From Heptranchias perlo (Eukaryota), in the NCBI RefSeq assembly GCF_035084215.1, contig NW_027139581.1, positions 4,278,001 through 4,342,000 on the forward strand: DNA of 64,000 bases. The letters run 5' to 3'. The position numbers were made by a program, and so were the translations under genes. Below, piece after piece: positions 1 through 64,000 of this stretch. Under the pieces are notes generated by a model. That model did no database searches. It saw only the letters and a list, made by a program, of their open reading frames with translations, and was not told the DNA's origin. Each line of letters starts with the position of its first letter. Positions within the stretch are counted from its first letter, which is position 1.

Positions 1-482
1 GGACATTTTATTTGGTGAATTCCATAAAAGTCCATGGGACAGATAGACCGGGAGCCTTTAAAAGGCTGAAACCACTTATAATTGAACGCCTTCCTCCCCG
101 GCTGCAGGTTGGTCCGAGGACTTTACCCCCAGTTTTCCCTGGGGTTGCTGGGTACTCAGAGGCCTGTCCCCTGGGGCCTCTAAAATGACACAGCGACCTT
201 CCCCGCCCCGCCCGCCTTGTGTAAACACATGAAACAAGAGTCTGGCGGACGGGAGCTTCATCCACCCGCCCCAGGCCGCACCAGAGGACTTAGCGGGGCT
301 AAAAACCAGCAGGAATCAAGCGGGACTGATCTCCGCGGACTTCCCCACCTCTACCGTCCCTGTTAGTCACTAAATCAGGGCGGTGAAAGATGTAAACCGG
401 CCTCACTGTGTTTGTATCACAGAGATGAGGGGATTGGGCAGAACACCAGACCAACACCTTGTGATGATGGAAAGTCTTCTCA

Positions 483-1381
483 TTATTTAATGAATTTAAC
501 AATTCCAGTAAAGGGATATTTCACCACATTCTTCAACTCCTCTCTGAATTTAGTCTGGGTCACGGCATAAATACACGTGTTGGTGCAGCAACTCAGGAGC
601 TGGAGCATAAATCCCAGTTCTTGTACAAATTTAGGGAGATACACAGGAATAAAGTCTAACCCATATGATCGGTACCATACAAAATACAACAGAAACACCG
701 CCCATAACAGGATAAAATTCCCCGATATAACAAATAGTAAAACGATGGATTTCCTTCTCTTCTCCATCTCTGGGTCACTGGGACTCTCCCCACTGCTGTG
801 GGCCCGGAGTCTCCTGCGGACTCGGCTCGACAATAAAATGTGTCTGACGGTTAAAGCATTGAGCAGCAGAATCAGAACAAATGGAACAAATGGGGTTAAA
901 ATATAATGAAGGAATTCAATTATTACCCAAAAGTGTACATCAATAACATTACCTGACATATAACAAAACCAGGGAGAATTACTAATCCAATATTCACCTC
1001 CACACATGAAGTACCAGAAAGTGTTCTTCACACAGAACAGCACACTCACTGTTCCCAGAACCACAGCCGCCGTTTTCTCAGTGCAAAATTTTGTTTTCAG
1101 CTTCTGGCAACAAATGGCCACAAATCGATCAAAGGTGAAAGTGATTGTGAACCAGACAGAACAGTCTGTGGCTGCGTAAAGCAGGACGGCGTGGATATTA
1201 CACACTCTGGAGCGCAACAAGAACCGAAACTGAGCCGAATAAAGAATAGGAATCTGCCTGAATATCAGATCAGTGATAACGACCAGTAGATCCGCCGCTG
1301 CCATGGACACCAGGTAACGGGTGACACATTTGGAGAGACCGCACCTTCCTCGAGACAGGATCACAATCGTCACTAAGTTCA
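483..1381 (-). CDS. GPR139/GPR142-like class A GPCR, copy 1, exon 2 (TM1 end to C-terminus)
   Basis: Seven-TM hydrophobic pattern with MAAADL (TM2), VCNIH (TM3 Cys), FDRF (DRY variant), ECL2 WFC, TPFVP (TM5) and NTCIY (NPxxY variant). Acceptor ttcccttccttacAG lies at 1383-1382. A phase-1 join with exon 1 gives GVP-V-NLVTIV and a 331-aa open product. Confidence 0.9.
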
Positions 1382-1584
1382 CTGTAAGGAAGGGAAAACA
1401 GGGAATTATACTTCAGACTGGGAGTAAAAGCAGCAGTTCGGTCGAATTCAGGGTGAAATGTTCAGTTATTATTGAATCCAGGGAAATAATCTAATTCCCT
1501 TACCTATGAGAGAACTTTCTGCTGTGGAGAGGGTTTATTTGTAAAGCACCGCCCTGGTGTAGCAGGAAACAAATCGCACTATAT

Positions 1585-2910
1585 GAATTAAGAGCAGGAA
1601 TGGACCATTCGGCCCCTCGAGCCTGCTCTGTCATTTAATAAGATCATGGCTGATCTGATTGTGACATCAACCATACTTTCCCGTCTACCTACTATAACAT
1701 TTGACTCCCTTGATAATCAGGAATCCATCTAACTCAGCCTTAAAAATATTCAATGAGCCTGCCTCCACCGCTCTGTGGGGAAGGGAGTTCTCCAGACTCA
1801 CCACCCCCCGAGAGAAAAAAAAATGTCATCTCCTTCTTAAATGGGAGACCCCTTGTTTTTAAACTGTGGACCCTGGTTCTAGTCTCTCCCACAAATGGAA
1901 ACATCCCCACAGCATCTACCCCTTCTAGTCCCCTCAGGATCTTATATATATTTCAATAAGGTCACCCCTCATTCTTTTAAACTCCAATGCATACATGCCC
2001 AACTTGTCCAGCCTTTCCTCATAAGATAACCCCCTCATCCCAGTAATCAATCTGAACCGCCTCCAAAGCAATTATGTCCTTTCTTAAATAAGGAGACCAA
2101 AACTGCACACAATATTCTAGATGTGGTCTCACCAATACTCTGTACAACTGTAGCAAAACATTTCCACTTTTATATTCCATTCCCCTTGAAATAAATGACA
2201 ACATTCCATTTGCCTTCCTAACCACTTGCTGTACCTGCAAACTAACTTTCTGTGATTCATGTACTAGGACACACAGATCCCTCTGTACCACAGAGTTCTG
2301 CAATTTTTCTCCCTTTAAATAATATACTGCTTTTCTATTCCTCCTGCCAAAGTGGACAAGTTCACATTTTCCCACATTATGCTCCATCTGCCAATTGTTT
2401 TGTCCACTCACTTAACCTATCTAGATCCCTTTGCAGACTCTTTAAATTCTCTTCACAACTTACTTTCCTACCTACCTTTGTGTCATCAGCAAATTTAGCA
2501 ACCATACATTCGGTCCCTTCATCCAAGTCATTGATATAGATTGTAAATAGTTGAGATCCAAGCACTGATCCCTGTGGCACTCCACTCGTTACATCTTGCC
2601 AAACAGAAAATGACCCAATTATGCCTCCTCTCTGTTTCCTGATAGATAACCATTCCTTTATCTATGCTGATATGTTAACACCTACACCACGAGCTCTTAT
2701 TTTGTGTAGTAGCCTTTGATGTGGCACCTTGTCAAAAGCCTTGTGGAAATCAAAGGACACCACATCCACAGGGTCTCCTTTATCCACGTTGCTTGTTACT
2801 TCCTCAAGAACTCCAATAAATTAGTCAAACACGATTTCCCTTCCACCAAACCGAGCTGACTCTGCCTGATTTCATTTAGATTTCCTAAGTGCACCGCTGT
2901 AACCACCAGT
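1585..2910 (-). mobile_element. CR1 LINE 3' fragment (RT and tail), decayed
   Basis: Translated fragments include PQGSVLG, KFADDTK and LVRPHLEYCVQFWSP, followed by a CR1-type 3' hairpin tail. Confidence 0.9.
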
Positions 2911-3134
2911 AGGCCCCAACTCCAAACCAGGGCCTGCACTGGGTCGGCAGTTGGAAGCTACAATGGCCTCAATGTGCTTGGGTTTGGAGGGAAATAACCC
3001 AGGATTCCGAGTCCTGATCACTGTCCTGTGACCCTGCTGTAAACTGCGCATGTCTGGACTTTAGATCAACATTTTGGACTGGCTTGTGATTCACTCCGAG
3101 GGGAAATTGTTCCATTTTTAAAATGGTCAACTGA

Positions 3135-4060
3135 AAACTGAAATGTCTTATCACGCCTTTCACGACCTCAAAACGTCCCAAAGCGCTTCACAGCCAAAGG
3201 GTTAGTTTTGAAGAGTGATTCAGTGAATAATTCATTTCACTGCAATTTTCAACATACAGCTATTTAAACAAACATCCCAAGGCACTTCACAGAGGTGTGA
3301 GGAAAATGGACGTCAAGCCAAAGAATGAGAGATTGGGAGCAGTGAGCGAAAGCTTTGGTGTGAAGGAGGGTCTTAAAGTGGAAGAGGGAGGTGGAGAGGA
3401 AGAAAGAATTAAGGAGAAAGTTTCAGAGTGTGAGATGTCCGCGGCTCAATTCACGGCCACCACTGGTGCAGGAAAGGGAGAGGAAGATGGACAAGAGACT
3501 GGAGACATGGCCGTCACTGGTGGAGTGAAGGGAGAGGAGGGTGGACAAGAGACTGGAGCCATGGCCGTCACTGGTGGAGTGAAGGGAGAGGAGGGTGGAC
3601 AAGAGACTGGAGACACGGCCGTCACTGATGGAGTGAAGGGAGAGGAGGGTGGACAAGAGACTGGAGACACGGCCGTCACTGATGGAGAGGAGGGAGAGGA
3701 GGGTGGACAAGAGACTGGAGATACGGCCGTCACTGATGGAGTGAAGGGAGAGGAGGGTGGACAAGAGACTGGAGACACGGCCGTCACTGATGGAGAGGAG
3801 GGTGGACCAGAGCCTGGAGTCACAGGAATGGAGAGTTTGGTTGATGGGTGGGCCGGAGTTCGTGCGGGATGGGATACAGGCAGCATAATTTTCGATGAAC
3901 TAAAGTTCACAGAAGATGGAGGATGGGAGGCCAGCCGGGGGAGTATTTTTATAATCGAGTCTAGAGGTGATAAATATTTGAATGAGGGTTTCATGTGTTG
4001 ATGTTGTGGAGGTGGCAGGTGATGTCACAGCGGTGGAGGTCGGCGGTCTTTGTGATGAGG
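3135..4060 (-). mobile_element. L2-type LINE/SINE 3' fragment containing a 54-bp VNTR
   Basis: Reverse-complement similarity to the L2 3' fragment at 56400-57075 and to 5045-5400. Confidence 0.6.
3470..3810. repeat. 54-bp tandem repeat, ~6 copies
   Basis: Unit gagactggagacacggccgtcactgatggagtgaagggagaggagggtggacaa. The gtggac motif recurs at 3541 and 3595. Confidence 0.9.
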
Positions 4061-4589
4061 AATAAAGGCGATGGGAAACTAGCGGTTATTGCAGGCTGGG
4101 GTCCGTTTTACAAATCCAATCACGGCAAATTGTGACATTTAATCGAACAAATCTGGTAAATTTATCAGAAAAATAGTCATGAAGAACTGCTGGGCGGTCT
4201 GTAAAACCCCGCTGCCTCCCACTCTACCAGCCGGACCCACATGTAACTCCATTCCCAATCCAGTTGTTGTATTTTAATGCCCAATGATGTTATCCAGCAA
4301 GGCAGCCGATTGTAAACAATCGCTACAAATTTCAGTGATAACAATCAATTCAGATGGATCTGCCATCAGCGACCTCGGGATCGTAAGACTATATCAATCT
4401 CAGCCCGTTCGGCCCTTCAAAGTTCTCTTCAATAACATCTGGGGGATAGTTCCCCAGTTCGAGATTTGTCCCAAATACGAATTAAGCACCAGCCTGACGT
4501 AATCGTGCTCACAGAGTCATGTCTATTAGTTAACATTGCAGATTCCTCCATCTCCACCCTGTCCCACCAGAACTGTGAAGATGTCCTTC

Positions 4590-5030
4590 CCAGGAAAGGC
4601 TGAACAGGCTGGGACTCTTTTCTCGAAAAATGGGAAGGATGAGGGGGTGACATGATTGAGATCTTTAAAATTATGAAGGGTTTGATAGGCTAGATGTTGA
4701 GAGGAAATTTCCATTTCAGGGACGTGGGGGGACTAAACTAGGGGTCATCAATATAAGATCGTCACCAATCAATCCAATGAGCAATTCAGGAGAAACTTCT
4801 TTACCCAGAGAGTGATTCGAATGTTGAACTCGCTACCACAAGGAACAGGTGAGGCGAATAGAATAGATACATTTAAGGGGATGCTCGCTCAGTACATGAT
4901 GGAGAAAGGAATTGAAGGATATTCTGATCGGGTGAGATGAAGTAGAATGGGAGGTGGCTCGTGTGGTGCAGAAACACCGTCATGGACCAGTTGGGCCGAA
5001 TAGCCTGTAAATTCTATGTAATTCTATGCA
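4590..5030 (+). mobile_element. CR1 LINE 3' end
   Basis: RLNRLGLFS- and RNFFTQRV-like coding remnants with an (attctatg)-like tail. A paralogous copy lies at ~33850-34230. Confidence 0.8.
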
Positions 5031-5044
5031 ACACGATTATAAAA

Positions 5045-6610
5045 TTTTTATGTCGAGGCGTTGCTCGACAGGGGGCCAATTTCGGTCAGCAAGCACAAGT
5101 GTGATGGGTGAACGGGACTTGGTGCGAGTTAGGTTATGGGCAGCAGAGTTTTGAATGAGCTCAAGTTGATGGAGGGTGGTGGGTGGGAGGCCGGCCAGGA
5201 GAGCATTGGAATAATCGAATCTGCAGGTAAAAAAACCATGGATCAGGATTTCAATAGAAGATGGGCTGAGGCAGGGACAGGGACGGGCGATGTTCGGGAG
5301 GTGGAAGCAGGCGATCTTGGTGATGGAGAGGATATGGGGTCAGAAGCTCAGCTCAGGGTCAAATAGAACGCCTACTGGTCCGGTTCAGCCTCAGACTGTG
5401 ACCAGGGAGGGGGATGGAATCAGTCGCGAGGGAACGGAATTTGTGATAGGGGCCGAAGACAATGGCTTCAGTCTTTCTAATGTTTAAATGGACTAAATTT
5501 CTGCTCATCCAGGACTGGATTTCGGACAAACTGTGACAAATCAGAGAGAGTGAAGGGGTCGAGAGAGGCGGTGGTGAGGGACAGCTGGGTGTCAGTTACA
5601 TGTGGAATCTGACATTGTGTTTTCGATGATGTCGCTGAAGGAAACTTGCACATGTGAAATAGGAGGAGGTGAAGGATTGTTCCTTGTGGGACACCAGAGA
5701 TAACGGTGCGGGGGCGGGAAGATAAGGCATTGCAGAAAATTATCTGGCTAAGCCTGGATTGAGAGGAATGGAACTAGGCGAGGGCAGTCCCACCCAGTTG
5801 CACAACGGACGAGAGGCGTGGGAGGAGGATGGTGTGGTCACCCATATCAAAGGCGACAGATCGGTTGAGAAGGATGAGGAGGGATAGTTTACCACAGAGT
5901 CAGTCACATGGGATGTCATTTGTGACTTTGATTAGAGCCGTTTCAGCGCTGTGGCAGGTGCGGAAACCTGCTTGGAGAGGTTCCTAATGCAATTGCAGCA
6001 AAGATGGGCACCAATTTGGGAGGCGACAACACGTTCAGCGTGGGAGCCAGGAAGGGAAGTTAGGTGGCCAGCAGTTTAGTGAGAAAGGGGTCGAGGGAGC
6101 AGGAGGTGGGGTTCCTGGTAAAGATGAGCTCGGAGTGGGTATGAGGGGAGAATGAAGAGACACTGGAGAAAGATGCATGTTCAAGGCTAGGTCCGGGGGA
6201 GGGGACCTTGGGGAACTTTGGCTCCATGGACTCGGGCAAGGGAGAAAAGCGGTAAATGCAGCTGAACGAATAGTCTCAATCGTCGTGACAAAGAAATCCA
6301 TGAGCTCCTCGCACTTTTTGGAAGAAAGAGTGGAGGGGGCAGGGGAGAGGGGTTTAAGATTGTTTGTTGTGGAGAAGAGAAGCCGCGGTCATCTTTGCAT
6401 TCCAGGGTAATCCTGGAATAGTGAGGTGTTTTCACAGAGGAGAGCAGGTCCCGATAGTGCTTGATGAGGTCCAGCGAGATCTGGCGATGAATGGCGAATC
6501 CAAATGTGCGCCATAAGTGTTCAAACCTGGGTCCCTTGGACTTAAGGGAGCAGCGATGGGAATCGTGTCAAGGGGAATGAACAGGGTGAGAGAGAGTAAG
6601 GGGTTTACTG
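5045..6610 (-). mobile_element. L2 LINE fragment (RT region), decayed
   Basis: Remnants of DLS-AFD, VPQG and MDFF-TIETIRS motifs. A paralogous copy lies at 34240-35320. Confidence 0.75.
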
Positions 6611-7523
6611 GGGAGAAGGGATCAAAAGTGGAGGTGAGGGTGAGATTGAGCAGATCAGTATCTGCAGAAGTATCGTGACCAATGGAGGGTCAAAGGAGAG
6701 ACAATTGGGAATTTCAAAGTGATTTGAAGACATAGGATTGAATCCAGAAGAATGGAAATAAATCAATTCAAACATAACTGAATAAACAACAACAATTTGC
6801 ATTTATATAACGCCTTCAACATATTAAAATGTCCCAGTGCGCATCAACAGTCGATGTTAGATCGTCCATGTGGACCTCACTGAGATCTCCTGTAATGTGC
6901 CCACAGGAAAGGGTCTAAATCAAAACAATGGAAATAAATCAACTCAAACATAACTGAAAAAACAATTTACTGGAACATATACTGTCGTTTAAAGCCTGTC
7001 CTGACCATTTAGCACCAGTGACAAGAAGGCAGAGCGGGAGACGATTGAAAGTAAGACAGCTCCTCGAGCGAATCATTATTGGATATTGTCCAATATTTCA
7101 GAGTGTATTTGTGATCTGACTGTCAGCGCTGGTTTCCACAGATCAGTGTCATTAACTATAACCAGCAGACGTTAAAACTCTTGTGAGCGCATATTTCTGA
7201 TCCGATACTAGGGTACTGTGCAGACAACAGACGGCAAACTGTTCAATAAAGAGAATCGTCCACCAACATTCCTTGTGTACGAGACTCAAATAACAGTCAA
7301 ATCCTAAAAAAATACTATCAGTTGAAGAAAGTCATGAAAATGACATCGTGTTCATTGAACTAAAACTGGTGAATCGGCAACTGTTCACATGTTACATGAA
7401 GGGAACAAGTTGCATTACCAGACACTGAACAAGAGGATTACACCGAATACAATTAATAAGGAAAAGGACAGTAAATACAGTTAAAAATGGTTCACAGAAT
7501 TAATTGCTGAAATAATGACTTAC

Positions 7524-7620
7524 CAGGAACACCAACAGTAGCGAGGAGCGGGTAATAAATCTTTTGTACATCATAAAGTGCCCACAGAATCCGAAGCTCA
7601 GTTGGAATATACCAGAACAT
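7524..7620 (-). CDS. GPR139-like GPCR copy 1, exon 1 (MFWYIPTELRILWALYDVQKIYYPLLATVGVP)
   Basis: ATG at 7620, 97 nt long, ending CCTG|GTAAGT (canonical donor). The phase matches exon 2 and a near-identical exon is present in copy 2. It is too short for the ORF track. Confidence 0.88.
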
Positions 7621-7647
7621 AATTTCATTATCTCTGAGATCCAAGGG

Positions 7648-7720
7648 TTACTGTTTGACCTGGAGGCAATGCTGCATCAAACAATCTGATGAGACACATT
7701 GAAAACAGTCTCTATTTATA
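7648..7720 (-). promoter_or_regulatory. TATA box (TATAAATA, 7720-7713) and 9-codon uORF (7677-7648) of GPCR copy 1
   Basis: The TATA box is ~100 nt upstream of the ATG. ATG CAG CAT TGC CTC CAG GTC AAA CAG TAA is in frame with the main ORF. Both are conserved in copy 2. Confidence 0.6.
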
Positions 7721-8094
7721 GCCTGAGGGAACTCTCCAGCGAGACAATTGAACGACACATTGACATTAATAACAGTCGATGAAGAAACAGGTTAGGTTAA
7801 TCCCTTAACTCCATCACTCTCTTGACAATTAAAGGAAAACAAGTATTTTACTGACATAAAGTGAAGTTACCAAAAATTCGGAATATTACTTTAAAAAAAA
7901 TAGTGCAGAAAGAAAATACGAATCCCGCAATCTTACAGTACTGATGTGAAGAGAGAGCAGCTTCACCGACAGAGTTCAGATTATTTCTGTGATACGAATT
8001 AAACCTGCAATATTATAATCTTTCCAATCAGTTTTCAGGGGTGGATTTAACAAAGGTGCAAAAGACAACGAGGATGGAAAGAATCAGGTCAAGT

Positions 8095-10050
8095 AATGAT
8101 CATTATGGATACATGGAGGCTGATAATACAATGGTCACGATGGATACATGGAGGCTGATAATGCAATGGTCACTATGGATACATGGGGGCTGATAATGCA
8201 ATGGTCACTATGGATACATGGGGGCTGATAATGCAATGGTCACTATGGATACATGGAGGCTGATAATGCAATGGTCACGATGGATACATGGGGGCTGATA
8301 ATGCAATGGTCAATATGGATACATGGGGGCTGATAATGCAATGGTCACGATGGATACATGGGGGCTGACAATTCAATGGTCAGTAAGGATACATGGGGGC
8401 TGATAATTCAATGGTCAGTAAGGATACACGGGGGCTGATAATAGAATGAGCAGTAGGCATACATGGGGGCTGAAATACAATGGTCAGTGAGGATGCATGG
8501 GGGCTGATAATACAATGGGCAGTAGGCATACATGGGGGCTGATAATACAATGGGCAGTAGGCATACATGGGGGCTGAAATACAATGGTCAGTAAGGATAC
8601 ATGGGGGCTGATAATTCAATGGTCAGTAAGAGTACATTGGGGCAGATAATACAATGAGCAGTAGGCATACATGGGGGCTGATAATACAATGGTCAGTAAG
8701 GATACATGGGGACTGATAATACAATGGTCAGTAAGGATACAATGGGTCTGATATTTCAATGGTCAGTAAGGATACATGGGGACTGATAATACAATGGTTA
8801 GTAAGGATACAGAGGTTGGGGGTGGGGAGCTGATATTACAACGGCCATTAAGGAAACATTGGGCTGATAATACAATCGTCAAAAAGGTAAAATGAGGCTG
8901 AAATTAGAAAGGTTTGTAAGGATACATGGGGCTGATAGTACAATGGTCAGCAAGGGTAAATGGGGCTGATAGTACAATTGTCAGTGAAGATACATGGGGC
9001 TGATAATACAATGGTTACTCGGGATACATGGGCGTCGTGAACAATGGTCATTAATTATAGTTGGGGCTGATAATTCAATGGTCAGTAAGGATACATGGAG
9101 TGGATAATACAATGGTCATTAAGGATATATTTGGCTGATAATACAATGGACAGTAAGGATAAATCGGGGCGGATGACACAGTGATCAGTAAGGATACTGG
9201 GGACTGATAATACAATGGTCAGTAAGCAGACGTGGGGGCTAATAATACAATGGTCAGTAAGGATACATGTGGCTGATAATGCAGTGGTCAGGAAGGATAT
9301 ATGGGGCTGATAATACGTTGGTCAGTAAGGATACATGGGGGCTGATAAGGATACATGGGGCTGATAATACAGTGGTCAGTAAGGATACATGGGGCTAATA
9401 ATAGAGTGGTCAGTAAAGATACGTTGGGACTGATAATACAATGGTCAGTAAGGATCGATGGGGCTAATAATACAGTGGTCAGTACGGAAACATTGTGACG
9501 GATAATACAATGGTCAGTAAGGATACATGGACGCTGATAATACAATGGTCAGTAAGGATACATGGACGCTGATAATACAATGGTCAGTAAGGATACATGG
9601 GGGCTGATAATACAATGGTCAGCAAGGATACATGGGGGCTGACAATGCAGTGGTCAGTAAGGATACATTGGGAATGATAATACAATGGTCAGGAAGGATT
9701 CCTGGTGTCTGATAATACAGTGCTCGGTAAGGATCCATTTGGCTGATGAAACAATGGTCAGTAAGGATGCATTGGAATGTTCATACAATGATCAGTAAGT
9801 ATATGTGGTGCTGATAACAGAATGGTCAGTCAAGATACATGGGGTTGATAATATAATGGTCATTAAGGGTCCATGGGGCTGATAATACAATGGTCAGTAA
9901 TGATTGAAGGGACTGATAATACAATGGTCAGTAAGGTTACAGCAGACTAACTACATTGGTCAGTAAGGATTGAGGGGGCTGCTAACAGAATGGTCAGTAA
10001 GGATTGAGGGGCTGATAGTTCCCCAATTGTGAGCAAGCATACATGGGGCT
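8095..10050. repeat. 35-bp satellite array upstream of GPCR copy 1
   Basis: Consensus atggtcagtaaggatacatgggggctgataataca, with period 35 (tggatacatgg at 8106 and 8141). Confidence 0.95.
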
Positions 10051-10059
10051 ACTTAATTG

Positions 10060-12150
10060 GAGGAGGGATAACATCAGCGGGTGAAAAAGGAATCTTTCAC
10101 TGATAGATTGGATTCAAAAATTGTCAGACAATTCAGTAATGGAACAATGGGAGCCCTTCAAGGAGAACATGGTTTGGGCACAAAGTAGACATATTTCCAG
10201 ATGGAGGAAAGGAAGGACAGCCAAAGCTGGAGCTCCCTGGGTGACTGAAGATACAGAGATTAAAAGTTAACAGAAAATGCAGGCGTATGACAAATGTAAG
10301 TTTCATAATATAGTAGAGAACAAAGCTAAACACAGAAAGTACAGAGGAGATCTGAAAAAGGGAATAAGAAGTACAAAGGGAGAGTATGAGAACAGATTTG
10401 CGGCGAACATAAAAGGGAACACAAAAGCTTTTTATAAGCATATAAATAGTAAAAGGGTAGTGAAAGGAAGCCTGTCACCGATTTGGGACAAAAAAAAGTG
10501 AGATCTTCTTGTGGAGGCAGTCGGCATGGCTGATGTACTAAATGAATACTTTGCATCAATCTTCTCTAGAGAAGAGGATGCTGCCAATGTAGCAGTAAAG
10601 GAGGATGGAGAAGCGACATCAGATAGGACAAAAATAGACAAAGAGGAGGTACTTGAAAGGTTGGCAGCACTCAAAATAGAAATATCACCCGATCCTAACC
10701 TATTGCATCGTCTGTGACTGAGGAAAGTAAGGGTAGAAATTGCAGAGGCTCTGGCCACAATCTTCCAATCCTCCTTAGATACGGGGCAATGTCAGATTAT
10801 TGGAGGAATGCAAATGCCATACCCCTGTTCAATAAAAGGGAGATGGATAAACCCGGCAATTACAGGGCAATCAGCCTAACGTCAGTGGAGGGGAAACTTT
10901 TAGAGACAATAATCCACGACAAAATTAATTTGCACTTGGAAAAGTATGGGCTAATAAGTGAATGTCAGCACGGATTTGTCAACGGAAAATCGCGTTTGAC
11001 TAACTTGATTGAGTTCTTTGATGAAGTAATGGAGAGGATTGATAAGGGCAGCGGGGTTGATGTTGTGTACATGGACTTTCAAAAGGCATTTCATGAAGTA
11101 CCACATAATAGACTTGTTAGCAAAATTAAAGCGCATGGGATTAAAGGGACAGTGGCAGCGTGGAAACAATATTGGCTGAAGGGCAGAAAGCAGAGAGTAG
11201 TGGTGAACAGTTATTTTGCAGACTGGAGGGAAGGAAACAGCTGTGTTCCCCAGGGGTCGGTATTGGGACCATTGCTCTATTTGATATATATAAATGGCCT
11301 GGACCAAGGTATACATTGTACAATTCCAGAGTTTGCAGATGATACGTAACTCAGGAATGCAATAAACAATTTGAAGGATAGTAACAGACTTCAGGAGGAC
11401 ATAGACAGACTGGAAAAATGGGCAGACACATCGCAGATAAAATTTAATGCAGAGAATGCGAAGTGATACATTTTGTTAGGAAGAATGAGGAGAGGTAATA
11501 TCATCTAAATGGTACAATTTTAAAGGGGGTACAGGAACATGGAGGCCTGGGGGATTATGTAGACAAATCTTTGAAGATGGCAGGACAAGTTCAGAAGGCT
11601 GTTGAAAAAGCATTTGGGATCCTGGGCTTTATTAATAGAGGCATAGGGTACAAAAGCAAGGAAGTTAAGCTGAACCTTAAAAATCACTGGTTCGGCCTCA
11701 GCTGGACAACTGTGTTAAATTCTGTGCACCACACAGGACGAAGGAAGTGAAGGTCTTAGAGAGGGTGCAGAAGAGGTTTACTAAATAGGTACGAGGGATG
11801 AGAGACTTCAGTTACGTGGACAGACTGGAGAAGCTGTGATTGTTCTCCTTAGAGCCGAGAAGGTTAAGAGGAGATTTGATAGACGTGTTCAAAATCATGA
11901 TCAGTTTGATAGAGTAAATAAGGAGAAACTGTTTCCATTGGCAGATGGGTCGGTTACGAAAGGCACAGATTTAAAGTGATTCGCAAAAGTACCAGAGGCG
12001 ACATGAAGAAACATTGTTTTAATGCAGATATTTGTAATGATGTGGAATGCACGGCCTGAAAGGATGGTGAAAGCAGATTGAATAGTAACTCGCAAAAGGG
12101 AATTGGATAAATACTGGAAAAGAAAAAAAATCCAGTCTCGGGGGGCTGAA
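10060..12150 (+). mobile_element. CR1 LINE ORF2 fragment, decayed
   Basis: NYRAISLTS, QHGF, VYMDFQKAF, PQGSVLGP and EFADDT motifs. Confidence 0.9.
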
Positions 12151-12449
12151 TGGCCTCCTCATGTTCCGATGTTCCGAAGCTTACTCCACTTACCCATGAT
12201 GCCTGTAATAGCCATATTATCATTGTTTAATGCCTAAAACGCATATAGAACCACAATTATTTTCCAACAATGGTAACTTATTTTAAACCTGACGGACAGA
12301 TTAATCCCATTTTAAATGATCTTCCTCCACATTTACCAGGAATACAAGTGTCTGCCGCCTTCCACAAAGAGGCGCGAGGCATTGTCTGTGACTCCGTGCA
12401 GTAGCCTCGATGAGATGTTAAAATCAATGGGAAGCAAGTCTGAAACTGC

Positions 12450-14395
12450 AGATAAATCCTTGTGACTGTGTTGCCTGGATTTCCGTCGCATTCACCAAAC
12501 ACCTGGGGTAGGGTAAAGATACATTGATCAGCTGTTCCTCTATTACCCGGACATTCTTGAGGCTAAGATCCTGCCCAGGTTTGGCTGCTCCCTGGGGAGC
12601 TCCTTTGCTCTGCAGCTCTATCCTTGGTCATCCGTTGCCATCCTTTGCCCTTTCTCCCCCAATCTCCCCTCTTTCACTGTTTAAGTACCCCTGCTCCAAT
12701 GGTGGGTGCATCATGGCCCTAACTACAAGTTCAAGCTGCAAGTTTAAAGTTACCTGGGCCCACTGCCCATCTCCCGACCACGCCTGCTCTTTGTTTTCAT
12801 CACTGAATGCTGGATCTTTGCTCAAATTTGGATTCCAAATTCCTGGACTTCTCTGCCGTCAAGACGACGCATCTCCACTGGACGACACTCCAAGACTCAG
12901 CTGCCGTGACTCTGATCTGCTATTCAGTTGCTTAAGTTTTCAGGTAACTTTGTCCAGCCCACAGCCCAACCCCCACCACTGCTGTTACCTGCTGAGCTGA
13001 TGACTGTCCCATTGGTCCGACTGGTTTTTCAGTTTTATTTTACTGAAGTGAGAATTCCTGGCCACAATTCACTCTCCTGGGCCGTAGTCCATCTCTCCAC
13101 CGCTTCTGGATCTTACAATGACCTCCAACTTCGACACCGTTTTTCTGCCCCGCTACCGATTCTGCACACTTCCGGGCTCTTCATTCTCACGGAAATACCT
13201 CCAGCAGTCCGTTCTCTGATACTTCAAATAGCTTCTGGATTCTCTCTCCCTCCACTCCTGTCTCCGAACCAGGACATCAGTTCGTTGATGCTCCAAGCTG
13301 ACTCCACCCTATCTCCGTCATCTCTATCCCACCACGGGACTTCGAACTATAACTTTGTTCTCCCTCCTATTGTCTCCTCTATTCCCTATTTATTACCAGG
13401 ACATTTCTATCCCAATCTTGCTCTGTAACCGCTCCTATGTAACCAGAGTTTCCCTGTGTCCATTCACGTGTGTGTTTTTGCTGCCGCTCCAGACCAGAGC
13501 CCATCGCTTCTATTTCCCCTTTTTTCTCCTTTTCTCTTTACCCCTCCTAGGCCCCTCCCTCCTGTCGTCATGCCTCCTTTAATTTCTCTCCTCTCGGGTA
13601 CTCTGCCCCCCAATCTCTATCCCAACCCTTCAGCACTCCTCCACCTTCCTACTCTCCTACCGCCATCCCCGGCTTGACTCCATCTTCGATAATCCCACAG
13701 CTTCCTTCTGTGCCTCTCTTGGCATCCTCTGAAGGGCCCATCGAGACACTCGTCGCTACCTCCTTATGAGCAGTAACCCCAACTGCCCCTTCCGACTCTT
13801 TCACCGACCTTCCAACCCAACGTATCCGCTGCGGGCTCACCTTCCTGTCCCACTCACCCCTCCCAGCGCTGACACTGTGGATTCTCCCAGCGGATCAGCT
13901 ATCGCCGCCCCTCTCCGCATCTCCCTCCAGAATGTCCGTTCAATTGTGATCGAAGCCCTTGCCATCCATGATCTTACTGTGGATGATTGCATCGATATCA
14001 TGGCCTTGACAGAAACCTGGCTGACGGGTGATGACACCTTCCCCCTTCATGAAGCCTGAAGCCTGGTGAAATCTGTCACCTGACCCGCCCAGAACGACTC
14101 GGTGGCGGTGTGCATCTTATCACCAAATCACATCAATGTCTGACCCCCTACTCCTCTGGCACCTTCTCCTCCTATGAGCATCTCACCACTTCTCTCACGT
14201 CTCCTATAAAATCCTCGTTCTCTACCGCCACCCAAGTACCACGCCATGTTTCTCACCGAGATATCTTCACTGCTTTCCTCCCTCAACCTCTGCACCCAGC
14301 GACGTCTCATCCTCGGTGATTTCAATCTCCATCTCAACTCATCATGTTCTCTCTTCTCTGAGATCACTGCCCTCCTATCATCCCTTAATCTCTCA
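12450..14395 (+). mobile_element. L2 LINE 5' part with apurinic endonuclease remnant
   Basis: LQNVRSI, MALTETWL, GGGV and ILGDFNLH motifs at 13920-14340. The upstream pyrimidine-rich part is assigned with less certainty. Confidence 0.6.
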
Positions 14396-14504
14396 TTTGA
14401 ACATACGAACTGGGAATTCATGAGGTGCTGCGGGCCGTCAGCAGCAGCAGCAGAATTGTATCCCAGCACAATCTGTAACCTCATGGCGCGGCATATTCCT
14501 CACT

Positions 14505-14645
14505 CGTACGAACATATGAATTAAGAGCAGGAGTTGGCCATTCGGCCCCTCGAGCCTGCTCTGCCATTTGATAAGGTCATGGCTGATCTGATTGTGACCT
14601 CAACCCTATTTTCCCGTCTACCAACTACAACATTTCACTCCCTTG
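14505..14645 (-). mobile_element. CR1 3' tail fragment truncated at the 5' LTR
   Basis: Similar to 1585-1715 and ends abruptly at the LTR start. Confidence 0.75.
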
Positions 14646-15585
14646 TGTTGGCCAGAGGCTGCAGAAAACCTCTTGAGGTTAATTCGAATTGCGAACAAAG
14701 ACACTGACTTTTGAACTGAGGTAACCAGGAGTTCAGTCACTGGTCTGGACTGGCCAGAACCGGTTTGAATTAGCCATGCTTCTATGAGACAAAGGGTCTG
14801 TGATGAGACACCAGTCCTTATTTAGAAAAGGAGTAATGAGGTGATGCTACCTGACCCCTTGGAACGGAGCCAATCAGGGGATGACATCGGTCACTCCAGC
14901 AACTTTGAGCCAACCGGAGAAGACATCATCATTCGAAAAGACAAGACTTGGGTAAAACACTGAAGCATTGCGGGCTTGCTGCCAGTGTGTGTGTCTTTGT
15001 TTGTTTGTGAGCAAGAGAGAGATAGAGAGAGTGTGTGTGTGTGTGTGTGTGTGTGTTTTTGTTGGTGTGTGTTTGTCTGTGAGGGAGACTCTGGGAGACT
15101 CTGGAGACGAACCCTCGTGGAAGTGAGAACCTTCCGTCAGGGACGTAAAGACTACGTCAAGGACGTGGAGACGACGTCGGGAGTAAGAGGGAGAATTGCC
15201 TGGCCAGCAGTGTCTCTCCTGTCCGGGTAATATAATATCCTTTCTATTCTGTGACACTCTGGGAGTGTTGTCAGGAAAACCCAGTGGGTGTGCGTTTAAA
15301 GCCTAATACTCGGGGAGTATTAATAGAGAAACCTAGTGGATGTGCGTTTAAAGCTTAATACTCGGGGAGTATTACTCAGGAAACTTAGTGGGTGTGCGTT
15401 TAAATCCTAGTTTGAGTATAAACCTGTATAACCTGCTGTAAACTACATACCTATATCTAACTAGACGTATAAGCGGTATGTACATGATCTAATAATGTTA
15501 ATAAAGCGAATTGAGAATTAAGAGAGAATTGACTCTTCCTCTGTGTACTAAGCCAAAACCGTTAACCGGTGACTTCCGGTCAACA
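14646..15585 (+). repeat. 5' LTR (940 bp)
   Basis: Starts TGTTGGCCAG and ends CCGGTCAACA (imperfect inverted termini). AATAAA near 15500. Contains a (GT)n tract and a triplicated ~50-bp unit absent from the 3' LTR. Confidence 0.93.
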
Positions 15586-15589
15586 TCTT

Positions 15590-15611
15590 TGGCTTCCCTG
15601 GGTGGCCTCGA
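15590..15611 (+). promoter_or_regulatory. Primer-binding site complementary to tRNA-Asn
   Basis: tggcttccctgggtggcctcga compared with TGGCGTCCCTGGGTGGGCTCGA (complement of the vertebrate tRNA-Asn(GTT) 3' end) matches at 20/22 positions, 4 nt after the LTR. Confidence 0.85.
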
Positions 15612-15815
15612 GGATAAATCTCACCGTTGCGTCAGTGGGAGCCTCGAGGCGAACCGAATTTGGCAAAGTATACAGAGAACAGGAGTTAATTCATAGTTAA
15701 TAACGTAAGATGACGAATAAAGGGAAATCATAGAATCATAGAATCATAGAAGTTACAACATGGAAACAGGCCCTTCGGCCCAACATGTCCATGTCGCCCA
15801 GTTTATACCACTAAG

Positions 15816-18710
15816 CTAGTCCCAATTGCCTGCACTTGGCCCATATCCCTCTATACCCATCTTACCCATGTAACTGTCCAAATGCTTTTTAAAAGACAAA
15901 ATTGTACCCGCCTCTACTACTGCCTCTGGCTGCTCGTTCCAGACACTCACCACCCTTTGAGTGAAAAAATTGCCCCTCTGGACCCTTTTGTATCTCTCCC
16001 CTCTCACCTTAAATCTATGCCCCCTCGTTATAGACTCCCCTACCTTTGGGAAAAGATTTTGACTATCGACCTTATCTATGCCCCTCATTATTTTATAGAC
16101 TTCTATAAGATCACCCCTTAACCTCCTACTCTCCAGGGGAAAAATTCCCAGTCTGTCGAACCTCTCCCTGTAAGTCAAACCATCAAGTCCCGGTAGCATC
16201 CTAGTAAATCTTTTCTGCACTCTTTCTAGTTTAATAATATCCTTTCTATAATAGGGTGACCAGAACTGTACACAGTACTCCAAGTGTGGCCTCACCAATG
16301 CCCTGTACAACTTCAACAAGACATCCCAACTCCTGCATTCAATGTTCTGACCAATGAAACCAAGCATGCTGAATGCCTTCTTCTCCACCCTATCCACCTG
16401 TGACTCCACTTTCATGGAGCTATGAATCTGTCCTCCTCGATCTCTTTGTTCTATAACTCTCCCCAACGCCCTACCATTAACGGAGTAGGTCCTGGCCCGA
16501 TTCGATCTACCAAAATGCATCACCTCACATTTATCTAAATTAAACTCCATCTGCCATTCATCGGCCCACTGGCCCAATTGATCAAGACCCCGTTGCAATC
16601 CTAGATAACCTTCTTCACTGTCCACAATGCCACCAATCTTGGTGTCATCTGCAAACTTACTAACCATGCCTCCTAAATTCTCATCCAAATCATAATATAA
16701 ATAACAAATAACAGCGGACCCAGCACCGATCCCTGAGGCACACCGCTGGACACAGGCATCCAGTTTGAAAAACAACCCTCGACAACCACCCTCTGTCTTC
16801 TGTCGTCAAGCCAATTTTGTATCCAATTGGCTACCTCACCTTGGATCCCATGAGATTTAACCTTATGTAACAACCTACCATGAGGGACCTTGTCAAATGC
16901 TTTGCTGAAGTCCATGTAGACCACGTCGACTGCACAGCCCTCATCTATCTTCTTGGTTACCCCTTCAAAAAACTCAATCAAATTCGTGAGACATGATTTT
17001 CCTCTCACAAAACCATGCTGACTGTTCCTAATTAGTCCCTGCCTCTCCAAATGCCTGTAGATCCTGTCCCTCAGAATACCCTCTAACAACTTACCCACTA
17101 CAGATGTCAGGCTCACTGGTCTGTAGTTCCCAGGCTTTTCCCTGCCGCCCTTCTTAAACAAAGGCACAACATTTGCTACCCTCCAATCTTCAGGCACCTC
17201 ACCTGTAGCGGTGGATGATTCAAATATCTCTGCTAGGGGACCCGCAATTTCCTCCCTAACCTCCCATAACGTCCTGGGATACATTTCATCAGGTCCCGGA
17301 GATTTATCTACCTTGATGCGCGTTAAGACTTCCAGCACCTCCCTCTCTGTAATATGTACACTCCTCAAGACATCACTATTTATTTCCCCAAGTTCCCTAA
17401 CATCCATGCCTTTCTCAACCGTAAATACCGATGTGAAATATTCATTCAGGATCTCACCCATTTCTTGTGGTTCCGCACATAGATGACCTTGTTGATCCTT
17501 CAGAGGCCCTCCTCTCTCCCTAGTTACCCTTTTGCCCTTTATGTATTTGTAGAAGCTCTTTGGATTCACCTTTGCCTGATCTGCCAAAGCAATCTCATAT
17601 CCCCTTTTTGCCCTCCTGATTTCTCTCTTAACTCTACTCCGGCAATCTCTATACTCTTCAAGGGATCCACTTGATCCCAGCTGCCTATGCATGTCATATG
17701 CCTCCTTCTTCTTTTTGACTAGTGCCTCAATCTCCCGAGTCATCCAAGGTTCCCTACTTCTACCAGCCTTGCCCTTCACTTTATAAGGAATGTGCTTACC
17801 CTGAACCCTGGTTAACACACTTTTGAAAGCCTCCCACTTACAAGACGTCCCTTTGCCTGCCAACAGACTCTCCCAATCAACTTCTGAAAGTTCCTGTCTA
17901 ATACCATCAAAATTGGCCTTTCCCCAATTTAGAATTTTAACTTTTGGGCCAGACCAATCCTTCTCCATAGCTATCTTAAAACTAATGGAATTATGATCAC
18001 TTGTCCCAAAGTGATCCCTCACTAACACTTCTGTCACCTGCCCTTCCTTATTTCCCAAGAGGAGGTCAAGTTTTGCCCCCTCTCTAGTCGGGCCATCCAC
18101 ATACTGAATGAGAAATTCCTCCTGAATACTCAACAAATTTCTCTCCATCCAAGCCCCTAATGCTATGGCTGTCCCAGTCAATGTTGGGAAAGTTAAAGTC
18201 CCCTACTATTACCACCCTATTTTTCTTGCAGCTGTCTGTAATCTCCTTACATATTTGCTCCTCAATTTCCGGTTGACTATTTGGGGGTCTGTAGTACAAT
18301 CCTATCAAAGTGATCTCTCCCTTCTTAATTTTCAGTTCTCCCCATATAGACTCAGTGGGCGAACCCTCGGATATATCCCCTCTCACTACTGCCGTGATGT
18401 TCTCCCTAATCAAGAACGCAACTCCCCCTCCTCTCTTACCTCCTGCTCTATCTTTCCTATAGCATCTGTACCCTGGAACATTGAGCTGCCAGTCCTGCCC
18501 CTCCCTTATCCATGTTTCAGTAATAGCTATAACATCCCAGTCCCATGTACCCATCCATGCCCTGAGTTCATCTGCCTTGCCCATCAGACTTCTTGCATTG
18601 AAATAAATGCAGTTTAATCTAGACTTCCCCTGGTCTTTGCCCTGCTTTCTCAGACCATCTGTCCGGTCATGTTCTGTACACTCTCCCTTACTTCCTTTTG
18701 TTTCTGTCAC
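15816..18710 (-). pseudogene. CR1 ORF2 (endonuclease and reverse transcriptase), two frameshifts
   Basis: ORFs 18084-18917, 16673-18181 and 15816-16775 tile one ORF2. Confidence 0.9.
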
Positions 18711-18769
18711 CATTTTATTTCCCACTGACTTCCTGCATCGGTTCCCATCCCCCTGCCACATTAGTTTAA

Positions 18770-19708
18770 ACCCTCCCCAACAGCACTGGCAAACACTCCC
18801 CCTAGGACATTGGTTCCAGTCCTGCCCAGATGCAGACCGTCCAATTTGTGCTGGTCCCACCTCCCCCAGAACCGGTTCCAATGGCCCAGGAATTTGAATC
18901 CCTCCCTCTTGCACCATCTCTCAAGCCACGTATTCATCTTAGCTATCCTGTCATTCCTACTCTGACTTGCCCGTGGCACTGGTAGCAATCCTGAGATTAC
19001 TACCTTTAAGGTCCTACTCTTTAGTTTAACTCCTAACTCCCTAAATTCAGCTTGTAGGACCTCATCCTGTTTTTTACCTATATCGTTGGTGCCTATATGC
19101 ACCACGACAACTGGCTGTTAACCCTCCCCCTCCAGAATGTCCTGCAGCCGCTCCGAGACATCCTTGACCCTTGCACCAGGGAGGCAACATACCATCCTGG
19201 AGTCTCGGTTGCGTCCGCAGAAACGCCTGTCTATTCCCCTTACAATCGAGTCCCCTATCACTATAGCTCTGCCACTCTTTTTCTTGCCCTCCTGTGCAGC
19301 AGAGCCAGCCACGGTGCCATGAACCTGGCCACTGCCACCTTCCCCTGGTGAGCCATCTCCCCCAACAGTATCCAAAACGGTATACCTGTTTTGGAGGGAG
19401 ATGACCGCAGGGGACCCCTGCACTGCCTTCCTACTCTTCCTCTGTCTGTTGGTCACCCATTCACTATCTCCCTCAGTAATTTTTATCTGTGGTGTGACCA
19501 ACTCACTGAACGTGCTATCCACGACTTTCTCAGCATCGCGGATGCTCCAAAGTGAGTCCATCCGCAGCTCCAGAGCCGTCAAGCGGTCAAACAATAGCTG
19601 CAGCTGGACACACTTCCCGCAGGTGAAGGAATCAAGGATACAGGAAGGAGCCCTGAATTCCCACATCTCACAAGAGGAACATGACACGGCTCTGGGATCT
19701 CCTGCCAT
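18770..19708 (-). pseudogene. CR1 ORF1 (zinc finger, coiled coil and SGNH esterase), frameshifted near 19110
   Basis: ORFs 19118-19708 and 18761-19105 are consecutive pieces. Confidence 0.85.
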
Positions 19709-20155
19709 GACTTAACCCTTAAGTTAGCTTAACAACAACTGCAATGTCAAGAGAAAAAAAAGGAAAGAAAAACTACTTACCACTCCCTTTAAGGAGTTTA
19801 CTCCTTTAAATTGTTCTCAATTTAGAGAATGTTAACTACACTAGGGACCTTGATTCACTAAAAAATAAACGCTACTTCCTATACGACCTGCAGACCTTCC
19901 CTTTTACTTCAGTTTCTGTCGATAAGTCGAAATACTCACCTGAACCTACTCACCAATCAGGTGCCTCCCCTGTGTCGCGTCCCGATCTGATTCCTGACGT
20001 CACTTCGAACTCGGTCGCAGCTCCGCTCGGCTCGGCTCCTCTCAGCGCTCTGAAATCCCGCCTTTTATCGAACGCTCCCTCCGCTCGGCTCGGCTCCTCT
20101 CAGCGCTCTGAAATCCCGCCTTTTATCGGACGCTCCCTCCGCTCGGCTCGGCTCC

Positions 20156-21895
20156 CTGGGGACTTGGACTGTTTTAATTGGAAGGGACTCCTGCAAAATA
20201 TGTAATAGGGAAGTGGCCGCAATACGGGGAGTATGCGGGTCACATTGGAGACAAGGGAACGCCTGTTGGGGCGGTCCTTTGGAAAATTGCGCAAACAAAG
20301 ATGTCAGGTGGAAATTTAAAAAGATACAAAAATCTGTAGCGATCGGATGTTTACTTGAGGAATGGATAGAATGCCGACAGCAGGCTAGGAGAGAGAAAGA
20401 AAAGACTCGGAAAATCCAAGACGAATTAGGGGAAGAGAATAAAAAACTCCGTGAGGAGATCGCCCGCCTTAGTGAGAAGGTAACTGATCGACAGGGACAG
20501 AGAAGTGCAGATTTGATGCACATGAACCAATATCAGTTACAGTGCGAAAAATTGACTAATGAAAAGAATATGAGAGAGGGAGAAGTCCAAGCAGCTAAAG
20601 CTGAGGTGGAGAGATGGAAACAACAATGTGGTGATTTAAAAACTGCTATGAATGTGATTCACAGAGCAGCTCAGGAGAAGAGGAGTGGTACTGGCGATCA
20701 CACAACGTGTCAGAAAGTGATAGGGAGGCTGCAAGATCAGCTAGCCACACAGAGGGGCATATTGTGTGCTTTTGCACCCGGGAGAGGTGAAGAAAGTGGT
20801 TTCGGGGATGTAGATTGGGATGATTTAGCAGACAAGGCGGATAGATACAGCAGCGGTAATAGGGAACCTCCACTGGGGGACCCACCGCCAGCTTATGCTC
20901 CAGAGCAGAAAAAACCGTCTGCCCCAATGGCCCCCCTGGTAACTACAAGAGCACAGATGGGGGAAGATGGTCAGGATATGACATATTCCACCCCACTTGG
21001 GGTACAGGAACTGAGGGTTATTGCGAAAGATATTGGAACGTGTGCGCCCGGGGATGATCCCAGGGAGTTGTTCCTAGCAGTCAGGCAACAGAGAGCGATA
21101 CACGGCTTAGACGATGCTGAGGAAAGGAAATTAATCCCAATGTGCCTTCACCCACATATACACTCCGCCCTACCGGAGGAACAAAAACTTGGTGGAGGCA
21201 CGAATGAAGCCTTAAAGGACCAGATATTATCTGTCATGGGCGATAACAGAGGGGATCCAGTGGAGGCGCTGATGAGATGCTATCAAAGGAAAGGTGAACA
21301 CACCACTGTATTTTCGACTCGCATTTGGGCGGTATTTCAGGGGGTCTATAGTACAGACTTAGACAGGGATAATTTACAGCGGGAGGTTCGGAACCGATGG
21401 CTGAGAACACTAGTGTCGCATGGCACTGAGGAGTCGAGGAAGGCACTAGATCAGTTTGATCCCGCTGATGACACACATACGGAACCCTGGATAATTAGGA
21501 AGATGGTTAGAGTGTGGGAAAGGGAAATACCAAAACGATCCAAGGCATCCGGGGACAGAGCAATGCCTGTTAAAGATCAGGCGATAACCTGGAGAAATGA
21601 AGGGAGGGGACCTACTCAGGGGGAACCCCCTCCTGCTTATCAGATAGTGGGAAGAGGTAGAGGCAGAGGCAGACGAAACTTCTCGGGAAAGGGGAGAACT
21701 CAAGGCGAGGTGTCCAAATGCTATAACTGTGGCCAAGAGGGACACTTCGCAAGGGACTGCCCGAACCCGAGACGAGAGAATGCAGGTCGGGGAAGAAATC
21801 AGAGCCGACCCGTGGAAGGGCAGAATAGACCGAGTCCTCAGAGTGATACGATAGAAATATCACCGAGTTCCGGGTTGTACCCCGAACTGCAATGA
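20156..21895 (+). CDS. gag: Provirus gag (coiled coil, capsid-like region, CCHC zinc knuckle); true start probably ATG 15710, separated by the CR1
   Basis: CYNCGQEGHFARDC knuckle, RG-rich NC, PPPAY twice, PSAP and LYPEL. The frame stays open upstream of 20213 up to the CR1 junction. Confidence 0.85.
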   Translation: MGTWTVLIGRDSCKICNREVAAIRGVCGSHWRQGNACWGGPLENCANKDVRWKFKKIQKSVAIGCLLEEWIECRQQARREKEKTRKIQDELGEENKKLREEIARLSEKVTDRQGQRSADLMHMNQYQLQCEKLTNEKNMREGEVQAAKAEVERWKQQCGDLKTAMNVIHRAAQEKRSGTGDHTTCQKVIGRLQDQLATQRGILCAFAPGRGEESGFGDVDWDDLADKADRYSSGNREPPLGDPPPAYAPEQKKPSAPMAPLVTTRAQMGEDGQDMTYSTPLGVQELRVIAKDIGTCAPGDDPRELFLAVRQQRAIHGLDDAEERKLIPMCLHPHIHSALPEEQKLGGGTNEALKDQILSVMGDNRGDPVEALMRCYQRKGEHTTVFSTRIWAVFQGVYSTDLDRDNLQREVRNRWLRTLVSHGTEESRKALDQFDPADDTHTEPWIIRKMVRVWEREIPKRSKASGDRAMPVKDQAITWRNEGRGPTQGEPPPAYQIVGRGRGRGRRNFSGKGRTQGEVSKCYNCGQEGHFARDCPNPRRENAGRGRNQSRPVEGQNRPSPQSDTIEISPSSGLYPELQ

Positions 21896-24800
21896 CGATC
21901 TCAGGCCTCTCCGTTATGGGTGTGTGACGCGCGGTTGGATGACACGGGGAGACCCCTAGTGAATGGTAGGGTCGGAGGCCGCCATCTTACAATCCTTTGG
22001 GACACAGAGGGATCTCGAACCACCGTTAACACCACTCAGATCAATGACATAGATTGGAAAATTCAAAATAAAATTATTCTCAGTGGATTCACAGGGCATT
22101 CACAAGTGGGATATGTGAGTGTACCGTTGGAAGTCGGTGTGGGAGACATAGTGATAGAGCATTCAGTGGTCCTTATTGCATTACCTAGAGGACAAGAACA
22201 TATATCAGGGAGTGACTATATGGCCAAAGCGGGAATCTGCTTCGACCCTGTTAATTGTATAATTTGGCAAATGCCTTTGGGCATGGGCAGTATAAATCAC
22301 ACACTCGTCCCGGTGGGGGAATATCAGGATAGGATATGCACGATCGGGGAAATGTGGATAGAACCAGGAGAAATGAGTAACGATCGTGAAGTACAACAAA
22401 TTATTGCACAAAACTCAATAGTATTTGCCCGACATAAACATGATTGTGGGAAAATGACCGGGAGTGTGTGTATACAAGGTCCAGACCCCAAACCACAGAA
22501 TCAGTATGGTTTCCCAAAACAAGCAGAAGAAGAGATAGAGAAGGTGATACAGAGTCTGCTGCAGCAAGGGATATTAAGACCAATAGCTTCTACTAATAAC
22601 GCACCTATTTGGCTGGTGAGGAAACCCGACGGTAGCTGGCGACTCACGATTGACGACAGAGAATTAAATAAAGCCACCCCGCTAACAGCCCCTACTGTAG
22701 CAACCAGACCAGAGACAGTAGTTCGACAAAATGAGGGTGCGCAGTGTTCTACGGTTTTGGACATAAGTAACGGTTTTTGGTCTATTCCACTGGAGAAAGA
22801 ATGTCAATATAAATTTGCATTTACTTTCCAAGGACAGCAATATACATGGACCGCCCTGCCGCAGGGGTTTCACAATTCCCCGTCCATATTTCACCAACGC
22901 CTGAGGGAAGGGTTAAAAGGATTCTTAAGGCCTGAATGTTTAATGCAGTATGTAGACGACTTACTCCTACAAACTGAAACCAAGAAGGAACATTATCAAC
23001 TGCTAAGTGAATTACTGCAGTTGCTACATGACTTGGGATTAAAGATTAACCCTAAAAAAGCGCAGACCATGAAACAAAAAGTTACTTACTTGGGAATGAT
23101 TCTGACGCCGGGACTAAGGGACATTGACAAGCGAAGGATCGAGACGGTTGGCAGACTCCTTGTTCCGCGGGATGTAAAAGGGTTAAGGTCCTTCTTGGGG
23201 TTGGTGGGATATCGCAGGGACCATAATGATGGATTCGCCACAAAGGCGGCCCCGTTGATGGAATTATTCAAAAAGTATGTGGCCTGGGAGTGGAAAACAG
23301 AACACTCCGAGGCCATGACTGATCAAAAGCAAGCACCAGCTGCCGTGCCTGCTCTAAAAAGCCCAAATCCAACTGAGCCGTTTTCATTGGAGATGGCTAC
23401 CACAGACACCACCCTCTCGGCAGTTCTGTTACAGGAGACACATGGGAAATTACGACCAGTATCGTACGCTTCACGTATGCTCTCACCAGTAGAGCAGGGT
23501 TACACGGTGTGCCAAAGACACTTGCTAGCTGTCTTTTGGGCAGTGCAGCATTTTACCTATATAGTGGGACCAAACCCACTTACAATATTAACAGAACACA
23601 CCTCAGTACAGCTACTGTTAGATGGAAGGATTAAGGATGGTTCAGTTAGCCAAAATAGAATCGCTAGATGGACATTGTTGCTGCAAGGGAGAAATATAAC
23701 CGTAAAGGGGGTGAAAACCACCACTGTGTTAGCAGACAACTTAGTTTATCAGGGAGAGAAACATGAGTGTCAATTGATGATAGCAAATGACCCCAAGGGC
23801 CCATTTGTATCAAAACAAAAGGGAGGGGGTAAGACGGGGCCTGAAAGCAGAAAGACAAAGGAAACAGGAAAGGAAGAACCCTATTTTAAATGTTTTGTGG
23901 ATGGCTCTTCATCAGTACAGGATGGGGAAAGGAGAACTGGCTGTGGGATATACATGGAGGATGACCACGGACGGGAAAGATTTAGTGCGGCTCTGAAATT
24001 ACCTAACACTATGAGTGCGCAGGCAGCAGAACTAGCAGCCGTCGCATATGTGGTTGGTCACCCGGAATATTTTCCGCCCAGATCAGTCATATATTCTGAT
24101 AGCATGTATGTTTGTAATAGCCTCACAGAACATTTGCCCCTATGGGAAGCGAGAGGATTTGTCTCAGCGGATGGAAGACCCCTTCCGGCAGCCCCGCTAT
24201 TACGGTACATCTTTGAAGAAGCACAGGGGAAAGGATATGGGGTCACAAAAGTGAAAGCTCATTCAGAACTATCTCCCGAAGGGAACAGGAAAGCTGATGA
24301 ACTAGCTAAACGAGGTGCTGTAAGTGGACAGGAATGGCAGCCACCGATTGGGGAAATCGGAGGCCAGAAAGAGAAGCAGGTCAAAATAATGGATTTAACG
24401 GAGGAGCAAAAGAAAGACGGAGAATTAAAAAAACTAATAGAAGGAGCAGAATCAGACACATACAAAAGGCACAAGGGGGTCGATATTCAAGACGGAGTGG
24501 TTTTGTGTGAAGGAAAATTTGTGGTGCCAGAGGGGGGACGAAACCAAATAATCCACTGATACCTTGACTTATGGGGACATAAAGGGACGGAGAGCACCCT
24601 AGATAGGATGAAGGAGGTGTGCTGGTGGCCCGGAATGACAGGTGACGTGGAACACAATGTCAAGAATTGTTTGATCTGTGCACAACACAACCCCGATAGA
24701 AATATTAAGAAAGGGGCCCTCCGACATACTAGACCAGTTGAAGGGCCTTGGACTAATTTACAGATAAACTGTGTACGACCCCTGCCCCCCACTCCAGGAG

Positions 24801-25855
24801 GATACAAGTACATTCTAGTAATAGTGGATACCTTCACCAAATGAGTGGAAGCTTTTCCGACCAGAACAAACACAGTCAAAGTTACTGCGCAAATTCTATT
24901 CGAAAAGGTGTTTACCCGTTGGGGTTTACCCCGAAGCATGGAATCGGATCAGGGAACACATTTTACAGCCCAAGTAATGCAAGATGTTGTGACCCTTTTT
25001 GGGGTCAGACAAAGATTTCACATACCCTATAGACCACAGTCTAGTGGAATTGTGGAAAGAATGAATCGGACATTGAAAAACATGACAGCCATAATGGTGC
25101 AGCAGCACAAGACAACCTGGCAAGTGGTTCTGCCCTTTGTGCTGATGATAGTCAGGAATACCGTGGCTTCATCAACAGGCTACACTCCTTATAAACTCAT
25201 GAGAGGAAGGGGCATGAGTGGAATGGAGGTGTTGGTAGGTTTGGATTTGTCTGAACCCGAGGTAGATCACATTATATCAGAAAAATGGGTACAACAGCTA
25301 GTGGAAGCAGTAAAAGAAGCAAATTATGTAGCCGCTCACCGACAGGGAAAGAAGAAACAGCAAAGCAAGACTTATTTAGATGCAAAAGCCAGCCCGACAG
25401 AGTTGAGCCCCGGACAGAGAGTAATGATTAGAATACAACAGCCCACCTCATTCTTGAGTCCAAAATTTGCCGGTCCCTATGAGATAGTGGACAAAGCTAG
25501 CCCATCTGTATACAGGATATTAACGGCACCAGATAAGAGTGGCTGGTACCACATTAATCAGCTAAAGTTGGTAGGAGAAAAACAAGATAATCACCATTGG
25601 CATGTGCTGCTCGATGCTAACGATGTTCCGAATTCTGAAGGTCAGGGAGATCAAGAACAGGACCAGCTACAGGTCCAAGAGGAGGTGATCGAAAACAAAT
25701 TTGAAACTGTCCGTTCACATACAGAGGCGAATCCAGGAAAAAAAAAAGAAAGAAAAATAAAACAAAAAGGGGGAATAAGTGGGTTAGAAGAAACGGACGG
25801 TTCGAATCTGAAACAAATTGGGAACAGGATATGGACGGTCTGGCTCAGTATATAG
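21896..25855 (+). pseudogene. pol: Provirus pro-pol (protease, RT, tether, RNase H, integrase), in frame with gag, two premature stops
   Basis: LWDT(E)GS protease, LPQGF and YVDDLL RT, a degenerate RH/tether (RPVSYASR), an RNase HI fold (FVDGSS, SAQAAEL, YSDS, KVKAH, GNRKAD) and IN with H..CLIC, VDTF, SDQG, VERMN and GPY. Stops at 24557-24559 and 24842-24844, with no frameshift. Confidence 0.93.
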
Positions 25856-25938
25856 AGAGACTGGACTTATGATAGGACTTAAAAGAAACTGTAAATAAGA
25901 GCAGAAATTACACTTGTTTATTACAGGTCCAGCCGAGA

Positions 25939-28308
25939 ATGAAGGGGATGATGCATTTTGTTGCTATCGGATTGAACATCATCAGAACTGCGGTTGAACC
26001 TGCCTCGGAGCCGTCACGACGAATGAACGTGCCTGAAGCAGTGTCGACGGCGGAGGGATATCCCGAGACTAGGGACAACTTTGCTCTGCAGAATAAGACA
26101 GTCCGAACCAACAAAGGGAAACGAGAGGATTTAAATTTGTATTGTACGGGAGTGGATGGGTTAGCGTGCGCGGGAAAGACTTTGGGTATACCGGAGGGAG
26201 CGGCAGTACAGTTTTCATGCAACACAGTTCTAGAGGTGACATTGTTGGTAATCCCAGAGGGAAAAATCATTAATTAATTTGCGGGTCCATTTATGGAGCG
26301 ACCATCAGGGAGCACACCGATGTAAATATTGACTGGGGTAGTGACTTATACCGGAAATATTACGTTGGGGCGGTGTTTCATATTCCCCGGCACGGAAGCA
26401 ATTTGACCTACCCGTTAAAAAGAGTTCATAACGTGGGCAAGTATCATGAGGGTACTTGGATATCTTTGAGCAGCCCACCATCTCATGCTTTTGTAATGGA
26501 CGGTGCTGAGAAAGGGGTAGATTTGTCAAAGTGTCACCAAGGAGGGAATCACTGGGCCTGTCCAGAAGAGATAACGAGACAGAAACTTATTAATTGCGGG
26601 TTCAGTACTTATGAAAATTGTTCATTGTCCATTTTGCCGGTTAACAACCAGTCCTTTTTACAACACGCCCTTGTGGGACAAACGTATTACATAGCCACAG
26701 CGGCTATGAACTATAAAAAAGTATGGAAACAGTGCCCTCTGGAAGGACACAATGTGGCCATTAACAATGTGACCTCAGACCTGGTTGTCGGTGGACAAGT
26801 TCTGCCTAAGCCAATAATGAGGTTGGTAATAAACGAAAACCTCACAGTCCAACGGACCGATATAGACCAAGATCTGCGGAAATATGTTCCTACCGAACTA
26901 CCACCCATTCCGCACCTGACGACAGATTGGACGCAAATAGCAGAGGAAGCCAATGAGATAATTCATCAATGGACGAAACACACTAAAATAATTAAAACTC
27001 ATGCTGATAAAGCAGATGAACTGCTACAGGACCCCAGGTTCTGTGATAAGTTTTGGAATTAGAATCATAGAATCATAGAATCATAGAAGTTTACAACTTC
27101 GGCCCAACATGTCCGAAGGGCCTGTTTCCTTCGGACATGTTGGGCCGAAGGAAACAGGCCCTTCGGCCCAACATGTCCATGTCGCCCAGTTCATACCACT
27201 AAGCTAGTCCCAATTGCCTGCACTTGGCCCATATCCCTCTATACCCATCTTACCCATGTAACTGTCCAAATGCTTTTTAAAAGACAAAATTGTACCCGCC
27301 TCTACTACTGCCTCTGGCAGCTCGTTCCAGACACTCACCACCCTTTGAGTGAAAAAATTGCCCCTCTGGACCCTTTTTTTATCTCTCCCCTCTCACCTTA
27401 AATCTATGCCCCCTCGTTAAAGACTCCCCTACCTTTGCGAAACGATTTTGACTATCTACCTTATCTATGCCCCTCATTATTTTATAGACTTCTATAAGAT
27501 CACCCCTAAGTCTCCTACTCTCCAGGGAAAAAAGTCTCAGTCTATCCAACCTCTCCCTATAAGTCAAACCATCAAGTCCCGGTAGCATCCTAGTAAATCT
27601 TTTCTGCACTCTTTCTAGTTTAATAATATCCTTTCTATAATAGGGTGACCAGAACTGTACACAGTATTCCAAGTGTGGCCTTACTAATGTCTTGTACAAC
27701 TTCAACAAGACATCCCAACTCCTGTATTCAATGTTCTGACCAATGAAACCAAGCATGTCGAATACCTTCTTCACCACCCTATCCACCTGTGACTCCACTT
27801 TCAAGGAGCTATGAACCTGTACTCCTAGATGTCTTTGTTCTATAACTCTCCCCAACGCCCTACCATTAACGGAGTAGGTCCTGGCCCGATTCGATCTACC
27901 AAAATGCATCACCTCACATTTATCTAAATTAAACTCCATCTGCAATTCATCGGCCCACTGGCCCAATTGATCAAGATCCCGTTGCAATCCTATATAACCT
28001 TCTTCACTGTCCACAATGCCACCAATCTTGGTGTCATCTGAAAACTTACGAACCATGCCTCCTAAATTCTCATCCAAATCATTAATATAAATGACAAATA
28101 ACAGCGGACCCAGCACCGATCTTGGGGATCTAATGTTCAAATACATCCATGGATCAGGATGTTATCACATGCTGCTGTGGTTGTGATTGTATGTGCATTA
28201 ATACTTGTCATATTCAATGTATATCAGCTCAGAAGGTGGAAACATGAAATTTTGCAACAATTGAGTGTTTGTGCAATAATGAAACAGAAAAAGCGATTAT
28301 CAATATAA
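25939..28308 (+). pseudogene. env: Provirus env-like glycoprotein (~430 aa reconstructed), frameshift near 26273 and CR1 insertion 27061-28121
   Basis: A splice acceptor ttgtttattacAG (25926) precedes ATG 25939. The ectodomain is Cys-rich with N-glycosylation sequons. After removing the CR1, DKFWN joins WGSNVQIHPWIRMLSHAAVVVIVCALILVIFNVYQLRRWK (TM and basic tail), with the stop at 28306-28308. Confidence 0.8.
27061..28121 (-). mobile_element. 5'-truncated young CR1 inserted in env
   Basis: Near-identical to 15726-16735 and has an (ATTCTATG)n tail. Confidence 0.95.
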
Positions 28309-28488
28309 GGGCACTGTGTGAATTATATTTTATACGCTTCATTTTTGTATTTTTTCGACAACCATTTATATTTTTTCTTTTACCATATCATATCGCGGAT
28401 GTAACGTGCCCATTGTGGGACAATGACAACCTCAGGAGTGGTACACAGAAAGGGATTATAATGATCCTAAGATAAGCATCTTTGGATC

Positions 28489-28501
28489 AAAAGGGGGGAG
28501 A
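28489..28501 (+). promoter_or_regulatory. Polypurine tract
   Basis: aaaaggggggaga immediately before the 3' LTR. Confidence 0.9.
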
Positions 28502-29245
28502 TGTTGGCCAGGGGCTGCAGAAAACTACTGAGTATAATACGAATTGCGAACAACGACACTGAATTTTCAACTGAGGTGACCTGGAGTTCAGTCACTGGTC
28601 TAAACTGGCCAGAACCGGTTTGAATTCGTTCCGCTTCTTAGAGGGACAAAGGAGCTTTGATGAGACACCAGGCCTTATTTAGAAAAGGAGTAATGAGGTG
28701 ATGCTACCGAGCCCCTTGGAACAGAGCCAATCAGGGGATGACACTGACCACTCCAGCAACTTTAAGCCAACCGGAGCAGACAGCATCATTCGAAAAGACA
28801 GGCTTGAAGTTAAAACTGAAGAATTGCAGGCTTGGTGCCAGTGTGTTTGTGAGGGCGACTCCAGAGACCAACTATCGCGGAAGTAGGGACCCTACGTCAG
28901 GGACGTAGAGACTACGTCAGGGATGTAAAGACGACGTCGAGAGAGAGAGAACGAATCGCCTGGCCAGCGTTATCTCTCCTTTCCGGGTAATATAATATAC
29001 TTTCTATTCTGTGACCACTCAGGGATGTGTTAGTCAGGGAAACCTAGTGGGTGTGCGTTTAAATCCTAGTTTGAGTATAAAACTGTATAACCTGCTGTAA
29101 AATGCATGCCTATATCTAACCAGACGTATAAGCGGTATGTACATGATCTAATAACGTTAATAAAGCGAATTGAGAATTAAGAGGGAATTGACTCTCCTGC
29201 TCTGTGTCCTAAGCCAAAACAGTTACCGGTGACTTCCGGTCAACA
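28502..29245 (+). repeat. 3' LTR (744 bp)
   Basis: TGTTGGCCAG...CCGGTCAACA, colinear with the 5' LTR. Confidence 0.93.
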
Positions 29246-30350
29246 TGGTGTTGGGGGTAATATACTGGCATGGACTGAGGATTGGCTTACTAAAGGGTCA
29301 TTTTCAAAATGGCAATCTGTAACTGGTCGGGTGCCGCAGGGCTCAGTGCTGGGGCCTCAACTATTTACAATATATATCAAATGACTTGGATGAAGGAACA
29401 GAGTGTCTTGTGGCCAAATTTGCTGATGATATAAAGATAGGTGGAAAAGCAAGTTAGGAGAAGGACACAAAGTGTCTGCAAAGGGATATTGACAGGTTAA
29501 GCGAATGGGCAAACATTTGGCAGATGTAACATAACGTGGGAAAATGTGAATTCAGCCACTTTGGGAGGAAAAATGAAAAAAGCAAAATATTATTTGAATG
29601 GAGAAATACTACAAATTGCTGCAGTACAGAGGGATCTGGGTGTCCTCGTACATTACACACAAAAAGTCAACATGCAGGTGCAGCAGGTAATCCGGAAGGC
29701 AAATGGAATATTGGCCTTTATTTCAAGGGGGATGGAGTATAAAAGCAGGGAAGTCATGTTACAACTGTACAGGGTGCTGGTGAGACCACACCTGGAGTAC
29801 AGCGTACAGTTCTGGTGCCCTTATTTAAGGAAGGACATACTTGCATTGAAGGCAGTTCAGAGAAGGTTCACAAGGTTGATTCCGGGCATGGAAGGGTTGC
29901 CTTCTGAGGAAAGATTGAACAGGGTGGGTCTATACTCACTGAAGTTTAGAAGAATGAGAGGAGATCTTATTGAAACATACAAGATTCTGAGGGGAATCGA
30001 TAGGGTAGATGCTGAGAGGATGTTACCCCTCATGGGGGAATCTAAAACGAGGGGACATAGTCTCAGAATAAGGGGTCGCCCGTTTAAGACGGAAATTAGG
30101 TCGAATTTCTTCTCTCAGAGGGTCGTGAATCTTTGGAATTCTTTACCCCAAAAAGCTGTGGAGGCTGAGTCATTGAATACATTCAAGGCTGAGTTAGACA
30201 AATTGTTGATCAGCAAGGGAGTCAAAGGATATGGGGAAAGGGCGGGAAAGTGGAGTTGAGGTAAAAATCAGAGCAGCCATGATCTCATTGAATGGCGGAG
30301 CAGGGTCGAGGGGCCGAATTGCCAACTTCTGCTCCTGTCTCTTGTGGTCT
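29246..30350 (+). mobile_element. CR1 LINE 3' fragment
   Basis: PQGSVLG, KFADD, LVRPHLEY and NFFSQRVV motifs. Confidence 0.9.
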
Positions 30351-30860
30351 TATCACCACTTTGTACCCTATGCATCTCCACTTTAAACCCTGTACATCTC
30401 CACTTTATACCCTGTACATCACGACTTTAATCCCTGTACATCACCACTTTAAACCCTGTACATCACCACTTTAAACCCTGTACATCACCACTTGATACCT
30501 AGTACATCACCACTTTCAACCCTGTACATCACCACTTTCAACCCTGTACATCACCACTTTATACCCTGTACATCTCCACTTTATACCCTGTACATCACCA
30601 CTTTATACCCTGTACATCACCACTTTATAACTAGTACATCACCACTTTAAACCCTGTACATCACCACTTTAAACCCTGTACATCACCACTTTAAACCTTG
30701 TACATCACCACTTTAAACCCTGTACATCTCCACTTTATACCCGGTACATCACCACTTTATACCCTGTACATCACCACTTTATATCCTGTACATCTCCACC
30801 TTATACCCTGTACATCTCCACCTTATACCCGGTACATTACCACTGTATTCCCTGTATATC
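30350..30860. repeat. 22-bp minisatellite
   Basis: Unit accctgtacatcaccacttta(t/a), with period 22 (30541 and 30563). Confidence 0.92.
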
Positions 30861-30894
30861 AACGCATTGTTCCAATAGTTTTCAATTGAGTTGA

Positions 30895-32290
30895 GATAAA
30901 GCAGGAAATCATAAACACGTTCGTCTGTCATCAATTGTGGGGAAGTTGGTAGAATCTGTTATTTGGGAAAGAGTGACTGAGAATCTGGAGAAATTTGAGC
31001 TGATCAGAGAAAACAGCATGTATTTGTAAAGGTTAAGTCATGTCTAATGAAACCCGAGTTAAAATTTTTGAAGAGGTAATTAATGTGGTCGGCAATGGCG
31101 TGTCTGTGGATGTTATTTATATTGACTTCCAGAAGACATTCGATAAGGTTCCACATTATAGTCTGTTAATATAATCGAGAATGCATGGGATTGGAGGCAA
31201 CCCTTTGGCTTGGACAGGGAATTGGTTTGGAGTTACGAGACAGGGAGTAGGTTTAATGAGTCTGTACTCTAATCAGCAGGATGTGACTAGTGGTGTCCCC
31301 AGTGCTCTGCACAGGGACCGCAGCTTTTCACTGTATTGATAAATGACTTGGATGAAGGAATATGGAGCCTTATATCTTCGTTCACTGACGACATCAAGTT
31401 AGGTAGCACAATAAATATTGTAGATGGGAGCAGATAGTTGCAAAGGGACATTGATAGATTAAGTGAATGGGCAAAACTGTGGCAGATGGAGTTCAAAGTG
31501 GGAAAGTGTGAGGTCATCCGCTTTGGTCCTAAGAAAGATAGATCAGGATATTTTCTAAATGGCGAGAAGCTGGGAACTGTGGAAGTGCCGCGAGATTTAG
31601 GGGTCCAAGTACAGAAATCATTAAAAGCTGAAGCACAGGTCCAAAAATTAATTGAAAATACGAATGGAACGTTGGGCCTGATCACAAAAGGCTGGAATAC
31701 AAAAGGGTGGAAGTTATGTTCCAGTTGTACAGAGCTCTGGTCAGACCCCAGCTGGAGACTGCGTTCAGTTCTGGGCACCGCATCTCAGGAAGGATATTTG
31801 GCCTCGGAGGGGGTGCAGCACAGATTCACCAGAATGTTATCGGGGTTAAACGGTTAAATGATGAGGACAGGTTGCACAGACTAGGCTTGTATTCTCTTGA
31901 ATATAGAAGATTAAGGGGTGATCGAATTGATGTTTAAGATGATTAAAGGATTTGATAGGGTAGATAGAGGTAAACTATTTCTTCTGGTGGGCTAGTCCAT
32001 GACAAGGGAGCATAATCTTAAAATGAGAGGTTCAGGTGTGATGTCAGGAAGCATTTTTTCATACAAAGGGAGTGGAAATCTGGAATCCTCTCCCCCAAAA
32101 GCTGTTGATGCCGGGGGTCAATAGAAAATTACAAAACTGAGATTGATAGATTTTTTGTTGGGCGAGGGTATTAAGGGTTGCAAAACCATGGGGGTAAATG
32201 GAGTTAAGATACAGATCAGCCATGATCTAATTGAACGGAGGAATAGGCTCGAGGGGCTGAATGGCCTCGTCCTGTTCCTCTGTTCCAAAG
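30895..32290 (+). mobile_element. CR1 LINE fragment, old and decayed
   Basis: DFQK.FDKVPH, FTDD and WQMEF..GKCEV remnants with a tail. Confidence 0.85.
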
Positions 32291-32633
32291 GAGAAGTGAA
32301 ATGATTCTTAAAGGATAATTCTCTGGTCCTCACACCATGGGCTGCATGTGTGCCCCACCCGCCCGCTTTCGGCAAACAAATGAAACAAGAGCCAGGCGGA
32401 CGGGAGCTTCATACACCCGCCCCAGGCCGCACCAGAGGACTTAGCGGGGCGAAAGACCAGGAGGAATCAAGCGGGACTGATCTCCGCGGACTTCCCCACC
32501 TCTCCCGTCCCTGTTAGTCACTAAATCAGGGCGGTGAAAGATGAAAACCGGCCTCACTGTGTTTGTATCACAGAGATGAGGGGATTGGGCAGAACACCAG
32601 ACCAACACCTTGTGATGATGGAAAGTCTTCTCA

Positions 32634-33532
32634 TTATTTAATGAATTTAACAATTCCAGTCAAGGGATATTTCACCACATTCTTCAACTCCTCTCTGAAT
32701 TTAGTCTGGGTCACGGCATAAATACACGTGTTGGTGCAGCAACTCAGGAGCTGGAGCATAAATCCCAGTTCTTTGACAATTGCAGGTAGATATACATGAA
32801 TAAAGTCTAACAGCTCCAATCGATTCCATACAAAATACAACAGAAACACCGCCCACAACAGGATGAAATTCCCCGATATAACGAACAGTAAAATGATGGA
32901 TTTCCTTCTCTTCTCCATCTCTGGGTCACTGGGACTCTCCCCACTGCTGTGAGCCTGGAGTCTCCTGCGGACTCTGCTCGACAATAAAATGTGTCTGACG
33001 GTTAAAACATTGAGCAGCAGAATCAGAACAAATGGAACAAATGGGGTTACAATATAATGAAGGAATTCAATTACTGCCCACACCTGTGAAGAACGAACAT
33101 AATGTGATACGTAACAAAACCAGGGATCATTACTAATCCAATATTCACCTCCAAGCATAAAGTACCAGAAAGTGTTCTTCACACAGAACAGCACACTCAC
33201 GGTTCCCAGAACCACAGCCGCCGTTTTCTCGGTGCAATATTTTGTTTTCAGCTTCTGGCAACAAATGGCCACAAATCGATCAAAGGTGAATGTGACTGTG
33301 AACCAGACAGAACAGTCTGTGACTGCGTGAAGCAGGACGGCGTGGATATTACACACTTTAAATGCCCACATGAACTCAAACTGAGTCGAATAAAGAATAG
33401 GAATTTGCCTGAATATCAGATCAGTGATAATGACCAGTAGATCGGCCGCTGCCATGGACACCAGGTAACGAGTGACACATTTGGAGAGACCGCACCTTCC
33501 TCCAGACAGGACCACAATCGTCACTAAGTTCA
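32634..33532 (-). CDS. GPR139/GPR142-like GPCR, copy 2, exon 2
   Basis: Same 899-nt exon and motifs as copy 1. Acceptor ttcctTACAG at 33534-33533. The frame is open. Confidence 0.9.
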
Positions 33533-33589
33533 CTGTAAGGAAGAGAAAAACAGGGAATTGCACATCAGTCTGAGAGTAAAAGCAGCAGC

Positions 33590-35320
33590 CTGGTCGCTCA
33601 TCCCTGGGAACATTCTACTAAATCTCTTCTGCACCCTCTCCAAGGCCTTGAAATCCTTCCGAAAGTGTGGTGCCCTTAATTGGAGACAATTGGACAGCTG
33701 AGGCCTGACCAGTGATTTATAACCAGTGGTTAGTCCACTCTTGGAGTATTGTGCACAGTTGTGATCTCCATTAATAACAATGGTTTAAAGGCACTGGAGT
33801 GAGTGCAAAACAGATTTACAATGATGATACCAGAACTGAGAGGATATACTTATCAGGAGAGGCTGAACAGGCTGGGACTCTTTTCTCTCCTTTTTTTCAC
33901 TTGTGGTGGAGTGGGGGGACAAAACTCGTGGTCATAAATATAAGATAATGACCACCAAATCCAATAATCAGTTCAGGGGAGACTGAGTTACCCAGGGACT
34001 GGTTAGAATGTAGAGCTCGCTACCACAAGGAATATTTGAGGCGAATTGAATAGATGCATTTAAGCGGAAGTTAACTAAGTACAAGAGGGAGAAAGGAATG
34101 GAAGAATATGCTGATAGGGTGAGATGAAGTAGAATGGGAGGAGGCTCGTGTGGAGCATAAACACCGGCATGGACCAGTTGGGCCGAATGGCCTGTTTGTG
34201 AGCTGTAAATTCTATGTAATTCTATGTAACCCGAGTTTAGGAATTTTTAAATTGAGGCTTCGCTCGACCTTGAGCCAATGTAGGTCAGCAAGCAGAGGGG
34301 TGATGGGTGAACGGGACTAGGTGCGAGTTTGGATGCGGGCAGCAGAGTTTTGGATGAGCTCAAGTTTATGGAGGGTGGTGGGAAGACCGGCGAGAAGAGC
34401 ATTGGAATAGTCGAGTCCGGAGGTAACAAAACCGCGGATCAGGATTTCAGCAGAAGATGGGCTGAGGCTGGGGCAGAGACGATGATGTTAGGGAGGTGGA
34501 AGTCGGCGAGCTTGGTGATGGAGAGGACATGGGGACAGAAGCTCAGCTCAGGGTCAAATAGAACGCCTACTGGTCTGGTTCAGCCTCAGACTGTGACCAG
34601 GGAGGGGGATGGAATCAGTTGCGAATGAACGGAATTTGTGATAGGGGCCGAAGACAATGGCTTCAGTCTTTCTAATGTTTAAATGGACGAAATTTCTGCT
34701 CATCCAGGACTGGACGTTGGATTCGCAGTGAAGGGGTCGAGAGAGGCGGTGGTGAGAAACAGCTGGGTGTCAGTTCCATGTGGAATCTGACTTTGTGTTT
34801 TCGGATGATGTCGCTGAGGGGAAGCTTCAATTTGTGAAATGGGAGGAGGTCAATGATTGTTCCTTGTGGGACACCAGAGATAACGGTGCGGGGGCGGGAA
34901 GATGAATCATTACAGGAGATTCCCTCGCGAATCCTGAATTGATAGGAATGGAACCAGGCGAGGGCAGTCCCACCCAGTTGGACAACGGACGAGAGGCGTT
35001 GGAGGTGGCTGGTGCGGACACCCGTGTCAAAGGCTGCAGACAGGCCAAGAAGGAAGAGGAGGGATAGTTTTCCACGGTCAGTCACATGGGATTTCATTTG
35101 TGACTTTGATTCGGGCCGTCTCAGTGCTGTGGCAGCGGTGGAAACCTGATTGGAGAGGTTGCTAATGCATTTGCAGGAAAGATGGGCACAGATTTTGGAA
35201 ACGACAACACGTTCAAGGAGAGGAAAGGGAGGTTGGAGATGGGGGCGGTAATTTACAATGACCGAGGGGTCATGGATTTTTTTTGAGGATGGGGTGATGA
35301 CGGCAGATTTGAAGAGGAGA
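33590..35320. mobile_element. Intronic CR1 fragments (33590-34230) and L2 fragment (34240-35320, minus)
   Basis: Paralogous to the copy-1 intronic repeats at 4590-6040, so they predate the duplication. Confidence 0.8.
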
Positions 35321-36103
35321 CGAGAGAGAACCGTGAATAAAAGGGTTAACTTTCCCCCTTTGGACATTAAATTTGGACATTGTAAGTTTAAACTGCAAAG
35401 GCAGCAATGTGCAGAAACTTTGAGAAGCTTCGGTTTTCAACAACAACTGATCTGAATGAAAGCAACGATGAGTGGAAGCTTCGAAAAGCTTCGAACTGGC
35501 TTTTGGTTCTCAAAACAACTAAGAACCTTAACAGATAACAACTTGGAAAAAACAATGCTGAAACAGTTAGAAACCCCTGGGAAAGACAATTCAAGTTACT
35601 TGTTCACAGGTAACAGGAGTTTTAAGGTCTGCTGGTTATAGTTAATGACACTGATCTGTGGAAACCAGCGCTAACAGATAGGTCACCAATACACTCTGAA
35701 ATATTGGACAATATCCAATAATGATTCAGCTCCAGGCAGCTGTCTTACTCTATGAACACATATTTCTGATCCGATACTAGGGTTCAGTGCAGAGAGCAGA
35801 CGGCAAACTGTTCAATAAAGAGAATCGTCCACCAACATTCCTTGTGTACGAGACTCAAATAACAGGCAAATCCTAAAAAATGACCATCAGTTGAAGAAAG
35901 TCATAAAAAGAACAGACTGTTCATTGGACTGGGACCAATGAATCGGCAACTGTTCACATGTTACATGAAGGAAACAAGGTGCATTAACAGACACTGAACA
36001 AGAGGATTACACTGAATACAATTAATAACCGGGTCTAAAGAACAAGGACAGTAAATACAGTTAAATATGGTTTACAGAATTAATTGCTGAAATAATGACT
36101 TAC

Positions 36104-36200
36104 CAGGAACACCAACAGCAGCGAGGAGCGGATAGTAAATCTTTTGTACATCAAAAATTGCCCACAGAATCCGAAGCTCAGTTGGAATATACCAGAACAT
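36104..36200 (-). CDS. GPR139-like GPCR copy 2, exon 1 (MFWYIPTELRILWAIFDVQKIYYPLLAAVGVP)
   Basis: ATG at 36200, 97 nt long, CCTG|GTAAGT donor. Confidence 0.88.
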
Positions 36201-36227
36201 GACTTCATTATCTCTGAGATCCAATGA

Positions 36228-36300
36228 TCACTGTTTGTACTGGAGGCAAAGCTGCATCAAACACTCTGCTGTGACGCCTTGAAAACAGTCCCTATTTATG
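36228..36300 (-). promoter_or_regulatory. TATA variant (CATAAATA) and 9-codon uORF (36257-36228) of GPCR copy 2
   Basis: ATG CAG CTT TGC CTC CAG TAC AAA CAG TGA is in frame with the main ORF, with the same spacing as copy 1. Confidence 0.55.
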
Positions 36301-36677
36301 GCCCAGAGGGAACTCTCCAGTGAGACAATTAAACGACACATTGACATTAATTAAGGTCAGTGAACAAACAGGTTCGGTTAATCCCTTAACACCGTCACTC
36401 CATATTGAAAATTACAGGTAAACAAGCATTTTACTGAAGTGGAGTGAAGCTACCGAAAGTTCTGAATATTACTGAAAGAAAATGACGGAAAAAAGAAAAT
36501 ATGAATCCCGCAGTCTTACAGTGCTGATGTGAAGAGAGAGCAGCTTCACTGACAGAGTTCAGATTATTTCTGTGATTTGAATTCAGCCGGCAATTTCAGA
36601 ATGTTTCAAATACGTTTTCTGGGGTGGAGTTAACAAAAGTGCAAAAGACAACAAGGATAGATTGAAGCAGATCAAGT

Positions 36678-39600
36678 AATGGTCAGTAAGGAGACATGGG
36701 GGCTGATAATATAATGGTCAGTAATGATACATGGGGGCTGATAATATAATGGTCAGTAAGGATACATGGGGACTGATAATACAATGGTCAGTAATGATAC
36801 ATGGGGGCAGATAATACAATGGTCAGTCAGGATACATGGGGACTGATAATACAATGGTCAGTAAGGATACATGGGGACTGATAATACAATGGTCAGTTCG
36901 GGTCCAGGGGGACTGATAATACAATGGTCAGTAAGGGTACACGGGGGCTGATAATATAATGGTCAGTAAGAACACATTTGGTGTGATAATGCAATGTCCT
37001 GTACGGATACATGTGGGTGACAACTGAATGTTCCGTAAGGATTCTTGAATGCAGATAATGCAATGATCAGTAAGGAAACACGGAGTTTGCTAATGCAATG
37101 GTCAGAAAGAACACATTTGTGTGATAATGTAACGGTCAGTATGAACACAGCGGGATGATAATACAGCAGTCAGGAAGAACACCTGGTGTTTATCCGACAA
37201 TGGTCAGTAAGGATACGTGGGGTGTGATACTGCCATGGTCAGTAACTGTAAATGGGGCAGATAATATACTGGTCACTAATAATGTGTAGGGGTGATAATA
37301 CAACGGTCAGCACGGATACTTGAGTTGTGATAATGCAATGGTCGATAAGGATACTTGGATGCAGATGATACAATGGTCAATTATGATACTTGAGTGTTAT
37401 AATACAATGGGCGGTAAGGATACATGGGGGTTGATAATATAATGATCAGTAAGTATACATGGGGTCTGATATTACAATGGTCAGTAAGTATACATGGGGT
37501 CTGATTTTACAATGGTCAGTATGCATACATGGGGGCTGATAATACAATGGTTACGGAGGATACATGGGGGCTGATAATACAATGGTTTCAAATGATGCAT
37601 GGGGCCTGATAGTACAATGGTTACTAAGGATACATGGTGGCTGAAAATACAATGGCCAGTAAGTGTACATGGGGACTGATAATACAATGGTCAGTAAGGA
37701 TACATGAGGGCTGATAATACTATGGCCCGTAAGTAAAGATGGGGATTGATAATACAATGTTCAGTAAGGATACGTGTGGGCCGATAATACAATGGTCAGT
37801 GTGGATACATGGGGGCTGATAATATAATGGTCAGGAAGTATACATGGGAGCTGATAATATAACGGTCAGCAAGTATACATGAGGGCTGATAATGCAATGG
37901 TCAGTAAGGATACATGGGGCCTGATAATACAATATTTACCAAGGATACATGGGGGCTGATAATATCATGGTTACAAAGGATGCATGTGGCCTGAAAATAT
38001 AATGGTTACGAAGGATACATGGGGCCTGATAATTCAATGGTCAGTAAGGATGCATGGGGCCTGATAGTACAATGGTTACTAAGGATACATGGGGGCCGAT
38101 AATACAGTGGTCAGTCTGTAGACATGGGGGCCGATAATACAATGGTCAGTAATTATCCACGGGGAGTATTAATACAATGGTCAATAAGGATACAAGGGTG
38201 CTGACAATACAATGGCCAGTAGGTAAACACGGCGGCTGATAATACAATGGTCAGTAAGTTTACACGGCGGCTGATAATAGAATGGTCAGTAAGTGTACAC
38301 GGGGGCTGACAATACAATGGCCAGTACGTATACATGGGGGCTGATAATACAATAGTCTTGAAGTACACATGGGAGTGATAATAGAATGGTCCGTACGTAT
38401 ACATTGGGGATAATAATACAATGCTCAGTAAGTATACATGGCGGCTGATCATACAATGGTCAGCAAGTATACATGGGGGTTGATAATACAATGGTCAGTA
38501 AGTATACATGGGGGTTGATAATACAATGGTCAGTCAGTATACATGGGGGTTGATAATACAATGGTCAGTAAGGATACATGGGGGCTGATAATATCATGAT
38601 CAGTAAGTACATATGAGGGCTGATAATACAATGGTCTTTAAGTATACATGGGTGATGATAATAAAATGGTCTTTAAGTATACATGGGAGTGATAATACAA
38701 TGGTCAGTAAGTATACATGGGGGCTGATAATACAATGGTCAGTAAGTGTACATGTGGACTGATAATACAATGGTCAGTAAGTGTACATGTGGACTGATAA
38801 TACACTGGTCAGTAAGTGTACATGTGGACTGATAATACAATGGTTAGTAAGTGTACATGTGGACTGATAATACACTGGTCAGTAAGTGTACATGTGGACT
38901 GATAATACACTGGTCAGTAAGTGTACATGTGGACTGATAATACAATGGTCAGTAAGTGTACATGTGGACTGATAATACACTGGTCAGTAAGTGTACATGT
39001 GGACTGATAATACAATGGTCAGTAAGTGTACATGTGGACTGATAATACACTGGTCAGAAAGTGTACATGTGGACTGATAATACACTGGTCAGTAAGTGTA
39101 CATGTGGACTGATAACACAATGGTCAGTAAGTGTACATGTGGACTGATAATACACTGGTCAGTAAGTGTACATGTGGACTGATAATACACTGGTCAGTAA
39201 GTGTACATGTGGACTGATAATACAATGGTCAGTAAGTGTACATGTGGACTGATAATACAATGGTCAGTAAGTGTACATGTGGACTGATAATACACTGGTC
39301 AGTAAGTGCACATGTGGACTGATAATACACTGGTCAGTAAGTGTACATGTGGACTGATAATACACTGGTCAGTCAGTATACATGGGGGCTGATAATAAAA
39401 TGGTCAATAAGTATACGCCGCGGCTGATCATGCAATGGTCAGTAAGTGTACATGTGGACTGATAATACAATGGTCAGTAAGTTTACATGTGGACTGATAA
39501 TACAATGGTCAGTAAGTGTACATGTGGACTGATAATACACTGGTCAGTAAGTGTACATGTGGACTGATAATACACTGGTCAGTAAGTGTACATGTGGACT

Positions 39601-40635
39601 GATAATACAATGGTCAGTAAGTGTACATGTGGACTGATAATACACTGGTCAGTAAGTGTACATGTGGACTGATAATACAATGGTCAGTAAGTGTACATGT
39701 GGACTGATAATACACTGGTCAGAAAGTGTACATGTGGACTGATAATACACTGGTCAGTAAGTGTACATGTGGACTGATAACACAATGGTCAGTAAGTGTA
39801 CATGTGGACTGATAATACACTGGTCAGTAAGTGTACATGTGGACTGATAATACACTGGTCAGTAAGTGTACATGTGGACTGATAATACAATGGTCAGTAA
39901 GTGTACATGTGGACTGATAATACAATGGTCAGTAAGTGTACATGTGGACTGATAATACACTGGTCAGTAAGTGCACATGTGGACTGATAATACACTGGTC
40001 AGTAAGTGTACATGTGGACTGATGATACACTGGTCAGTCAGTATACATGGGGGCTGATAATAAAATGGTCAATAAGTATACGCCGCGGCTGATCATGCAA
40101 TGGTCAGTAAGTGTACATGTGGACTGATAATACAATGGTCAGTAAGTTTACATGTGGACTGATAATACAATGGTCAGTAAGTGTACATGTGGACTGATAA
40201 TACAATGGTCAGTAAGTGTACATGTGGACTGATAATACACTGGTCAGTAAGTGCACATGTGGACTGATAATACACTGGTCAGTAAGTGTACATGTGGACT
40301 GATAATACACTGGTCAGTCAGTATACATGGGGGCTGATAATAAAATGGTCAATAAGTATACGCCGCGGCTGATCATGCAATGGTCAGTAAGTGTACATGT
40401 GGACTGATAATACAATGGTCAGTAAGTTTACATGTGGACTGATAATACAATGGTCAGTAAGTGTACATGTGGACTGATAATACACTGGTCAGTAAGTGTA
40501 CATGTGGACTGATAATACAATGGTCAGTAACTGTACATGTGGACTGATAATACACTGGTCATAAGTGTACACGTGGACTGATAATACAATGGTCAGTAAG
40601 TATACATGGAGTCTGATAATGCAATGGTCAGTGAG
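36678..40635. repeat. 35-bp satellite array upstream of GPCR copy 2, with higher-order repeats
   Basis: Same family as 8095-10050. A homogeneous variant atggtcagtaagtgtacatgtggactgataataca dominates from ~38740. Confidence 0.95.
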
Positions 40636-42025
40636 GAAGCATGAGGCAGATCTTGCCAGAAATTGTTCGGAGCGTCGAATCAACGTTCACCGCCGCTCCT
40701 TCGATTTAAATTAACGAAATTCCTTCCGGCGGGCTCTTCGGCGTCGAATTGTTTGAATTGGACCATGAATCCAATCCTGCTCTGTCCCCCGAGCCTCTGA
40801 GCAGCGTTGGTTGCCGCGGCTGGAAATGTCTGTGAGAGGAGAAGACACGCCCACAAAATCTGTCAGGAAGTGAAGTCACGCCCACAGCTCCAGCCTTCAT
40901 TGCTCAAAGAGCTGAGCAGACTTCTCATTGAAAATTAGTGTTCTTCATGCAATTGTAAATTCAAAATAAACTTTTTATAAAAAGCCGAATTTAAATGCAT
41001 TTTTAAAAAGCAGTGGAAACTTAAATAAACAGTCTTTAAAAAGGAGTGTAAAATAAAATGAACTGTTTTTGAAAAGGCTGTTTTTACACTGAGAAAAATG
41101 ATGGAACAGCAAAAGATGAATGAGAAGAGGTGAAACAAATGTTGTGATGAAGACCTCTCCACACTCCTCAATGAGGTTGATGTGAGGCTTCGGCGGCTTC
41201 TGGGGAACGGAAGTCTCGGGCGGCACAGAAAGTTAGCGTGTTGGTGTGGAAGGAGGTGGCACAGGTTCTGAGCACGAACAGCACCGTGTCACGGAGAGCG
41301 GAACAGGGCCGCAAAAAATCAATGATTTAATGCAGTCGGCCAGGATGTATAGAGAGTTTTAGAAATTCAAAAGTTCAGATTTAAATGAGCTGAGTTTTAC
41401 CAATGCAGAAACACAGGTTGTTTCTGGGTGGTGTGGTCAAGGTTCAATCTAATGGCAACTGGTCGTAAAACTCAGTTGCCATTGTGGACGGGCCTCACTA
41501 AATGCCTTTAGAGATCTTTTATCCCAACTCCAGAGATTTGAGATGTTAAATTACAATTAGTGAATTGGACCCTGTCTCCAAACCCCCAACTTATCTCTCT
41601 CACAAACAAGCACGAACTGATTTTTATTGTTTAATGTCATGTCGTGTAAAATGGCTTTTAACAACCGTGAGAGGTCGAAGACCGGCGGCGGTTCAGCCTG
41701 TATGAGGGAGATGACCGAGCACGAAGAAAGGGCCACTCAGCTGCAGGGCATCACTTCCAGTTTCGTGCCTGGTGTCCGATCAGACACTGGAGCGAGGAAA
41801 GGTGAGTTTCACATTCCTCTATTGGCCAGCTGCATGTTTAAAAGCTGCGTGTTGTCTGAAGGATGGGAAAAGGAGATTAGAGTCTGACCATGCTCGTGCA
41901 GCGTGTGGGCGTCTGTGATGTGACCGATGAACATGCTTCACCAGTGGAACATTTTGTTCTTCCGTCCCACAGGTTCACAGCCGTCTGAGGACACTCGGGC
42001 TGCAGAAGGTGGTGAGTCGGCGGCG

Positions 42026-45000
42026 GCAGAGGGTGATGGTGTTTGGGCTGCAGAGGGTGATGGTGTTTGGGCTGCAGAGAGTGATGGTGTTTTGGCTGCA
42101 GAGGGTGATGGTGTTTGTGCTGCAGAAGGTGATGGTGTTTGGGCTGCAGAGGCTGATGGTGTTTGTGCTGCAGAGAGTGATGGTGTTTGGGCTGCAGAGG
42201 GTGAAAGTGTTTGGGCTGCAGAGGGTGATGGTATTTGGGCTGCAGAGGGTGATGGTGTTTGGGCTGCAGAGAGTGATGGTGTTTGTGCTGCAGAGAGTGA
42301 TGGTGTTTGGGCTGCAGAGGGTGATGGTATTTGGGCTGCAGAGGGTGATGGTGTTTGTGCTGCAGAGAGTGATGGTGTTTGGGCTGCAGAGAGTGATGGT
42401 GTTTGTGCTGCAGAGGGTGATGGTGTTTGGGCTGCAGAGAGTGATGGTGTTTGGGCTGCAGAGGGTGATGGTATTTGGGCTGCAGAGGGTGATGGTGTTT
42501 GTTCTGCAGAGAGTGATGGTGTTTGGGCTGCAGAGGGTGATGGTGTTTGGGCTGCAGAGGGTGATGGTATTTGTGCTGCAGAGAGTGATGGTGTTTGGGC
42601 TGCAGAGAGCGATGGTGTTTGTGCTGCAGAGAGTGATGGTGTTTGTGCTGCAGAGAGTGATGGTGTTTGGGCTGCAGAGGGTGATGGTGTTTGGGCTGCA
42701 GAGTGTGATGGTGTTTGTGCTGCAGAGAGTGATGGTGTTTGTTCTGCAGAGAGTGATGGTGTTTGGGCTGCAGAGGGTGATGGTATTTGGGCTGCAGAGG
42801 GTGATGGTGTTTGGGCTGCAGAGAGTGATGGTGTTTGTGCTGCAGAGAGTGATGGTGTTTGGGCTGCAGAGGGTGATGGTATTTGGGCTGCAGAGGGTGA
42901 TGGTGTTTGTGCTGCAGAGAGTGATGGTGTTTGGGCTGCAGAGAGTGATGGTGTTTGTGCTGCAGAGGGTGATGGTGTTTGGGCTGCAGAGAGTGATGGT
43001 GTTTGGGCTGCAGAGGGTGATGGTATTTGGGCTGCAGAGGGTGAAGGTGTTTGTTCTGCAGAGAGTGATGGTGTTTGGGCTGCAGAGGGTGATGGTGTTT
43101 GGGCTGCAGAGGGTGATGGTGTTTGTGCTGCAGAGAGTGATGGTGTTTGGGCTGCAGAGAGCGATGGTGTTTGTGCTGCAGAGAGTGATGGTGTTTGTGC
43201 TGCAGAGAGTGATGGTGTTTGGGCTGCAGAGGGTGATGGTGTTTGGGCTGCAGAGTGTGATGGTGTTTGTGCTGCAGAGAGTGATGGTGTTTGTTCTGCA
43301 GAGAGTGATGGTGTTTGGGCTGCAGAGGGTGATGGTGTTTGGGCTGCAGAGTGTGATGTTGTTTGTGCTGCAGAGAGTGATGGTGTTTGGGCTGCAGAGA
43401 GTGATGATGTTTGTGCTGCAGAGAGTGATGGTGTTTGTTCTGCAGAGAGTGATGGTGTTTGGGCTGCACAGGGTGATGGTGTTTGGGCTGCAGAGTGTGA
43501 TGGTGTTTGTGCTGCAGAGAGTGATGGTGTTTGGGCTGCAGAGAGTGATGATGTTTGTGCTGCAGAGAGTGATGGTGTTTGTTCTGCAGAGAGTGATGGT
43601 GTTTGTGCTGCAGAGGGTGATGGTGTTTGTTCTGCAGAGAGTGATGGTGTTTGGGCTGCAGTGGGTGATGGTGTTTGGGCTGCAGAGTGTGATGGTGTTT
43701 GTGCTGCAGAGAGTGATGGTGTTTGGGCTGCAGAGAGTGATGATGTTTGTGCTGCAGAGAGTGATGGTGTTTGTTCTGCAGAGAGTGATGGTGTTTGGGC
43801 TGCAGAGGGTGATGGTGTTTGTGCTGCAGAGAGTGATGGTGTTTGTGCTGCAGAGAGTGATGGTGTTTGTTCTGCAGAGAGTGATGGTGTTTGGGCTGCA
43901 GTGGGTGATGGTGTTTGGGCTGCAGTGGGTGATGGTGTTTGTGCTGCAGAGAGTGATGGTGTTTGTGCTGCAGAGGGTGATGGTGTTTGGGCTGCAGAGG
44001 GTGATGATGTTTGGGCTGCAGAGAGTGATGGTGTTTGGGCTGCAGAGAGTGATGGTGTTTGGGCTGCAGAGAGTGATGGTGTTTGGGCTGCAGAGGGTGA
44101 TGGTATTTGGGCTGCAGAGGGTGATGGTGTTTGTTCTGCAGAGAGTGATGGTGTTTGGGCTGCAGAGGGTGATGGTGTTTGTGCTGCAGAGAGTGATGAT
44201 GTTTGGGCTGCAGAGAGTGATGGTGTTTGTGCTGCAGAGAGTGATGGTGTTTGTGCTGCAGAGAGTGATGGTGTTTGTTCTGCAGAGAGTGATGGTGTTT
44301 GGGCTGCAGAGGGTGATGGTGTTTGGGCTGCAGAGGGTGATGGTGTTTGTGCTGCAGAGAGTGATGGTGTTTGTTCTGCAGAGAGTGATGGTGTTTGTGC
44401 TGCAGAGAGTGATGGTGTTTGTTCTGCAGAGAGTGATGGTGTTTGGGCTGCAGAGAGTGATGGTGTTTGTTCTGCAGAGAGTGATGGTGTTTGGGCTGCA
44501 GCGGATGATGGTGTTTGTGCTGCAGAGAGTGATGGTGTTTGTGCTGCAGAGAGTGATGGTGTTTGTTCTGCAGAGAGTGATGGTGTTTGGGCTGCAGAGG
44601 GTGATGGTGTTTGGGCTGCAGAGAGTGATGGTGTTTGTGCTGCAGAGTGTGATGGTGTTTGGGCTGCAGAGGGTGATGGTGTTTGGGCTGCAGAGAGTGA
44701 TGGTGTTTGGGCTGCAGAGGGTGATGGTGTTTGTGCTGCAGAGAGTGATGGTGTTTGGGCTGCAGAGTGTGATGGTGTTTGGGCTGAAGAGAGTGATGGT
44801 GTTTGGGCTGCAGAGAGTGATGGTGTTTGTGCTGCATAGAGTGATGGTGTTTGGGCTGCAGAGGGTGATGGTGTTTGGGCTGCAGAGAGTGATGGTGTTT
44901 GGGCTGCAGAGGGTGATTGTGTTTGGGCTGCAGAGAGTGATGGAGTTTGGGCTGCAAAGGGTGATGGTGATTGGGCTGCAGAGAGTGATGGAGTTTGGGC

Positions 45001-45045
45001 TGCAGAGGGTGATGGTGTTAGCACTGCAGAGTGTGATGATGTTTC
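42026..45045. repeat. 21-bp minisatellite, ~140 copies
   Basis: Unit gcagag(a/g)gtgatggtgtttg(g/t)gct. Confidence 0.97.
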
Positions 45046-45419
45046 AGCTCCTGAGCCCACCTGCCACCCTCAGGGTGTTGATGTGGGAGAAGCGCTTGAC
45101 CATGAGGAGCCTCACCTCACCGCCTCTCCAACTCCAGGCCCCTCTGGCTCTGTGCGAGACACACACAATCCCCCTCTCACAGGCAGCCGCCAGCTGAGTC
45201 CGACCTGTCGTGGTGTGAGGAACCGTTGCGAGTTGGGGTAGATGCACCCCAGTCCCCCGTGAGTCGAAGTAGACGTCATCACCCTCCCCCCTCCTCCCCC
45301 CCCCCATGTGGATGATGAATTGGGAGAGGACATCAACGGTCAACAAGTGAGACGATTGACGGCTGATGAGAGCGACAATTACCATGACTGTTTCGTCTCC
45401 ATGAGACAGGAGATCAAGG

Positions 45420-46195
45420 ATGCTGGATAGAACATTAGCGCTAAGCTGGCCCATACTGGACAGAACATTAGCGCCAAGCTGGCCCATACTGGACAGAACA
45501 TTGCCTAGCTGGCCCAGACTGGACAGAACATTGTCCAGCTGGCCCATACTGGACAGAACATTGCCCAGCTGGTCCATACTGGACAGAACATTGCCCAGCT
45601 GGCCCATACTGGACAGAACATTGCCCAGCTGGCCCATACTGGACAGAACATTGCGCAGCTGGCCCAGACTGGACAGAACATTGCCCAGCTGGCCCATACT
45701 GGACAGAACATTGCCCAGCTGGCCCATACTGGACAGAACATTGCCCAGCTGACCCACACTGGACAGAACATTGCCCAGCTGGCCCATACTGGACAGAACA
45801 TTGCCCAGCTGGCCCATACTGGACAGAACATTGCCCAGCTGGCCCATACTGGACAGAACATTGCCCAGCTGGCCCAGACTGGACAGGACATTGCCCATAT
45901 TGGACGGAACATTGCCAAGCTGGCCCATACTGGTCAGAACTTTGTCCAGCTGCCCCATACGGGACAGAACATTGCCCAGCTGGCCCGACTGGACAGAACA
46001 TTGCCCAGCTGACCCATATTGGGCAGAACATTGCCCAGCTGGCCCATACTGGACAGAACATTACCAAGCTGACCCATACTGGACAGAACATTGGCCAGCT
46101 GCTCCATACTGGACAGAACATTGCCCAGCTGGCCCATACTGAACAGAACATTGCCCAGCTGGCCCACACTGGACAGAACATTGCCCAGCTGACAA
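45420..46195. repeat. 30-bp minisatellite, ~25 copies
   Basis: Unit ggcccatactggacagaacattgcccagct, which encodes LAHTGQNIAQ on the plus strand. Confidence 0.95.
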
Positions 46196-47749
46196 ATATT
46201 CACCAGGCTCTCGTACATTTCATGGAGGTGAATGCGAGTACGGCTGTGCTGCACCTGAAGCCCGTGACACCCCCCGTGCCACCTCCTGCCGCAGACAGAT
46301 TGCAGGCCCAAGAGCCAGGAGCTATTCCTGCACCTAACGCTGCTTTTACTCATGTCCCCGTGGAACAGCAGCACCCCAGCTCCGAACTCCCTGATTACAG
46401 CCATTTTGTAAGACACAGATTTCGTGCCCTTGGCTCAAGAGGGGCTCGATCACAGGGTGGGATGGGGGCCAGGAGGAAATAGGATGCTCCTCGAGCACAG
46501 AGTTCACGTCCTCTTGTTCAGAGTGTCACAGAGACCCTCGAGCATGCTGCAAGGGTGCGTCTGTAAATCTTATTGCTGTTTGTTCGGTTGATGTTTTGGT
46601 TGTTTGTTTTTATTCGCTTGTTGATATTTTGTTATGTGATGAATCTCTTCTCATTGTTTGTGTGATAATTTTTGTTGCTGCTGCTGCTGCCCTTCAAACT
46701 TAATCAGAAGTCATTTGTAATTGTTCGAAGATTTTCTGAATATAAACCATGTTAACATCACAAATGCTTTCAAACAACAAAATTAACAAGTTAACCTAAT
46801 TTTTATTTAAAGTTTTGCACTACACACCTCAATGTTCACAATAAAGTTTTGCAACAACTAAATACCTCAAAATGTTAATGTAAAGTTTTGCACTAATTTT
46901 TTGATGCTGCAATTAAAGCTCACTGTTTCACTTTCAATCTTGCTTGTCCTGTTATCTGCTTTCCTGGGAGGGGGCGGGGAGGCAATTACCCATTTTCATC
47001 GATGTCAAAAAGCATCAGCCACTGGGTGCTCTCTCGCTGCCCTGTCTCCTGCAGCCACGGTTTCCCCGGGGGTGGGGATGGGGGAACCAACAATGGCCCC
47101 AGCAACATCCGGGTTGTCATCCTGCATCTCATCCATTCCCAGAGGCATCTCGTCTTCCTGGTCAAAGGTCAGTCCTTCCCGCAGTGTAAAGTTGTGAAAT
47201 GCGCATCAGACAACCACAACCCTGGACATCTTGAGAGGTGAGTACGGCAAAGTTCCCCCGACCTGTCCAAGTCTCGAAAGCGTGATTTCAGCTCCCAGAT
47301 TCTCCTCCACACGACTTGGCGCGAGCTCACGTGGGCACGGTTGTTCCTCTCCTGAGCTGCACTATTGGTCCTGCGGTCGGGTGTCATCAGCCACGGCTTC
47401 AGCGGGTAGCCCTTGTCACCTGATATCCATCCAGATCCTTGCTGCTCTCCGGTGAAGGTATCATTGCAAGTCTGAGTGGCGAAGGACGAAGGCATCATGG
47501 GCACTTCCCTTCTGATCTGTATTTACATTCATGATCCACAGGTCGGCATCGCAAAGGATCCTCACATTTAACCAATTTGTGGTTGTCTGATGCGCATTGC
47601 ACAACTTTACACTGCGGGAAGGACTGACCTTTGACCAGGAAGACGAGATGCCGCTGGGAATGGACCCCTTCCTGTTGATTTAAGTGACAGGTGCCTCATT
47701 GAGTGCCTTCCATGTCACATGGAATCCGTCGACAGCCCCCTGTAATCTG

Positions 47750-48010
47750 GGAATCCAGCGATCCTGTGGAACGCGGTAAACCTTTCCCTTTGAGAATCCA
47801 GCGATCCTGTGGAACGCCGTAGACCTCTCCCTTTGGGGAATCCAGCGATCCAGCAGAACGCCGTAGACCTCTCCCTTTGGGGAATCCAGAGATCCTGTGG
47901 AACACGGTAGATCGCTCCCTTTGGGGAATCCAGCGATTGTGTGGAACGCGGTAGACATCTCCCATTGGGGAATCCAGCGATCCTGTGGAACTCGGTCGAC
48001 CTCTCCCTTT
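47750..48010. repeat. 43-44-bp tandem repeat, ~6 copies
   Basis: Unit gatcctgtggaacgccgtagacctctccctttggggaatccagc, derived from the transposase FHRIAGFP segment. Confidence 0.9.
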
Positions 48011-48069
48011 ACTGCGCTGGGGACATGTCAAATTTGATCAACTGGGAAACCGCGCGGAATATCGCGCCT

Positions 48070-48670
48070 GTGACCTCATGAATCCACTCTCGCAGGCCTC
48101 TGGGTGATTGTGTATCTGTGACCTGAAGAATACAGACTCCCGCGGGGCTCTGGGTAATGGTGTGTCTGCGACCTGATGAATTCAGACTCTCACAGGGCTC
48201 TGGGTAATGGTGTGTCTGTGACCTGATGAATTCAGACTCCCGCGGGGCTCTGGGTAATGGTGTGTCTGTGACCTGATGAATTCAGACTCTCACAGGGCTC
48301 TGGGTAATGGTGTGTCTGTGACCTGATGAATTCAGACTCTCACAGGGCTCTGGGTAATGGTGTGTCTATGACCTGATGAATTCAGACTCTCACAGGGCTC
48401 TGGGTAATGGTTTGTCTGTGACCTGATGAATTTAGACTCTCACAGGGCTCTGGGTAATGATGTGTCTATGACCTGATGAATTCAGACTCTCACAGGGCTC
48501 TGGGTAATGGTGTGTCTGTGACCTGATGAATTCAGACTCTCACAGGGCTCTGGGTGATGTTGTGTCTGTGACCTGATGAATTCAGACTCTCACAGGGCTC
48601 TGGGAGATGGTGTATCCGTGACCTGATGAATTCAGACTCTCACATAGCTCTGCGTGATGTTGCACATGTC
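48070..48670. repeat. 50-bp tandem repeat, ~12 copies
   Basis: Unit ttcagactctcacagggctctgggtaatggtgtgtctgtgacctgatgaa (48181 and 48231). Confidence 0.93.
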
Positions 48671-48824
48671 ACCAGGGCCTGACTGAAATGACCCACATGC
48701 CACTGACGAGGCCCTGCAGGAAGTAGAAGGTGGCTGAAGGTCCTCTTGTAACATCTCACAGAGGCGGCCGATTGCCTCCTTACTGAAACGAAGTCTTCAC
48801 ACAGATATCTCTTCCGATAATAAT

Positions 48825-49955
48825 GTGCTTTCAAAAGGCTTTTGATAAAGTGCCGCATGGTAGGCTTATCATCAGGATTGCGGCCCCTGGAATAAAGAGA
48901 GCAGTAGCAACATGGATACAGAATTGACTAAGGGACAGGAAAGAGAGATAACTGGTGAATGGTTGTTTTTCACACTGGAAGGAGGTGTCCAATGGCGTTC
49001 CCCAGGGGTCGGTGCTGGGACCACTGCTTTTCTTGATATATATTAATGACTTGGACTTGGAAGTCCAGGGCACAATTTGTAAATTTGCAGATAACACAAA
49101 ACTTGAAGGAGTCGTAAAGAGTGCGGAGGATAGTGATAGACTTCAAGGGAATATGGACTGGCTGGTGGAATGGGCGGATACATGGCAGGTGAAATTTAAC
49201 GCAGAATAATACGAAGTCATACATTTTGGTCGGAAGAATGAGATGAGGCAATATAACTTAGAGGCCAAAAGTCTAAAGGGGGTGCAGGAGCAGAGAGATC
49301 TGGGGGTGTATGCGCACAAATCGTTGAAGGTGGCAGGGCAGGTTGAGAAAGTGGTTAAAAAAGCATACGGGATCTTTGGCTTTTTTAATCGAGGCACGGA
49401 GTACAAAAGTATGGAAGTCATGAGAAAGCTTTATAAAACACTGGTTCGGCCTCAACTGGAGTATTGTGTCCAGTTCTGGGCACCGCACTTTAGGAAAGAT
49501 GTGAAGGCCTTCGAGAGGGTGCAGAAGAGATTTATTAGAATGATTCCAGTGATGAGGGTATTTAGTTACGTGGATAGACTGGAGAAGCTGGGGTTGTTCT
49601 CCTTGGAACAGAGACGGTTGAGGGGAGATTCGATGGAGATCATCAAAATCATGAAAGTTCTGGACAGAGTGGATCGAGAGAAACTGTTCCCATTGGCGGA
49701 AGGGACAAGAACCAGAGGACATCGATTTAAGGTGATTGGCAGAAGAACCAAAGGTGACATTCGGAAAATGCACTGCCCGAGGGGGTGGTGGCGGCAGATT
49801 CAATCATGGCTTTCAAAACGGAACAGGATATGTACTTGAAAGGAAAAAAATATCAGGGCTGCGGGGATTGGGATGAGCTGGAATGCTCTTGCATGGAGCC
49901 GGCACGGACCGAATGGCCGAATCGTCTCCTTCCGTGCTGTCTCCTTTCCATGTTT
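48825..49955 (+). mobile_element. CR1 LINE 3' fragment
   Basis: KAFDKVPH, PQGSVLGP, KFADN and LVRPQLEYCVQFW motifs. Confidence 0.9.
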
Positions 49956-50008
49956 CTCTCATTCAAATGGAAGAGGAGTGACAATGAGCAGTATCAAAAT
50001 GGAGCAAC

Positions 50009-50091
50009 TACCAGGAGTGGAGTTCGAACCCACGCGGGTATAAACCCATTGGATCTTAAGTCCAACGCCTTAACCACTCGGCCATCCTGGT
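50009..50091 (-). tRNA. tRNA-Leu(TAA)
   Basis: ACCAGGATGGCCGAGTGGTTAAGGCGTTGGACTTAAGATCCAATGGGTTTATACCCGCGTGGGTTCGAACTCCACTCCTGGTA is 83 nt with a paired acceptor stem, TAA anticodon, long variable arm, A/B boxes and a TTTT terminator ~10 nt downstream. Confidence 0.95.
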
Positions 50092-50747
50092 CTCTTCACA
50101 GTTTGGTGTGGTGTGTAATATTCTTGAGTCTCACTGCTTCATTTTCATTGTCAGTCAAAGTCCAGGATGAAATGATGTGTGGAGCGGGGAATGTGTGACA
50201 GAGAGAAACTCTGAGAAGCGTTGAAGAAGTGACACACACGCTCAGACACATGACACACACACACACACACACAGCCAGGTACACCTCTATGTGTGAGTGT
50301 GTGATGTGTCTGAAAGTTTGTTGAACTTTCCACGGGCCACTGTTGAAAGATGACTCACCGTTCACATTTCCATCTCTCTGTTCGTTAAGATCCAGAAGAA
50401 AGTGATGTGAGGTGCGAGGAAAAGAGTGATAAAGAGAGACCCTCAGAAAGAGAGAGATTCACTGGGACAGAAAGAGACTCTCTCGGTCTGTCTGAGTCTG
50501 TGTCAGTCTCTCTCCCTCCATCTGTCCAATACCCGCAGATTTGAGAATCACAGGGTCAAAGAAGGAAACAGATTGGAACACATTGAGCCTGTGTCCTGTT
50601 TCAAAACCGACTCCCAGGAAAACGGCTCCGGTAGAATCGTTAAATGGTCAAAGTTTTTCCGGCGAGTTTGACCTCCTCCCTGAGATGGGGAGACACGGGG
50701 ACGTGGGGCGATTAAAAGGCTTCAGAAAAATCATTTCGAATTGGATA

Positions 50748-50805
50748 TTCTCCATCGTGGTGAGATATCCCTCCTTATCCAGGGATTTAGCTCCCCGACG
50801 GGGAG
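50748..50805 (+). pseudogene. Highly degenerate tRNA-Asp remnant
   Basis: gtggtgag.tatcc...tccccgacggggag retains the D-arm and 3' end of tRNA-Asp. Confidence 0.45.
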
Positions 50806-51741
50806 GGAACATTTTTAAGAGGCCGACTACAATTTTTAATCCTTTGCCTCGCTTCTTCTTCAAAAACGACAGAGAGAAATAGAGCAGAAAAAGAATGAAA
50901 CAGGTGATTGTCATTTTCAGAATATTATTGAGCGGCGACTGTTTGGGGACTGAATTCTTGGGGCCCGTCTGTTGCAGAGCACAAATGTGTTCCGAACTGT
51001 TTCCTTCTTTGACCCTGTGATTCTCAGAGAGAGACAGAGGGAGAGAGAGAGAGAGAGAAAGGGGGAGAGAGAGAGACAGAGAGAGAGAGACAAAGACTGA
51101 TCCTGAGAGATTTAACGATTAAGCCTGTGTTTGCAATGTACCTGTGTGTGTGTGTCTCACTTTTTCTAACGTTTTCTGAGTGAGTCTCTGTTTCTCTGTC
51201 TTTCTCTCTCTGTCACTCTCTCCCGCTCTCCCCACATCACTTTATTCTCGACCTTGACGAACAGAAAGATGGAAATGTGAAAGGTGAGTTTTCTTTTAAC
51301 AGTGGCCCGTGGAAACCAGGGTCCAATTTCCCGTCTGGGAGGTTACAGTTTTATTGCCTTTAAAAGCTTCACTTTCATTCCTCTTGCAATTTATCTCCAA
51401 GTGGAGGTTTACCAGAAAGATCCCACATACAACAATGAAATGGATGGCCAGTTAATCTGCGTTTTGGTTTTGTTAGTTGAGGGAGGAAGGATAACTTCTT
51501 TAATAATGGATTCCAGCATTTTCATTTTAGACACACACATACACAGCCAGGTACACACGCAGACACTGATATACAAACAGATACACACACACAGGTACAC
51601 ACACAGAGAGACAGACACGTACGTGTAGATTGAAAAACAGAGATGAAAGGTCATCAAATAAATGGTTAAAATAGATTCACTGAACTTTCAAGCGTGTCTA
51701 ACGCCATCTTGGGTGAGTGTCCATTATGGATTTGTACCGAT

Positions 51742-51805
51742 TCCTCGGTCGTCTATATCCCCGCTTATCACGAGGGAAACCTGGGTTCAATTTTTCGACG
51801 GGGAG
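51742..51805 (+). pseudogene. Degenerate tRNA-Asp copy
   Basis: tcctcg..tatccccgcttatcacgagggaaacctgggttcaatttttcgacggggag aligns by eye to vertebrate tRNA-Asp(GTC) with a D-arm deletion. Confidence 0.65.
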
Positions 51806-51937
51806 GTTATAAATGTGCTGCCTTTAAAAGCTTCACGTTCATTTCTCTTGCAGTTTTCTGAGTGCTTCTCTCTCGTTCTCGCTGTCACTCATTCCCCCGC
51901 TCCCAACAGCGTTTTACTCAGGACCTCTGACTCACAA

Positions 51938-52876
51938 AGTAGGTTAGTAAGTTTGCAGATGACACCAAGATTGGTGGCATCGTGGACAGTGAAGAAGGTT
52001 ATCTAGAATTGCAACGGGATCTTGATAAATTGGGCCAGTGGGCCGATGAATGGCAGATGGAGTTTAATTTAGATAAATGTGAGGTGATGCATTTTGGTAG
52101 ATCGAATCGGGCCAGGACCTACTCCGTTAATGGTAGGGCGTTGGGGAGAGTTATAGAACAAAGAGATCTAGGAGTACAGGTTCATAGCTCTTGAAAGTGG
52201 AGTCACAGGTGGATAGGGTGGTGAAGAAGGCATTCGGCATGCTTGGTTTCATTGGTCAGAACATTGAATGCAGGAGTTGGGATGTCTTGTTGAAGTTGTA
52301 CAGGGCATTGGTGAGGCCACACTTGGAATACTGTGTACAGTTCTGGTCACCCTATTATAGAAAGGATATTATTAAACTAGAAAGAGTGCAGAAAAGATTT
52401 ACGAGGATGCTACCGGGACTTGATGGTTGACTTATAGGGAGAGGTTAGACAGACTGGGACTTTTTTCCCTGGAGAGTAAGAGGTTAAGGGGTGATCTTAT
52501 AGAAGTCTATAAAATAATGAGGGTCATAGATAAGGTAGATAGTCAAAATCTTTTCCCAAAGGTAGGGGAGTCGACAACGAGGGGGCTTAGATTTAAGGTG
52601 AGAGGGGAGAGATACAAAAGGGTCCAGAGGGGCAATTTTTTCACTCAAAGGGTGGTGAGTGTCTGGAACGAGCTGCCAGAGGCAGTAGTAGAGGCGGGTA
52701 CAATTTTGTCTTTTAAAAAGCATTTGGACAGTTACATGGGTAACATGGGTATAGACGGATATGGGCCAAGTGCAGGCAATTGGGACTAGCTTAGTGGTAT
52801 AAACTGGGCGACATGGACATGTTGGGCCGAAGGGCCTGTTTCCATGTTGTAACTTCTATGATTCTATGATTCTATA
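51938..52876 (+). mobile_element. 5'-truncated young CR1 (same subfamily as the two copies inside the provirus)
   Basis: Near-identical to the reverse complement of 15726-16665, with an (attctatg)n tail. Confidence 0.95.
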
Positions 52877-53124
52877 AAGTGATGGAAAATGACACAGAGC
52901 CGCAGAACTGGTCCAGTTATCAGCCGTCGCTCAGTGGGCAGCACTCTCGGCAGCGAGCACACAATCTGCTGAAAGAAGGCTTGTCTTTCACATTTCTATC
53001 TCTTTGTCAGTAAAGATGAAATGATGTGGGGAGCGGGGGAAAGAGTGACAGAGAGAAAGAAAGAGAGAGAGACACTCTGAAAAGCTTTGAAGAAGTGAGA
53101 CACACCCAGATAGACACACAGCCA

Positions 53125-54065
53125 TCATAGAATCTTAGAAAATTTGCGGCACAGAAGGAGGCCATTCGGCCCATCGTGTCCGCGCCATCTGAGAAATGAG
53201 CAACCCAGCCGAATCCAACTTTCCCGCATTTGGCCGGTAGCCCTGCAGGTCACGGCTCTTCAGGTGCGCATTCAGGTATTTTTAAAAATGAGTTGAGGGT
53301 TTCTGCCTCTATCACCCTCCAAGGCAGTGAGTTCCAGATCCCCACCACATTCTGGGTGAAAAAATGTTTCTACATTTCCGCTAATCCTTCTACCAATCAC
53401 TTTAAATCTCTGCTGCCTTGTTATTGAAGCCTCCGCTAAGGGAAATAGGTCCTTCCTATCCACTCTATCTAGGTCCCTCATAATTTTGTACACCTCAATC
53501 AAATCACCCCTCAGCCTCCTCTGTTCCAAGGAAAACAACTCCAAACTATCCAATCTGTCTTCATAGCTAAAATGCTCCAGTCCAGGCAGCATCCTAATAA
53601 ATCTCCTCTGCACCCTGTCTATTGTAATTACATCCTTCCTTTAATGTGGTGACCAGAACTGTGCGCAGTACTCAAGCTGTGGCCTAACTCGTATTTTATA
53701 CAGTTCTGGCATAACCTCCCTGCTTTTATATTCTATGCCTCGGCTAATAAATTGTAAACAATTTTACAACACCAAGTTATAGTCCAGCAATTGTATTTTA
53801 AATTCACAAGCTTTCGGCTAATAAAGGAAAGTATCCCGTCTGCCTTCTTAACCACCTTATCTACCTGTCCTGCTATCTTCAGGAATCGGTGGACATGCAC
53901 TTCAAAGTCCCTCAATTCCTCTACACCTTTCAGTATCCTCCCATTTATTGTGTATTCCCTTGCCTTGTTTGCTTTCCCCAATTGCATTACCTTTACACTT
54001 CCCTGGATTGAGCTCCATTTGCCACTTATCTGCCCATCTGACCAGTCCATTGATATCTTCCTGCT
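53125..54065 (-). mobile_element. CR1 3' fragment with a 62-bp insertion at 53752-53813
   Basis: RT C-terminal remnants and a tail at the left end. Confidence 0.88.
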
Positions 54066-54089
54066 TTCGTTTTCCAAACTTCACTGGAT

Positions 54090-55530
54090 ACAACCATATT
54101 GCCAGAGGATTGGAGGACTGCTAATGTTGCACTGTTGTTTGAAAAGGGACCGAAAGATAGGCCAGTCATTCTCACCTCGGTGGTGGGCAAATTATCGGAA
54201 TCAATTCTGAAGGACAGGATAAACTGTCATTTAAAAGGCACGGACTAATCAAGGACAGTCAGCACGGATTTGTTAAGGGGAGGTTGCGTCTGACTGACTT
54301 GAATGAATTTTTCGAGGAGGTGACAGGGAGGATCGATGAGGGTAGCGTAATTGATGTAGTCTACATGGATTTTAGCAAGGCTATTGACAAGGTCCCACAT
54401 GGAAGATTGGTCAAAAAAGTAAAGGCCCATGGGTTCCAAGGGAATGTGGCAAATTGGATCCAAAATTGGCTCAGTTGCAGGGAGGAAAGGGTTAACGTCG
54501 ACGGGTGTTTTTGTGACTAGAAGGCTTTTTCCAGTGGGGTGCCGCAGGGCTCCTGTATTAGGCTCTTTGCTTTTTCTGGTTTACATTAACGATTTGGGCT
54601 TAAACGTAGGGGGCATGATTAAGAAATTTGCGGATGACACAAAGATAAGCCGTGCGGTTGACAGTGAGGAAGAAAGCTATAGACTGCAGGAAGATATCAA
54701 TGGATGGTCAGATGGGCAGAAAAGTGGCAAATAGAATTCAATCCGGAGAATTGTGAGGTAATGCATTTGGAAAGGGCAAACAAGGCAAGGGAGTACACAA
54801 TAAATAGGATGATACTGAGAGGTGCAGAGGAATTGAGGGACCTTGGAGTGCATGTCCACAGATCTCTGAAGGTGGCAGGACAGGTGGATATAGTGGTTAA
54901 AAAGACATACGGAATGCTTACCTTTATTAGCCGAGGCATAGAATGCAAAATCATGGATGTTATGGTAGAACTGTATAAAACACTAGTTAGGCCACAGCTT
55001 GAGTACTGCGCACAGTTCTGGTCACCAAATTACAGGAAGGATGGAATTGCACTAGAGAGGGTGCAGAGGAGATTTAGTAGGATGTTGCCAGGATTGGAGA
55101 ATTTTAGCTCTGATGACAGATTGGACAGGCTGGGGTTGTTTTCCTTGGAACAGAGGACGCTGAGGGTTGATTTGATTGAGGTGTACAAAATTATGAGGGG
55201 CCGAGAAAGAGTGGATAGGAAGGACCTATTTCCCTCAGCGGAGGCGTCAATAAGCAAGGAGCATAGATTTAAAGTGATTGGTATTACTTTTAGGATTAGA
55301 GCGGAAATGAGGAAAAAAAATTCACCCAGAGGTTGGTGGGGGTCTCGAACTCACTGCCTGAAAGAGTTGTTTGAGGCAGAAACCCTTAACTCATTTCAAC
55401 AATACCTGGATGTGCACCTGCAGAGCTGCGGACCAAATGCGGGAAAGTGGGATTAGGCCGGGTGTCTCGGTTCTCAGCCAGCGCAGACAGGAAAGGCCGA
55501 ATGGCCTCCTTCTGTGCCATAAATTTTCTA
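54090..55530 (+). mobile_element. CR1 ORF2 3' fragment
   Basis: [15 protein letters not shown] and LVRPQLEYCAQFWSP motifs. Confidence 0.9.
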
Positions 55531-56399
55531 TAAACAATAAAATGTATTGAGATATTGGAGCAGACTGTAAATATTGTATTGGACATTGAAATTCCTCCAA
55601 AGCCGATGAATGAGATGAAGTGATAAAATAATGGGGTAACACTGGAACATAACAGGGGGTTGAAATTAAAGTAAAGAGGGGCATAGATATTTGGATTTTC
55701 AATGTGCAGGGTTAGGTTCCTTTGAGTTAAAAATTAAATTGGGCTGGGGGGAAATAATACTCAGCAAAAAATTATCCATAAGGTGGATATTAGCAACAGG
55801 ATAACTGGAGAATCTTTAAAGTCCATGACTTCTTGATAATATGGCACACCTTAGTTTCCTGTACAGGGTATTATGATTTTCTTTGTCTATATCATAATGT
55901 ATAATATTAACCAAATGAAACTTGGAGCAATATGTACATGTCTTTCTGTGCTTATGTAAATCTGATGATGATAAAATATAAACTCAGGATGATCTTAGGC
56001 AGCCAAGGAGAAAGTTGAGGGTTAAAGTGAAAATTGAACCAGAGTGGTTTCACTCAGGTTCAAGAGGAGGGACTTTAAGAATATGGTTTAAAACTAGTTA
56101 AGTGTCCCACCTCGCATAGCTCGCATAATGCCCGAGACATTTAGCAAGAGGGTGATGTTGAGGGGGGCATGGTTCAGCATCTCAAGAGATGTGGTAACCA
56201 AAGACCTCCGCATTCCTCAGAGGAACAAATAGCTTGTAAACAGCGATAAAGGTTAATAACTAGTCATATCAGAATCACGTGGAAGTAATTATTGGAGGAT
56301 TAAAAACCCCTTTGTTGCCACAGTAACAGAAAAATCTGCTAATATTGTGTATCATTTGTCGTTCGGGTTCTAATTATTTGTGGTGCATTGACCACATTA

Positions 56400-57075
56400 A
56401 ACAGCTGACTGTTCGCAAACTTGGCGCCCGATTTGACCCTCAGCTGAGCTTCCAACCTCATGTCGTCTTCATCACCAAGACCGCCTACTTCCACTTCCGT
56501 CACATCGCCCGTCTCCGCCCTTGCCTCAGCTATCCATGTCTTTGTTACCAATAGACTCAACTATTCCATTGATCTCCTGGATTATCTCGCACGTTGCACC
56601 CTCTGTAAACTTGAGCTCATCCAAAACTTTGTTGCCCATAACCTATCTCGCACCAAGTCCCGTTCACCCATCACCCCTGTACTCGCTGACCCACATTGGC
56701 TCCCAATCCAACAATGCTTCTATGGCCTCACCCCTCCCTTTGTTTGTAACTTCCTCCAGCCCGAAAATCTCCTGGGATCTCTGTTCCTCTTGCGCATCCC
56801 CGATTTTAATCGCTCCACCATTGGCGGTCGTACCTTCGGCTGTCTACGCCCTACACTGTGGAGTTCTCTCCCTAAACCTCTCTGCGTCTCTATCTCTCTC
56901 TCCTCCTTTAAGATGCTCCTTAAAACCTTCCTCTTTGATTAAGCTTTTGGTCACCTGTCCTGATATCTCCTTATGTGTCTTGGTGTCAAGTTGTGTTTGA
57001 TAATCGCTTCTGTGAAGCGCCTTGTGGCGTTTTATTGCGTTAAAGGCGCCATATAAATGCAAGATGTTGTTGTTT
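56400..57075 (+). mobile_element. L2 LINE 3' end
   Basis: VRKLGARFDPQLSF, AYFHFRHIARLRP, HWLPI and FKMLLKTFLF remnants with a tail ctatataaatgcaag(ttg)n-like. Confidence 0.85.
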
Positions 57076-57213
57076 GTATTGTTAACAGAATTTAGCATGT
57101 GACTGCGGCGGACCATAACGTGAGAGGAGACTGCGAGGTGCGCCTGGTGACTGCACAGTCATTTCGCCTCTGGAGCTTGACATGAAAAGATAGAGGTCGC
57201 TTTTCTCTGATGG

Positions 57214-57265
57214 GACACTAGGTGGCGCAGTGGGTCCTTAACTGAAGGGTCCTGGGTTCAAACAC
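57214..57265 (+). promoter_or_regulatory. CTCF-like motif overlapping a pol III A-box/B-box remnant, just 3' of the IgM gene
   Basis: gacactaggtggcgcag resembles the CTCF consensus CCACYAGRKGGCRC. tggcgcagtgg and ggttcaaac resemble A and B boxes. Confidence 0.45.
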
Positions 57266-57829
57266 AACCCAAACAGGACGGATGCAAAATATCTGTCAGG
57301 GAAAAAGAATTGATATCGGCAAAATGTAACAATGTGGCTTAATCTTGGAGAAAGAAATTCAGCAAAGTCCAAATTAGTCCATTTGTCATTCAAGATTTAT
57401 TAACAATTTAAAAGTTTACAATTTACAAAGAAGTTTTAAAAAGTTAACACAAACTGAATGTAACAACTCAGTGTCACATTGAGAATAGAACAGAGCCGGT
57501 CTGAGCTGCCAGCTGTCTGCACAACTGCAACAGACAGCAGAGAAGGAAAACAGAGGCTCAACATAAAGGGAAGGAAACAATTGTGGATAAGAAATGAGAA
57601 AAAATATTTATTTACACATGAATTATTAAAACAAAGGTGAAAGGGGACTAAAACTCTAAGAATCATTTACATTATAGCGATGGTTATCTCACACATTAAT
57701 AAACATTTCAATCAGAAAGACGGAAATCCCGTTGATGTTTTTCTCAGCTATAGATGTCGATATATTAACTGACGGCGTTTCACTTTGAGATGTTAATAAA
57801 CAGATGTGCAAAATCCGAAATTCAACCGA

Positions 57830-57838
57830 TCACTTTAC
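57830..57838 (-). CDS. IGHM: IgM heavy chain TM2 exon (VK-stop)
   Basis: ttttatccctcttttgcAG|GTA AAG TGA. Candidate AATAAA signals on the minus strand at 57612-57607 and 57401-57396. Confidence 0.9.
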   Translation of the reverse strand, partial: VK

Positions 57839-57977
57839 CTGCAAAAGAGGGATAAAAGAATGAAGCAGATATTTAGTGGTCCGTGCATTTATCTCAGGGT
57901 TTTTATGAATGAAACTTTTAGAGGCTTTTCAAACCGCTTCATTCAGATCAAAGTGTCACTGGATTGAATCTTCTCAC

Positions 57978-58105
57978 CTTCACCAGAGTGACGACAGCGC
58001 TGTAGAAAATGCTCAGGAAGAACAGAATGATGAATGTGGAAGCGGTTGTCCAGATGTTGCCGCTCTCTTCCTCATAGTCTTCGACCCAGACCTGGTTTAT
58101 GGAAT
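57978..58105 (-). CDS. IGHM: IgM heavy chain TM1 exon
   Basis: (D)SINQVWVEDYEEESGNIWTTASTFIILFFLSIFYSAVVTLVK has an acidic spacer and a conserved antigen-receptor TM motif. Its AG/GT borders and phase match the internal Cmu4 donor. Confidence 0.93.
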
Positions 58106-59524
58106 CTACGGGGATGGAGAGGAGGAAATATATTCAGATCGTTTATTAAACCAGGATATATTATTATTATTTGTTTCTTTCTTTCCTCACTGTATTATTT
58201 TGGTCTCTAATTTAATTTCCAAGGTGTATCTTTTGTTCAGTTAATCCCGCTCAGTAATCTGTCTCTGTTCCTAACTTCACAGCCTCGCTTCCTTTATGAT
58301 CCTCATACATTCCGTGTTGGTAAAGGTGATTTTTTTTCTTAATTGTCAGACACGAATGTATTTTCAATCGATTTCGTAGATCGATCATTCGGGGATATTA
58401 TGGTGAGATATCGAGGGATGTTCAGTGATTTATGTCGATTATTTTATCGATAGGTTTCGATATCTCCTATTTGACGGCTGGCACGGTGCTGGGTAAGAGA
58501 TCGGATGTTAGTTCCAATCTTGGTCGTTTATTTGTGATGGAAATACTTTGAACATTATCTATCTGTATCAGTTTCCAACTGAGATCATTGCTTCAGTGCA
58601 TGTATAGGGAGCAGGAAGATGTTATGGTATCAAAGCTTCTCAGAATACCAAGAATTGGGTTTTAGAAAATCGGTCCATTTCGTGTATTTTTAACGATCAG
58701 TTCAGTGAGATTAGTTAGTTTTCCCACTTCAGGATATGAAAGTGGCTTTTCCCGGCTGTCAGAAATTCGGACAGCTCTGGGCACGGCCTGTGACAATGAA
58801 CGACCACCTGCTCTGGAATATTGATCTCCAGCGGTTTCCAATGTGCTCTGTTTCAGGGACAAAGTGTGGGTGCAATCGTTATCACCTCAAAGACTAGGTC
58901 AATGTAGTTTAGATTATTGACGCCAAACCTCTCATCTCAAGTTTAGTCAGGCAATGTTTTCTCAATCCCCCTGAATATATATTTTTATTCATAAATAGTT
59001 ATTTAATAAGTTGATTTATTTGATGTAAAGCGACGTTTATATTTGCAGACCATGTGGTTCTGTTATTTAGAAACTGACTGCCCGCTGGTCCCGGGGGTTC
59101 GTGGACAACAGAAGGGCAGTGTCTGTCTCTCTTTCATGAGGACAGGAGAGATGGTCTGTGCCGACCAATGCCCTTCCGTCACTACTGTCTACATTCAATG
59201 CAGTGAAGATAGAAATGCAACATTTTATTGGATAGAAATGATCCTCTGCATGTTGCTTTAATGGTCTTCTGTTAAATTAGTTGGAGTGGCCTCACACTGG
59301 TTCCCAACGGGCATCATCTAACAGCGCAAAACTGGCTTCAATCGGAAGAAATCGGTGTAATGAAGAAGAGAAGCCGCAATGTATTGTTTTTGTGGGAATT
59401 GGAAACAGCCATTGTATTGTGTTTGGAAGCGGTTTTCTTATGTTCGGGTTAAGGGTTCTGGTAGTGGAAGCACCTTTAGTCTGCATTTAGCTTGTGCTGT
59501 AAATAAGCTGGAAGGGCGGAATAT

Positions 59525-59905
59525 AGAAGGTTAACGGGTGATTTGAATGAGATTTTTAAGATTTTGAAAGGAATTGATAGGGTAGATAGAGAGAAACTTT
59601 TCCCGCTGGCGGGGGAGTCTAGGACAAGGGGACATAACCTTAAAATCAGAGCCAGGCCATTCAGGAGAGAAGTTCGGAAACATTTCTTCACACACCGGGT
59701 GGGAGAAGTGTGGAACTCTCTCCCACAAAAAGCAGTCGATGCTCAATTAATAATTTTAAAGCTGATTTATTTTTGCTAACCAAGGGTATTAAGGGATCTG
59801 GAGCCAAGGCGGGTGGATGGAGTTCGGATACAGATCAGCCATGATCTCAATGAATGGCGGAACAGGCTCGAAGGGCTGAATGGCCTCCGCCTGTTCTTGC
59901 GTTCC
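59525..59905 (+). mobile_element. CR1 3' end in the Cmu4-TM1 intron
   Basis: FKILKGIDRVD and HFFTHRV remnants with a tail hairpin. Confidence 0.85.
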
Positions 59906-60049
59906 AACGGAATGTTGGCGCATTGGGTCTCCAAAGGGAACATATCCTGCTCCCGACTAACAAAAATAAATCAATTCCCATACATTTGACTCGTTAACAG
60001 AAAAAGGGTCTTTATTTGCTTTTAATTGAGGAATGGAAATGAGATAATC

Positions 60050-60441
60050 TCATTGACAAGAATTCACGGTGTCCATCAGTACAAGGGAAATGTTCACAAA
60101 ACTCGGTTTACCGCTCGATTTATTAACCGTTCTGCTCATTATCTTCAAGGGAATGGCTTCATGTCCGACCACACAGGAGTAAGAAGCACCGCTGGTCCAA
60201 TCCTCCGTCTTAATGGATAACATGCTGTACATGAAGAAGGAGCTACTGTCGTGCTCCGCCATCACCTCAGTGTTCTTGTAGCCGCTGGAATTCAGCGTCT
60301 TGTTATTAACGGTCCACTTGACAAAGATCTCTCTGGGAGAGAAACCTCTCACTAAGCAGGTGAGGGTCATAGACCGCTGAGCGGAGATTTCTTCTGCTAA
60401 CGGGAGGAGGACAAACACAGACGGTTCATGTGGATTTGGAT
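60050..60441 (-). CDS. IGHM: IgM heavy chain last constant domain (Cmu4) with secretory tailpiece
   Basis: C1-set motifs [17 protein letters not shown] and YSCVVGHEA, typical of shark Cmu4. Tail [20 protein letters not shown] has an NIS glycosylation site and a penultimate Cys. Acceptor at 60443-60442, internal donor AGCG|GTAAA at 60111 for the membrane form, and AATAAA at 60016-60011. Confidence 0.95.
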
Positions 60442-60809
60442 CTACAGAAAAAAATGTTTGGATATTAATAAGTGAGAGGCGATCATAGAGGGAATAAAGC
60501 GCAGCTTTAGGTTGTGAAGATTCACTTTGCACTCGGAGATATCGTTCCCTTGCCTAATTTTAAAAACTCTGTTTGTTGCTTTGTGCACGAGTCACTTAAG
60601 GTGACATCTCCCCTCTCCTCTACGTGCCTTGAGAAGGCCATCGTTTGAGAAATGTAACTGAGTGGCTTGTAGATAATTTGACAGGACAACTCCATCGTCC
60701 TGGAGCAAAGCCACATGTGCCGAAGATCGCATAGGGGTGATAGCCTCCCTTCGGATATAGACAGTAAAAGGAAAATGGACAAAAAGTTCGGATTTTTAAC
60801 AGTCAGTTC

Positions 60810-63800
60810 AGGAACATAGGAACAGAAGGAGGCCATTCAGGCCCTCGAGCCTGTTCCGCCATTCAATTATAACATGGCTGATCTGTGTCTCAACTGCATT
60901 TACCCGCTTGGTTCCATATCTCTCAATAACTTTTATTACAGTATCATAATATGGTACAGCACAGAAGGAGGCCATTCGGCCCAACGTACCTATTCCGGCT
61001 CTTTGAATGCGCTATCCAATTATTCCCATTACCCTGCTCTTTCACGATAACTGTCCATTTTTTTCATTACAAGTATTAACCAATTCCGTTTTGAAAGTTA
61101 CGATTGAATCTGCTTCCACCACCCTTTCAGGCAGAACATTCAGATCATTACATCTCGCTGCGTAAAAAATGTTTCCTCATGTCGCCTCTGGCTCTTTTGC
61201 CAACCACTTTAAATCTGTGTCCTCTGGTTACCGAACCTTCTGCCACTGGAAACAGTTTCTCCTTATTTACCTGATCAAAACCCTTCATGATTTTGAACAC
61301 CTCCATAACATCTCCCCTTAACATTCTCTGTTCTAAGGAGAACAATCCCGGCTTCTCCAGTCTCCAAATAACCGAAATCTCTCATCCCTGGTGCCATTCT
61401 AGTAAATCTCGTCTGCACCCTCTCTGAGGCCTTGACATCCTTTATAATGTGTGGTGCCCAGAATTGAACACAACACTCCAGCTGAAACCTAACCAATGAT
61501 TTATAAAGATTTAGCATAACTTATTTGCTTCTGTACTCTGTGCCTCTATTACAAAAGCCGAGGATCGCATATGGTTTATTAACAGCATTCTCAACTTCTC
61601 CTGCCACCTTCAAAGATTTCTGCACGTACAATCCCAGGTCTCTCTGTTCCTGCACTCCGTTTAAAATTCTACCATTTAGTTTATATTGTGTCTCTTCATT
61701 CTCCCTCCCAAAGAATGCATCACTTCATACTTCTCTGCGTTAAATTACATCTGCCATGTCTCTGCCCATTTCACCAGTCTGTCTATGTCCTCCTAAAGTT
61801 AGTTGCTATCCTTCACATTATTTACATTTCCGAGTTTCGTGTCATCAGCAAACTTTGTAATTGTACCCAGTATACCCAAGTCCATGTCATTAATGTATAT
61901 CAAAAAGAGCAGAGGTCCTCATGCTGATTCCTGGAGAACACCACTCTTTACTTCCCTCCAGTCTGAAAAACTACCGTTCAACAATACTCTTTGCTTTCTG
62001 TCCCTTAGCGACAAAGGAAAGAAAAGGGGATGAGTTCCTGTGGTCAGTGTTTCAGGAGCCAGGGAGGAAGTTGAAAAGCAGGACCTCAAAGGTAGTAATC
62101 TCTGGATTACCCCCAGTGCCACCCGCTGGTGAGTACAGAAATTGGAAGATAAGGCAGGTTAATGCGTGGCTACAGACATGGCGCAGGATGGATGGCTTCA
62201 GAGTCTTGGGGCAGTGGGACCAGTTTTGGGATCGGAGTGCAAGGGTGGTGGAAGCAGATTCAATCGTGGCTTTTAAAAAGGAATTGGACAAATACTTCAA
62301 GGGAAAAAAATTGCACTGGTACTGGGCAAGCGTGGGGAAATGAGACTAACTGGATTGCTCTTTTTAAGAGCCGGCAGGGGCACGATGGGCCGAATGGCTT
62401 CCATCTGAGCTGGAACCATTCTATGATTATCCAATTTTGTATCCACGCTGCCGCTGTCCCTTTAATCCAGGGGGCTTTAATTTCGCTTAAAGGTCTATTA
62501 TGTGGTACTTTATCAAATGCCTTCTGGAAGTCCATATACACAACATCAACCACATTACCCTCATAACCCTTCCCGTTACTTCATCAAAGAGCTCAATCAA
62601 GTTATCAAACACGATTTTCCTTTAACAAATCCGTGATGACTTTCATTTACCAGCCCACAATTTTCCAAGTGCCAATTAATTTTGTCCCGGATTATTCTCT
62701 CTCTAAGTTTCCCCACCACCGACATTCGGCTGACTGGTCTGTAACTGCCGGGTTTACCTTTTTGAACAGGCCTGTAACATTTGCAATCCTCCAATCCTCC
62801 GGCGCCATTCCCATGTCGAAGGAGGATTAGAAGGTTGTGGTGAGAGCCTCCGTAATTTCCACCCTTACTTCCCTCAGTAACCGAGGTTGCATCCCATCTG
62901 GACCGGGTGACTTTTCTACCTTGAGTACTGCCAATCTTTTAAGTACCTCGCCTATCTATTTTTATCCTATCCCATATCGCTACTGACCCCTCTTTTACGG
63001 CTAGACTGGCAGCATCCTTTTCTCTAGTGAAGGCCAATGCGGTGTATTCATTTAGTACCTCAGCCATGCCCTCTTCCTCCACAAGAAGATCTCTTTTTTT
63101 GTCCCTAATCGGTCCCACCCTTCCTTTCACTGCCCTTTTACAATTTACATCTTGATAAAAGACTTTTGGGTTCCCTTTTGTGCTGGCCGCTAATCCATTC
63201 TCATATTCTCTTTGCCGCTCTTATTTCCTTTTTAAATCTCCTCTGTACTTTCAGGATTCAACTTAGTCCTAAACTGTATTATGTGCCTTACATTTGCCAT
63301 CAGCCTCCTTTTTCTGTTTCATTGTAATCTCTATATCTTTCGTCATCAAATGAGCTCTAGTTTTGGATGCCCTTCCTTTCCCCCTCGTGGGACTGGATGT
63401 GAACCATTTCCTCCTTGAAGGCCTCCCATTGTCCAACAACTAATTTGCAAACCAATCTTTGATTCCTATCCACCAGGACTAAGATCCCTTTTAGGTTCAC
63501 TGAAATTAACCCTCCTCCAGTTAAATATTTTCACATTAGATTGTTCCTTGTCCTTTTCCATGACTATTCTAAATCTAATGATATTATGATCACTGTTCCC
63601 CAAATGCTCCCCCACTGAATCATGCTTTACTTGCCCCACTTCATTCCCAGAACTAGATCCAGCATTGCTTCCTTCCCCGCTGGGCTGGAAACACATTGTT
63701 CAACAAAGTTCTCTTGTACACATTTCAGGAATTCCTTTCCCTCTTTGCCCGATACATTGTGACTGTCCCAGCCTATATTGGGATCATGGAAGGCCCCCCA

Positions 63801-64000
63801 TTATCACTAATCTATCGTTCTTGCATCTTTCCGTAATTTGCCTGCAAATTTGCTCCTGTATCTCCTTCCCATGATCTGGTGGCGTATAGTACACACCCAG
63901 TAGTGTAATAGCTCCTCCATTATTCTTTAATTTTAACCATATGGATTTTGTCTTTGACCCCCCCTCACCTTCATCATCACTTTCCAGTGCTATAATAGTT
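60810..64000 (-). mobile_element. Decayed CR1 LINE(s) in the intron upstream of Cmu4, with a nested plus-strand CR1 piece at ~62010-62425
   Basis: SDHN, VYMDFQKAFDKVPH, KFADD and LECCVQFWAP remnants on the minus strand. Confidence 0.88.

What the first reader, a model, noticed from the sequence alone, without database searches (positions are those of the whole stretch)
483..36200. Tandem GPR139-like GPCR paralogues that differ mainly in the extracellular loops: a candidate diversifying receptor repertoire next to an IgM cluster
Seen: a hand alignment of the two 331-aa proteins gives about 42 differences. About 27 fall in three short extracellular stretches: ECL1 AQFRFLLRSR vs TQFEFMWAFK, ECL2 ..C..S..MSGNVIDVHFWVI vs ..L..D..VSHYVRSSQVWAV, and ECL3 YRSYGLDFIPVYLPKFVQ vs NRLELLDFIHVYLPAIVK. 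These changes are radical (charge or size), whereas TM and intracellular changes are few and mostly conservative. ICL3, TM7, helix 8 and the proximal 3' UTR (~270-480 vs ~32420-32630) are almost identical. Known: class A GPCR ligand selectivity depends on the ECLs and the upper TM pocket, and mammalian GPR139/GPR142 are single-copy amino-acid/peptide sensors. Inference: this is a lineage-expanded family under diversifying selection or patchwise gene conversion, with constant signalling and a variable recognition surface. It could be an uncharacterised chemosensory or immune pattern-recognition system. It lies ~21 kb from an IgM gene on the same strand.
Basis: partly seen in the sequence, partly recalled or inferred. 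Interest (0 to 1): 0.85.

Follow-up and report, generated by a model that had tools for sequence, protein, structure and literature searches.

The report
Thousands-strong hidden shark receptor family
These two genes belong to a family of about 3,000 related cell-surface receptor genes in this shark genome whose outer binding surface is being diversified by selection, likely forming an undescribed system for sensing outside molecules (smell or taste, or else immune surveillance) in animals thought to have very few such receptors.

Summary
The pair is a small window on something far larger. The contig carries at least 97 close paralogues, and a family motif matches 3,044 places genome-wide (control 0; some are haplotig duplicates or broken genes). 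Relatives occur in many copies in sharks, skates and rays, but as one gene per species in amphibians. They are not GPR139 orthologues: true GPR139 is a separate single gene, and two of its five pocket residues are lost. Across 82 intact paralogues, about 14% of codons evolve at dN/dS near 3.6, and 19 of 22 such sites sit on the loops and helix tops. The signal survives segment trees, multi-base changes and neutral gene-conversion simulations. The pocket floor is invariant and loops are shuffled between copies. Three small samples from other arrays show no clear positive selection. IgM, IgNAR and IgW clusters lie inside such arrays, probably co-duplicated. Expression and ligand are unknown: chemosensory about 0.42, immune about 0.33. 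Ten literature searches found no description.

The parts
483..1381 (-). GPCR copy 1, exon 2 (second half of TM1 to stop); most divergent member of the array
   Evidence: (Pfam 7tm_1, 66.6 bits, cut-off 30.5)
7524..7620 (-). GPCR copy 1, exon 1 (32 codons plus 1 base, GTAAG donor)
7712..7723 (-). TATA-like element about 100 bases upstream of the copy 1 start codon (function untested)
   Evidence: similar element upstream in the 12 exon-1 loci printed
32634..33532 (-). GPCR copy 2, exon 2
   Evidence: 7tm_1, 65.6 bits
36104..36200 (-). GPCR copy 2, exon 1
36292..36301 (-). TATA-like element upstream of copy 2 (function untested)
207..482 (-). proximal 3' UTR of copy 1, 97% identical to 32358-32633; with TM7 and helix 8 a candidate conversion tract
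57978..58107 (-). IgM transmembrane exon (approximate ends)
60050..60440 (-). IgM CH4 plus secretory tail; CH3, CH2, CH1, J and V follow beyond the window end (about 68-78.8 kb in window numbering)

Best explanation
The two genes are members of a very large, elasmobranch-expanded class A GPCR family that grows by segmental duplication, swaps loop segments between copies and is under positive selection on its outer rim while its pocket floor and signalling face stay fixed, and it likely serves as a chemosensory repertoire for outside peptides or amino-acid-like molecules. Shown: family size, tandem arrays, separate origin from GPR139, selection pattern in the C1414 array, invariant pocket floor (D70, H96, T104, D105, H191, W259, R270, E287, F290, Q293 in 82 of 82), mosaic loops. 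Inferred: each receptor would bind a shared ligand core at the floor and tell ligands apart with ECL1-3 and the tops of TM5-7 (message and address, as in peptide receptors), and all would couple to the same G protein. Untested: expression, cell type, ligand. IgH clusters are likely passengers in the same duplicating segments. I put about 0.85 on the evolutionary part and about 0.42 on the whole statement with the chemosensory role.
For: Size: 97 paralogues at 85-100% on C1414, median spacing 63 kb; 1,344 and 3,044 exact motif matches, reversed controls 0; 47 of 60 motif-picked copies on C2, C23 and C18 passed an automatic intact-frame test; 94 of 98 close copies have no stop in exon 2. Range: multi-copy in sharks, skates and rays; one cluster per species in 20 amphibian rows and a sturgeon; tree puts the family sister to the amphibian gene, 100/99. 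Selection in 82 unique intact copies: M8 vs M8a LRT 240 on one tree, 179 on three segment trees, M2a vs M1a 150 with multi-base changes, omega 3.6 at 14% of codons; loops alone with their own synonymous rate LRT 50, and 52 without five outlier copies, against at most 25.5 in 15 neutral conversion simulations of similar loop divergence; tree-free loop pN/pS 1.49 reached in 1 of 70 such simulations. 19 of 22 selected sites in the 67 loop and rim codons. Exchange: PHI p = 0.001, loop distances nearly uncorrelated among distant pairs, mixed two-state loop haplotypes on C2, synonymous rate five-fold lower in TM7-helix 8 and two-fold higher in loops. Role: nearest solved relative by sequence and fold is GPR139, an aromatic amino-acid sensor (PMC5430874, passages); Atlas neighbours include Srw-type invertebrate clusters; known shark olfactory families are tiny (6-13 OR, 3-5 TAAR, 2-4 ORA, 8-43 V2R; PMC10116579 section 5). 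From my own knowledge: other animal GPCR families of this size are chemosensory.
Against: No expression evidence was obtained. Loop pN/pS over all pairs is only borderline (1.49, bootstrap 0.94-2.48) and near 1 among the youngest duplicates (0.98). Other arrays did not show clear positive selection: loop ratios 0.94, 0.79, 0.70, loop LRT 4.6, 0.0 and 7.5 in 15, 18 and 9 copies. Eight more divergent neutral simulations reached LRT 47, so recombination alone can give much of such a signal; the simulations did not reproduce the two-fold loop/rest synonymous contrast. Non-loop codons also give LRT 29. A GENECONV-like test found only 2 of 3,016 pairs significant and none on silent sites; PHI on third positions p = 0.067. 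Loop windows were drawn after seeing the variability table. All three IgH isotypes sit inside arrays, which fits an immune role as well. Catshark olfactory neurons all carry microvillous markers and many V2Rs are expressed there (PMC10116579 abstract), so no extra family is demanded by those data. Counts are inflated by apparent duplicate contigs.
Confidence: 0.42

Rival explanations
1. Same evolutionary mechanism, but the repertoire is immune: leukocytes or barrier cells would use it to detect microbial or parasite peptides, working like mammalian MRGPRs or formyl peptide receptors.
For: IgM (11 clusters on C1414), IgNAR (family genes within about 50 kb on both sides) and IgW (alternating with family genes on C1269) are all embedded in arrays. 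Strong omega with loop shuffling and deeper synonymous divergence beside selected sites resembles MHC-type arms races (own knowledge). Sharks are reported to lack MAS1 and its relatives (PMC8455134, passage), leaving that role open.
Against: 220 kb around two other IgM clusters on C240 hold no family gene. The 11 IgM copies are 98-100% identical in CH4 and all 22 flanking receptor genes share their strand, against 32 of 96 neighbour pairs overall: one captured cassette, not independent events. Most arrays seen (C2, C3, C18, C23, C38) showed no IgH hit. Known immune GPCR expansions are tens of genes, not thousands (own knowledge).
Confidence: 0.33
2. Mostly non-adaptive amplification: the genes ride in duplication-prone regions, the loops are merely relaxed and escape conversion, and the apparent omega above 1 is a recombination artefact.
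For: Six groups of DNA-identical copies; loop synonymous rate doubled; divergent neutral simulations reach LRT 47; no clear signal in three other arrays; 13 of 60 sampled copies failed the intact test.
Against: Purifying selection on the core (omega 0.44 outside loops, 0.17-0.34 in TM2, 3, 4, 6); invariant pocket floor across 94 proteins of several shark species; calibrated nulls fall short on both statistics; loop pN of 0.15 exceeds 3' UTR divergence of 0.058; subfamilies are shared between shark orders and with batoids.
Confidence: 0.12
3. Receptors for a diversifying set of the animal's own peptides, for example in reproduction or conspecific signalling.
For: The wider clade includes sex peptide, myoinhibitory peptide and proctolin receptors (PMC12208981, passage); the fold neighbours are peptide receptors.
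Against: No matching expanded ligand family was looked for or seen; thousands of receptors would be unprecedented for an endocrine system (own knowledge).
Confidence: 0.1

Closest known systems
GPR139 / GPR142 (vertebrate aromatic amino-acid sensing orphans)
   Same: Best solved-structure match by sequence (E 2.4e-6) and by fold (7VUG, 24% identity); H5.42, W6.48 and an aromatic 3.33 kept; NCBI names most members 'probable GPR139'.
   Different: True GPR139 is a separate single gene at C25:31.07 Mb. R6.51 and N7.38 of the GPR139 site (PMC5430874) are F/I and F in the array; a TM3-ECL2 cysteine pair absent from GPR139 is invariant here. Thousands of copies instead of one.
GPR210-type orphans (three GPR139/142-related sets in coelacanth, gar and fishes; PMC6504862 section 47)
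   Same: Same wider clade: single-copy shark genes on C30 and C5 group with coelacanth and teleost proteins next to the family; the amphibian single-copy gene is the family's sister.
   Different: That study reports no expansion and its text does not mention sharks. I could not match its Ensembl ids to my proteins.
Vertebrate chemoreceptor repertoires (OR, TAAR, V1R/ORA, V2R) and nematode Srw-type expansions
   Same: Works like them in genome terms: large tandem arrays, birth and death, pseudogenes, variable ligand face, short N-terminus.
   Different: Not homologous at family level: only Pfam 7tm_1 matched. Diversity sits on loops and rim with a fixed pocket floor, whereas OR diversity lies in TM3-6 (own knowledge). 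Sensory expression not shown.
MRGPR and formyl peptide receptor families of mammals
   Same: Expanded class A peptide sensors with positively selected extracellular parts (own knowledge).
   Different: None among the 12 sequence matches in the PDB; different clade; about a hundred times more genes here.

Membership tests
Class A (rhodopsin-like) GPCR | 7tm_1 domain above the curated cut-off and seven helices plus helix 8 | tested here: met
   66 bits vs cut-off 30.5; AlphaFold model of paralogue P0003, pLDDT 84, seven helices and helix 8
Class A (rhodopsin-like) GPCR | Activation motifs D2.50, DRY, P5.50, W6.48, NPxxY and the TM3-ECL2 disulfide | tested here: met
   D63, DRF, P199, W259, NTCIY, C93 and C172 are invariant in 82 copies; P6.50 and P7.50 are missing. 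Generic numbers are my assignment from these anchors.
GPR139 orthologue | Groups with GPR139 and is the genome's GPR139 | tested here: not met
   Separate single GPR139 gene; the family falls in another clade, although GPR139 is a long branch
GPR139 orthologue | Binding-site residues F3.33, H5.43, W6.48, R6.51, N7.38 | tested here: not met
   Three kept or conservative (Y101, H191, W259), two lost (F262, F290)
GPR139 orthologue | Activation by L-Trp or L-Phe | not testable with these tools
   needs a cell assay
OR / TAAR / V1R / V2R / T2R chemoreceptor families | Family-specific sequence signature | tested here: not met
   Pfam scan gave only PF00001 at E up to 0.001; tree and structure neighbours are peptide-type receptors
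Chemoreceptor repertoire (functional sense) | Large, birth-and-death, tandem family with a diversified ligand face | tested here: met
Chemoreceptor repertoire (functional sense) | Sparse, one-receptor-per-cell expression in a sensory epithelium | not testable with these tools
   No run on record as RNA was listed, and none with tissue
Immune pattern-recognition GPCR (MRGPR/FPR-like, functional sense) | Leukocyte or barrier expression and activation by non-self ligands | not testable with these tools
   only genomic co-location with IgH could be tested
IgM heavy-chain cluster (neighbour gene) | V, D/J, four constant exons, secretory tail, TM exon | tested here: met
   distinct from the IgNAR-type (C1392) and IgW-type (C1269) loci, whose isotype names rest on my recall of shark Ig sequences plus the exon layout

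The most novel reading that the evidence does not exclude
Sharks, skates and rays possess a fifth vertebrate chemoreceptor (or innate peptide-sensing) family of one to three thousand class A GPCRs, born from a single GPR139-related orphan that bony vertebrates kept as one gene or lost, diversified by positive selection and loop shuffling around a fixed pocket floor, and interleaved with all three antibody heavy-chain isotypes; it would rival the largest mammalian odorant-receptor repertoires.
Probability: 0.45. Interest if true: 0.93.

Novelty: new variant of a known kind. Interest (0 to 1): 0.8.

Why it matters
Published work describes cartilaginous fishes as poor in GPCRs (PMC8455134, passage) and in olfactory receptors, at most about 65 genes in four families (PMC10116579, section 5), which sits oddly with their large olfactory organs. 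A family of thousands of intact, rapidly diversifying class A receptors, hidden under one automatic database name, overturns the first statement on genomic evidence alone and makes the second question directly testable with existing olfactory, skin and spleen RNA data. If it is immune instead, it would be a germline peptide-sensing repertoire of a size unknown among GPCRs, physically tied to the clustered shark antibody genes.

Tried and rejected
Expression: no RNA holder listed; contigs of four coded runs from related organisms laid on copy 2 covered exon 2 but mostly intron repeats, showed no listed joint at the exon 1-exon 2 junction, and may be DNA: no evidence either way. Catshark tissue tables: supplement too large to read; it may bear on expression. 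Two shark genome papers (white shark 2019, Hara 2018; recalled) were not held. My first idea that the Ig gene was IgNAR was wrong. A donor for the odd ECL2 of copy 1 was sought with up to 3 mismatches: only the copy and its twin matched, so no conversion from another subfamily is shown. Intron ends could not serve as a neutral yardstick (mostly not alignable). GENECONV-like scan nearly blank. Row L157 was dropped from the tree because my script picked the wrong frame. First simulations were too divergent and were recalibrated; both are reported. Earlier scan findings: nothing listed. No complex prediction was run, as there is no candidate partner.
Full report
Observation. The window is G000:C1414:4278001-4342000. 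Two genes on the minus strand each have a 97-base exon 1 and an 899-base exon 2 and encode 331-aa class A GPCRs. They differ at 39 residues in exon 2 and 3 in exon 1; 27 fall in residues 77-92, 158-186 and 265-286. TM7, helix 8 and about 215 bases of 3' UTR are almost identical. The neighbour is a complete IgM cluster on the same strand with its TM exon about 21.7 kb from copy 2. The pair is an extreme one (top 3.5% of 3,321 pair distances), and alone it does not show dN/dS above 1 (1.30, 0.74-3.03).

Scale. A protein search of the own genome had 4,514 first-look candidates; of 131 scored, 97 lie on C1414 at 85-100% identity, one on C1740, and 33 at 74-77% on other contigs. A tight TM3 motif matches 1,344 places and a looser one 3,044, the reversed controls none. 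Arrays sit near the ends of C2 and C3 and on C18, C23, C38, C42, C45, C49 and many small contigs. Of 98 close copies, 94 have no stop in exon 2, 86 are distinct in DNA and 82 are distinct and intact; this set favours intact genes because only the best candidates were scored. Of 60 copies picked by motif on C2, C23 and C18, 47 passed an automatic intact-frame test; they were the first listed, not a random sample. Some small contigs mirror larger ones with identical scores, so haplotig duplication inflates the count, by my guess at most two-fold. The closest database proteins are named for the sharpnose sevengill shark.

Relationships. Homologue searches returned 2,418 and 1,887 clusters at 90% identity; the 120 listed in each come from sharks, skates and rays or are unnamed. 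A profile search of 50% clusters and name look-ups for 20 of its 150 rows reached salamander, coelacanth, teleost and amphioxus proteins. The salamander protein has one cluster per species in 20 amphibian rows and one in sturgeon. In a 36-row tree the family plus the amphibian gene form a clade (100/99) beside a single-copy gene shared by this shark, coelacanth and teleosts; true GPR139, found once at C25, lies elsewhere on a long branch. Of the five GPR139 site residues described in PMC5430874 (passages), R6.51 and N7.38 are lost here, and a TM3-ECL2 cysteine pair is present. So 'GPR139' is a best-hit label. No chimaera, lungfish or lamprey protein appeared in the listed rows; I did not test those genomes.

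Selection. With my own codon-model code on 82 copies and 299 codons: omega 0.44 outside the loops and 1.37 inside; M8 vs M8a LRT 240; 179 with separate trees for three segments; M2a vs M1a 150 with double and triple base changes allowed, omega 3.6 at 14% of codons, 22 sites at posterior 0.95 or more, 19 of them in the 67 loop and rim codons. The synonymous rate is itself doubled in the loops and five-fold lower in TM7-helix 8, so I retested the loops alone with their own rate: LRT 50, or 52 without five outliers; per loop on local trees 9.3, 33.8 and 9.8; non-loop codons 29. Neutral simulations with duplication and gene conversion gave at most 25.5 in 15 runs of similar loop divergence, and tree-free loop pN/pS reached the observed 1.49 in 1 of 70; eight more divergent runs reached 47. 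Against: the tree-free ratio has a bootstrap range of 0.94-2.48, and is 0.98 among the youngest duplicates; samples from C2, C23 and C18 show loop pN two to five times the rest but ratios of 0.94, 0.79 and 0.70 and LRT 4.6, 0.0 and 7.5 after dropping two divergent rows each from C2 and C18. Selection is thus well supported in this array and open elsewhere.

Anatomy. An AlphaFold model of paralogue P0003 (94-row alignment, pLDDT 84) fixes the helix ends; its best fold match is GPR139, then peptide receptors. By my generic numbering, positions lining the pocket floor are invariant in 82 of 82 copies and nearly so in 94 proteins from several shark species, whereas 6.55, 6.58, 6.62, 7.32 and many ECL sites vary. 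I did not measure distances on the model. This fits a shared ligand core with variable flanks (inference).

Exchange. PHI p = 0.001 (third positions 0.067); loop distances are nearly uncorrelated among distant pairs; 39, 41 and 46 loop variants occur in 58 combinations. On C2, two-state ECL1, ECL2 and ECL3 haplotypes occur in six mixtures among 15 copies. A GENECONV-like scan found only 2 of 3,016 pairs significant, so tracts are short or old.

Immunoglobulin link. C1414 holds 11 IgM clusters 98-100% identical in CH4; all 22 flanking receptor genes share their strand, against 32 of 96 neighbour pairs overall, which points to one cassette copied by segmental duplication. Family genes also lie within about 50 kb on both sides of an IgNAR-type cluster on C1392 and alternate with IgW-type clusters on C1269, but 220 kb around two IgM clusters on C240 hold none. 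Co-location is real, may stem from few ancestral events, and does not decide function; odorant-receptor clusters also flank mammalian T-cell receptor and MHC loci (own knowledge).

Literature. Ten full-text searches listed no description of this expansion. Term look-ups in PMC11979771, PMC10620051, PMC7677710, PMC10751288, PMC12208981 and PMC6504862 (passages only) did not mention it; PMC8455134 speaks of a paucity of GPCRs in cartilaginous fishes (passage); PMC10116579 (abstract, passages and section 5) counts small olfactory families. The library lacks most subscription papers, and supplements were not seen, so a prior mention cannot be excluded; the genes are visible in NCBI annotation under the GPR139 name.

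Verdict. Function is inferred: chemosensory 0.42, immune 0.33, non-adaptive 0.12, own peptides 0.10. Interest 0.8.

Noticed in passing
window 19,800-27,100 (+): Retroelement or endogenous-retrovirus-like region between the two receptor genes: gag with zinc knuckle, RT, two RNase H domains, integrase pieces and an env-like ORF without Pfam match, interrupted by stops and frame changes; a quick blastn found no LTR pair.
   Followed up: partly
L112 region, about window-numbering 78,400 (-), just beyond the window: The IgM V segment ends in a non-canonical recombination-signal heptamer (CACGGGG) before a 23-base spacer and a normal nonamer; whether this cluster rearranges is open.
   Followed up: no
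G000 C1847, C1488, C1370, C38, C555, C1349: Some subfamilies match from query residue 10-13 in one frame, so they appear to lack the intron in TM1; many of these carry a stop.
   Followed up: no
L153 (C30:14.08 Mb) and L154 (C5:114.75 Mb): Two single-copy GPR139-related orphans that keep R6.51, with coelacanth and teleost orthologues.
   Followed up: partly
window 8,100-10,050 and 36,650-40,650; 41,900-46,200: A shared minisatellite lies upstream of exon 1 of both receptor copies; unrelated 24-base and 30-base tandem arrays follow at 42-46 kb.
   Followed up: no
window 50009-50091 (-): tRNA-Leu(TAA) gene called by ARAGORN.
   Followed up: no
G000 C1841 and C14:59.9 Mb: Runs of Ig C1-type exons that resemble none of the three heavy-chain types seen here; identity not worked out.
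   Followed up: no

Follow-up and report, generated by a model that had tools for sequence, protein, structure and literature searches.

A dead, probably recombinant member of a high-copy family of shark endogenous retroviruses with a canonical reverse transcriptase and an envelope related to that of lokiretroviruses

The provirus at positions 14646-29245 of the window (the whole 64,000-nucleotide stretch of Heptranchias perlo DNA analysed here) is a retrovirus whose reverse transcriptase (RT) lies, by its sequence, inside canonical Retroviridae, and not a lokiretrovirus-like element as the preliminary description had proposed. Since lokiretroviruses (loki) are defined by RT, that assignment fails. 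We consider it probable that the provirus is dead and likely recombinant, one of many copies of an endogenous retrovirus (ERV) of sharks, that its RT is canonical and likely SnRV-like (SnRV, snakehead retrovirus), and that its integrase (IN), RNase H and F-type Env retain an ancestral state also kept by loki. The host is a shark, as had been correctly recognised; RAG2 of the genome matches a protein labelled Heptranchias perlo at 100% identity, and its identity is 81-84% to six other elasmobranchs, 74% to a chimaera and at most 59% to bony vertebrates.

The provirus contains a pair of LTRs, a tRNA-Asn primer-binding site (PBS), gag, a protease-RT-tether-RNase H-IN region and env, arranged as follows:

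14646..15585, + strand: 5' LTR, 940 nt, TG...CA, most similar to one of the family's LTR subtypes
15590..15607, + strand: PBS for tRNA-Asn(GTT), starting 4 nt past the LTR, with 2 mismatches in the window copy
15710..15730, + strand: first codons of gag, separated from the remaining gag by a LINE
15731..20153, - strand: non-viral LINE insertion of 4.4 kb in the start of gag, with endonuclease and RT, which we take to be of CR1 type
20154..21895, + strand: remainder of gag, with a coiled-coil region and a CCHC knuckle; frameshift near 20312-20330
20480..20481, + strand: likely splice donor GT within gag
21893-21895, + strand: in-frame TGA closing gag
21896..25872, + strand: pol, in the same frame as gag, with protease, RT, tether, RNase H and IN; altered protease motif, stops at 24557 and 24842, frameshift near 25740-25770
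22949, + strand: YVDD of RT
23897, 24026, 24092 and 24290, + strand: the four acidic motifs of RNase H
25925..25926, + strand: likely splice acceptor AG, 12 nt upstream of the env ATG at 25939
25939..27060, + strand: first part of env, with about 1 kb absent near 26313-26353 relative to longer copies
27061..28121, - strand: second LINE insertion, truncated, in env, 96% identical to the first
28122..28308, + strand: end of env, with a membrane anchor and a short basic tail
28490..28501, + strand: polypurine tract
28502..29245, + strand: 3' LTR, 744 nt, TG...CA, of a subtype different from that of the 5' LTR

The degenerate RNase H (tether; RT_RNaseH, E=1e-22) followed by a second RNase H (RNase_H, E=7e-19) with its four acidic motifs and by IN, as well as the CCHC knuckle (PF00098, E=1e-9) and YVDD, were all as first described, and domain matches to RT, the integrase zinc finger and the integrase core were found in pol, whose IN has a GPY-type C-terminal domain. 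However, these features and an F-like Env do not serve as loki markers. SnRV has a tether, YVDD and a CCHC knuckle in our scan, the one loki Gag that was scanned gave no CCHC match, and the dual RNase H is not diagnostic, because it is common to all retroviruses and Odin.

The window copy is dead. It had been called nearly reconstructable, but it carries two LINEs, frameshifts in gag and near the end of pol, two stops in pol and an altered protease motif, and has lost the part of env (about 1 kb) that comprises the cleavage site, the fusion peptide and the first heptad repeat. Its LTRs are 89% identical across 735 aligned nt and belong to two subtypes, and for that reason an age estimate from the pair was rejected. 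No target-site duplication (TSD) was found flanking the copy, which is likely a chimera formed by recombination between two proviruses.

In all trees that contained RT (6/6), the element fell inside canonical Retroviridae, strongly supported as separate from loki. The RT+tether tree placed it there with support of 100/99, with loki outside (100/100) and a 100/100 split from the Gypsy/caulimovirus outgroup, and a quick version of a mixture-model RT+tether tree gave the same separation of the element from loki; in the RT-only tree the support was 100/94. In AU tests, the union of the element with loki was rejected (p=0.0024), and so was that of its whole group of relatives with loki on RT+tether (p=0.037); on RT alone the latter was not rejected (p=0.077). 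The RT is 50% identical to that of SnRV, 38% to loki and 35% to foamy viruses, and it has the canonical retroviral motif LPQG, whereas loki in Dataset S2 have PFG. An RT search of viral contigs gave no relative, and the loki motif was not found there either. The trees included three loki references (L047-L049, assigned to loki by visual comparison with Dataset S2; two for IN, RNase H and Env) and one SnRV; ERV-L, fish foamy, Odin and CGIN1 were not among the identified sequences. In one tree set 107/223 RT rows were kept after near-duplicate and surplus matches had been dropped, 59 rows were chosen for the mixture-model tree, 14 were removed from one later tree, and unlabelled matches were removed from another.

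Within canonical Retroviridae, the RT likely belongs to the SnRV-like (Huo, broad class III) group, although its position beside SnRV is not firm. The best Pol matches were ERVs of frog, coelacanth and turtle (35-50% identity), which the element joins, likely near SnRV; PMC4977317 gives these hosts for the SnRV-like clade. The RT-only tree placed the element's group of relatives as sister to SnRV (89/80), the RT+tether trees placed SnRV across a branch from it (86/95; 98 in the mixture-model tree), and three further RT-containing trees did not resolve the two. It is possible, if somewhat unlikely, that the element represents a basal canonical branch of its own, which does not group with SnRV and would call for a separate name, as the mixture-model tree has a 14-member group (97) outside SnRV, foamy viruses and orthoretroviruses (98), a similar grade appears in the other RT+tether tree, and IN rejects a union with SnRV. 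On the other hand, RT alone favours SnRV as the sister, the union of the group with SnRV was not rejected in the AU test (p=0.33), and coelacanth and amphibian elements are already included in the SnRV-like clade as published. This placement overlaps with the SnRV-like assignment preferred here, and the difference is one of naming.

Beyond RT identity, the element shares with SnRV-like/Huo elements the tether and RNase H, a Gag with a coiled coil and one CCHC, an in-frame gag-pol stop and a large Env that has a multibasic cleavage site; BLASTP similarity to SnRV Gag was confined to the knuckle, and the shared Gag layout is descriptive. In contrast, its gag-pol junction is UGA-CGG and that of SnRV is UAG-G, its primer is tRNA-Asn and that of SnRV is tRNA-Arg, and its IN, RNase H and Env are nearer to loki than to SnRV. 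Because SnRV-like ERVs have been reported from the chimaera Callorhinchus milii as CmiERV lineage I (PMC4422223; PMC6001957), this clade was already known in cartilaginous fish.

Membership in Ty3/Gypsy (Metaviridae) was rejected given the dual RNase H and an RT inside Retroviridae, in line with the preliminary description, which had likewise set foamy viruses aside. Foamy viruses share with the element the YVDD RT, an F-related Env (PMC11468914) and an RNase H that groups loosely with its own, but its RT lies in a separate clade, outside theirs, a CCHC knuckle is present, and pol is in frame with gag; Spumaretrovirinae membership was therefore rejected. ERV4 of crocodilians and turtles, also a non-class I/II retrovirus with env (PMC4299795), was rejected as well, since it has a 5-bp TSD and lacks a zinc finger and a GPF/Y motif, whereas the family has a 4-bp TSD, CCHC and GPY. 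An RT in the foamy and orthoretrovirus clade, together with LTRs, PBS, gag-pol-env and polypurine tract, places the element in canonical Retroviridae.

The RT and IN phylogenies that had been suggested as a check gave different answers, and only IN leaned towards loki. The IN core is 47% identical to loki vs 35% to SnRV, and the tether 43% vs 28%. On IN, the union of the group with SnRV was rejected (p=0.031) and that with loki was not (p=0.36). Loki IN was nested among the element's relatives (83/92), and a quick RNase H tree grouped the element with loki and foamy viruses (SH-aLRT 93), but both trees are weak, and shared ancestry is indistinguishable from recombination in them. The conflict between RT and IN in the AU tests, and the nesting of loki IN, could also reflect a recombinant lineage, in which IN and env of loki origin were long ago combined with a canonical SnRV-like RT, or a loki backbone acquired a canonical RT. 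PMC7947760 reports swapping of the retroviral RH and IN domains, and loki and the family met in the same host, because loki relics are present in the genome. We nevertheless regard such a lineage as rather improbable: the tether, which adjoins RT, leaves loki outside in a quick tree (81) despite its higher identity to loki, which fits slow change from an ancestor, and F-like Envs occur in foamy (PMC11468914) and walleye viruses too, so that no loki donor is needed.

Judging from profile scores, the Env of the family is related to loki Env, and an F-type fold is predicted for it. The Env profile reached 57 and 58 bits for two loki Envs and 13.5 for SnRV Env, with 0/100 shuffles as high for each Env scored; the BLASTP match to SnRV Env was weak (E=0.016). 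A predicted model (pLDDT 72) matched RSV F (E=5e-11) and parainfluenza F (E=1e-10), with TM-scores of only 0.3-0.45, while folding from a single sequence gave no usable model (pLDDT 31). The F-like model was matched as well by the Envs of foamy and walleye retroviruses (foamy BFVD match, E=6e-5), and foamy Env has been structurally linked to F (PMC11468914). Short-word, Pfam and PDB sequence searches with Env gave no match, PF00523 included, and a weak gp41 membrane-proximal match in a profile search of PDB (E=0.026) was set aside. The F-like env noted earlier could be seen in the longer copy L015, which has an RXKR-type site, fusion peptide, coiled coil and transmembrane segment (TM), but it is not readable from the window copy alone. 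Canonical and loki Envs were stated to share no detectable similarity, and two independent retroviral origins were preferred for that reason (PMC9040795). Our profile result appears to contradict this statement. A canonical RT with a loki-homologous Env would make the two-origins claim directly testable by one Env tree and agrees with the foamy Env-F link, and a shared F-type Env would point to one ancestral retroviral envelope.

That the element is itself a lokiretrovirus, or belongs to a loki sister group, is very improbable, as the closeness of IN, tether, RNase H and Env to loki, termini and a 4-nt LTR-PBS spacer that look by eye like those of Loki-Bsp, and the RT-only AU result stand against six concordant RT-containing trees, two AU rejections, the LPQG motif and an identity of only 29-36% between true loki relics and the element's RT region. 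Lokiretroviruses (PMC7947760) do share with the element the dual RNase H and an F-like Env that has an RXKR site, a fusion peptide, a coiled coil and a TM, but the element has a Gag with CCHC and no BLASTP match to the loki Gag tested, lacks the long protease-RT insert of L047-L049, and has about 240 extra N-terminal Env residues. An smc-like extra gene is a feature of some lokiretroviruses only; the fetched family copies showed no evident extra ORF from LTR to gag, and no accessory ORFs were seen after env.

Elsewhere in the same genome lie degraded loki relics: four RT fragments nest with loki (100/100), and three loci carry loki-like pol and env. A loki integrase search of the genome gave nothing above 52% identity among 150 scored, and no well-preserved loki IN was seen. 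The 2021 screen by Wang and Han (PMC7947760) reports lokiretroviruses in 0/6 cartilaginous fishes. Thus, the proposed extension of the loki host range does not hold for the window element, whose RT is not loki, but appears to hold for these degraded loci. Tentatively, and short of regarding it as probable, we suggest that the shark-frog-coelacanth-turtle lineage is the earliest canonical branch, retaining Env, IN and RNase H from the ancestor it shares with loki, that Env was gained once as an F-type fusogen and the gp41 type came later, and that sharks have their own old loki relics. If so, retroviral Env was gained once rather than twice, the option favoured in the Odin paper, and with the shark relics the known loki hosts would no longer lack cartilaginous fishes.

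At least 150 copies of the family are present in the Heptranchias perlo genome, many with LTR divergence below 4%, and relatives occur in several sharks. Replication would be primed by tRNA-Asn, as had been proposed: the PBS of other copies matches genomic tRNAs called by ARAGORN as tRNA-Asn(GTT) (3/3 loci scanned). Integration would proceed with the 4-bp duplication found exactly in 6/8 two-LTR copies. Gag-Pol may be made through read-through of one UGA, a TGA being present at the junction in 10/11 copies. Env was present, and its splicing, also claimed earlier, is weakly supported by a single contig, from a run only presumed to be RNA: the contig joins the gag GT donor to the AG before env, with a short side of 26 letters. 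The donor lies 354 nt past the gag ATG in 6/9 copies measured, and splicing would fuse Env in frame to the first 118 codons of Gag. The element is covered in three runs presumed to be RNA; this coverage says nothing on expression level. Furin cleavage at RKKR would then free the fusion peptide for class I fusion like that of paramyxovirus F, given the predicted fold. The window copy itself likely arose by recombination of two proviruses and received the two LINE insertions. Among the matches listed, most family copies lack the fusion-peptide part of env, which was found at about 46 loci (51/150 rows), while RT and the end of env were each present in 150/150 rows (at least 150); this loss suggests that later spread was likely inside the genome.

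One provirus is present in the window, bounded by a pair of long terminal repeats (LTRs), and comparison with 12 other copies revealed two LINE insertions in it:

14646-15585, 5' LTR
15731-20153, LINE insertion, splitting the opening codons of gag
27061-28121, LINE insertion
28502-29245, 3' LTR

The provirus announced in the preliminary description is real: besides the LTR pair, Pfam domains of the window copy follow in the order CCHC knuckle, reverse transcriptase (RT), tether, RNase H and integrase, and YVDD and all four RNase H motifs were found. However, its description as a loki-like lineage could not be upheld. In all six RT-containing trees lokiretroviruses (loki) were sister to canonical retroviruses, and the element was placed on the canonical side (support of 98, 96, 100/99, 100/94, 100/94 and 97/95); each of these trees recovered the published loki/canonical split. 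The AU test rejected a union of the element with loki (p = 0.0024). For the wider group, which includes frog, coelacanth and turtle endogenous retroviruses (ERVs), a union with loki was rejected on RT plus tether (p = 0.037), whereas the RT-only test did not reject it (p = 0.077). With RT alone this group was sister to snakehead retrovirus (SnRV; 89/80), whereas with RT plus tether it was basal, or a grade, separate from SnRV; the AU test did not reject the group–SnRV union (p = 0.33). The element is a canonical shark ERV with a loki-like integrase and an F-type Env, and it is probably related to SnRV.

In these comparisons, SnRV was represented by a 10.7-kb viral contig (L026), reached through P0017, which matches the SnRV RT according to the RT alignment in the supplement of PMC7947760. 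The loki references were three contigs found by a loki motif; judged by eye, their RTs are like those of Loki-Lca and Loki-Bpe, and a PF00523-type Env is encoded by two of the three. The foamy, alpha/beta/delta-type and caulimovirus/Gypsy-type rows were collected by scanning for motifs, and their labels denote motif and tree position, not names.

The host range of the element's clade is not new. In the available parts of the respective papers, SnRV-like ERVs are reported in a chimaera (PMC4422223), every major vertebrate lineage is given as a host of the SnRV-like clade Huo (PMC6001957), SnRV-like elements of coelacanth and amphibians are regarded as possibly an ancestral branch (PMC4977317), and clade III provides the majority of chondrichthyan ERV RTs (PMC11089739). 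Identity with ERV4 was rejected by the criteria in the accessible part of PMC4299795.

The individual pol domains differed in their affinities. Identity to SnRV and to loki was, respectively, 50% and 38% for RT, 28% and 43% for the tether, 34% and 30% for RNase H, and 35% and 47% for the integrase core. In the integrase tree loki were nested among the relatives of the element (83/92), and AU tests on integrase rejected the group with SnRV and did not reject the group with loki. RNase H clustered with loki and foamy viruses in a quick tree. The simplest reading is that the loki-like parts are retained ancestry, although they may have been gained through recombination.

The Env of a longer copy (L015) has an RKKR site, a fusion peptide like that of the Mononegavirales fusion protein (F), and heptads. 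A profile of 30 aligned sequences (the query and 29 of 37 matches) reached 57–58 bits against two loki Envs, compared with 13.5 against the SnRV Env, each exceeding all 100 shuffles, and the pairwise match to loki Env had E = 5e-6. An Env atlas search returned F0 clusters at 0.92, and the predicted structure matched F of RSV, parainfluenza virus and henipavirus, and also walleye and foamy Env. Canonical and loki Envs have been described as lacking detectable similarity, with independent origins preferred (PMC9040795), and foamy Env has been linked to F (PMC11468914), both as stated in the accessible text. In a literature largely without subscription papers, no publication was found that assigns an F-like Env to SnRV-like ERVs. 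The Envs of walleye dermal sarcoma and epidermal hyperplasia viruses also matched the F-like model in BFVD (E of 2e-8 and 4e-9, with low TM-scores), a putative likeness for which a single literature search found no paper. Ahead of the F-like part, about 220 residues (L015:7435-8097) include a second basic site; this stretch had no Pfam match, and a homologue in a shark is labelled Ig-like.

Besides the Env link, the analysis is of value for separate loki relics in the same genome. Loki were found in none of six chondrichthyan genomes according to the available part of Wang and Han 2021 (PMC7947760), and we found no report of them in cartilaginous fish in literature largely without subscription papers. 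A loki RT query against the shark genome gave one match at 57%, where the background was about 46% or lower, and DNA and Env searches gave further relics. All lie on chromosome-scale contigs and contain many stops.

Degraded loki RT fragments, placed with loki in the tree
C6:98784599-98785349 (L130)
C5:87752045-87752601 (L149)
C7:26844442 (L151)
C7:26901643 (L152)

Degraded loci with loki-like pol and env
C31:14368503 (L153)
C25:25053786 (L154)
C2:95020644 (L155)

All four RT fragments tested clustered with loki (100/100); L130 shares 53–57% identity with loki RT, against 31% with the shark ERV family. Loki-like pol lay beside loki-like env in each of the three loci fetched, and a fourth env match was on C8. 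The env pieces of these three loci are 27–41% identical to loki Env, and three shark Env queries gave no match to them.

The window copy itself is decayed: env is short by about 1 kb relative to longer copies, gag has a frameshift, and in pol the protease motif is changed, two stops occur and the frame shifts near the end. Its LTRs are 89% identical, each being nearest to a different LTR subtype (93–94% versus 94–95%), no target site duplication (TSD) was found at this copy, and LINE pieces in opposite orientation flank it. Given these lesions, the LINE insertions, the two subtypes, the lack of a TSD and the LINE flanks, the copy is, judged from its sequence, dead, and two proviruses probably recombined to form it. 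A second copy, which has both LINE insertions and is 99% identical (L016, C1414:1215500-1225499), lies 3 Mb off on the same contig and would represent either a segmental duplication or a duplicated haplotype. Long tandem arrays of 34–35-nt and 24-nt units occupy window positions 8095-10017, 36678-40632 and 42022-45044.

The family has at least 150 RT matches in the genome at 78–100% identity (the best 150 of 2391 candidates). Among eight copies with both LTRs in view, LTR pairs were 96.7–99.1% identical in seven, and an exact 4-bp TSD was present in six. None of 13 copies inspected had gag, pol and env all open. The primer-binding site begins 4 nt past the LTR and matches tRNA-Asn(GTT) genes; the tRNA-Asn 3' stretch has 176 exact matches in the genome, on C23 and several small contigs (52 of 100 listed are on C23). 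After gag, TGA is followed by in-frame pol in 10 of 11 copies, and the junction is UGA-CGG in nine of 11 (window 21893-21898), a read-through context known from alphaviruses and plant viruses. SnRV and gammaretroviruses, in contrast, have UAG at this junction.

One contig, from one run presumed to be RNA, joined a GT donor in gag to an AG before env, which hints at gag-to-env splicing. Of 11 copies examined, nine were measured, and in six of these the donor lies 354 nt past the gag ATG; in all three copies checked, the acceptor is 12 nt ahead of the env ATG. Because of these positions, the spliced RNA would fuse 118 Gag residues in frame to Env.

The fusion-peptide part of env was found in about 46 loci versus at least 150 for RT and for the env end, and contig depth of the DNA run fell over it. 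Many copies (L019-L022, L024, L137) lack the same 1.5 kb of pol, and with it RNase H and most of the integrase; they would constitute a non-autonomous subfamily. That the host is a shark is shown by its RAG2. The nearest named Env relatives (seven named among 10 examined) were from Heterodontus (84%), Scyliorhinus, Mustelus, Chiloscyllium and a frog. In sequencing runs of four other organisms (X5, X8, X9, X12), contigs spanned 29–30 of 30 internal-region bins at 80% likeness or more, with similar env deletions in three of the four. At least two further shark ERV families (L138, L139 and L140, on C35, C44 and C8) share this type of Env, at about 26% identity, and their RTs are canonical, at 58–65% identity.
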